58,595 bases of DNA from Obrimoposthia wandeli (taxonomy: Eukaryota). The translations under genes were made by a program, and so were the position numbers. Where the stretch lies: assembly GCA_977020255.1 (NCBI GenBank), contig CDROCS010005983.1, positions 1-58,595 on the forward strand, written 5' to 3'. Each line of letters opens with the position of its first letter. Position 1 is the first letter of the stretch. The notes beneath the pieces are model-generated. The model saw only the letters and a program-made list of their open reading frames with translations, made no database searches and was not told the origin of the DNA. Positions 1 to 58,595 of this stretch are shown here, piece after piece.

Positions 1-499
1 ATTTGGCATGACTGCCCGTTAATCTGGATAATTGTGACTAGACTCATACTTCAGTTTCGCTTCATCGTTTTGAAGGCATCTAGTTTGGCAATAACTTGAA
101 ATTTCTGTTAGGAATAATTTGCACTTACTAATACCATGATTACCGCTTTTTCATGGTTTGGTTATTCGACTATGTTTCTGAGTTGTATAGACTAAATTGT
201 AAATATTTCTCTTTGAATATAGATTGCACAGAATATGGTGTATAGAGTATATTGTAAAAAGAAAGTGCCTCATTATTGAAAATGCGAACAACTGTAAAGA
301 AAAATTACCAAAATCTCATTAACTTTTATCAGAACAATCATTTAATATCCAGCCACCAGAACGACTGTAAAACATTTCTTTAGTGCCTACAACTTATCAA
401 TATTTGGCCACATTAAAATTCTCTAAATAAATCCAATTAAGTAAATTTTGATTTTTAAACCAGACTCTAATTCAAGAAGGATTCCTTGCCCACGTTCTA

Positions 500-1060
500 T
501 TCACCACGTTGTCTTCAATAAACTTTATTATACGCAGATGAATACGCGATTGACTGAAGTATTTCGGTTTTTGGTAATTTTTGCTATAAAAACTTGTTAA
601 AGTAAATACACCATCTTCATCTAAACTTAATTGACACAAAATATCTTATAAATATTAAAATGAGAAGATAAAATTCTTCAAAGTCCGAAACGTCCTACTT
701 TTAAATAAGCCTGTATACATCCTAGATTCGACAGGGGTACCCTCGTCGCGATACAAGTCTTGTCAGTCCTCAAAGACATCCGGATCCAGTTTGTACCCTC
801 AAATCAGAACTCTGCATATTATCCTAGTCGGGAAAGATACCTGCTAGGAGAAGCCAAGGAAGACTGGGCTTATGTTTTCAGGAGGAAACAAGACTATTCG
901 CTGTGTACTAACAGACAAAAGTCTTCGAATGCCATTATCTCTTGTTGGCAATACGCCCCATTTATGTCTTAGTATTTTCTGTTCTCGTTGGTCACATCAC
1001 TCTCTTCGCCTATCAAGCACTTATCCAGGCGTGATGGGATTGGCGAGATTTTTATATATA
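500..1060 (-). mobile_element. Decayed Penelope-like element 3' end (GIY-YIG remnant plus pLTR-like tail); repeated in every unit (~7810-8370 etc.)
   Basis: A minus frame with stops reads YIKISPIPSRLDKCLIGEE (1005-1025 = DKCLIGE, cf. GIY-YIG C.KCYIGET) and, further on, QDLYRDEG(T/Y)P (739-756, cf. PLE C-terminal NRDEG). Downstream are ACGTTTCGGAC, TGAAGATGGT...ACCGAAATAC and AATAAA, motifs typical of PLE pseudo-LTRs. Pattern recognition only. Confidence 0.45.
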
Positions 1061-1989
1061 AGCAGCTGCGAAATATAAGTAATTACCAGTTTGCTATTGT
1101 CAATATTTATTGTAGGTTTTAGCAAAAGTTTAAATTTTAGTAAAATATTTATATTAAAACCTAAACATTGAGTCTATTGTTTACGCCCAAGAATTTGAGA
1201 AGCCAGTATTCTTTTCAGAAGATTATATTTGGGAACTTCAGAAACTAACCCTGTTATGAAACCAAACAAAGTTAATTGAATTTTCTCCGTAGGGTTTGAC
1301 AAGGAACACGGTGATAATTATTACATTGACATAAACAATATCTAAGAAACTCATTATCTATGACAGCTCATTGAATTTTTGTTCGAGTTACTTTTGATAT
1401 TAGAAAACCTCTGATTTAACAGTATCTGGGGAAATTATTATCTATGGCGCACTTTGATCTCCAGCAACAGAAAATGGACAACTGGTAATAATAGTTTGTC
1501 ATTCAGAATTCTAATTTAAAATTACTATATAAACAGTATTTCTGCATATTACGTCAAACTTCATTTAATCTTTCAGATAATTAAGATAACAGTAACCCTG
1601 AATACTTTTAAACATCAAATTGGTTTAATTTAAATCGAACTTTAGTTTATTTTAATTATTAATTAAAATGTTCATTTCAATAAACGAATTTTTTTTTGTT
1701 GAATGAGCATTTGTTAAATTATACTGTGACTTATAATCGCTTGTCTTATTATAATAATCATCATTTTACCAGTTTTTATTTAAATACATCTTTATTAGTT
1801 TTTTAAATCCAGTGCTTTGATTTAACCCGATTATTATTATTTAATTTTTGGTAAATAGCACAACAATCAGGAATTATATTTAATGTTGTGAAATGAATTT
1901 GGCCTACTACTTACCAGGCTAGTTAAGCGATTTTGGACGAATTTGTAAAGAGGATTTAGTTTGGATTTGTCAACCATAGAGTGAATAGG

Positions 1990-2350
1990 AAGATGTGAAA
2001 CTAAATATTCCGACGTTACAGAAAAAGACTGAAATGTCAATAGAATGCATCACTTACCCAATGTGTCGGGCTCCGATGTTTTCCCATTTCGCAACCACTA
2101 CATGGGTCAGCACTGCGCGAGAGGTGTGGCATTCCGGTCGAGGCCAGACGCATCCCATCGATCGTCCTGGCATATTCGCTGAATCTCCAGCGACCCCGAT
2201 AATGACAGTGGGCAGAACCATTCAATTTATGGAGGATCAAAACATCGAGGCGGACTTCGCTATATCCCCACCTGTTTTGCCGTTCCTACCTTGTTTTTTC
2301 TACCTGTTATCTTTTGACCCTACCTTCTCACCAGCTTCCTTGTAGAATAC
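1990..2350 (+). mobile_element. Probable 3' fragment of a non-LTR retrotransposon (I-group-like C-terminus); repeated in all 8 units
   Basis: A GC-richer island in AT-rich DNA. Joined frames read YPMCRAPMFSHF / GSALRERCGIP / VGRTIQFMEDQNI, like the degenerate Cys-His knuckle and terminal helix of RNase-H-bearing LINE ORF2. A pyrimidine-rich UTR-like tail follows. Confidence 0.35.
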
Positions 2351-5252
2351 ATATGAATAATAACTAAAGATAAAACTAATGATTCTGATTTTAATTCTTT
2401 TGTCTAAAATGTATTAGGAACGTGTATTAAACTTTATATACAAGATAAATAATTAATTAAACCCGGAACTCAAAATGATACAAAGTCTATAATAAAAGCC
2501 GGATGCAAACTATGTTATTTTTAAAAAATTCAAGTCTCTAAGTTCGATCCCTACGATAAATATGTAGCCAGTAGAATTGCGCAACATCCGTCAAATTGTA
2601 AAATCATGCAATATTTGTATAAATCACATAGTTGCTGAATAATGTTACACAATATGGCAACATGCAACACCTAATTACGTGGTACAACGTAGAACTCTCT
2701 TTCAGAACAGATTGATGCTAACAAAATAATTAACTTTCCAATTTTCTGACGATTTTGAGACGTAGAAAATGATGCAGAATAGCTTACAGATGAAGATGAC
2801 TAAAATCATGTTTTCTGTAACTACAAATATAATATTATGTAATTGAACATTTCATAAACCTAATAAGAAAATAATTCTACTTTATAATCTATAAGAATTT
2901 AATTTCAGTCTTTAAAAAACTGCGTTATATTTATATAAATAAAACTGTACCCATGTTAATTAATAAATTACAATATATTACAAGATGAGAACTAATCTAT
3001 TTGATTTCTAAATTTAACATTTATAAAATACTTATAAAACTCTAAAATATTAAGAAAATAGAAATCATTGTTTTGTTAGATTTTTTTAATAATCTAATAA
3101 AATGTAACATATATAACATATAAAATATTTTCATTCAAAAACGCAGAATGTGCTGGCTACTATACATAAACGGATGTATATTTACATGGATTCTCGCAAG
3201 GAAAAATCCTTCTATAATCAAGAAATCATATTATATTTTCAATAATATATGTAGAACTGTGACACCTAAATTCTCCAAGATTTACATAAATTATTTCGAG
3301 AGGAAAAAAGTATCAACCGCTTAAAAAACTGATGTCAATCGAGAAAACACTTTAAACTTTTAAGTATAAGGCTCAAAAAATTTTATATACCAATAAGAAA
3401 ACAAAGAAACATACAGTTACTAAATAATGTGTATTGTCTGCAAAATTTCCGTTTACAGAATGCCAACGCCACCAGTTTGTCATTTTAAAAACAGGTTCGT
3501 TCTTTAATTTGTTTATTTTTATTCTTTTTATGTTATTTTATCACCACTATCGCTATAATATTTATTTTTTATTTTACGTAACTCTCAATAATTGTTGGCC
3601 CTTGGTCATTTTTTAAAGTAATAAAATTATATTACCATTTTTTATATTTAATAAAGCCCAACAGTTACATTAAATTGTCAACACAAATTTACATTTCAAA
3701 TGAAAATATATAAATAAAATTTTATAAGATTTTGCTTTAAAAATATTATTAATAAAAAATATATATTGTAATCATTTTTACATTATCTATATTATTAGAT
3801 TGAATGATTGAATTATTTGGACTTATATTTCTGATTTCGTAAGGGTTTCTGTAACATCTTTTTAAAGGTTAAGAGTAAGTTATACGTAATTTACAACCAA
3901 ATTAAAAATAAGTCGTACTTTAATGAATCAAAAATCATTTTAAAGCGTAAATTTATTTTGATTAAAAAATTATATATTAACAAAATTTAAATTATGGTTA
4001 TCCTATACTACAAGAAGTACATATATATTTTGTAATACTAACATTTACACTCATTTATTAATGTTTTTCGGTTCAGGAGAAAATTAGTTGTCACAACCTA
4101 CAATTGAACAACAAATCTCACTACTTGTAAGTATACCACTGAACTATCGGGACTCGTAATTTCTCCATATAAATCAACTAAGAATTTTAGAATGAGGATT
4201 GTACAATTATAATTTTTAAGTAGATTAATTTTGTTCAATACAGATCTTAACAATTTCGACAATTAATCATGATGATAAACTGATTTTTGATCAAATAATC
4301 TAAGTAAAAATTCCACCTTTGTAGAACTGATACTTTTATAGAAACCAAAATTACTTAAATTTATATAAACCTTAGAATTTAAGTCACACTCTTCTCATGA
4401 CTTACCATATAGAGCCCTATCCCCGGGGATATGAGTCATTGATGATTCGTGTTCTTCATTCTCGGGGAATATATACCGGAAGATATCACATGACTAAAAA
4501 GCTATAAAAATAAGTTGTTAATAAAATATTAATATTAAAATGTAACAAATAATCTTTTCTAAATCGGCGTTCACAAATTTGTAAGGATTGAAATGAAAAT
4601 TTAATAATCTAATTATTTTGAATATATGTATAAAGAAAACCATATTAATTCAATAAAAACTTTCATTTAGATATAGATTCACCTAATATGTTACCAGTCG
4701 CCAACTCTGAACATGTAAAATGAAAATATCACCAGCGTTGAAATTTTAGGTGCATATAAAAATCTGTATGAAAGAATTTCTCATTTCTAAAATGAAACTG
4801 GACTCTCAACTAGTTGTTGTACTTGTTTCCTGTCAATGCCTGTTGTGAAGAAAATATATTAGAAAATAGCTATTAATAAATATCTAACAAATTCACTAAG
4901 AATGTATAGTGGATCTTTCTCATAAGCAGATCTGGTAATATTGAATGACGTTTAACAAAAATATCGCTTAAACCATGATATACAGCTAACTTCAAAAAAT
5001 ATCACTTGCAAAGGTCTATTTTTTTTGATTAAATTATTATTAAATATAGAATTCTCAAAACTTTTGGACTCCCGTTCTTTTGTTCGTTTAATGTTAGCAG
5101 TTGAAGTGTTTTATTTGAGGGAAAATTTATTTAAATATAAATATTTAATGATCTTGATTTTTGAAACTTAAAGCTTTAAATTGAAAAAAAAATCAACTTA
5201 ATTATTTAAATAGGTTTTCAGTTTTTGCCTAACTTAACCTAAATGTTTTTAG

Positions 5253-5444
5253 GGAATTTTAGAAAATTATCGTATTTGTAGAAAGTTAAACCAGCAAATT
5301 GCAGAATGGAAAGAGACATGTGTATGACGGGAAGACAAAACCTTGGTAATCGATAATTGGACTTATAAATAGCCGAATAAACATGCGACATAATATGAGC
5401 AGAATTTGAGAAGAAAGTGAAATCCAAGGCGAATTTCTGGTGAC
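5253..5444 (+). pseudogene. Possible more decayed TFIIA-gamma-like remnant
   Basis: After TTTTTAG the frame reads GILENYRICRKLNQQIAEWKETCV*REDKTL, then a phase-0 GTAATC (same hexamer as the gene's intron-1 donor). A shifted frame then reads CDII*AEFEKKVKSKANF, followed by GGTGAC, resembling DDIINDKLEKNVTDKMTFNGD. Stops and a frameshift are required. Confidence 0.25.
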
Positions 5445-5845
5445 CCCCCTTCGTCATCTATATTCCCTTCAACTACTACAACACAAATTGGTGTCAGAAG
5501 GAAACCCAGTGCCACAACAACAAGCATCAACAATCCTCGCTCCAACAGCCAACAATATACTGTCTCAACATCAACGCCTCCTACTGTCGCCAAACAACAA
5601 TTCAACGCCTCTCAACAAATCTCAATTTCATTATAACACTTATATTGCTTATATTTGCATAATTGTATTTTTGTTGTTGTATTTTTATATGTCTAAATTA
5701 TTCAATTTTAGCATAAAAAGATTTAGACTAACAACAAAAGTTAGTTTACAACAACTGAAATAAATTCAAAACATATGACTAATCTATTTTGAATATTTTG
5801 AATATTTATTTTTGACCTATTTCACTTAAAGTAATTAATATTTAA

Positions 5846-6160
5846 TTCGAGAAATTCAACCAAGCGCAGGTAAACGGCGAGAGTAACTACGACTTTCTGA
5901 GGGAGACAAAAACAGGAATCTATGAGATTCTTCGAGAGGACCATAATATAAGTAAAAATACAGAGGATATTTTACTTAGAATAATTAATATTATAAATAT
6001 TAATTCTGACCAATGTAATTTGGATAAAAACAATTTAAATCAAAAAGTAATTAATAGAAAACACTTGAGTCCTGTTTTGAATTATAAAATTCGAAAGATA
6101 AAATCCTTTTTTATATGCCATTTCAACATTACCGATTCAGCACTCTTGGAGTGTCTTTAA
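5846..6160 (+). pseudogene. Start-less 104-codon stop-free frame resembling the TFIIA-gamma N-terminal helical half; overlaps the start of the intact gene in another frame (present in every unit, e.g. 13779-14093)
   Basis: Translation: FEKFNQAQVNGESNYDFLRETKTGIYEILREDHNISKNTEDILLRIINIININSDQCNLDKNNLNQKVINRKHL... The spacing Y-x3-R-x-T-x2-G matches YQLYRNTTLG. ISKNTEDILLR resembles ITPQLALQVLLQ, and LDKNNLNQKVINR resembles FDKSINNALNQRVKAR. Hand alignment only. Confidence 0.4.
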
Positions 6161-6899
6161 GTAGTGCACTAGAAGAATTTGCTGAAATGTACAAATTACC
6201 GAGAACTTTTACTCAACAAGTAATCTTTATTGTATATTGTCATTCAATAGAAATTTTAGGTTTATAATGAGTTTGACGATATTATAAATGACAAACTTGA
6301 GAAAAATGTCACAGATAAGATGACATTTAACGGTGATATGAGAGCGTACAGGTTTTGTGACAGTGTTTGGACATTCATTATGGAAAATTTGATCGTAATA
6401 CAAAATGGAAAAAAGAAACTTTATCCGAAGGTTAGTTAATAAAAAAAATTACCAAGTATTTTGTTTAGATTTTTTTAACTTATAGCATTGAGATAAAGCA
6501 TAATTTTGATAAATTGTAATGTATGCGAAGTCATTTGATTATTCGTAATGGTAAACATATATATTTAAATACACTTTTTAAAACATTCTCTTTCTTTTAA
6601 ATTAACATATAAATAGCCAAGCTGTACATTATTGCCATCATTTATAATACATATATTTTTAAAGTACCTCAAACATGTGCATATTGAGCATTTTTGTTAC
6701 AAATACCTATTCTCTTAACACCGGTTATTAAAAAACTCTTTTTTTTCACTTAGAACTTTTCATACAATCACATTTTCTCATCGATTTTTCTTGTATTCAG
6801 GTCAAAATCGTGGCTGTGGATCAACAAACAAACAGTAAGCGGAAATTGGAAGTCGATGATGAAGAAGTACAGCCACCATCTAAAAGATATCGATATTAA
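6115..6899 (+). CDS. GTF2A2-like: Divergent TFIIA small (gamma) subunit homolog, copy 1; exons 6115-6219, 6260-6430, 6801-6899; 124 aa
   Basis: Spliced translation: MPFQHYRFSTLGVSLSSALEEFAEMYKLPRTFTQQ|VYNEFDDIINDKLEKNVTDKMTFNGDMRAYRFCDSVWTFIMENLIVIQNGKKKLYPK|VKIVAVDQQTNSKRKLEVDDEEVQPPSKRYRY*. There are two phase-0 GT-AG introns (40 nt GTAATC..TTTTAG; 370 nt GTTAGT..TTCAG). It aligns without gaps to human TFIIA-gamma residues 1-99 as recalled (YR..TLG.SL, FD..IN, YRFCD.VWTF, KVKIVA.D); hand count about 37/99 identical. Confidence 0.93.
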
Positions 6900-6912
6900 A
6901 TGAATATTGAAA

Positions 6913-6934
6913 AATAAAAATGTTTTTGTTTTGC
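6913..6934 (+). terminator. Candidate polyadenylation signal of the TFIIA-gamma gene (repeated in each unit)
   Basis: AATAAA at 6913-6918, 14 nt after the stop codon, followed by GT/T-rich TGTTTTTGTTTTG. AATAAA is common by chance in AT-rich DNA. Confidence 0.45.
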
Positions 6935-7080
6935 AATATTAATTATCTATCTCTATTTTTATAACCTTGCCATTTCCCTTTTTCCCATTTCTCTCCCGGT
7001 GTTGAAATTTGAATTGGTTTTCAAATGCTATGGTGAGTTGGATCATGTAAATTCAAATAATGTGCGTCCCAGCGATTCGT

Positions 7081-7431
7081 TTAAAATATTCCAGAATTCA
7101 TCGTACAGTAATAAGGACTGAATGATGCATTTCCCTGATCTATATTTCCTGTAAATCCGACTAGAGTATATTGTCTAAAACCAGACCCATCAGTGGTAAT
7201 CCAATGTTCAGTGTCATGGTAGTGTATCATATCATCACATGTAGGAATGTTCCAAATGTTATCACGGCCTAGGACATGTCCACGATTTACACTGCATGAA
7301 GGAGAGGAAGTTGTTTGGCATGACCGCCCGTTAATCTGATAATTGTGACTAGACTCATACTTCAGTTTCGCTTCATCGTTTTGAAGGCATCTAGTTTGCA
7401 ATAACTTGAATTTCGTTAGAATAATTTGCAC
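7081..7431 (-). other. Unknown 116-codon open frame convergent with the TFIIA-gamma gene (also 15013, 23568, 30883, 38816, 46119, 54675)
   Basis: Stop-free in all 7 complete copies, with higher GC than the flanks and 5 Cys. A GTAAGT donor-like site (7435-7430) and a CTAAC branch-like motif lie at its 5' end. No recognisable family. Confidence 0.3.
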
Positions 7432-10400
7432 TTACTACACCATGATTACCGCTTCTTTCATGGTTTGGTTATTCGACTATGTTTCGAGTTGTATAGACTA
7501 AATTGTAAATATTTCTCTTTGAATATAGATTGCACAGGAATATGGTGTATAGAGTATATTGTAAAAAGAAAGTGCCTCATTATTGAAAATGCGAACAACT
7601 GTAAAGAAAAATTACCAAAATCTCATTAACTTTTATCAGAACAATCATTTAATATCCAGCCACCAGAACGACTGTAAAACATTTCTTTAGTGCCTACAAC
7701 TTATCAATATTTGGACACATTCAAATTCTCTAAATAAATCCATTTATGTACATTTTGATTTTTTAAACCAGACTCTAATTCAAGAAGGATTCCTTGCCCA
7801 CGTTCTATTCACCACGTTGTCTTCAATAAACTTTATTATACGCAGATGAATACGCGATTGACTGAAGTATTTCGGTTTTTGGTAATTTTTGCTATAAAAA
7901 CTTGTTAAAGTAAATACACCATCTTCATCTAAACTTAATTGACACAAAATATCTTATAAATATTAAAATGAGAAGATAAAAATTCTTCAAAGTCCGAAAC
8001 GTCCTACTTTTAAATAAGCCTGTATACATCCTAGATTCGACAGGATAACCCTCGTCGCGATACAAGTCTTGTCAGTCCTCAAAGACATCCGGATCCAGTT
8101 TGTACCCTCAAATCAGAACTCTGCATATTATCCTAGTCGGGAAAGATACCTGCTAGGAGAAGCCAAGGAAGACTGGGCTTATGTTTTCAGGGAGGAAACA
8201 AGACTATTCGCTGTGTACTAACAGACAAAAGTCTTCGAATGCCATTATCTCTTGTTGGCAATACGCCCCATTTATGTCTTAGTATTTTCTGTTCTCGTTG
8301 GTCACATCACTCTCTTCGCCTATCAAGCACTTATCCAGGCGTGATGGGATTGGCGAGATTTTTATATATAAGCAGCTGCGAAATATAAGTAATTACCAGT
8401 TTGCTATTGTCAATATTTATTGTAGGTTTTAGCAAAAGTTTAAATTTTTAGTAAAATATTTATATTAAAACCTAAACATTGAGTCTATTGTTTACGCCCA
8501 AGAATTTGAGAAGCCAGTATTCTTTTCAGAAGATTATATTTGGGAACTTCAGAAACTAACCCTGTTATGAAACCAAACAAAGTTAATTGAATTTTCTCCG
8601 TAGGGTTTGACAAGGAACACGGTGATAATTATTACATTGACATAAACAATATCTAAGAAACTCATTATCTATGACAGCTCATTGAATTTTTGTTCGAGTT
8701 ACTTTTGATATTAGAAAACCTCTGATTTAACAGTATCTGGGGAAATTATTATCTATGGCGCACTTTGATCTCCAGCAACAGAAAATGGACAACTGGTAAT
8801 AATAGTTTGTCATTCAGAATTCTAATTTAAAATTACTATATAAACAGTATTTCTGCATATTACGTCAAACTTCATTTAATCTTTCAGATAATTAAGATAA
8901 CAGTAACCCTGAATACTTTTAAACATCAAATTGGTTTAATTTAAATCGAACTTTAGTTTATTTTAATTATTAATTAAAATGTTCATTTCAATAAACGAAT
9001 TTTTTTTGTTGAATGAGCATTTGTTAAATTATACTGTGACTTATAATCGCTTGTCTTATTATAATAATCATCATTTTACCAGTTTTTATTTAAATACATA
9101 TTTATTAGTTTTTTAAATCCAGTGCTTTGATTTAACCCGATTATTATTATTTAATTTTTGGTAAATAGCACAACAATCAGGAATTATATTTAATGTTGTG
9201 AAATGAATTTGGCCTACTACTTACCAGGCTAGTTAAGCGATTTTGGACGAATTTGTAAAGAGGATTTAGTTTGGATTTGTCAACCATAGAGTGAATAGGA
9301 AGATGTGAAACTAAATATTCCGACGTTACAGAAAAAGACTGAAATGTCAATAGAATGCATCACTTACCCAATGTGTCGGGCTCCGATGTTTTCCCATTTC
9401 GCAACCACTACATGGGTCAGCACTGCGCGAGAGGTGTGGCATTCCGGTCGAGGCCAGACGCATCCCATCGATCGTCCTGGCATATTCGCTGAATCTCCAG
9501 CGACCCCGATAATGACAGTGGGCAGAACCATTCAATTTATGGAGGATCAAAACATCGAGGCGGACTTCGCTATATCCCCACCTGTTTTGCCGTTCCTACC
9601 TTGTTTTTTCTACCTGTTATCTTTTGACCCTACCTTCTCACCAGCTTCCTTGTAGAATACATATGTATAATAACTAAAGATAAAACTAATGATTCTGATT
9701 TTAATTCTTTTGTCTAAAATGTATTAGGAACGTGTATTAAACTTTATATACAAGATAAATAATTAATTAAACCCGGAACTCAAAATGATACAAAGTCTAT
9801 AATAAAAGCCGGATGCAAACTATGTTATTTTTAAAAAATTCAAGTCTCTAAGTTCGATCCCTACGATAAATATGTAGCCAGTAGAATTGCGCAACATCCG
9901 TCAAATTGTAAAATCATGCAATATTTGTATAAATCACATAGTTGCTGAATAATGTTACACAATATGGCAACATGCAACACCTAATTACGTGGTACAACGT
10001 AGAACTCTCTTTCAGAACAGATTGATGCTAACAAAATAATTAACTTTCCAATTTTCTGACGATTTTGAGACGTAGAAAATGATGCAGAATAGCTTACAGA
10101 TGAAGATGACTAAAATCATGTTTTCTGTAACTACAAATATAATATTATGTAATTGAACATTTCATAAACCTAATAAGAAAATAATTCTACTTTATAATCT
10201 ATAAGAATTTAATTTCAGTCTTTAAAAAACTGCGTTATATTTATATAAATAAAACTGTACCCATGTTAATTAATAAATTACAATATATTACAAGATGAGA
10301 ACTAATCTATTTGATTTCTAAATTTAACATTTATAAAATACTTATAAAACTCTAAAATATTAAGAAAATAGAAATCATTGTTTTGTTAGATTTTTTTAAT

Positions 10401-12763
10401 AATCTAATAAAATGTAACATATATAACATATAAAATATTTTCATTCAAAAACGCAGAATGTGCTGGCTACTATACATAAACGGATGTATATTTACATGGA
10501 TTCTCGCAAGGAAAAATCCTTCTATAATCAAGAAATCATATTATATTTTCAATAATATATGTAGAACTGTGACACCTAAATTCTCCAAGATTTACATAAA
10601 TTATTTCGAGAGGAAAAAAGTATCAACCGCTTAAAAAACTGATGTCAATCGAGAAAACACTTTAAACTTTTAAGTATAAGGCTCAAAAAATTTTATATAC
10701 CAATAAGAAAACAAAGAAACATACAGTTACTAAATAATGTGTATTGTCTGCAAAATTTCCGTTTACAGAATGCCAACGCCACCAGTTTGTCATTTTAAAA
10801 ACAGGTTCGTTCTTTAATTTGTTTATTTTTATTCTTTTTATGTTATTTTATCACCACTATCGCTATAATATTTATTTTTTATTTTACGTAACTCTCAATA
10901 ATTGTTGGCCCTTGGTCATTTTTTTAAAGTAATAAAATTATATTACCATTTTTTATATTTAATAAAGCCCAACAGTTACATTAAATTGTCAACACAAATT
11001 TACATTTCAAATGAAAATATATAAATAAAATTTTATAAGATTTTGCTTTAAAAATATTATTAATAAAAAATATATATTGTAATCATTTTTACATTATCTA
11101 TATTATTAGATTGAATGATTGAATTATTTGGACTTATATTTCTGATTTCGTAAGGGTTTCTGTAACATCTTTTTAAAGGTTAAGAGTAAGTTATACGTAA
11201 TTTACAACCAAATTAAAAATAAGTCGTACTTTAATGAATCAAAAATCATTTTAAAGCGTAAATTTATTTTGATTAAAAAATTATATATTAACAAAATTTA
11301 AATTATGGTTATCCTATACTACAAGAAGTACATATATATTTTGTAATACTAACATTTACACTCATTTATTAATGTTTTTCGGTTCAGGAGAAAATTAGTT
11401 GTCACAACCTACAATTGAACAACAAATCTCACTACTTGTAAGTATACCACTGAACTATCGGGACTCGTAATTTCTCCATATAAATCAACTAAGAATTTTA
11501 GAATGAGGATTGTACAATTATAATTTTTAAGTAGATTAATTTTGTTCAATACAGATCTTAACAATTTCGACAATTAATCATGATGATAAACTGATTTTTG
11601 ATCAAATAATCTAAGTAAAAATTCCACCTTTGTAGAACTGATACTTTTATAGAAACCAAAATTACTTAAATTTATATAAACCTTAGAATTTAAGTCACAC
11701 TCTTCTCATGACTTACCATATAGAGCCCTATCCCCGGGGATATGAGTCATTGATGATTCGTGTTCTTCATTCTCGGGGAATATATACCGGAAGATATCAC
11801 ATGACTAAAAAGCTATAAAAATAAGTTGTTAATAAAATATTAATATTAAAATGTAACAAATAATCTTTTCTAAATCGGCGTTCACAAATTTGTAAGGATT
11901 GAAATGAAAATTTAATAATCTAATTATTTTGAATATATGTATAAAGAAAACCATATTAATTCAATAAAAACTTTCATTTAGATATAGATTCACCTAATAT
12001 GTTACCAGTCGCCAACTCTGAACATGTAAAATGAAAATATCACCAGCGTTGAAATTTTAGGTGCATATAAAAATCTGTATGAAAGAATTTCTCATTTCTA
12101 AAATGAAACTGGACTCTCAACTAGTTGTTGTACTTGTTTCCTGTCAATGCCTGTTGTGAAGAAAATATATTAGAAAATAGCTATTAATAAATATCTAACA
12201 AATTCACTAAGAATGTATAGTGGATCTTTCTCATAAGCAGATCTGGTAATATTGAATGACGTTTAACAAAAATATCGCTTAAACCATGATATACAGCTAA
12301 CTTCAAAAAATATCACTTGCAAAGGTCTATTTTTTTTGATTAAATTATTATTAAATATAGAATTCTCAAAACTTTTGGACTCCCGTTCTTTTGTTCGTTT
12401 AATGTTAGCAGTTGAAGTGTTTTATTTGAGGGAAAATTTATTTAAATATAAATATTTAATGATCTTGATTTTTGAAACTTAAAGCTTTAAATTGAAAAAA
12501 AATCAACTTAATTATTTAAATAGGTTTTCAGTTTTTGCCTAACTTAACCTAAATGTTTTTAGGGAATTTTAGAAAATTATCGTATTTGTAGAAAGTTAAA
12601 CCAGCAAATTGCAGAATGGAAAGAGACATGTGTATGACGGGAAGACAAAACCTTGGTAATCGATAATTGGACTTATAAATAGCCGAATAAACATGCGACA
12701 TAATATGAGCAGAATTTGAGAAGAAAGTGAAATCCAAGGCGAATTTCTGGTGACCCCCCTTCG

Positions 12764-13776
12764 TCATCTATATTCCCTTCAACTACTACAACACAAATTG
12801 GTGTCAGAAGGAAACCCAGTGCCACAACAACAAGCATCAACAATCCTCGCTCCAACAGCCAACAATATACTGTCTCAACATCAACGCCTCCTACTGTCGC
12901 CAAACAACAATTCAACGCCTCTCAACAAATCTCAATTTCATTATAACACTTATATTGCTTATATTTGCATAATTGTATTTTTGTTGTTGTATTTTTATAT
13001 GTCTAAATTATTCAATTTTAGCATAAAAAAGATTTAGACTAACAATAAAAGTTAGTTTACAACAACTGAAATAAATTCAAAACATATGACTAATCTATTT
13101 TGAATATTTTGAATATTTATTTTTGACCTATTTCACTTAAAGTAATTAATATTTTGAATATTTTGAATATTTATTTTTGACCTATTTCACTTAAAGTAAT
13201 TAAAGTGAAACCATTTTTATTTGTTATAAATAAAGTGTCTCTGTTGTGACCCCTAAGCAACCCCGGTGGTCTTATTATGGTTGTGAAATTATTTTATAAG
13301 TAAAAATTGTTAATTTATCGGTTATAAATAAATCGTTATTTGATTATTACTCTTTTAATCCCGGGTCTCCTACAATTTTCTCTTCTCATCTATATTCCCT
13401 TCAACTACTACAACACAAATTGGTGTCAGAAGGAAACCCAGTGCCACAACAACAAGCATCAACAATCCTCGCTCCAACAGCCAACAATATACTGTCTCAA
13501 CATCAACGCCTCCTACTGTCGCCAAACAACAATTCAACGCCTCTCAACAAATCTCAATTTCATTATAACACTTATATTGCTTATATTTGCATAATTGTAT
13601 TTTTGTTGTTGTATTTTTATATGTCTAAATTATTCAATTTTAGCATAAAAAAGATTTAGACTAACAACAAAAGTTAGTTTACAACAACTGAAATAAATTC
13701 AAAACATATGACTAATCTATTTTGAATATTTTGAATATTTATTTTTGACCTATTTCACTTAAAGTAATTAATATTT
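12764..13776 (+). repeat. 622-bp module, 2 core copies (unit 2)
   Basis: The core TCATCTATATTCCC...TAATATTT (~390 bp) occurs at 12764 and 13386, separated by the rest of a 54-bp duplication and a 182-bp spacer. Confidence 0.95.
13096..13203 (+). repeat. Perfect 54-bp tandem duplication at each module junction
   Basis: TATTTTGAATATTTTGAATATTTATTTTTGACCTATTTCACTTAAAGTAATTAA occurs twice (13096-13149, 13150-13203) and itself contains TATTTTGAA x2. Confidence 0.9.
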
Positions 13777-14047
13777 AATTCGAGAAATTCAACCAAGCGC
13801 AGGTAAACGGCGAGAGTAACTACGACTTTCTGAGGGAGACAAAAACAGGAATCTATGAGATTCTTCGAGAGGACCATAATATAAGTAAAAATACAGAGGA
13901 TATTTTACTTAGAATAATTAATATTATAAATATTAATTCTGACCAATGTAATTTGGATAAAAACAATTTAAATCAAAAAGTAATTAATAGAAAACACTTG
14001 AGTCCTGTTTTGAATTATAAAATTCGAAAGATAAAATCCTTTTTTAT

Positions 14048-14831
14048 ATGCCATTTCAACATTACCGATTCAGCACTCTTGGAGTGTCTTTAAGTAGTGC
14101 ACTAGAAGAATTTGCTGAAATGTACAAATTACCGAGAACTTTTACTCAACAAGTAATCTTTATTGTATATTGTCATTCAATAGAAATTTTAGGTTTATAA
14201 TGAGTTTGACGATATTATAAATGACAAACTTGAGAAAAATGTCACAGATAAGATGACATTTAACGGTGATATGAGAGCGTACAGGTTTTGTGACAGTGTT
14301 TGGACATTCATTATGGAAAATTTGATCGTAATACAAAATGGAAAAAAGAAACTTTATCCGAAGGTTAGTTAATAAAAAAAATTACCAAGTATTTTGTTTA
14401 GATTTTTTTAACTTATAGCATTGAGATAAAGCATAATTTTGATAAATTGTAATGTATGCGAAGTCATTTGATTATTCGTAATGGTAAACATATATATTTA
14501 AATACACTTTTTAAAACATTCTCTTTCTTTTAAATTAACATATAAATAGCCAAGCTGTACATTATTGCCATCATTTATAATACATATATTTTTAAAGTAC
14601 CTCAAACATGTGCATATTGAGCATTTTTGTTACAAATACCTATTCTCTTAACACCGGTTATTAAAAAACTCTTTTTTGCACTTAGAACTTTTCATACAAT
14701 CACATTTTCTCATCGATTTTTCTTGTATTCAGGTCAAAATCGTGGCTGTGGATCAACAAACAAACAGTAAGCGGAAATTGGAAGTCGATGATGAAGAAGT
14801 ACAGCCACCATCTAAAAGATATCGATATTAA
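14048..14831 (+). CDS. GTF2A2-like: TFIIA-gamma homolog copy 2; exons 14048-14152, 14193-14363, 14733-14831
   Basis: Exons appear identical to copy 1 and splice sites are intact. Confidence 0.92.
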
Positions 14832-17800
14832 ATGAATATTGAAAAATAAAAATGTTTTTGTTTTGCAATATTAATTATCTATCTCTATTTTTATAACCTT
14901 GCCATTTCCCTTTTTCCCATTTCTCTCCCGGTGTTGAAATTTGAATTGGTTTTCAAATGCTATGGTGAGTTGGATCATGTAAATTCAAATAATGTGCGTC
15001 CCAGCGATTCGTTTAAAATATTCCAGAATTCATCGTACAGTAATAAGGACTGAATGATGCATTTCCCTGATCTATATTTCCTGTAAATCCGACTAGAGTA
15101 TATTGTCTAAAACCAGACCCATCAGTGGTAATCCAATGTTCAGTGTCATGGTAGTGTATCATATCATCACATGTAGGAATGTTCCAAATGTTATCACGGC
15201 CTAGGACATGTCCACGATTTACACTGCATGAAGGAGAGGAAGTTGTTTGGCATGACCGCCCGTTAATCTGATAATTGTGACTAGACTCATACTTCAGTTT
15301 CGCTTCATCGTTTTGAAGGCATCTAGTTTGCAATAACTTGAATTTCGTTAGAATAATTTGCACTTACTACACCATGATTACCGCTTCTTTCATGGTTTGG
15401 TTATTCGACTATGTTTCGAGTTGTATAGACTAAATTGTAAATATTTCTCTTTGAATATAGATTGCACAGGAATATGGTGTATAGAGTATATTGTAAAAAG
15501 AAAGTGCCTCATTATTGAAAATGCGAACAACTGTAAAGAAAAATTACCAAAATCTCATTAACTTTTATCAGAACAATCATTTAATATCCAGCCATCAGAA
15601 CGACTGTAAAACATTTCTTTAGTGCCTACAACTTATCAATATTTGGACACATTCAAATTCTCTAAATAAATCCATTTATGTACATTTTGATTTTTTTAAA
15701 CCAGACTCTAATTCAAGAAGGATTCCTTGCCCACGTTCTATTCACCACGTTGTCTTCAATAAACTTTATTATACGCAGATGAATACGCGATTGACTGAAG
15801 TATTTCGGTTTTTGGTAATTTTTGCTATAAAAACTTGTTAAAGTAAATACACCATCTTCATCTAAACTTAATTGACACAAAATATCTTATAAATATTAAA
15901 ATGAGAAGATAAAAATTCTTCAAAGTCCGAAACGTCCTACTTTTAAATAAGCCTGTATACATCCTAGATTCGACAGGGGTACCCTCGTCGCGATACAAGT
16001 CTTGTCAGTCCTCAAAGACATCCGGATCCAGTTTGTACCCTCAAATCAGAACTCTGCATATTATCCTAGTCGGGAAAGATACCTGCTAGGAGAAGCCAAG
16101 GAAGACTGGGCTTATGTTTTCAGGGAGGAAACAAGACTATTCGCTGTGTACTAACAGACAAAAGTCTTCGAATGCCATTATCTCTTGTTGGCAATACGCC
16201 CCATTTATGTCTTAGTATTTTCTGTTCTCGTTGGTCACATCACTCTCTTCGCCTATCAAGCACTTATCCAGGCGTGATGGGATTGGCGAGATTTTTATAT
16301 ATAAGCAGCTGCGAAATATAAGTAATTACCAGTTTGCTATTGTCAATATTTATTGTAGGTTTTAGCAAAAGTTTAAATTTTTAGTAAAATATTTATATTA
16401 AAACCTAAACATTGAGTCTATTGTTTACGCCCAAGAATTTGAGAAGCCAGTATTCTTTTCAGAAGATTATATTTGGGAACTTCAGAAACTAACCCTGTTA
16501 TGAAACCAAACAAAGTTAATTGAATTTTCTCCGTAGGGTTTGACAAGGAACACGGTGATAATTATTACATTGACATAAACAATATCTAAGAAACTCATTA
16601 TCTATGACAGCTCATTGAATTTTTGTTCGAGTTACTTTTGATATTAGAAAACCTCTGATTTAACAGTATCTGGGGAAATTATTATCTATGGCGCACTTTG
16701 ATCTCCAGCAACAGAAAATGGACAACTGGTAATAATAGTTTGTCATTCAGAATTCTAATTTAAAATTACTATATAAACAGTATTTCTGCATATTACGTCA
16801 AACTTCATTTAATCTTTCAGATAATTAAGATAACAGTAACCCTGAATACTTTTAAACATCAAATTGGTTTAATTTAAATCGAACTTTAGTTTATTTTAAT
16901 TATTAATTAAAATGTTCATTTCAATAAACGAATTTTTTTTTGTTGAATGAGCATTTGTTAAATTATACTGTGACTTATAATCGCTTGTCTTATTATAATA
17001 ATCATCATTTTACCAGTTTTTATTTAAATACATCTTTATTAGTTTTTTAAATCCAGTGCTTTGATTTAACCCGATTATTATTATTTAATTTTTGGTAAAT
17101 AGCACAACAATCAGGAATTATATTTAATGTTGTGAAATGAATTTGGCCTACTACTTACCAGGCTAGTTAAGCGATTTTGGACGAATTTGTAAAGAGGATT
17201 TAGTTTGGATTTGTCAACCATAGAGTGAATAGGAAGATGTGAAACTAAATATTCCGACGTTACAGAAAAAGACTGAAATGTCAATAGAATGCATCACTTA
17301 CCCAATGTGTCGGGCTCCGATGTTTTCCCATTTCGCAACCACTACATGGGTCAGCACTGCGCGAGAGGTGTGGCATTCCGGTCGAGGCCAGACGCATCCC
17401 ATCGATCGTCCTGGCATATTCGCTGAATCTCCAGCGACCCCGATAATGACAGTGGGCAGAACCATTCAATTTATGGAGGATCAAAACATCGAGGCGGACT
17501 TCGCTATATCCCCACCTGTTTTGCCGTTCCTACCTTGTTTTTTCTACCTGTTATCTTTTGACCCTACCTTCTCACCAGCTTCCTTGTAGAATACATATGT
17601 ATAATAACTAAAGATAAAACTAATGATTCTGATTTTAATTCTTTTGTCTAAAATGTATTAGGAACGTGTATTAAACTTTATATACAAGATAAATAATTAA
17701 TTAAACCCGGAACTCAAAATGATACAAAGTCTATAATAAAAGCCGGATGCAAACTATGTTATTTTTAAAAAATTCAAGTCTCTAAGTTCGATCCCTACGA

Positions 17801-20696
17801 TAAATATGTAGCCAGTAGAATTGCGCAACATCCGTCAAATTGTAAAATCATGCAATATTTGTATAAATCACATAGTTGCTGAATAATGTTACACAATATG
17901 GCAACATGCAACACCTAATTACGTGGTACAACGTAGAACTCTCTTTCAGAACAGATTGATGCTAACAAAATAATTAACTTTCCAATTTTCTGACGATTTT
18001 GAGACGTAGAAAATGATGCAGAATAGCTTACAGATGAAGATGACTAAAATCATGTTTTCTGTAACTACAAATATAATATTATGTAATTGAACATTTCATA
18101 AACCTAATAAGAAAATAATTCTACTTTATAATCTATAAGAATTTAATTTCAGTCTTTAAAAAACTGCGTTATATTTATATAAATAAAACTGTACCCATGT
18201 TAATTAATAAATTACAATATATTACAAGATGAGAACTAATCTATTTGATTTCTAAATTTAACATTTATAAAATACTTATAAAACTCTAAAATATTAAGAA
18301 AATAGAAATCATTGTTTTGTTAGATTTTTTTAATAATCTAATAAAATGTAACATATATAACATATAAAATATTTTCATTCAAAAACGCAGAATGTGCTGG
18401 CTACTATACATAAACGGATGTATATTTACATGGATTCTCGCAAGGAAAAATCCTTCTATAATCAAGAAATCATATTATATTTTCAATAATATATGTAGAA
18501 CTGTGACACCTAAATTCTCCAAGATTTACATAAATTATTTCGAGAGGAAAAAAGTATCAACCGCTTAAAAAACTGATGTCAATCGAGAAAACACTTTAAA
18601 CTTTTAAGTATAAGGCTCAAAAAATTTTATATACCAATAAGAAAACAAAGAAACATACAGTTACTAAATAATGTGTATTGTCTGCAAAATTTCCGTTTAC
18701 AGAATGCCAACGCCACCAGTTTGTCATTTTAAAAACAGGTTCGTTCTTTAATTTGTTTATTTTTATTCTTTTTATGTTATTTTATCACCACTATCGCTAT
18801 AATATTTATTTTTTATTTTACGTAACTCTCAATAATTGTTGGCCCTTGGTCATTTTTTTAAAGTAATAAAATTATATTACCATTTTTTATATTTAATAAA
18901 GCCCAACAGTTACATTAAATTGTCAACACAAATTTACATTTCAAATGAAAATATATAAATAAAATTTTATAAGATTTTGCTTTAAAAATATTATTAATAA
19001 AAAATATATATTGTAATCATTTTTACATTATCTATATTATTAGATTGAATGATTGAATTATTTGGACTTATATTTCTGATTTCGTAAGGGTTTCTGTAAC
19101 ATCTTTTTAAAGGTTAAGAGTAAGTTATACGTAATTTACAACCAAATTAAAAATAAGTCGTACTTTAATGAATCAAAAATCATTTTAAAGCGTAAATTTA
19201 TTTTGATTAAAAAATTATATATTAACAAAATTTAAATTATGGTTATCCTATACTACAAGAAGTACATATATATTTTGTAATACTAACATTTACACTCATT
19301 TATTAATGTTTTTCGGTTCAGGAGAAAATTAGTTGTCACAACCTACAATTGAACAACAAATCTCACTACTTGTAAGTATACCACTGAACTATCGGGACTC
19401 GTAATTTCTCCATATAAATCAACTAAGAATTTTAGAATGAGGATTGTACAATTATAATTTTTAAGTAGATTAATTTTGTTCAATACAGATCTTAACAATT
19501 TCGACAATTAATCATGATGATAAACTGATTTTTGATCAAATAATCTAAGTAAAAATTCCACCTTTGTAGAACTGATACTTTTATAGAAACCAAAATTACT
19601 TAAATTTATATAAACCTTAGAATTTAAGTCACACTCTTCTCATGACTTACCATATAGAGCCCTATCCCCGGGGATATGAGTCATTGATGATTCGTGTTCT
19701 TCATTCTCGGGGAATATATACCGGAAGATATCACATGACTAAAAAGCTATAAAAATAAGTTGTTAATAAAATATTAATATTAAAATGTAACAAATAATCT
19801 TTTCTAAATCGGCGTTCACAAATTTGTAAGGATTGAAATGAAAATTTAATAATCTAATTATTTTGAATATATGTATAAAGAAAACCATATTAATTCAATA
19901 AAAACTTTCATTTAGATATAGATTCACCTAATATGTTACCAGTCGCCAACTCTGAACATGTAAAATGAAAATATCACCAGCGTTGAAATTTTAGGTGCAT
20001 ATAAAAATCTGTATGAAAGAATTTCTCATTTCTAAAATGAAACTGGACTCTCAACTAGTTGTTGTACTTGTTTCCTGTCAATGCCTGTTGTGAAGAAAAT
20101 ATATTAGAAAATAGCTATTAATAAATATCTAACAAATTCACTAAGAATGTATAGTGGATCTTTCTCATAAGCAGATCTGGTAATATTGAATGACGTTTAA
20201 CAAAAATATCGCTTAAACCATGATATACAGCTAACTTCAAAAAATATCACTTGCAAAGGTCTATTTTTTTGATTAAATTATTATTAAATATAGAATTCTC
20301 AAAACTTTTGGACTCCCGTTCTTTTGTTCGTTTAATGTTAGCAGTTGAAGTGTTTTATTTGAGGGAAAATTTATTTAAATATAAATATTTAATGATCTTG
20401 ATTTTTGAAACTTAAAGCTTTAAATTGAAAAAAAATCAACTTAATTATTTAAATAGGTTTTCAGTTTTTGCCTAACTTAACCTAAATGTTTTTAGGGAAT
20501 TTTAGAAAATTATCGTATTTGTAGAAAGTTAAACCAGCAAATTGCAGAATGGAAAGAGACATGTGTATGACGGGAAGACAAAACCTTGGTAATCGATAAT
20601 TGGACTTATAAATAGCCGAATAAACATGCGACATAATATGAGCAGAATTTGAGAAGAAAGTGAAATCCAAGGCGAATTTCTGGTGACCCCCCTTCG

Positions 20697-22330
20697 TCAT
20701 CTATATTCCCTTCAACTACTACAACACAAATTGGTGTCAGAAGGAAACCCAGTGCCACAACAACAAGCATCAACAATCCTCGCTCCAACAGCCAACAATA
20801 TACTGTCTCAACATCAACGCCTCCTACTGTCGCCAAACAACAATTCAACGCCTCTCAACAAATCTCAATTTCATTATAACACTTATATTGCTTATATTTG
20901 CATAATTGTATTTTTGTTGTTGTATTTTTATATGTCTAAATTATTCAATTTTAGCATAAAAAAGATTTAGACTAACAATAAAAGTTAGTTTACAACAACT
21001 GAAATAAATTCAAAACATATGACTAATCTATTTTGAATATTTTGAATATTTATTTTTGACCTATTTCACTTAAAGTAATTAATATTTTGAATATTTTGAA
21101 TATTTATTTTTGACCTATTTCACTTAAAGTAATTAAAGTGAAACCATTTTTATTTGTTATAAATAAAGTGTCTCTGTTGTGACCCCTAAGCAACCCCGGT
21201 GGTCTTATTATGGTTGTGAAATTATTTTATAAGTAAAAATTGTTAATTTATCGGTTATAAATAAATCGTTATTTGATTATTACTCTTTTAATCCCGGGTC
21301 TCCTACAATTTTCTCTTCTCATCTATATTCCCTTCAACTACTACAACACAAATTGGTGTCAGAAGGAAACCCAGTGCCACAACAACAAGCATCAACAATC
21401 CTCGCTCCAACAGCCAACAATATACTGTCTCAACATCAACGCCTCCTACTGTCGCCAAACAACAATTCAACGCCTCTCAACAAATCTCAATTTCATTATA
21501 ACACTTATATTGCTTATATTTGCATAATTGTATTTTTGTTGTTGTATTTTTATATGTCTAAATTATTCAATTTTAGCATAAAAAAGATTTAGACTAACAA
21601 CAAATGTTAGTTTACAACAACTGAAATAAATTCAAAACATATGACTAATCTATTTTGAATATTTTGAATATTTATTTTTGACCTATTTCACTTAAAGTAA
21701 TTAATATTTTGAATATTTTGAATATTTATTTTTGACCTATTTCACTTAAAGTAATTAAAGTGAAACCATTTTTATTTGTTATAAATAAAGTGTCTCTGTT
21801 GTGACCCCTAAGCAACCCCGGTGGTCTTATTATGGTTGTGAAATTATTTTATAAGTAAAAATTGTTAATTTATCGGTTATAAATAAATCGTTATTTGATT
21901 ATTACTCTTTTAATCCCGGGTCTCCTACAATTTTCTCTTCTCATCTATATTCCCTTCAACTACTACAACACAAATTGGTGTCAGAAGGAAACCCAGTGCC
22001 ACAACAACAAGCATCAACAATCCTCGCTCCAACAGCCAACAATATACTGTCTCAACATCAACGCCTCCTACTGTCGCCAAACAACAATTCAACGCCTCTC
22101 AACAAATCTCAATTTCATTATAACACTTATATTGCTTATATTTGCATAATTGTATTTTTGTTGTTGTATTTTTATATGTCTAAATTATTCAATTTTAGCA
22201 TAAAAAGATTTAGACTAACAACAAAAGTTAGTTTACAACAACTGAAATAAATTCAAAACATATGACTAATCTATTTTGAATATTTTGAATATTTATTTTT
22301 GACCTATTTCACTTAAAGTAATTAATATTT
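20697..22330 (+). repeat. 622-bp module, 3 core copies (unit 3)
   Basis: ORF landmarks at 21353 and 21975, and at 21273 and 21895, are 622 bp apart. Confidence 0.95.
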
Positions 22331-22601
22331 AATTCGAGAAATTCAACCAAGCGCAGGTAAACGGCGAGAGTAACTACGACTTTCTGAGGGAGACAAAAAC
22401 AGGAATCTATGAGATTCTTCGAGAGGACCATAATATAAGTAAAAATACAGAGGATATTTTACTTAGAATAATTAATATTATAAATATTAATTCTGACCAA
22501 TGTAATTTGGATAAAAACAATTTAAATCAAAAAGTAATTAATAGAAAACACTTGAGTCCTGTTTTGAATTATAAAATTCGAAAGATAAAATCCTTTTTTA
22601 T

Positions 22602-23386
22602 ATGCCATTTCAACATTACCGATTCAGCACTCTTGGAGTGTCTTTAAGTAGTGCACTAGAAGAATTTGCTGAAATGTACAAATTACCGAGAACTTTTACT
22701 CAACAAGTAATCTTTATTGTATATTGTCATTCAATAGAAATTTTAGGTTTATAATGAGTTTGACGATATTATAAATGACAAACTTGAGAAAAATGTCACA
22801 GATAAGATGACATTTAACGGTGATATGAGAGCGTACAGGTTTTGTGACAGTGTTTGGACATTCATTATGGAAAATTTGATCGTAATACAAAATGGAAAAA
22901 AGAAACTTTATCCGAAGGTTAGTTAATAAAAAAAATTACCAAGTATTTTGTTTAGATTTTTTAACTTATAGCATTGAGATAAAGCATAATTTTGATAAAT
23001 TGTAATGTATGCGAAGTCATTTGATTATTCGTAATGGTAAACATATATATTTAAATACACTTTTTAAAACATTCTCTTTCTTTTAAATTAACATATAAAT
23101 AGCCAAGCTGTACATTATTGCCATCATTTATAATACATATATTTTTAAAGTACCTCAAACATGTGCATATTGAGCATTTTTGTTACAAATACCTATTCTC
23201 TTAACACCGGTTATTAAAAAACTCTTTTTTTTTCACTTAGAACTTTTCATACAATCACATTTTCTCATCGATTTTTCTTGTATTCAGGTCAAAATCGTGG
23301 CTGTGGATCAACAAACAAACAGTAAGCGGAAATTGGAAGTCGATGATGAAGAAGTACAGCCACCATCTAAAAGATATCGATATTAA
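22602..23386 (+). CDS. GTF2A2-like: TFIIA-gamma homolog copy 3; exons 22602-22706, 22747-22917, 23288-23386
   Basis: Exons appear identical to copy 1. ORF-track entry 23180..23386 is intron read-through into exon 3. Confidence 0.92.
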
Positions 23387-26300
23387 ATGAATATTGAAAA
23401 ATAAAAATGTTTTTGTTTTGCAATATTAATTATCTATCTCTATTTTTATAACCTTGCCATTTCCCTTTTTCCCATTTCTCTCCCGGTGTTGAAATTTGAA
23501 TTGGTTTTCAAATGCTATGGTGAGTTGGATCATGTAAATTCAAATAATGTGCGTCCCAGCGATTCGTTTAAAATATTCCAGAATTCATCGTACAGTAATA
23601 AGGACTGAATGATGCATTTCCCTGATCTATATTTCCTGTAAATCCGACTAGAGTATATTGTCTAAAACCAGACCCATCAGTGGTAATCCAATGTTCAGTG
23701 TCATGGTAGTGTATCATATCATCACATGTAGGAATGTTCCAAATGTTATCACGGCCTAGGACATGTCCACGATTTACACTGCATGAAGGAGAGGAAGTTG
23801 TTTGGCATGACCGCCCGTTAATCTGATAATTGTGACTAGACTCATACTTCAGTTTCGCTTCATCGTTTTGAAGGCATCTAGTTTGCAATAACTTGAATTT
23901 CGTTAGAATAATTTGCAATTACTACACCATGATTACCGCTTCTTTCATGGTTTGGTTATTCGACTATGTTTCGAGTTGTATAGACTAAATTGTAAATATT
24001 TCTCTTTGAATATAGATTGCACAGGAATATGGTGTATAGAGTATATTGTAAAAAAGAAAGTGCCTCATTATTGAAAATGCGAACAACTGTAAAGAAAAAT
24101 TACCAAAATCTCATTAACTTTTATCAGAACAATCATTTAATATCCAGCCATCAGAACGACTGTAAAACATTTCTTTAGTGCCTACAACTTATCAATATTT
24201 GGACACATTCAAATTCTCTAAATAAATCCATTTATGTACATTTTGATTTTTTAAACCAGACTCTAATTCAAGAAGGATTCCTTGCCCACGTTCTATTCAC
24301 CACGTTGTCTTCAATAAACTTTATTATACGCAGATGAATACGCGATTGACTGAAGTATTTCGGTTTTTGGTAATTTTTGCTATAAAAACTTGTTAAAGTA
24401 AATACACCATCTTCATCTAAACTTAATTGACACAAAATATCTTATAAATATTAAAATGAGAAGATAAAAATTCTTCAAAGTCCGAAACGTCCTACTTTTA
24501 AATAAGCCTGTATACATCCTAGATTCGACAGGGGTACCCTCGTCGCGATACAAGTCTTGTCAGTCCTCAAAGACATCCGGATCCAGTTTGTACCCTCAAA
24601 TCAGAACTCTGCATATTATCCTAGTCGGGAAAGATACCTGCTAGGAGAAGCCAAGGAAGACTGGGCTTATGTTTTCAGGGAGGAAACAAGACTATTCGCT
24701 GTGTACTAACAGACAAAAGTCTTCGAATGCCATTATCTCTTGTTGGCAATACGCCCCATTTATGTCTTAGTATTTTCTGTTCTCGTTGGTCACATCACTC
24801 TCTTCGCCTATCAAGCACTTATCCAAGCGTGATGGGATTGGCGAGATTTTTATATATAAGCAGCTGCGAAATATAAGTAATTACCAGTTTGCTATTGTCA
24901 ATATTTATTGTAGGTTTTAGCAAAAGTTTAAATTTTTAGTAAAATATTTATATTAAAACCTAAACATTGAGTCTATTGTTTACGCCCAAGAATTTGAGAA
25001 GCCAGTATTCTTTTCAGAAGATTATATTTGGGAACTTCAGAAACTAACCCTGTTATGAAACCAAACAAAGTTAATTGAATTTTCTCCGTAGGGTTTGACA
25101 AGGAACACGGTGATAATTATTACATTGACATAAACAATATCTAAGAAACTCATTATCTATGACAGCTCATTGAATTTTTGTTCGAGTTACTTTTGATATT
25201 AGAAAACCTCTGATTTAACAGTATCTGGGGAAATTATTATCTATGGCGCACTTTGATATCCAGCAACAGAAAATGGACAACTGGTAATAATAGTTTGTCA
25301 TTCAGAATTCTAATTTAAAATTACTATATAAACAGTATTTCTGCATATTACGTCAAACTTCATTTAATCTTTCAGATAATTAAGATAACAGTAACCCTGA
25401 ATACTTTTAAACATCAAATTGGTTTAATTTAAATCGAACTTTAGTTTATTTTAATTATTAATTAAAATGTTCATTTCAATAAACGAATTTTTCTTTGTTG
25501 AATGAGCATTTGTTAAATTATACTGTGACTTATAATCGCTTGTCTTATTATAATAATCATCATTTTACCAGTTTTTATTTAAATACATATTTATTAGTTT
25601 TTTAAATCCAGTGCTTTGATTTAACCCGATTATTATTATTTAATTTTTGGTAAATAGCACAACAATCAGGAATTATATTTAATGTTGTGAAATGAATTTG
25701 GCCTACTACTTACCAGGCTAGTTAAGCGATTTTGGACGAATTTGTAAAGAGGATTTAGTTTGGATTTGTCAACCATAGAGTGAATAGGAAGATGTGAAAC
25801 TAAATATTCCGACGTTACAGAAAAAGACTGAAATGTCAATAGAATGCATCACTTACCCAATGTGTCGGGCTCCGATGTTTTCCCATTTCGCAACCACTAC
25901 ATGGGTCAGCACTGCGCGAGAGGTGTGGCATTCCGGTCGAGGCCAGACGCATCCCATCGATCGTCCTGGCATATTCGCTGAATCTCCAGCGACCCCGATA
26001 ATGACAGTGGGCAGAACCATTCAATTTATGGAGGATCAAAACATCGAGGCGGACTTCGCTATATCCCCACCTGTTTTGCCGTTCCTACCTTGTTTTTTTC
26101 TACCTGTTATCTTTTGACCCTACCTTCTCACCAGCTTCCTTGTAGAATACATATGTATAATAACTAAAGATAAAACTAATGATTCTGATTTTAATTCTTT
26201 TGTCTAAAATGTATTAGGAACGTGTATTAAACTTTATATACAAGATAAATAATTAATTAAACCCGGAACTCAAAATGATACAAAGTCTATAATAAAAGCC

Positions 26301-29300
26301 GGATGCAAACTATGTTATTTTTAAAAAATTCAAGTCTCTAAGTTCGATCCCTACGATAAATATGTAGCCAGTAGAATTGCGCAACATCCGTCAAATTGTA
26401 AAATCATGCAATATTTGTATAAATCACATAGTTGCTGAATAATGTTACACAATATGGCAACATGCAACACCTAATTACGTGGTACAACGTAGAACTCTCT
26501 TTCAGAACAGATTGATGCTAACAAAATAATTAACTTTCCAATTTTCTGACGATTTTGAGACGTAGAAAATGATGCAGAATAGCTTACAGATGAAGATGAC
26601 TAAAATCATGTTTTCTGTAACTACAAATATAATATTATGTAATTGAACATTTCATAAACCTAATAAGAAAATAATTCTACTTTATAATCTATAAGAATTT
26701 AATTTCAGTCTTTAAAAAACTGCGTTATATTTATATAAATAAAACTGTACCCATGTTAATTAATAAATTACAATATATTACAAGATGAGAACTAATCTAT
26801 TTGATTTCTAAATTTAACATTTATAAAATACTTATAAAACTCTAAAATATTAAGAAAATAGAAATCATTGTTTTGTTAGATTTTTTTAATAATCTAATAA
26901 AATGTAACATATATAACATATAAAATATTTTCATTCAAAAACGCAGAATGTGCTGGCTACTATACATAAACGGATGTATATTTACATGGATTCTCGCAAG
27001 GAAAAATCCTTCTATAATCAAGAAATCATATTATATTTTCAATAATATATGTAGAACTGTGACACCTAAATTCTCCAAGATTTACATAAATTATTTCGAG
27101 AGGAAAAAAGTATCAACCGCTTAAAAAACTGATGTCAATCGAGAAAACACTTTAAACTTTTAAGTATAAGGCTCAAAAATTTTATATACCAATAAGAAAA
27201 CAAAGAAACATACAGTTACTAAATAATGTGTATTGTCTGCAAAATTTCCGTTTACAGAATGCCAACGCCACCAGTTTGTCATTTTAAAAACAGGTTCGTT
27301 CTTTAATTTGTTTATTTTTATTCTTTTTATGTTATTTTATCACCACTATCGCTATAATATTTATTTTTTATTTTACGTAACTCTCAATAATTGTTGGCCC
27401 TTGGTCATTTTTTTAAAGTAATAAAATTATATTACCATTTTTTATATTTAATAAAGCCCAACAGTTACATTAAATTGTCAACACAAATTTACATTTCAAA
27501 TGAAAATATATAAATAAAATTTTATAAGATTTTGCTTTAAAAATATTATTAATAAAAAATATATATTGTAATCATTTTTACATTATCTATATTATTAGAT
27601 TGAATGATTGAATTATTTGGACTTATATTTCTGATTTCGTAAGGGTTTCTGTAACATCTTTTTAAAGGTTAAGAGTAAGTTATACGTAATTTACAACCAA
27701 ATTAAAAATAAGTCGTACTTTAATGAATCAAAAATCATTTTAAAGCGTAAATTTATTTTGATTAAAAAATTATATATTAACAAAATTTAAATTATGGTTA
27801 TCCTATACTACAAGAAGTACATATATATTTTGTAATACTAACATTTACACTCATTTATTAATGTTTTTCGGTTCAGGAGAAAATTAGTTGTCACAACCTA
27901 CAATTGAACAACAAATCTCACTACTTGTAAGTATACCACTGAACTATCGGGACTCGTAATTTCTCCATATAAATCAACTAAGAATTTTAGAATGAGGATT
28001 GTACAATTATAATTTTTAAGTAGATTAATTTTGTTCAATACAGATCTTAACAATTTCGACAATTAATCATGATGATAAACTGATTTTTGATCAAATAATC
28101 TAAGTAAAAATTCCACCTTTGTAGAACTGATACTTTTATAGAAACCAAAATTACTTAAATTTATATAAACCTTAGAATTTAAGTCACACTCTTCTCATGA
28201 CTTACCATATAGAGCCCTATCCCCGGGGATATGAGTCATTGATGATTCGTGTTCTTCATTCTCGGGGAATATATACCGGAAGATATCACATGACTAAAAA
28301 GCTATAAAAATAAGTTGTTAATAAAATATTAATATTAAAATGTAACAAATAATCTTTTCTAAATCGGCGTTCACAAATTTGTAAGGATTGAAATGAAAAT
28401 TTAATAATCTAATTATTTTGAATATATGTATAAAGAAAACCATATTAATTCAATAAAAACTTTCATTTAGATATAGATTCACCTAATATGTTACCAGTCG
28501 CCAACTCTGAACATGTAAAATGAAAATATCACCAGCGTTGAAATTTTAGGTGCATATAAAAATCTGTATGAAAGAATTTCTCATTTCTAAAATGAAACTG
28601 GACTCTCAACTAGTTGTTGTACTTGTTTCCTGTCAATGCCTGTTGTGAAGAAAATATATTAGAAAATAGCTATTAATAAATATCTAACAAATTCACTAAG
28701 AATGTATAGTGGATCTTTCTCATAAGCAGATCTGGTAATATTGAATGACGTTTAACAAAAATATCGCTTAAACCATGATATACAGCTAACTTCAAAAAAT
28801 ATCACTTGCAAAGGTCTATTTTTTTTGATTAAATTATTATTAAATATAGAATTCTCAAAACTTTTGGACTCCCGTTCTTTTGTTCGTTTAATGTTAGCAG
28901 TTGAAGTGTTTTATTTGAGGGAAAATTTATTTAAATATAAATATTTAATGATCTTGATTTTTGAAACTTAAAGCTTTAAATTGAAAAAAAAAATCAACTT
29001 AATTATTTAAATAGGTTTTCAGTTTTTGCCTAACTTAACCTAAATGTTTTTAGGGAATTTTAGAAAATTATCGTATTTGTAGAAAGTTAAACCAGCAAAT
29101 TGCAGAATGGAAAGAGACATGTGTATGACGGGAAGACAAAACTTTGGTAATCGATAATTGGACTTATAAATAGCCGAATAAACATGCGACATAATATGAG
29201 CAGAATTTGAGAAGAAAGTGAAATCCAAGGCGAATTTCTGGTGACCCCCCTTCGTCATCTATATTCCCTTCAACTACTACAACACAAATTGGTGTCAGAA

Positions 29301-29916
29301 GGAAACCCAGTGCCACAACAACAAGCATCAACAATCCTCGCTCCAACAGCCAACAATATACTGTCTCAACATCAACGCCTCCTACTGTCGCCAAACAACA
29401 ATTCAACGCCTCTCAACAAATCTCAATTTCATTATAACACTTATATTGCTTATATTTGCATAATTGTATTTTTGTTGTTGTATTTTTATATGTCTAAATT
29501 ATTCAATTTTAGCATAAAAAAGATTTAGACTAACAACAAAAGTTAGTTTACAACAACTGAAATAAATTCAAAACATATGACTAATCTATTTTGAATATTT
29601 TGAATATTTATTTTTGACCTATTTCACTTAAAGTAATTAATATTTAATTCGAGAAATTCAACCAAGCGCAGGTAAACGGCGAGAGTAACTACGACTTTCT
29701 GAGGGAGACAAAAACAGGAATCTATGAGATTCTTCGAGAGGACCATAATATAAGTAAAAATACAGAGGATATTTTACTTAGAATAATTAATATTATAAAT
29801 ATTAATTCTGACCAATGTAATTTGGATAAAAACAATTTAAATCAAAAAGTAATTAATAGAAAACACTTGAGTCCTGTTTTGAATTATAAAATTCGAAAGA
29901 TAAAATCCTTTTTTAT

Positions 29917-30701
29917 ATGCCATTTCAACATTACCGATTCAGCACTCTTGGAGTGTCTTTAAGTAGTGCACTAGAAGAATTTGCTGAAATGTACAAATTA
30001 CCGAGAACTTTTACTCAACAAGTAATCTTTATTGTATATTGTCATTCAATAGAAATTTTAGGTTTATAATGAGTTTGACGATATTATAAATGACAAACTT
30101 GAGAAAAATGTCACAGATAAGATGACATTTAACGGTGATATGAGAGCGTACAGGTTTTGTGACAGTGTTTGGACATTCATTATGGAAAATTTGATCGTAA
30201 TACAAAATGGAAAAAAGAAACTTTATCCGAAGGTTAGTTAATAAAAAAAATTACCTAGTATTTTGTTTAGATTTTTTAACTTATAGCATTGAGATAAAGC
30301 ATAATTTTGGTAAATTGTAATGTATGCGAAGTCATTTGATTATTCGTAATGGTAAACATATATATTTAAATACACTTTTTAAAACATTCTCTTTCTTTTA
30401 AATTAACATATAAATAGCCAAGCTGTACATTATTGCCATCATTTATAATACATATATTTTTAAAGTACCTCAAACATGTGCATATTGAGCATTTTTGTTA
30501 CAAATACCTATTCTCTTAACACCGGTTATTAAAAAACTCTTTTTTTTTCACTTAGAACTTTTCATACAATCACATTTTCTCATCGATTTTTCTTGTATTC
30601 AGGTCAAAATCGTGGCTGTGGATCAACAAACAAACAGTAAGCGGAAATTGGAAGTCGATGATGAAGAAGTACAGCCACCATCTAAAAGATATCGATATTA
30701 A
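29917..30701 (+). CDS. GTF2A2-like: TFIIA-gamma homolog copy 4; exons 29917-30021, 30062-30232, 30603-30701
   Basis: Exons appear identical to copy 1; two substitutions lie in intron 2 only. Confidence 0.92.
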
Positions 30702-33700
30702 ATGAATATTGAAAAATAAAAATGTTTTTGTTTTGCAATATTAATTATCTATCTCTATTTTTATAACCTTGCCATTTCCCTTTTTCCCATTTCTCTCCCG
30801 GTGTTGAAATTTGAATTGGTTTTCAAATGCTATGGTGAGTTGGATCATGTAAATTCAAATAATGTGCGTCCCAGCGATTCGTTTAAAATATTCCAGAATT
30901 CATCGTACAGTAATAAGGACTGAATGATGCATTTCCCTGATCTATATTTCCTGTAAATCCGACTAGAGTATATTGTCTAAAACCAGACCCATCAGTGGTA
31001 ATCCAATGTTCAGTGTCATGGTAGTGTATCATATCATCACATGTAGGAATGTTCCAAATGTTATCACGGCCTAGGACATGTCCACGATTTACACTGCATG
31101 AAGGAGAGGAAGTTGTTTGGCATGACCGCCCGTTAATCTGATAATTGTGACTAGACTCATACTTCAGTTTCGCTTCATCGTTTTGAAGGCATCTAGTTTG
31201 CAATAACTTGAATTTCGTTAGAATAATTTGCACTTACTACACCATGATTACCACTTCTTTCATGGTTTGGTTATTCGACTATGTTTCGAGTTGTATAGAC
31301 TAAATTGTAAATATTTCTCTTTGAATATAGATTGCACAGGAATATGGTGTATAGAGTATATTGTAAAAAAGAAAGTGCCTCATTATTGAAAATGCGAACA
31401 ACTGTAAAGAAAAATTACCAAAATCTCATTAACTTTTATCAGAACAATCATTTAATATCCAGCCATCAGAACGACTGTAAAACATTTCTTTAGTGCCTAC
31501 AACTTATCAATATTTGGACACATTCAAATTCTCTAAATAAATCCATTTATGTACATTTTGATTTTTTAAACCAGACTCTAATTCAAGAAGGATTCCTTGC
31601 CCACGTTCTATTCACCACGTTGTCTTCAATAAACTTTATTATACGCAGATGAATACGCGATTGACTGAAGTATTTCGGTTTTTGGTAATTTTTGCTATAA
31701 AAACTTGTTAAAGTAAATACACCATCTTCATCTAAACTTAATTGACACAAAATATCTTATAAATATTAAAATGAGAAGATAAAAATTCTTCAAAGTCCGA
31801 AACGTCCTACTTTTAAATAAGCCTGTATACATCCTAGATTCGACAGGGGTACCCTCGTCGCGATACAAGTCTTGTCAGTCCTCAAAGACATCCGGATCCA
31901 GTTTGTACCCTCAAATCAGAACTCTGCATATTATCCTAGTCGGGAAAGATACCTGCTAGGAGAAGCCAAGGAAGACTGGGCTTATGTTTTCAGGGAGGAA
32001 ACAAGACTATTCGCTGTGTACTAACAGACAAAAGTCTTCGAATGCCATTATCTCTTGTTGGCAATACGCCCCATTTATGTCTTAGTATTTTCTGTTCTCG
32101 TTGGTCACATCACTCTCTTCGCCTATCAAGCACTTATCCAGGCGTGATGGGATTGGCGAGATTTTTATATATAAGCAGCTGCGAAATATAAGTAATTACC
32201 AGTTTGCTATTGTCAATATTTATTGTAGGTTTTAGCAAAAGTTTAAATTTTTAGTAAAATATTTATATTAAAACCTAAACATTGAGTCTATTGTTTACGC
32301 CCAAGAATTTGAGAAGCCAGTATTCTTTTCAGAAGATTATATTTGGGAACTTCAGAAACTAACCCTGTTATGAAACCAAACAAAGTTAATTGAATTTTCT
32401 CCGTAGGGTTTGACAAGGAACACGGTGATAATTATTACATTGACATAAACAATATCTAAGAAACTCATTATCTATGACAGCTCATTGAATTTTTGTTCGA
32501 GTTACTTTTGATATTAGAAAACCTCTGATTTAACAGTATCTGGGGAAATTATTATCTATGGCGCACTTTGATCTCCAGCAACAGAAAATGGACAACTGGT
32601 AATAATAGTTTGTCATTCAGAATTCTAATTTAAAATTACTATATAAACAGTATTTCTGCATATTACGTCAAACTTCATTTAATCTTTCAGATAATTAAGA
32701 TAACAGTAACCCTGAATACTTTTAAACATCAAATTGGTTTAATTTAAATCGAACTTTAGTTTATTTTAATTATTAATTAAAATGTTCATTTCAATAAACG
32801 AATTTTTTTTGTTGAATGAGCATTTGTTAAATTATACTGTGACTTATAATCGCTTGTCTTATTATAATAATCATCATTTTACCAGTTTTTATTTAAATAC
32901 ATCTTTATTAGTTTTTTAAATCCAGTGCTTTGATTTAACCCGATTATTATTATTTAATTTTTGGTAAATAGCACAACAATCAGGAATTATATTTAATGTT
33001 GTGAAATGAATTTGGCCTACTACTTACCAGGCTAGTTAAGCGATTTTGGACGAATTTGTAAAGAGGATTTAGTTTGGATTTGTCAACCATAGAGTGAATA
33101 GGAAGATGTGAAACTAAATATTCCGACGTTACAGAAAAAGACTGAAATGTCAATAGAATGCATCACTTACCCAATGTGTCGGGCTCCGATGTTTTCCCAT
33201 TTCGCAACCACTACATGGGTCAGCACTGCGCGAGAGGTGTGGCATTCCGGTCGAGGCCAGACGCATCCCATCGATCGTCCTGGCATATTCGCTGAATCTC
33301 CAGCGACCCCGATAATGACAGTGGGCAGAACCATTCAATTTATGGAGGATCAAAACATCGAGGCGGACTTCGCTATATCCCCACCTGTTTTGCCGTTCCT
33401 ACCTTGTTTTTTTCTACCTGTTATCTTTTGACCCTACCTTCTCACCAGCTTCCTTGTAGAATACATATGTATAATAACTAAAGATAAAACTAATGATTCT
33501 GATTTTAATTCTTTTGTCTAAAATGTATTAGGAACGTGTATTAAACTTTATATACAAGATAAATAATTAATTAAACCCGGAACTCAAAATGATACAAAGT
33601 CTATAATAAAAGCCGGATGCAAACTATGTTATTTTTAAAAAATTCAAGTCTCTAAGTTCGATCCCTACGATAAATATGTAGCCAGTAGAATTGCGCAACA

Positions 33701-36567
33701 TCCGTCAAATTGTAAAATCATGCAATATTTGTATAAATCACATAGTTGCTGAATAATGTTACACAATATGGCAACATGCAACACCTAATTACGTGGTACA
33801 ACGTAGAACTCTCTTTCAGAACAGATTGATGCTAACAAAATAATTAACTTTCCAATTTTCTGACGATTTTGAGACGTAGAAAATGATGCAGAATAGCTTA
33901 CAGATGAAGATGACTAAAATCATGTTTTCTGTAACTACAAATATAATATTATGTAATTGAACATTTCATAAACCTAATAAGAAAATAATTCTACTTTATA
34001 ATCTATAAGAATTTAATTTCAGTCTTTAAAAAACTGCGTTATATTTATATAAATAAAACTGTACCCATGTTAATTAATAAATTACAATATATTACAAGAT
34101 GAGAACTAATCTATTTGATTTCTAAATTTAACATTTATAAAATACTTATAAAACTCTAAAATATTAAGAAAATAGAAATCATTGTTTTGTTAGATTTTTT
34201 TAATAATCTAATAAAATGTAACATATATAACATATAAAATATTTTCATTCAAAAACGCAGAATGTGCTGGCTACTATACATAAACGGATGTATATTTACA
34301 TGGATTCTCGCAAGGAAAAATCCTTCTATAATCAAGAAATCATATTATATTTTCAATAATATATGTAGAACTGTGACACCTAAATTCTCCAAGATTTACA
34401 TAAATTATTTCGAGAGGAAAAAAGTATCAACCGCTTAAAAAACTGATGTCAATCGAGAAAACACTTTAAACTTTTAAGTATAAGGCTCAAAAAATTTTAT
34501 ATACCAATAAGAAAACAAAGAAACATACAGTTACTAAATAATGTGTATTGTCTGCAAAATTTCCGTTTACAGAATGCCAACGCCACCAGTTTGTCATTTT
34601 AAAAACAGGTTCGTTCTTTAATTTGTTTATTTTTATTCTTTTTATGTTATTTTATCACCACTATCGCTATAATATTTATTTTTTATTTTACGTAACTCTC
34701 AATAATTGTTGGCCCTTGGTCATTTTTTTAAAGTAATAAAATTATATTACCATTTTTTATATTTAATAAAGCCCAACAGTTACATTAAATTGTCAACACA
34801 AATTTACATTTCAAATGAAAATATATAAATAAAATTTTATAAGATTTTGCTTTAAAAATATTATTAATAAAAAATATATATTGTAATCATTTTTACATTA
34901 TCTATATTATTAGATTGAATGATTGAATTATTTGGACTTATATTTCTGATTTCGTAAGGGTTTCTGTAACATCTTTTTAAAGGTTAAGAGTAAGTTATAC
35001 GTAATTTACAACCAAATTAAAAATAAGTCGTACTTTAATGAATCAAAAATCATTTTAAAGCGTAAATTTATTTTGATTAAAAAATTATATATTAACAAAA
35101 TTTAAATTATGGTTATCCTATACTACAAGAAGTACATATATATTTTGTAATACTAACATTTACACTCATTTATTAATGTTTTTCGGTTCAGGAGAAAATT
35201 AGTTGTCACAACCTACAATTGAACAACAAATCTCACTACTTGTAAGTATACCACTGAACTATCGGGACTCGTAATTTCTCCATATAAATCAACTAAGAAT
35301 TTTAGAATGAGGATTGTACAATTATAATTTTTAAGTAGATTAATTTTGTTCAATACAGATCTTAACAATTTCGACAATTAATCATGATGATAAACTGATT
35401 TTTGATCAAATAATCTAAGTAAAAATTCCACCTTTGTAGAACTGATACTTTTATAGAAACCAAAATTACTTAAATTTATATAAACCTTAGAATTTAAGTC
35501 ACACTCTTCTCATGACTTACCATATAGAGCCCTATCCCCGGGGATATGAGTCATTGATGATTCGTGTTCTTCATTCTCGGGGAATATATACCGGAAGATA
35601 TCACATGACTAAAAAGCTATAAAAATAAGTTGTTAATAAAATATTAATATTAAAATGTAACAAATAATCTTTTCTAAATCGGCGTTCACAAATTTGTAAG
35701 GATTGAAATGAAAATTTAATAATCTAATTATTTTGAATATATGTATAAAGAAAACCATATTAATTCAATAAAAACTTTCATTTAGATATAGATTCACCTA
35801 ATATGTTACCAGTCGCCAACTCTGAACATGTAAAATGAAAATATCACCAGCGTTGAAATTTTAGGTGCATATAAAAATCTGTATGAAAGAATTTCTCATT
35901 TCTAAAATGAAACTGGACTCTCAACTAGTTGTTGTACTTGTTTCCTGTCAATGCCTGTTGTGAAGAAAATATATTAGAAAATAGCTATTAATAAATATCT
36001 AACAAATTCACTAAGAATGTATAGTGGATCTTTCTCATAAGCAGATCTGGTAATATTGAATGACGTTTAACAAAAATATCGCTTAAACCATGATATACAG
36101 CTAACTTCAAAAAATATCACTTGCAAAGGTCTATTTTTTTGATTAAATTATTATTAAATATAGAATTCTCAAAACTTTTGGACTCCCGTTCTTTTGTTCG
36201 TTTAATGTTAGCAGTTGAAGTGTTTTATTTGAGGGAAAATTTATTTAAATATAAATATTTAATGATCTTGATTTTTGAAACTTAAAGCTTTAAATTGAAA
36301 AAAAAATCAACTTAATTATTTAAATAGGTTTTCAGTTTTTGCCTAACTTAACCTAAATGTTTTTAGGGAATTTTAGAAAATTATCGTATTTGTAGAAAGT
36401 TAAACCAGCAAATTGCAGAATGGAAAGAGACATGTGTATGACGGGAAGACAAAACCTTGGTAATCGATAATTGGACTTATAAATAGCCGAATAAACATGC
36501 GACATAATATGAGCAGAATTTGAGAAGAAAGTGAAATCCAAGGCGAATTTCTGGTGACCCCCCTTCG

Positions 36568-37579
36568 TCATCTATATTCCCTTCAACTACTACAACACAA
36601 ATTGGTGTCAGAAGGAAACCCAGTGCCACAACAACAAGCATCAACAATCCTCGCTCCAACAGCCAACAATATACTGTCTCAACATCAACGCCTCCTACTG
36701 TCGCCAAACAACAATTCAACGCCTCTCAACAAATCTCAATTTCATTATAACACTTATATTGCTTATATTTGCATAATTGTATTTTTGTTGTTGTATTTTT
36801 ATATGTCTAAATTATTCAATTTTAGCATAAAAAAGATTTAGACTAACAATAAAAGTTAGTTTACAACAACTGAAATAAATTCAAAACATATGACTAATCT
36901 ATTTTGAATATTTTGAATATTTATTTTTGACCTATTTCACTTAAAGTAATTAATATTTTGAATATTTTGAATATTTATTTTTGACCTATTTCACTTAAAG
37001 TAATTAAAGTGAAACCATTTTTATTTGTTATAAATAAAGTGTCTCTGTTGTGACCCCTAAGCAACCCCGGTGGTCTTATTATGGTTGTGAAATTATTTTA
37101 TAAGTAAAAATTGTTAATTTATCGGTTATAAATAAATCGTTATTTGATTATTACTCTTTTAATCCCGGGTCTCCTACAATTTTCTCTTCTCATCTATATT
37201 CCCTTCAACTACTACAACACAAATTGGTGTCAGAAGGAAACCCAGTGCCACAACAACAAGCATCAACAATCCTCGCTCCAACAGCCAACAATATACTGTC
37301 TCAACATCAACGCCTCCTACTGTCGCCAAACAACAATTCAACGCCTCTCAACAAATCTCAATTTCATTATAACACTTATATTGCTTATATTTGCATAATT
37401 GTATTTTTGTTGTTGTATTTTTATATGTCTAAATTATTCAATTTTAGCATAAAAAGATTTAGACTAACAACAAAAGTTAGTTTACAACAACTGAAATAAA
37501 TTCAAAACATATGACTAATCTATTTTGAATATTTTGAATATTTATTTTTGACCTATTTCACTTAAAGTAATTAATATTT
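36568..37579 (+). repeat. 622-bp module, 2 core copies (unit 5)
   Basis: Same structure as unit 2. Confidence 0.95.
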
Positions 37580-37850
37580 AATTCGAGAAATTCAACCAAG
37601 CGCAGGTAAACGGCGAGAGTAACTACGACTTTCTGAGGGAGACAAAAACAGGAATCTATGAGATTCTTCGAGAGGACCATAATATAAGTAAAAATACAGA
37701 GGATATTTTACTTAGAATAATTAATATTATAAATATTAATTCTGACCAATGTAATTTGGATAAAAACAATTTAAATCAAAAAGTAATTAATAGAAAACAC
37801 TTGAGTCCTGTTTTGAATTATAAAATTCGAAAGATAAAATCCTTTTTTAT

Positions 37851-38634
37851 ATGCCATTTCAACATTACCGATTCAGCACTCTTGGAGTGTCTTTAAGTAG
37901 TGCACTAGAAGAATTTGCTGAAATGTACAAATTACCGAGAACTTTTACTCAACAAGTAATCTTTATTGTATATTGTCATTCAATAGAAATTTTAGGTTTA
38001 TAATGAGTTTGACGATATTATAAATGACAAACTTGAGAAAAATGTCACAGATAAGATGACATTTAACGGTGATATGAGAGCGTACAGGTTTTGTGACAGT
38101 GTTTGGACATTCATTATGGAAAATTTGATCGTAATACAAAATGGAAAAAAGAAACTTTATCCGAAGGTTAGTTAATAAAAAAATTACCAAGTATTTTGTT
38201 TAGATTTTTTTAACTTATAGCATTGAGATAAAGCATAATTTTGATAAATTGTAATGTATGCGAAGTCATTTGATTATTCGTAATGGTAAACATATATATT
38301 TAAATACACTTTTTAAAACATTCTCTTTCTTTTAAATTAACATATAAATAGCCAAGCTGTACATTATTGCCATCATTTATAATACATATATTTTTAAAGT
38401 ACCTCAAACATGTGCATATTGAGCATTTTTGTTACAAATACCTATTCTCTTAACACCGGTTATTAAAAAACTCTTTTTTTTCACTTAGAACTTTTCATAC
38501 AATCACATTTTCTCATCGATTTTTCTTGTATTCAGGTCAAAATCGTGGCTGTGGATCAACAAACAAACAGTAAGCGGAAATTGGAAGTCGATGATGAAGA
38601 AGTACAGCCACCATCTAAAAGATATCGATATTAA
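37851..38634 (+). CDS. GTF2A2-like: TFIIA-gamma homolog copy 5; exons 37851-37955, 37996-38166, 38536-38634
   Basis: Exons appear identical to copy 1 and splice sites are intact. Confidence 0.92.
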
Positions 38635-41600
38635 ATGAATATTGAAAAATAAAAATGTTTTTGTTTTGCAATATTAATTATCTATCTCTATTTTTATAAC
38701 CTTGCCATTTCCCTTTTTCCCATTTCTCTCCCGGTGTTGAAATTTGAATTGGTTTTCAAATGCTATGGTGAGTTGGATCATGTAAATTCAAATAATGTGC
38801 GTCCCAGCGATTCGTTTAAAATATTCCAGAATTCATCGTACAGTAATAAGGACTGAATGATGCATTTCCCTGATCTATATTTCCTGTAAATCCGACTAGA
38901 GTATATTGTCTAAAACCAGACCCATCAGTGGTAATCCAATGTTCAGTGTCATGGTAGTGTATCATATCATCACATGTAGGAATGTTCCAAATGTTATCAC
39001 GGCCTAGGACATGTCCACGATTTACACTGCATGAAGGAGAGGAAGTTGTTTGGCATGACCGCCCGTTAATCTGATAATTGTGACTAGACTCATACTTCAG
39101 TTTCGCTTCATCGTTTTGAAGGCATCTAGTTTGCAATAACTTGAATTTCGTTAGAATAATTTGCACTTACTACACCATGATTACCGCTTCTTTCATGGTT
39201 TGGTTATTCGACTATGTTTCGAGTTGTATAGACTAAATTGTAAATATTTCTCTTTGAATATAGATTGCACAGGAATATGGTGTATAGAGTATATTGTAAA
39301 AAGAAAGTGCCTCATTATTGAAAATGCGAACAACTGTAAAGAAAAATTACCAAAATCTCATTAACTTTTATCAGAACAATCATTTAATATCCAGCCATCA
39401 GAACGACTGTAAAACATTTCTTTAGTGCCTACAACTTATCAATATTTGGACACATTCAAATTCTCTAAATAAATCCATTTATGTACATTTTGATTTTTTT
39501 AAACCAGACTCTAATTCAAGAAGGATTCCTTGCCCACGTTCTATTCACCACGTTGTCTTCAATAAACTTTATTATACGCAGATGAATACGCGATTGACTG
39601 AAGTATTTCGGTTTTTGGTAATTTTTGCTATAAAAACTTGTTAAAGTAAATACACCATCTTCATCTAAACTTAATTGACACAAAATATCTTATAAATATT
39701 AAAATGAGAAGATAAAATTCTTCAAAGTCCGAAACGTCCTACTTTTAAATAAGCCTGTATACATCCTAGATTCGACAGGGGTACCCTCGTCGCGATACAA
39801 GTCTTGTCAGTCCTCAAAGACATCCGGATCCAGTTTGTACCCTCAAATCAGAACTCTGCATATTATCCTAGTCGGGAAAGATACCTGCTAGGAGAAGCCA
39901 AGGAAGACTGGGCTTATGTTTTCAGGGAGGAAACAAGACTATTCGCTGTGTACTAACAGACAAAAGTCTTCGAATGCCATTATCTCTTGTTGGCAATACG
40001 CCCCATTTATGTCTTAGTATTTTCTGTTCTCGTTGGTCACATCACTCTCTTCGCCTATCAAGCACTTATCCAGGCGTGATGGGATTGGCGAGATTTTTAT
40101 ATATAAGCAGCTGCGAAATATAAGTAATTACCAGTTTGCTATTGTCAATATTTATTGTAGGTTTTAGCAAAAGTTTAAATTTTTAGTAAAATATTTATAT
40201 TAAAACCTAAACATTGAGTCTATTGTTTACGCCCAAGAATTTGAGAAGCCAGTATTCTTTTCAGAAGATTATATTTGGGAACTTCAGAAACTAACCCTGT
40301 TATGAAACCAAACAAAGTTAATTGAATTTTCTCCGTAGGGTTTGACAAGGAACACGGTGATAATTATTACATTGACATAAACAATATCTAAGAAACTCAT
40401 TATCTATGACAGCTCATTGAATTTTTGTTCGAGTTACTTTTGATATTAGAAAACCTCTGATTTAACAGTATCTGGGGAAATTATTATCTATGGCGCACTT
40501 TGATATCCAGCAACAGAAAATGGACAACTGGTAATAATAGTTTGTCATTCAGAATTCTAATTTAAAATTACTATATAAACAGTATTTCTGCATATTACGT
40601 CAAACTTCATTTAATCTTTCAGATAATTAAGATAACAGTAACCCTGAATACTTTTAAACATCAAATTGGTTTAATTTAAATCGAACTTTAGTTTATTTTA
40701 ATTATTAATTAAAATGTTCATTTCAATAAACGAATTTTTTTTGTTGAATGAGCATTTGTTAAATTATACTGCTATTTATAGTCCCTTGTCTTATTATAAT
40801 CATCATCATTTTACCAGTTTTTATTTAAATACATATTTATTAGTTTTTAAATCCAGTGCTTTGATTTAACCCGATTATTATTATTTAATTTTTGGTAAAT
40901 AGCACAACAATCAGGAATTATATTTAATGTTGTGAAATGAATTTGGCCTACTACTTACCAGGCTAGTTAAGCGATTTTGGACGAATTTGTAAAGAGGATT
41001 TAGTTTGGATTTGTCAACCATAGAGTGAATAGGAAGATGTGAAACTAAATATTCCGACGTTACAGAAAAAGACTGAAATGTCAATAGAATGCATCACTTA
41101 CCCAATGTGTCGGGCTCCGATGTTTTCCCATTTCGCAACCACTACATGGGTCAGCACTGCGCGAGAGGTGTGGCATTCCGGTCGAGGCCAGACGCATCCC
41201 ATCGATCGTCCTGGCATATTCGCTGAATCTCCAGCGACCCCGATAATGACAGTGGGCAGAACCATTCAATTTATGGAGGATCAAAACATCGAGGCGGACT
41301 TCGCTATATCCCCACCTGTTTTGCCGTTCCTACCTTGTTTTTTTCTACCTGTTATCTTTTGACCCTACCTTCTCACCAGCTTCCTTGTAGAATACATATG
41401 TATAATAACTAAAGATAAAACTAATGATTCTGATTTTAATTCTTTTGTCTAAAATGTATTAGGAACGTGTATTAAACTTTATATACAAGATAAATAATTA
41501 ATTAAACCCGAACTCAAAATGATACAAAGTCTATAATAAAAGCCGGATGCAAACTATGTTATTTTTAAAAAATTCAAGTCTCTAAGTTCGATCCCTACGA

Positions 41601-44600
41601 TAAATATGTAGCCAGTAGAATTGCGCAACATCCGTCAAATTGTAAAATCATGCAATATTTGTATAAATCACATAGTTGCTGAATAATGTTACACAATATG
41701 GCAACATGCAACACCTAATTACGTGGTACAACGTAGAACTCTCTTTCAGAACAGATTGATGCTAACAAAATAATTAACTTTCCAATTTTCTGACGATTTT
41801 GAGACGTAGAAAATGATGCAGAATAGCTTACAGATGAAGATGACTAAAATCATGTTTTCTGTAACTACAAATATAATATTATGTAATTGAACATTTCATA
41901 AACCTAATAAGAAAATAATTCTACTTTATAATCTATAAGAATTTAATTTCAGTCTTTAAAAAACTGCGTTATATTTATATAAATAAAACTGTACCCATGT
42001 TAATTAATAAATTACAATATATTACAAGATGAGAACTAATCTATTTGATTTCTAAATTTAACATTTATAAAATACTTATAAAACTCTAAAATATTAAGAA
42101 AATAGAAATCATTGTTTTGTTAGATTTTTTTAATAATCTAATAAAATGTAACATATATAACATATAAAATATTTTCATTCAAAAACGCAGAATGTGCTGG
42201 CTACTATACATAAACGGATGTATATTTACATGGATTCTCGCAAGGAAAAATCCTTCTATAATCAAGAAATCATATTATATTTTCAATAATATATGTAGAA
42301 CTGTGACACCTAAATTCTCCAAGATTTACATAAATTATTTCGAGAGGAAAAAGTATCAACCGCTTAAAAAACTGATGTCAATCGAGAAAACACTTTAAAC
42401 TTTTAAGTATAAGGCTAAAAAATTTTATATACCAATAAGAAAACAAAGAAACATACAGTTACTAAATAATGTGTATTGTCTGCAAAATTTCCGTTTACAG
42501 AATGCCAACGCCACCAGTTTGTCATTTTAAAAACAGGTTCGTTCTTTAATTTGTTTATTTTTATTCTTTTTATGTTATTTTATCACCACTATCGCTATAA
42601 TATTTATTTTTTATTTTACGTAACTCTCAATAATTGTTGGCCCTTGGTCATTTTTTTAAAGTAATAAAATTATATTACCATTTTTTATATTTAATAAAGC
42701 CCAACAGTTACATTAAATTGTCAACACAAATTTACATTTCAAATGAAAATATATATATAAAATTTTATAAGATTTTGCTTTAAAAATATTATTAATAAAA
42801 AATATATATTGTAATCATTTTTACATTATCTATATTATTAGATTGAATGATTGAATTATTTGGACTTATATTTCTGATTTCGTAAGGGTTTCTGTAACAT
42901 CTTTTTAAAGGTTAAGAGTAAGTTATACGTAATTTACAACCAAATTAAAAATAAGTCGTACTTTAATGAATCAAAAATCATTTTAAAGCGTAAATTTATT
43001 TTGATTAAAAAATTATATATTAACAAAATTTAAATTATGGTTATCCTATACTACAAGAAGTACATATATATTTTGTAATACTAACATTTACACTCATTTA
43101 TTAATGTTTTTCGGTTCAGGAGAAAATTAGTTGTCACAACCTACAATTGAACAACAAATCTCACTACTTGTAAGTATACCACTGAACTATCGGGACTCGT
43201 AATTTCTCCATATAAATCAACTAAGAATTTTAGAATGAGGATTGTACAATTATAATTTTTAAGTAGATTAATTTTGTTCAATACAGATCTTAACAATTTC
43301 GACAATTAATCATGATGATAAACTGATTTTGATCAAATAATCTAAGTAAAAATTCCACCTTTGTAGAACTGATACTTTTATAGAAACCAAAATTACTTAA
43401 ATTTATATAAACCTTAGAATTTAAGTCACACTCTTCTCATGACTTACCATATAGAGCCCTATCCCCGGGGATATGAGTCATTGATGATTCGTGTTCTTCA
43501 TTCTCGGGGAATATATACCGGAAGATATCACATGACTAAAAAGCTATAAAAATAAGTTGTTAATAAAATATTAATATTAAAATGTAACAAATAATCTTTT
43601 CTAAATCGGCGTTCACAAATTTGTAAGGATTGAAATGAAAATTTAATAATCTAATTATTTTGAATATATGTATAAAGAAACCATATTAATTCAATAAAAA
43701 CTTTCATTTAGATATAGATTCACCTAATATGTTACCAGTCGCCAACTCTGAACATGTAAAATGAAAATATCACCAGCGTTGAAATTTTAGGTGCATATAA
43801 AAATCTGTATGAAAGAATTTCATTTCTAAAATGAAACTGGACTCTCAACTAGTTGTTGTACTTGTTTCCTGTCAATGCCTGTTGTGAAGAAAATATATTA
43901 GAAAATAGCTATTAATAAATATCTAACAAATTCACTAAGAATGTATAGTGGATCTTTCTCATAAGCAGATCTGGTAATATTGAATGACGTTTAACAAAAA
44001 TATCGCTTAAACCATGATATACAGTTAACTTCAAAAAATATCACTTGCAAAGGTCTATTTTTTTTGATTAAATTATTATTAAATATAGAATTCTCAAAAC
44101 TTTTGGACTCCCGTTCTTTTGTTCGTTTAATGTTAGCAGTTGAAGTGTTTTATTTGAGGGAAAATTTATTTAAATATAAATATTTAATGATCTTGATTTT
44201 TGAAACTTAAAGCTTTAAATTGAAAAAAAAATCAACTTAATTATTTAAATAGGTTTTCAGTTTTTGCCTAACTTAACCTAAATGTTTTTAGGGAATTTTA
44301 GAAAATTATCGTATTTGTAGAAAGTTAAACCAGCAAATTGCAGAATGGAAAGAGACATGTGTATGACGGGAAGACAAAACTTTGGTAATCGATAATTGGA
44401 CTTATAAATAGCCGAATAAACATGCGACATAATATGAGCAGAATTTGAGAAGAAAGTGAAATCCAAGGCGAATTTCTGGTGACCCCCCTTCGTCATCTAT
44501 ATTCCCTTCAACTACTACAACACAAATTGGTGTCAGAAGGAAACCCAGTGCCACAACAACAAGCATCAACAATCCTCGCTCCAACAGCCAACAATATACT

Positions 44601-45152
44601 GTCTCAACATCAACGCCTCCTACTGTCGCCAAACAACAATTCAACGCCTCTCAACAAATCTCAATTTCATTATAACACTTATATTGCTTATATTTGCATA
44701 ATTGTATTTTTGTTGTTGTTTTTATATGTCTAAATTATTCAATTTTAGCATAAAAAAGATTTAGACTAACAACAAAAGTTAGTTTACAACAACTGAAATA
44801 AATTCAAAACATATGACTAATCTATTTTGAATATTTTGAATATTTATTTTTGACCTATTTCACTTAAAGTAATTAATATTTAATTCGAGAAATTCAACCA
44901 AGCGCAGGTAAACGGCGAGAGTAACTACGACTTTCTGAGGGAGACAAAAACAGGAATCTATGAGATTCTTCGAGAGGACCATAATATAAGTAAAAATACA
45001 GAGGATATTTTACTTAGAATAATTAATATTATAAATATTAATTCTGACCAATGTAATTTGGATAAAAACAATTTAAATCAAAAAGTAATTAATAGAAAAC
45101 ACTTGAGTCCTGTTTTGAATTATAAAATTCGAAAGATAAAATCCTTTTTTAT

Positions 45153-45938
45153 ATGCCATTTCAACATTACCGATTCAGCACTCTTGGAGTGTCTTTAAGT
45201 AGTGCACTAGAAGAATTTGCTGAAATGTACAAATTACCGAGAACTTTTACTCAACAAGTAATCTTTATTGTATATTGTCATTCAATAGAAATTTTAGGTT
45301 TATAATGAGTTTGACGATATTATAAATGACAAACTTGAGAAAAATGTCACAGATAAGATGACATTTAACGGTGATATGAGAGCGTACAGGTTTTGTGACA
45401 GTGTTTGGACATTCATTATGGAAAATTTGATCGTAATACAAAATGGAAAAAAGAAACTTTATCCGAAGGTTAGTTAATAAAAAAAATTACCTAGTATTTT
45501 GTTTAGATTTTTTTAACTTATAGCATTGAGATAAAGCATAATTTTGGTAAATTGTAATGTATGCGAAGTCATTTGATTATTCGTAATGGTAAACATATAT
45601 ATTTAAATACACTTTTTAAAACATTCTCTTTCTTTTAAATTAACATATAAATAGCCAAGCTGTACATTATTGCCATCATTTATAATACATATATTTTTAA
45701 AGTACCTCAAACATGTGCATATTGAGCATTTTTGTTACAAATACCTATTCTCTTAACACCGGTTATTAAAAAACTCTTTTTTTTTCACTTAGAACTTTTC
45801 ATACAATCACATTTTCTCATCGATTTTTCTTGTATTCAGGTCAAAATCGTGGCTGTGGATCAACAAACAAATAGTAAGCGGAAATTGGAAGTCGATGATG
45901 AAGAAGTACAGCCACCATCTAAAAGATATCGATATTAA
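45153..45938 (+). CDS. GTF2A2-like: TFIIA-gamma homolog copy 6; exons 45153-45257, 45298-45468, 45840-45938
   Basis: Same protein, with one synonymous change (AAC>AAT, Asn) at 45872 in exon 3. Confidence 0.92.
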
Positions 45939-48900
45939 ATGAATATTGAAAAATAAAAATGTTTTTGTTTTGCAATATTAATTATCTATCTCTATTTTTA
46001 TAACCTTGCCATTTCCCTTTTCCCATTTCTCTCCCGGTGTTGAAATTTGAATTGGTTTTCAAATGCTATGGTGAGTTGGATCATGTAAATTCAAATAATG
46101 TGCGTCCCAGCGATTCGTTTAAAATATTCCAGAATTCATCGTACAGTAATAAGGACTGAATGATGCATTTCCCTGATCTATATTTCCTGTAAATCCGACT
46201 AGAGTATATTGTCTAAAACCAGACCCATCAGTGGTAATCCAATGTTCAGTGTCATGGTAGTGTATCATATCATCACATGTAGGAATGTTCCAAATGTTAT
46301 CACGGCCTAGGACATGTCCACGATTTACACTGCATGAAGGAGAGGAAGTTGTTTGGCATGACCGCCCGTTAATCTGATAATTGTGACTAGACTCATACTT
46401 CAGTTTCGCTTCATCGTTTTGAAGGCATCTAGTTTGCAATAACTTGAATTTCGTTAGAATAATTTGCACTTACTACACCATGATTACCACTTCTTTCATG
46501 GTTTGGTTATTCGACTATGTTTCGAGTTGTATAGACTAAATTGTAAATATTTCTCTTTGAATATAGATTGCACAGGAATATGGTGTATAGAGTATATTGT
46601 AAAAAAGAAAGTGCCTCATTATTGAAAATGCGAACAACTGTAAAGAAAAATTACCAAAATCTCATTAACTTTTATCAGAACAATCATTTAATATCCAGCC
46701 ATCAGAACGACTGTAAAACATTTCTTTAGTGCCTACAACTTATCAATATTTGGACACATTCAAATTCTCTAAATAAATCCATTTATGTACATTTTGATTT
46801 TTTTAAACCAGACTCTAATTCAAGAAGGATTCCTTGCCCACGTTCTATTCACCACGTTGTCTTCAATAAACTTTATTATACGCAGATGAATACGCGATTG
46901 ACTGAAGTATTTCGGTTTTTGGTAATTTTTGCTATAAAAACTTGTTAAAGTAAATACACCATCTTCATCTAAACTTAATTGACACAAAATATCTTATAAA
47001 TATTAAAATGAGAAGATAAAAATTCTTCAAAGTCCGAAACGTCCTACTTTTAAATAAGCCTGTATACATCCTAGATTCGACAGGGTACCCTCGTCGCGAT
47101 ACAAGTCTTGTCAGTCCTCAAAGACATCCGGATCCAGTTTGTACCCTCAAATCAGAACTCTGCATATTATCCTAGTCGGGAAAGATACCTGCTAGGAGAA
47201 GCCAAGGAAGACTGGGCTTATGTTTTCAGGGAGGAAACAAGACTATTCGCTGTGTACTAACAGACAAAAGTCTTCGAATGCCATTATCTCTTGTTGGCAA
47301 TACGCCCCATTTATGTCTTAGTATTTTCTGTTCTCGTTGGTCACATCACTCTCTTCGCCTATCAAGCACTTATCCAGGCGTGATGGGATTGGCGAGATTT
47401 TTATATATAAGCAGCTGCGAAATATAAGTAATTACCAGTTTGCTATTGTCAATATTTATTGTAGGTTTTAGCAAAAGTTTAAATTTTTAGTAAAATATTT
47501 ATATTAAAACCTAAACATTGAGTCTATTGTTTACGCCCAAGAATTTGAGAAGCCAGTATTCTTTTCAGAAGATTATATTTGGGAACTTCAGAAACTAACC
47601 CTGTTATGAAACCAAACAAAGTTAATTGAATTTTCTCCGTAGGGTTTGACAAGGAACACGGTGATAATTATTACATTGACATAAACAATATCTAAGAAAC
47701 TCATTATCTATGACAGCTCATTGAATTTTTGTTCGAGTTACTTTTGATATTAGAAAACCTCTGATTTAACAGTATCTGGGGAAATTATTATCTATGGCGC
47801 ACTTTGATCTCCAGCAACAGAAAATGGACAACTGGTAATAATAGTTTGTCATTCAGAATTCTAATTTAAAATTACTATATAAACAGTATTTCTGCATATT
47901 ACGTCAAACTTCATTTAATCTTTCAGATAATTAAGATAACAGTAACCCTGAATACTTTTAAACATCAAATTGGTTTAATTTAAATCGAACTTTAGTTTAT
48001 TTTAATTATTAATTAAAATGTTCATTTCAATAAACGAATTTTTTTTTGTTGAATGAGCATTTGTTAAATTATACTGTGACTTATAATCGCTTGTCTTATT
48101 ATAATAATCATCATTTTACCAGTTTTTATTTAAATACATCTTTATTAGTTTTTTAAATCCAGTGCTTTGATTTAACCCGATTATTATTATTTAATTTTTG
48201 GTAAATAGCACAACAATCAGGAATTATATTTAATGTTGTGAAATGAATTTGGCCTACTACTTACCAGGCTAGTTAAGCGATTTTGGACGAATTTGTAAAG
48301 AGGATTTAGTTTGGATTTGTCAACCATAGAGTGAATAGGAAGATGTGAAACTAAATATTCCGACGTTACAGAAAAAGACTGAAATGTCAATAGAATGCAT
48401 CACTTACCCAATGTGTCGGGCTCCGATGTTTTCCCATTTCGCAACCACTACATGGGTCAGCACTGCGCGAGAGGTGTGGCATTCCGGTCGAGGCCAGACG
48501 CATCCCATCGATCGTCCTGGCATATTCGCTGAATCTCCAGCGACCCCGATAATGACAGTGGGCAGAACCATTCAATTTATGGAGGATCAAAACATCGAGG
48601 CGGACTTCGCTATATCCCCACCTGTTTTGCCGTTCCTACCTTGTTTTTTTCTACCTGTTATCTTTTGACCCTACCTTCTCACCAGCTTCCTTGTAGAATA
48701 CATATGTATAATAACTAAAGATAAAACTAATGATTCTGATTTTAATTCTTTTGTCTAAAATGTATTAGGAACGTGTATTAAACTTTATATACAAGATAAA
48801 TAATTAATTAAACCCGGAACTCAAAATGATACAAAGTCTATAATAAAAGCCGGATGCAAACTATGTTATTTTTAAAAAATTCAAGTCTCTAAGTTCGATC

Positions 48901-51803
48901 CCTACGATAAATATGTAGCCAGTAGAATTGCGCAACATCCGTCAAATTGTAAAATCATGCAATATTTGTATAAATCACATAGTTGCTGAATAATGTTACA
49001 CAATATGGCAACATGCAACACCTAATTACGTGGTACAACGTAGAACTCTCTTTCAGAACAGATTGATGCTAACAAAATAATTAACTTTCCAATTTTCTGA
49101 CGATTTTGAGACGTAGAAAATGATGCAGAATAGCTTACAGATGAAGATGACTAAAATCATGTTTTCTGTAACTACAAATATAATATTATGTAATTGAACA
49201 TTTCATAAACCTAATAAGAAAATAATTCTACTTTATAATCTATAAGAATTTAATTTCAGTCTTTAAAAAACTGCGTTATATTTATATAAATAAAACTGTA
49301 CCCATGTTAATTAATAAATTACAATATATTACAAGATGAGAACTAATCTATTTGATTTCTAAATTTAACATTTATAAAATACTTATAAAACTCTAAAATA
49401 TTAAGAAAATAGAAATCATTGTTTTGTTAGATTTTTTTAATAATCTAATAAAATGTAACATATATAACATATAAAATATTTTCATTCAAAAACGCAGAAT
49501 GTGCTGGCTACTATACATAAACGGATGTATATTTACATGGATTCTCGCAAGGAAAAATCCTTCTATAATCAAGAAATCATATTATATTTTCAATAATATA
49601 TGTAGAACTGTGACACCTAAATTCTCCAAGATTTACATAAATTATTTCGAGAGGAAAAAAGTATCAACCGCTTAAAAACTGATGTCAATCGAGAAAACAC
49701 TTTAAACTTTTAAGTATAAGGCTCAAAAAATTTTATATACCAATAAGAAAACAAAGAAACATACAGTTACTAAATAATGTGTATTGTCTGCAAAATTTCC
49801 GTTTACAGAATGCCAACGCCACCAGTTTGTCATTTTAAAAACAGGTTCGTTCTTTAATTTGTTTATTTTTATTCTTTTTATGTTATTTTATCACCACTAT
49901 CGCTATAATATTTATTTTTTATTTTACGTAACTCTCAATAATTGTTGGCCCTTGGTCATTTTTTTAAAGTAATAAAATTATATTACCATTTTTTATATTT
50001 AATAAAGCCCAACAGTTACATTAAATTGTCAACACAAATTTACATTTCAAATGAAAATATATATATAAAATTTTATAAGATTTTGCTTTAAAAATATTAT
50101 TAATAAAAAATATATATTGTAATCATTTTTACATTATCTATATTATTAGATTGAATGATTGAATTATTTGGACTTATATTTCTGATTTCGTAAGGGTTTC
50201 TGTAACATCTTTTTAAAGGTTAAGAGTAAGTTATACGTAATTTACAACCAAATTAAAAATAAGTCGTACTTTAATGAATCAAAAATCATTTTAAAGCGTA
50301 AATTTATTTTGATTAAAAAATTATATATTAACAAAATTTAAATTATGGTTATCCTATACTACAAGAAGTACATATATATTTTGTAATACTAACATTTACA
50401 CTCATTTATTAATGTTTTTCGGTTCAGGAGAAAATTAGTTGTCACAACCTACAATTGAACAACAAATCTCACTACTTGTAAGTATACCACTGAACTATCG
50501 GGACTCGTAATTTCTCCATATAAATCAACTAAGAATTTTAGAATGAGGATTGTACAATTATAATTTTTAAGTAGATTAATTTTGTTCAATACAGATCTTA
50601 ACAATTTCGACAATTAATCATGATGATAAACTGATTTTTGATCAAATAATCTAAGTAAAAATTCCACCTTTGTAGAACTGATACTTTTATAGAAACCAAA
50701 ATTACTTAAATTTATATAAACCTTAGAATTTAAGTCACACTCTTCTCATGACTTACCATATAGAGCCCTATCCCCGGGGATATGAGTCATTGATGATTCG
50801 TGTTCTTCATTCTCGGGGAATATATACCGGAAGATATCACATGACTAAAAAGCTATAAAAATAAGTTGTTAATAAAATATTAATATTAAAATGTAACAAA
50901 TAATCTTTTCTAAATCGGCGTTCACAAATTTGTAAGGATTGAAATGAAAATTTAATAATCTAATTATTTTGAATATATGTATAAAGAAAACCATATTAAT
51001 TCAATAAAAACTTTCATTTAGATATAGATTCACCTAATATGTTACCAGTCGCCAACTCTGAACATGTAAAATGAAAATATCACCAGCGTTGAAATTTTAG
51101 GTGCATATAAAAATCTGTATGAAAGAATTTCTCATTTCTAAAATGAAACTGGACTCTCAACTAGTTGTTGTACTTGTTTCCTGTCAATGCCTGTTGTGAA
51201 GAAAATATATTAGAAAATAGCTATTAATAAATATCTAACAAATTCACTAAGAATGTATAGTGGATCTTTCTCATAAGCAGATCTGGTAATATTGAATGAC
51301 GTTTAACAAAAATATCGCTTAAACCATGATATACAGCTAACTTCAAAAAATATCACTTGCAAAGGTCTATTTTTTTGATTAAATTATTATTAAATATAGA
51401 ATTCTCAAAACTTTTGGACTCCCGTTCTTTTGTTCGTTTAATGTTAGCAGTTGAAGTGTTTTATTTGAGGGAAAATTTATTTAAATATAAATATTTAATG
51501 ATCTTGATTTTTGAAACTTAAAGCTTTAAATTGAAAAAAAAATCAACTTAATTATTTAAATAGGTTTTCAGTTTTTGCCTAACTTAACCTAAATGTTTTT
51601 AGGGAATTTTAGAAAATTATCGTATTTGTAGAAAGTTAAACCAGCAAATTGCAGAATGGAAAGAGACATGTGTATGACGGGAAGACAAAACCTTGGTAAT
51701 CGATAATTGGACTTATAAATAGCCGAATAAACATGCGACATAATATGAGCAGAATTTGAGAAGAAAGTGAAATCCAAGGCGAATTTCTGGTGACCCCCCT
51801 TCG

Positions 51804-53437
51804 TCATCTATATTCCCTTCAACTACTACAACACAAATTGGTGTCAGAAGGAAACCCAGTGCCACAACAACAAGCATCAACAATCCTCGCTCCAACAGCC
51901 AACAATATACTGTCTCAACATCAACGCCTCCTACTGTCGCCAAACAACAATTCAACGCCTCTCAACAAATCTCAATTTCATTATAACACTTATATTGCTT
52001 ATATTTGCATAATTGTATTTTTGTTGTTGTATTTTTATATGTCTAAATTATTCAATTTTAGCATAAAAAAGATTTAGACTAACAATAAAAGTTAGTTTAC
52101 AACAACTGAAATAAATTCAAAACATATGACTAATCTATTTTGAATATTTTGAATATTTATTTTTGACCTATTTCACTTAAAGTAATTAATATTTTGAATA
52201 TTTTGAATATTTATTTTTGACCTATTTCACTTAAAGTAATTAAAGTGAAACCATTTTTATTTGTTATAAATAAAGTGTCTCTGTTGTGACCCCTAAGCAA
52301 CCCCGGTGGTCTTATTATGGTTGTGAAATTATTTTATAAGTAAAAATTGTTAATTTATCGGTTATAAATAAATCGTTATTTGATTATTACTCTTTTAATC
52401 CCGGGTCTCCTACAATTTTCTCTTCTCATCTATATTCCCTTCAACTACTACAACACAAATTGGTGTCAGAAGGAAACCCAGTGCCACAACAACAAGCATC
52501 AACAATCCTCGCTCCAACAGCCAACAATATACTGTCTCAACATCAACGCCTCCTACTGTCGCCAAACAACAATTCAACGCCTCTCAACAAATCTCAATTT
52601 CATTATAACACTTATATTGCTTATATTTGCATAATTGTATTTTTGTTGTTGTATTTTTATATGTCTAAATTATTCAATTTTAGCATAAAAAAGATTTAGA
52701 CTAACAATAAAAGTTAGTTTACAACAACTGAAATAAATTCAAAACATATGACTAATCTATTTTGAATATTTTGAATATTTATTTTTGACCTATTTCACTT
52801 AAAGTAATTAATATTTTGAATATTTTGAATATTTATTTTTGACCTATTTCACTTAAAGTAATTAAAGTGAAACCATTTTTATTTGTTATAAATAAAGTGT
52901 CTCTGTTGTGACCCCTAAGCAACCCCGGTGGTCTTATTATGGTTGTGAAATTATTTTATAAGTAAAAATTGTTAATTTATCGGTTATAAATAAATCGTTA
53001 TTTGATTATTACTCTTTTAATCCCGGGTCTCCTACAATTTTCTCTTCTCATCTATATTCCCTTCAACTACTACAACACAAATTGGTGTCAGAAGGAAACC
53101 CAGTGCCACAACAACAAGCATCAACAATCCTCGCTCCAACAGCCAACAATATACTGTCTCAACATCAACGCCTCCTACTGTCGCCAAACAACAATTCAAC
53201 GCCTCTCAACAAATCTCAATTTCATTATAACACTTATATTGCTTATATTTGCATAATTGTATTTTTGTTGTTGTATTTTTATATGTCTAAATTATTCAAT
53301 TTTAGCATAAAAAGATTTAGACTAACAACAAAAGTTAGTTTACAACAACTGAAATAAATTCAAAACATATGACTAATCTATTTTGAATATTTTGAATATT
53401 TATTTTTGACCTATTTCACTTAAAGTAATTAATATTT
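51804..53437 (+). repeat. 622-bp module, 3 core copies (unit 7)
   Basis: ORF landmarks at 52380 and 53002 are 622 bp apart. Confidence 0.95.
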
Positions 53438-53707
53438 AATTCGAGAAATTCAACCAAGCGCAGGTAAACGGCGAGAGTAACTACGACTTTCTGAGGGAGA
53501 CAAAAACAGGAATCTATGAGATTCTTCGAGAGGACCATAATATAAGTAAAAATACAGAGGATATTTTACTTAGAATAATTAATATTATAAATATTAATTC
53601 TGACCAATGTAATTTGGATAAAAACAATTTAAATCAAAAAGTAATTAATAGAAAACACTTGAGTCCTGTTTTGAATTATAAAATTCGAAAGATAAAATCC
53701 TTTTTAT

Positions 53708-54493
53708 ATGCCATTTCAACATTACCGATTCAGCACTCTTGGAGTGTCTTTAAGTAGTGCACTAGAAGAATTTGCTGAAATGTACAAATTACCGAGAACT
53801 TTTACTCAACAAGTAATCTTTATTGTATATTGTCATTCAATAGAAATTTTAGGTTTATAATGAGTTTGACGATATTATAAATGACAAACTTGAGAAAAAT
53901 GTCACAGATAAGATGACATTTAACGGTGATATGAGAGCGTACAGGTTTTGTGACAGTGTTTGGACATTCATTATGGAAAATTTGATCGTAATACAAAATG
54001 GAAAAAAGAAACTTTATCCGAAGGTTAGTTAATAAAAAAAATTACCAAGTATTTTGTTTAGATTTTTTTAACTTATAGCATTGAGATAAAGCATAATTTT
54101 GATAAATTGTAATGTATGCGAAGTCATTTGATTATTCGTAATGGTAAACATATATATTTAAATACACTTTTTAAAACATTCTCTTTCTTTTAAATTAACA
54201 TATAAATAGCCAAGCTGTACATTATTGCCATCATTTATAATACATATATTTTTAAAGTACCTCAAACATGTGCATATTGAGCATTTTTGTTACAAATACC
54301 TATTCTCTTAACACCGGTTATTAAAAAACTCTTTTTTTTTCACTTAGAACTTTTCATACAATCACATTTTCTCATCGATTTTTCTTGTATTCAGGTCAAA
54401 ATCGTGGCTGTGGATCAACAAACAAACAGTAAGCGGAAATTGGAAGTCGATGATGAAGAAGTACAGCCACCATCTAAAAGATATCGATATTAA
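53708..54493 (+). CDS. GTF2A2-like: TFIIA-gamma homolog copy 7; exons 53708-53812, 53853-54023, 54395-54493
   Basis: Exons appear identical to copy 1 and splice sites are intact. Confidence 0.92.
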
Positions 54494-57400
54494 ATGAATA
54501 TTGAAAAATAAAAATGTTTTTGTTTTGCAATATTAATTATCTATCTCTATTTTTATAACCTTGCCATTTCCCTTTTTCCCATTTCTCTCCCGGTGTTGAA
54601 ATTTGAATTGGTTTTCAAATGCTATGGTGAGTTGGATCATGTAAATTCAAATAATGTGCGTCCCAGCGATTCGTTTAAAATATTCCAGAATTCATCGTAC
54701 AGTAATAAGGACTGAATGATGCATTTCCCTGATCTATATTTCCTGTAAATCCGACTAGAGTATATTGTCTAAAACCAGACCCATCAGTGGTAATCCAATG
54801 TTCAGTGTCATGGTAGTGTATCATATCATCACATGTAGGAATGTTCCAAATGTTATCACGGCCTAGGACATGTCCACGATTTACACTGCATGAAGGAGAG
54901 GAAGTTGTTTGGCATGACCGCCCGTTAATCTGATAATTGTGACTAGACTCATACTTCAGTTTCGCTTCATCGTTTTGAAGGCATCTAGTTTGCAATAACT
55001 TGAATTTCGTTAGAATAATTTGCAATTACTACACCATGATTACCACTTCTTTCATGGTTTGGTTATTCGACTATGTTTCGAGTTGTATAGACTAAATTGT
55101 AAATATTTCTCTTTGAATATAGATTGCACAGGAATATGGTGTATAGAGTATATTGTAAAAAAGAAAGTGCCTCATTATTGAAAATGCGAACAACTGTAAA
55201 GAAAAATTACCAAAATCTCATTAACTTTTATCAGAACAATCATTTAATATCCAGCCATCAGAACGACTGTAAAACATTTCTTTAGTGCCTACAACTTATC
55301 AATATTTGGACACATTCAAATTCTCTAAATAAATCCATTTATGTACATTTTGATTTTTTTAAACCAGACTCTAATTCAAGAAGGATTCCTTGCCCACGTT
55401 CTATTCACCACGTTGTCTTCAATAAACTTTATTATACGCAGATGAATACGCGATTGACTGAAGTATTTCGGTTTTTGGTAATTTTTGCTATAAAAACTTG
55501 TTAAAGTAAATACACCATCTTCATCTAAACTTAATTGACACAAAATATCTTATAAATATTAAAATGAGAAGATAAAAATTCTTCAAAGTCCGAAACGTCC
55601 TACTTTTAAATAAGCCTGTATACATCCTAGATTCGACAGGGGTACCCTCGTCGCGATACAAGTCTTGTCAGTCCTCAAAGACATCCGGATCCAGTTTGTA
55701 CCCTCAAATCAGAACTCTGCATATTATCCTAGTCGGGAAAGATACCTGCTAGGAGAAGCCAAGGAAGACTGGGCTTATGTTTTCAGGGAGGAAACAAGAC
55801 TATTCGCTGTGTACTAACAGACAAAAGTCTTCGAATGCCATTATCTCTTGTTGGCAATACGCCCCATTTATGTCTTAGTATTTTCTGTTCTCGTTGGTCA
55901 CATCACTCTCTTCGCCTATCAAGCACTTATCCAGGCGTGATGGGATTGGCGAGATTTTTATATATAAGCAGCTGCGAAATATAAGTAATTACCAGTTTGC
56001 TATTGTCAATATTTATTGTAGGTTTTAGCAAAAGTTTAAATTTTTAGTAAAATATTTATATTAAAACCTAAACATTGAGTCTATTGTTTACGCCCAAGAA
56101 TTTGAGAAGCCAGTATTCTTTTCAGAAGATTATATTTGGGAACTTCAGAAACTAACCCTGTTATGAAACCAAACAAAGTTAATTGAATTTTCTCCGTAGG
56201 GTTTGACAAGGAACACGGTGATAATTATTACATTGACATAAACAATATCTAAGAAACTCATTATCTATGACAGCTCATTGAATTTTTGTTCGAGTTACTT
56301 TTGATATTAGAAAACCTCTGATTTAACAGTATCTGGGGAAATTATTATCTATGGCGCACTTTGATCTCCAGCAACAGAAAATGGACAACTGGTAATAATA
56401 GTTTGTCATTCAGAATTCTAATTTAAAATTACTATATAAACAGTATTTCTGCATATTACGTCAAACTTCATTTAATCTTTCAGATAATTAAGATAACAGT
56501 AACCCTGAATACTTTTAAACATCAAATTGGTTTAATTTAAATCGAACTTTAGTTTATTTTAATTATTAATTAAAATGTTCATTTCAATAAACGAATTTTT
56601 TTTTGTTGAATGAGCATTTGTTAAATTATACTGTGACTTATAATCGCTTGTCTTATTATAATAATCATCATTTTACCAGTTTTTATTTAAATACATCTTT
56701 ATTAGTTTTTTAAATCCAGTGCTTTGATTTAACCCGATTATTATTATTTAATTTTTGGTAAATAGCACAACAATCAGGAATTATATTTAATGTTGTGAAA
56801 TGAATTTGGCCTACTACTTACCAGGCTAGTTAAGCGATTTTGGACGAATTTGTAAAGAGGATTTAGTTTGGATTTGTCAACCATAGAGTGAATAGGAAGA
56901 TGTGAAACTAAATATTCCGACGTTACAGAAAAAGACTGAAATGTCAATAGAATGCATCACTTACCCAATGTGTCGGGCTCCGATGTTTTCCCATTTCGCA
57001 ACCACTACATGGGTCAGCACTGCGCGAGAGGTGTGGCATTCCGGTCGAGGCCAGACGCATCCCATCGATCGTCCTGGCATATTCGCTGAATCTCCAGCGA
57101 CCCCGATAATGACAGTGGGCAGAACCATTCAATTTATGGAGGATCAAAACATCGAGGCGGACTTCGCTATATCCCCACCTGTTTTGCCGTTCCTACCTTG
57201 TTTTTTTCTACCTGTTATCTTTTGACCCTACCTTCTCACCAGCTTCCTTGTAGAATACATATGTATAATAACTAAAGATAAAACTAATGATTCTGATTTT
57301 AATTCTTTTGTCTAAAATGTATTAGGAACGTGTATTAAACTTTATATACAAGATAAATAATTAATTAAACCCGGAACTCAAAATGATACAAAGTCTATAA

Positions 57401-58595
57401 TAAAAGCCGGATGCAAACTATGTTATTTTTAAAAAATTCAAGTCTCTAAGTTCGATCCCTACGATAAATATGTAGCCAGTAGAATTGCGCAACATCCGTC
57501 AAATTGTAAAATCATGCAATATTTGTATAAATCACATAGTTGCTGAATAATGTTACACAATATGGCAACATGCAACACCTAATTACGTGGTACAACGTAG
57601 AACTCTCTTCAGAACAGATTGATGCTAACAAAATAATTGAACTTTCCAATTTTCTGACGATTTTGAGACGTAGAAAATGATGCAGAATAGCTTACAGATG
57701 AAGATGACTAAAATCATGTTTTCTGTAACTACAAATATAATATTATGTAATTGAACATTTCATAAACCTAATAAGAAAATAATTCTACTTTGGCAATCTA
57801 TAAGAATTTAATTTCAGTCTTTAAAAAACTGCGTTATATTTATATAAATAAAACTGTACCCATGTTAATTAATAAATTACAATATATTACAAGATGAGAA
57901 CTAATCTATTTGATTTCTAAATTTAACATTTATAAAATACTTATAAAACTCTAAAATATTAAGAAAATAGAAATCATTGTTTTGTTAGATTTTTTTAATA
58001 ATCTAATAAATGTAACATATATAACATATAAAAATATTTTCATTCAAAAACGCAGAATGTGCTGGCTACTATACATAAACGGATGTATATTTACATGGAT
58101 TCTCGCAAGGAAAAATCCTTCTATAATCAAGAAATCATATTATATTTTCAATAATATATGTAGAACTGTGACACCTAAATTCTCCAAGATTTACATAAAT
58201 TATTTCGAGAGGAAAAAAGTATCAACCGCTTAAAAAACTGATGTCAATCGAGAAAACACTTTAAACTTTTAAGTATAAGGCTAAAAAATTTTATATACCA
58301 ATAAGAAAACAAAGAAACATACAGTTACTAAATAATGTATTGTCTAAAATTTCATTATGAATGCCAACAATTAGTTTGTCATTTTAAAACAGGTTCGTTC
58401 TTTTTAATTTGTTTATTTTTATTCTTTTATATTATTTTTATCACCACTATCGTTGTTATAATATTTATTTTTTTATTTTACGTAACTCAATAATTGTTGG
58501 CCCTTGGTCATTTTTAAAGTAATAAAATTATATTACCATTTTTATATTTAATAAAGCCCAACAGTTACATTAAATTGTCAACACAAATTTACATT

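What the first reader, a model, noticed from the sequence alone, without database searches (positions are those of the whole stretch)
6115..54493. Ampliconic tandem array of an intact, strongly diverged TFIIA-gamma paralog
Seen: at least 7 head-to-tail copies of a spliced TFIIA small-subunit gene, all with intact ORFs and splice sites, identical in protein, and embedded with transposon debris. Known: TFIIA-gamma is normally low-copy and highly conserved across animals. Specialised TFIIA paralogs drive germline programmes: vertebrate ALF/TFIIA-tau, and Drosophila Moonshiner, a TFIIA-L paralog that works with TFIIA-S and TRF2 to transcribe heterochromatic piRNA clusters. Drosophila also has a TfIIA-S-2 paralog. 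Inference: a ~37%-identical small subunit amplified like a histone or Stellate-type cluster suggests a dosage-driven, probably germline or sex-linked alternative pre-initiation complex, or a conflict/drive amplicon. I know of no described tandem array of a TFIIA small-subunit paralog, but I cannot search the literature.
Basis: partly seen in the sequence, partly recalled or inferred. Interest (0 to 1): 0.88.

Follow-up and report, generated by a model that had tools for sequence, protein, structure and literature searches.

The report
Tandem array of a divergent TFIIA-gamma gene
A whole 58.6-kb contig of this AT-rich animal-like genome is a head-to-tail repeat that carries seven intact copies of a fast-evolving extra version of a small general transcription factor (TFIIA-gamma). 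The copies are so young that their intactness proves nothing, and whether they are used could not be tested.

Summary
Observation confirmed. The window is an entire contig and is one tandem array. Units are 7.30, 7.93 or 8.55 kb and differ by 0.03-0.21% in substitutions. Seven units carry a three-exon, 124-aa gene with GT-AG introns and one identical protein. That protein passes both Pfam TFIIA-gamma domains, models as the TFIIA-gamma fold, and keeps 23 of the family's 27 most conserved residues, at only 36% identity to human.

A separate canonical TFIIA-gamma (56% to human) lies on another contig, so the array gene is a true extra paralog. An older intact paralog (P2, 80% protein identity) lies on a third contig.

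Caveats:
- The units are so alike that intact ORFs say nothing about selection. The only signal of constraint is the comparison with P2 (dN/dS 0.53; neutral simulation P about 0.03).
- A single-unit version of the locus with the same right flank exists, so the amplification is very recent, possibly polymorphic.
- No RNA data exist for this organism, so expression, germline use, sex linkage and drive are untested.

I found no described TFIIA-gamma array in the literature searched. Verdict: a real, new variant of known kinds (general-transcription-factor paralog plus ampliconic array), function unproven. This stretch also stands in the scan's index as s1-234655 (the same first-reader finding).

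The parts
1..58595 (+). Tandem array, about 7.4 units, filling the whole contig. Unit lengths between start codons are 7933, 8554, 7315, 7934, 7302 and 8555 bp.
   Evidence: Self-BLAST at 99.0-99.9%. Contig length equals window length. Unit alignment gives 0.03-0.21% substitutions.
6115..6899 (+). Gene copy 1 of the TFIIA-gamma paralog P1. Exons 6115-6219, 6260-6430 and 6801-6899; introns of 40 and 370 nt.
   Evidence: Gene model and translation. Pfam. PDB phmmer hit to human TFIIA-gamma at 1e-16. AF2 model with pLDDT 88 matches 5iy6_O at TM 0.83.
14048..14831 (+). Gene copy 2. Exons 14048-14152, 14193-14363 and 14733-14831.
22602..23386 (+). Gene copy 3. Exons 22602-22706, 22747-22917 and 23288-23386.
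29917..30701 (+). Gene copy 4. Exons 29917-30021, 30062-30232 and 30603-30701.
37851..38634 (+). Gene copy 5. Exons 37851-37955, 37996-38166 and 38536-38634.
45153..45938 (+). Gene copy 6. Exons 45153-45257, 45298-45468 and 45840-45938. It carries the one synonymous variant.
53708..54493 (+). Gene copy 7. Exons 53708-53812, 53853-54023 and 54395-54493.
6083..6089 (+). TATAAAA, 32 nt upstream of the ATG of copy 1 and repeated in each unit. A possible core promoter; a match like this is weak evidence in 30%-GC DNA.
   Evidence: Read from the sequence. Inference only.
6913..6918 (+). AATAAA, 14 nt after the stop codon of copy 1. A possible polyadenylation signal.
   Evidence: Read from the sequence. 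Inference only.
5394..5984 (.). Very high-copy repeat directly upstream of gene copy 1. Its word depth in read contigs is about 100-800 times that of the rest of the unit, depending on the run.
   Evidence: read-laying table 2
12759..14003 (.). Two copies of a 622-623-bp sub-repeat upstream of gene copy 2. Units carry 1, 2 or 3 copies, which gives the three size classes. The left edge (12759-12765) corresponds to the ends of the amplified segment as seen in the single-unit locus on C4048 and at the array end on C2345.
   Evidence: Gaps of 622 and 1244 bp in the unit alignment. Repeated 54-bp motifs. End points at unit coordinates 6760/6766.

Best explanation
Shown: this is a genuine, very young or continuously homogenised tandem amplification of a 7.3-8.6-kb segment. 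The only recognisable gene in the segment is P1, an extra TFIIA small subunit. P1 belongs to an old, fast-evolving paralog lineage, separate from the genome's canonical TFIIA-gamma. A second, older intact member of that lineage (P2) sits on another contig.

Inferred: P1 keeps the two-domain TFIIA-gamma fold and nearly all core residues. These include Tyr65 and Trp72, which I recall as important for the TBP-DNA complex. Most surface positions have changed. P1 therefore most likely still replaces the canonical small subunit in a heterodimer with a TFIIA large subunit, sitting on TBP or a TBP-like factor and forming a variant TFIIA. This genome has at least two large-subunit types that could serve as partner.

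The array multiplies template number. If the gene is transcribed, that allows a large burst of product, as in other ampliconic genes of gametogenesis or early embryos. Expression, partner choice, and whether the copy number is selected are all unproven.
For: - Array structure: three unit size classes in a non-periodic order, and more than two haplotypes across 6 variable sites in the first 1.4 kb of the units.
- Both alleles of the variable sites 6454 and 6509 appear in contigs built from the raw DNA runs.
- More units on contig C2345 run into unique flank.
- Rare rearranged junction contigs have a depth about 20-29 times lower than the unit in two runs. This is rough; the tool warns that depth is not copy number.
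- Family membership: both Pfam domains pass. There is a gapless match to human TFIIA-gamma. An AF2 model with pLDDT 88.4 matches solved gamma chains best, at TM 0.77-0.83. P1 keeps 23 of 27 top-conserved columns despite 36% overall identity.
- A canonical gene exists elsewhere with the same exon lengths (105 and 171 nt) and the same intron positions, so P1 arose by DNA-level duplication and is not a retrocopy.
- Constraint: P1 and P2 are both intact with all splice sites. dS is 0.175 and dN/dS is 0.53. A neutral simulation gives P = 0.03 for no stop codon together with 20 or fewer amino-acid changes.
- Two TFIIA large-subunit types are present.
Against: - No RNA evidence of any kind exists.
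- Within-array identity makes the intact copies uninformative.
- dN/dS of 0.53 is only weak constraint, and it rests on 30 differences.
- The C-terminal tail is not conserved between P1 and P2.
- A one-unit version of the locus exists on C4048, so high copy number may not be fixed or needed.
- Two of three copies on C2345 are frameshifted. The changes are mostly 1-bp indels near a contig end and may be consensus errors.
- The complex prediction gave no verdict.
Confidence: 0.5

Rival explanations
1. Passenger amplification. A macrosatellite-like segment expanded recently by unequal exchange at a high-copy repeat, and the P1 gene merely sits inside it. Copy number is a neutral or mildly deleterious structural polymorphism. 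At most one copy's worth of function matters.
For: - Units differ by 0.2% or less.
- The ends of the amplified segment coincide with the edge of a very high-copy 622-bp sub-repeat, whose own copy number varies from 1 to 3 per unit.
- A single-unit locus with the same right flank at 99% identity exists on C4048.
- There is no excess conservation of exons within the array.
Against: The gene is the only recognisable coding element in the unit. Gene-containing pieces of 1.4-1.8 kb have also been copied to two further loci, C3464 and C2088. Neither point excludes neutrality.
Confidence: 0.3
2. Selfish or sex-linked amplicon. The array is a conflict-driven multicopy gene family of the Stellate, Slx/Sly or TSPY type, on a sex or germline-restricted chromosome.
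For: Only by analogy: near-identical tandem copies of a fast-evolving paralog on a small unplaced contig.
Against: There are no data on sex, tissue or small RNAs. All DNA runs come from one sample. No antagonist or inverted-repeat partner array was seen among the loci found.
Confidence: 0.1
3. Dead gene family. P1 is a recently silenced pseudogene that was copied before it could decay.
For: Weak constraint (dN/dS 0.53). Frameshifted or truncated copies on C2345 and C2088. No expression data.
Against: - The paralog lineage is old: dS to the canonical gene is saturated. Yet it keeps 23 of 27 core residues, both introns with GT-AG, and open frames in P1, P2 and the C3464 and C4048 variants.
- A confident TFIIA-gamma fold is predicted.
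Confidence: 0.12
4. Assembly artefact. One or two real copies were over-expanded by the assembler.
For: The contig consists only of repeat, with no unique anchor.
Against: - Units fall in three size classes in an irregular order.
- They carry at least 5 distinct SNV haplotypes.
- Variant alleles are seen in independent read-derived contigs.
- A second contig holds 3.4 further units ending in unique flank.
Confidence: 0.04

Closest known systems
Canonical TFIIA small subunit (human GTF2A2 / yeast Toa2)
   Same: Both Pfam domains, a gapless 103-residue alignment, the predicted fold (TM 0.77-0.83 to 1NVP_D and 5IY6_O), and 23 of 27 top-conserved residues including Y65 and W72.
   Different: Only 36% identical to human and 39% to the genome's own canonical protein, which is itself 56% identical to human. 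P1 sits on a long branch (stem 1.55 against 0.6) and has a new basic C-terminal tail. It is multi-copy, while the canonical gene was found once.
Low-copy TFIIA small-subunit paralogs (Drosophila TfIIA-S-2; rice TFIIAgamma1/gamma5)
   Same: An extra small-subunit gene sits beside a canonical one. That TfIIA-S-2 is such a paralog is my own knowledge; the papers found only mention the gene. The rice paralogs are named from my own knowledge too; the TFIIA-gamma/TALE paper (PMC4993585) was only listed, not read.
   Different: Those are single genes. Here at least 10 intact copies are assembled, 7 of them in this one array.
Germline TFIIA large-subunit paralogs (vertebrate ALF/TFIIA-tau; Drosophila Moonshiner)
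   Same: The idea of a variant TFIIA for a specialised programme. This genome also has two large-subunit types.
   Different: Those are paralogs of the large subunit and are single-copy. No expression data exist here. The comparison rests on my own knowledge and on PMC5006001 for ALF/TRF2, which I listed but did not read in depth.
Ampliconic or macrosatellite gene arrays with one ORF per unit (D4Z4/DUX4, TSPY, Stellate, histone clusters)
   Same: Kilobase-scale head-to-tail units more than 99.7% alike, one intact ORF per unit, internal sub-repeat length variation, and a possible copy-number polymorphism.
   Different: The cargo is a general-transcription-factor subunit with its introns retained. 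Chromosomal location, expression and selection are unknown.

Membership tests
TFIIA small subunit (TFIIA-gamma / Toa2) | N-terminal helical domain (Pfam PF02268) above the gathering score | tested here: met
   34.1 bits against a cut-off of 33, residues 3-48. Only just over.
TFIIA small subunit (TFIIA-gamma / Toa2) | C-terminal beta-barrel domain (Pfam PF02751) above the gathering score | tested here: met
   42.8 bits against a cut-off of 27, residues 60-99.
TFIIA small subunit (TFIIA-gamma / Toa2) | Two-domain fold like solved gamma chains | tested here: met
   AF2 model with pLDDT 88.4. Top Foldseek hits are 1nvp_D, 5iy6_O and 7o4i_V, at TM(target) 0.77-0.83 and rmsd 2.2-2.5 A.
TFIIA small subunit (TFIIA-gamma / Toa2) | Family-wide conserved core residues | tested here: met
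   P1 keeps 23 of 27 columns that are at least 70% conserved in 112 library proteins. The canonical protein keeps 26 of 27 and P2 keeps 21 of 27.
TFIIA small subunit (TFIIA-gamma / Toa2) | Forms a heterodimer with the TFIIA large subunit | tested here: inconclusive
The exon pieces with the large-subunit ends scored 0.02, which is no verdict.
TFIIA small subunit (TFIIA-gamma / Toa2) | Stabilises TBP on DNA | not testable with these tools
   Needs biochemistry.
Ampliconic tandem gene array | Head-to-tail kilobase units at very high identity, each with an intact ORF | tested here: met
Ampliconic tandem gene array | Copy number real in the organism and not only in the assembly | tested here: inconclusive
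   Variant alleles are present in read-derived contigs, and rare junctions are about 20-29 times shallower than the unit. Contig depth is not a copy number and no single-copy baseline was available.
Ampliconic tandem gene array | Sex-linked or germline-restricted expression | not testable with these tools
   No RNA runs and only one DNA sample.
Germline TFIIA paralogs of the ALF/Moonshiner type | Paralog of the large subunit (Pfam PF03153) | tested here: not met
   P1 matches only the small-subunit families. The large-subunit genes lie on other contigs.
Retrocopy | Loss of the parental introns | tested here: not met
   Both introns are kept at the same positions and phases as in the canonical gene.

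The most novel reading that the evidence does not exclude
The array is a selected, dosage-amplified source of an alternative TFIIA small subunit that builds a non-canonical initiation complex. That complex would serve either a burst programme in germline or early embryo, or the conflict with this genome's transposon-borne single-repeat TBP-like genes (19,768 first-look candidates), where P1 would act as a co-opted partner or a decoy.
Probability: 0.15. Interest if true: 0.85.

Novelty: new variant of a known kind. Interest (0 to 1): 0.55.

Why it matters
General transcription factors are usually single-copy and slow-evolving. Known specialised TFIIA variants are single genes, mostly of the large subunit. 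A multi-copy, fast-evolving small subunit would be a new way to retune the core initiation machinery, if it is expressed. It would also be a tractable case for asking how variant pre-initiation complexes arise, and it sits in a genome that also holds two large-subunit types and a huge load of TBP-like genes. If it is silent or neutral, it is simply a very young macrosatellite that happens to carry a gene.

Tried and rejected
- **Expression.** Two run searches, one with P1 and one with the canonical gene as control, found only DNA runs of one sample. Expression could not be tested. The laid contigs are unspliced genomic DNA.
- **Complex prediction.** Exon pieces with the N- and C-terminal ends of the large subunit gave no verdict, score 0.02. 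This is not evidence either way.
- **Close relatives.** The word-index search found nothing. The full HMMER search of 1.84 billion representatives found nothing above 43% identity. Hit P0002, with 11 stretches, is a repetitive protein unrelated to TFIIA-gamma and a false lead.
- **Origin of the paralog.** The tree is unresolved. Rare residues shared with the canonical protein number 6, against a background mean of 4.5, which is no signal.
- **Other content of the unit.** There were no Rfam hits at E <= 0.01 and no tRNAs. No Pfam domain reached its gathering cut-off in 8 other ORFs. No atlas relatives were found for the two 116-aa ORFs.
- **'Hidden second N-terminal half' upstream (note s1-234750).** tblastn at E <= 10 found no match there beyond weak chance-level ones.
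- **TFIIB-paralog array (note s1-232347).** PF00382 gives 12 scattered hits and no array in this genome.
- **Test of whether C4048 and C2345 are alleles.** The next 10 kb of C2345 is a multi-copy transposon, 95-97% identical to copies on 13 other contigs, and uninformative.
- **Organism identity.** The best canonical hits are only 57-60% identical and the run names are coded.
Full report
**What is there**

The window equals the whole contig G000:C5983 (58,595 bp). Self-BLAST shows it is a single head-to-tail array at 99.0-99.9% identity. Distances between successive start codons are 7933, 8554, 7315, 7934, 7302 and 8555 bp. The three size classes come from 1, 2 or 3 copies of a 622-623-bp sub-repeat just upstream of the gene. 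Aligned full units differ by only 0.03-0.21% in substitutions. There are 22 variable sites in 7,292 ungapped columns.

**The gene**

Seven units carry a gene that starts at 6115, 14048, 22602, 29917, 37851, 45153 and 53708. Its exons are 105, 171 and 99 nt, and its introns are 40 and 369-371 nt. All splice sites are GT..AG. There is one 124-aa protein and one synonymous variant.

- The protein passes Pfam TFIIA_gamma_N (34.1 against 33 bits, only just) and TFIIA_gamma_C (42.8 against 27).
- It aligns without gaps to human TFIIA-gamma over 103 residues, at 37/103 identity.
- An AlphaFold2 model built on 67 sequences has mean pLDDT 88.4. Its best structural matches are solved TFIIA gamma chains (1nvp_D, 5iy6_O, 7o4i_V; TM 0.77-0.83).
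- Of the 27 alignment columns conserved in at least 70% of 112 library TFIIA-gammas, P1 keeps 23. These include Y65 and W72, which I recall as needed for the TBP-DNA complex (own knowledge).
- TATAAAA lies 32 nt before the ATG and AATAAA 14 nt after the stop. Both are weak evidence in 30%-GC DNA.

No other gene, RNA family or tRNA was recognised in the unit.

**Is it an extra paralog?**

Yes. Six-frame searches of the 1.35-Gb genome find a separate gene on C4050.
- It has the same exon 1 and exon 2 lengths (105 and 171 nt) and the same intron positions, with introns of 36 and 42 nt.
- Its protein is 56% identical to human (58/103) and 55-60% to library proteins. It keeps 26 of 27 conserved columns.
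- P1 is 39% identical to it (41/106). dS between the two is saturated.

The strong divergence therefore belongs to the paralog and not to the lineage. P1 arose by DNA duplication and not by retroposition.

**Other members of the family**

| Locus | State |
|---|---|
| C2100:937565-938070, minus strand (P2) | Older intact paralog on a 1.03-Mb contig; 118 aa; introns 35 and 114 nt; 80/106 identical to P1 |
| C2345 | 3.4 more array units ending in unique flank; one gene identical and intact; two frameshifted by 1-bp indels near the contig start, possibly consensus errors |
| C4048 | One unit with an intact gene (S9R) |
| C3464 | Gene-only piece of 1.8 kb, intact (L88V) |
| C2088 | Gene-only piece of 1.4 kb, truncated at the 5' end |

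**Is the array real?**

Several observations argue against over-expansion by the assembler:
- the irregular order of size classes;
- at least 5 SNV haplotypes across 6 variable sites in the first 1.4 kb of the units;
- both alleles of sites 6454 and 6509 in contigs built from the raw DNA runs;
- the second contig that leaves the array into unique sequence.

Rare rearranged junction contigs are about 20-29 times shallower than the unit in two runs. This hints at a few tens of copies. The tool warns that contig depth is not a copy number, and I had no single-copy baseline.

**How young is it?**

Very young. At 0.2% divergence or less, every copy would be intact whether or not the gene is used. 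Exons hold 1 of the 22 variable sites, against 1.1 expected.

On C4048 the same segment occurs once.
- It runs from unit coordinate 6760 round to 6766.
- It is interrupted by 18.6 kb and 22.9 kb of other DNA. The second interruption has a 6-bp overlap that looks like a target-site duplication.
- It is followed by the same right flank as the array end on C2345, at 99% identity over 3.4 kb.

This is either the other haplotype or a recent segmental duplicate. Either way, the amplification post-dates a one-copy state that still exists. The junction of the amplified segment coincides with the edge of the high-copy sub-repeat. That fits unequal exchange, but the mechanism is not resolved.

**Evidence for function**

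This comes only from older comparisons.
- P1 and P2 differ at 30 of 297 aligned coding nucleotides (20 amino acids). dS is 0.175, dN is 0.093 and dN/dS is 0.53.
- In 20,000 neutral simulations, no stop codon arose in 16% of runs, 20 or fewer amino-acid changes in 15%, and both together in 3%.
- Retention of the core residues and both introns adds to this. The result is modest evidence that the lineage has been under purifying selection.
- The C-terminal tails differ. P1 ends in a basic KRK...KRYRY tail that P2 lacks through indels.

**What could not be tested**

- *Expression.* No public RNA run holds P1, and none holds the canonical gene either, so the organism simply has no RNA data in the index.
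- *Sex linkage, germline restriction, small RNAs.* All DNA runs come from one sample.
- *Orthologs.* Nothing above 43% identity exists among 1.84 billion representatives. The canonical protein also has no close relative (57-60%), so the lineage is unsampled and this absence means little. The tree joins P1 and P2 (100/98) on a long stem but cannot place them.

**Context**

The genome has at least two TFIIA large-subunit types. One is on C5309, twice and 47 kb apart. A more divergent one is on C1872/C685. The genome also has an enormous number of short single-repeat TBP-domain ORFs, with 19,768 first-look candidates. That fits earlier scan notes on Polinton-borne mini-TBPs. A TFIIB-paralog array noted elsewhere in the scan was not found in this genome with PF00382.

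**Literature**

Full-text searches for TFIIA with tandem, ampliconic, paralog or expansion terms returned reviews and work on TFIIA, TBP-related factors, ALF and plant TFIIA-gamma, and papers that mention Drosophila TfIIA-S-2. None described a tandem array of a small-subunit paralog.

**Verdict**

The best reading is a real, recent tandem amplification of a coding-competent variant TFIIA small subunit that probably still forms a TFIIA-like heterodimer. A neutral passenger amplification is a serious rival. The germline, sex-linked or drive reading is possible but has no support yet.

Noticed in passing
window 5394-5984 and the same place in every unit: The block directly upstream of each gene is a very high-copy repeat. 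Its word depth in read contigs is about 100-800 times that of the rest of the unit, depending on the run. It is part of a 622-bp sub-repeat present 1-3 times per unit, so the gene's promoter region may derive from a repeat.
   Followed up: partly
window 6950-7023, against C2100 (L057): About 74 nt lying 50-125 nt downstream of the stop codon are 100% identical between P1 and the older paralog P2. The neighbouring sequence is 84-89% identical, and homology ends right after the block. This could be a conserved 3' element or a gene-conversion patch.
   Followed up: no
G000:C4048:57317-105709: A single-unit version of the locus. It is split by 18.6 kb and 22.9 kb of inserted DNA, the second with a 6-bp overlap like a target-site duplication. 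It has the same right flank as the array end on C2345. It may be the other haplotype.
   Followed up: partly
G000:C5309:55868-59187 and 102738-106022; C1872:120356-123032; C685:643769-646425: There are at least two divergent TFIIA large-subunit paralogs. The more canonical type is duplicated 47 kb apart on one contig. The second type has a locally GC-rich acidic exon. Extra N-terminal-only hits lie at C1872:29237 and C3271:50465.
   Followed up: partly
genome-wide, e.g. G000:C919:26059-26247 and C1607:14080-14268: The Pfam TBP search returned 19,768 first-look candidates. Most of the 150 scored are single-repeat matches in open frames of about 100-190 aa at roughly 50 bits. This fits earlier notes on transposon-borne mini-TBP genes.
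   Followed up: no
window 7081-7431 (-) and 9305-9655 (+): Two 116-aa ORFs per unit, unexpectedly long for 30%-GC DNA. Neither has a convincing Pfam match (nothing over the gathering cut-off) or an atlas relative. The first is also included in the gene-containing pieces copied to C3464 and C2088.
   Followed up: partly
G000:C3464:5551-6834 against C2100:936138-937421; C2088:58929-61301 against C2100:940063-942413: The dispersed gene pieces on C3464 and C2088 sit near sequence that also flanks the older paralog on C2100, at 87-99% identity. These are shared transposons or remnants of a larger duplicated block.
   Followed up: no
L001 1396-1431; window 6220-6259: Introns in this genome are very short: 35-42 nt in the three TFIIA-gamma genes and about 46 nt in TFIIA-L. 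One has a yeast-like TACTAAC branch site. Intron 2 of P1 is 370 nt against 114 nt in P2 and 42 nt in the canonical gene; only short patches of it align to P2's.
   Followed up: no
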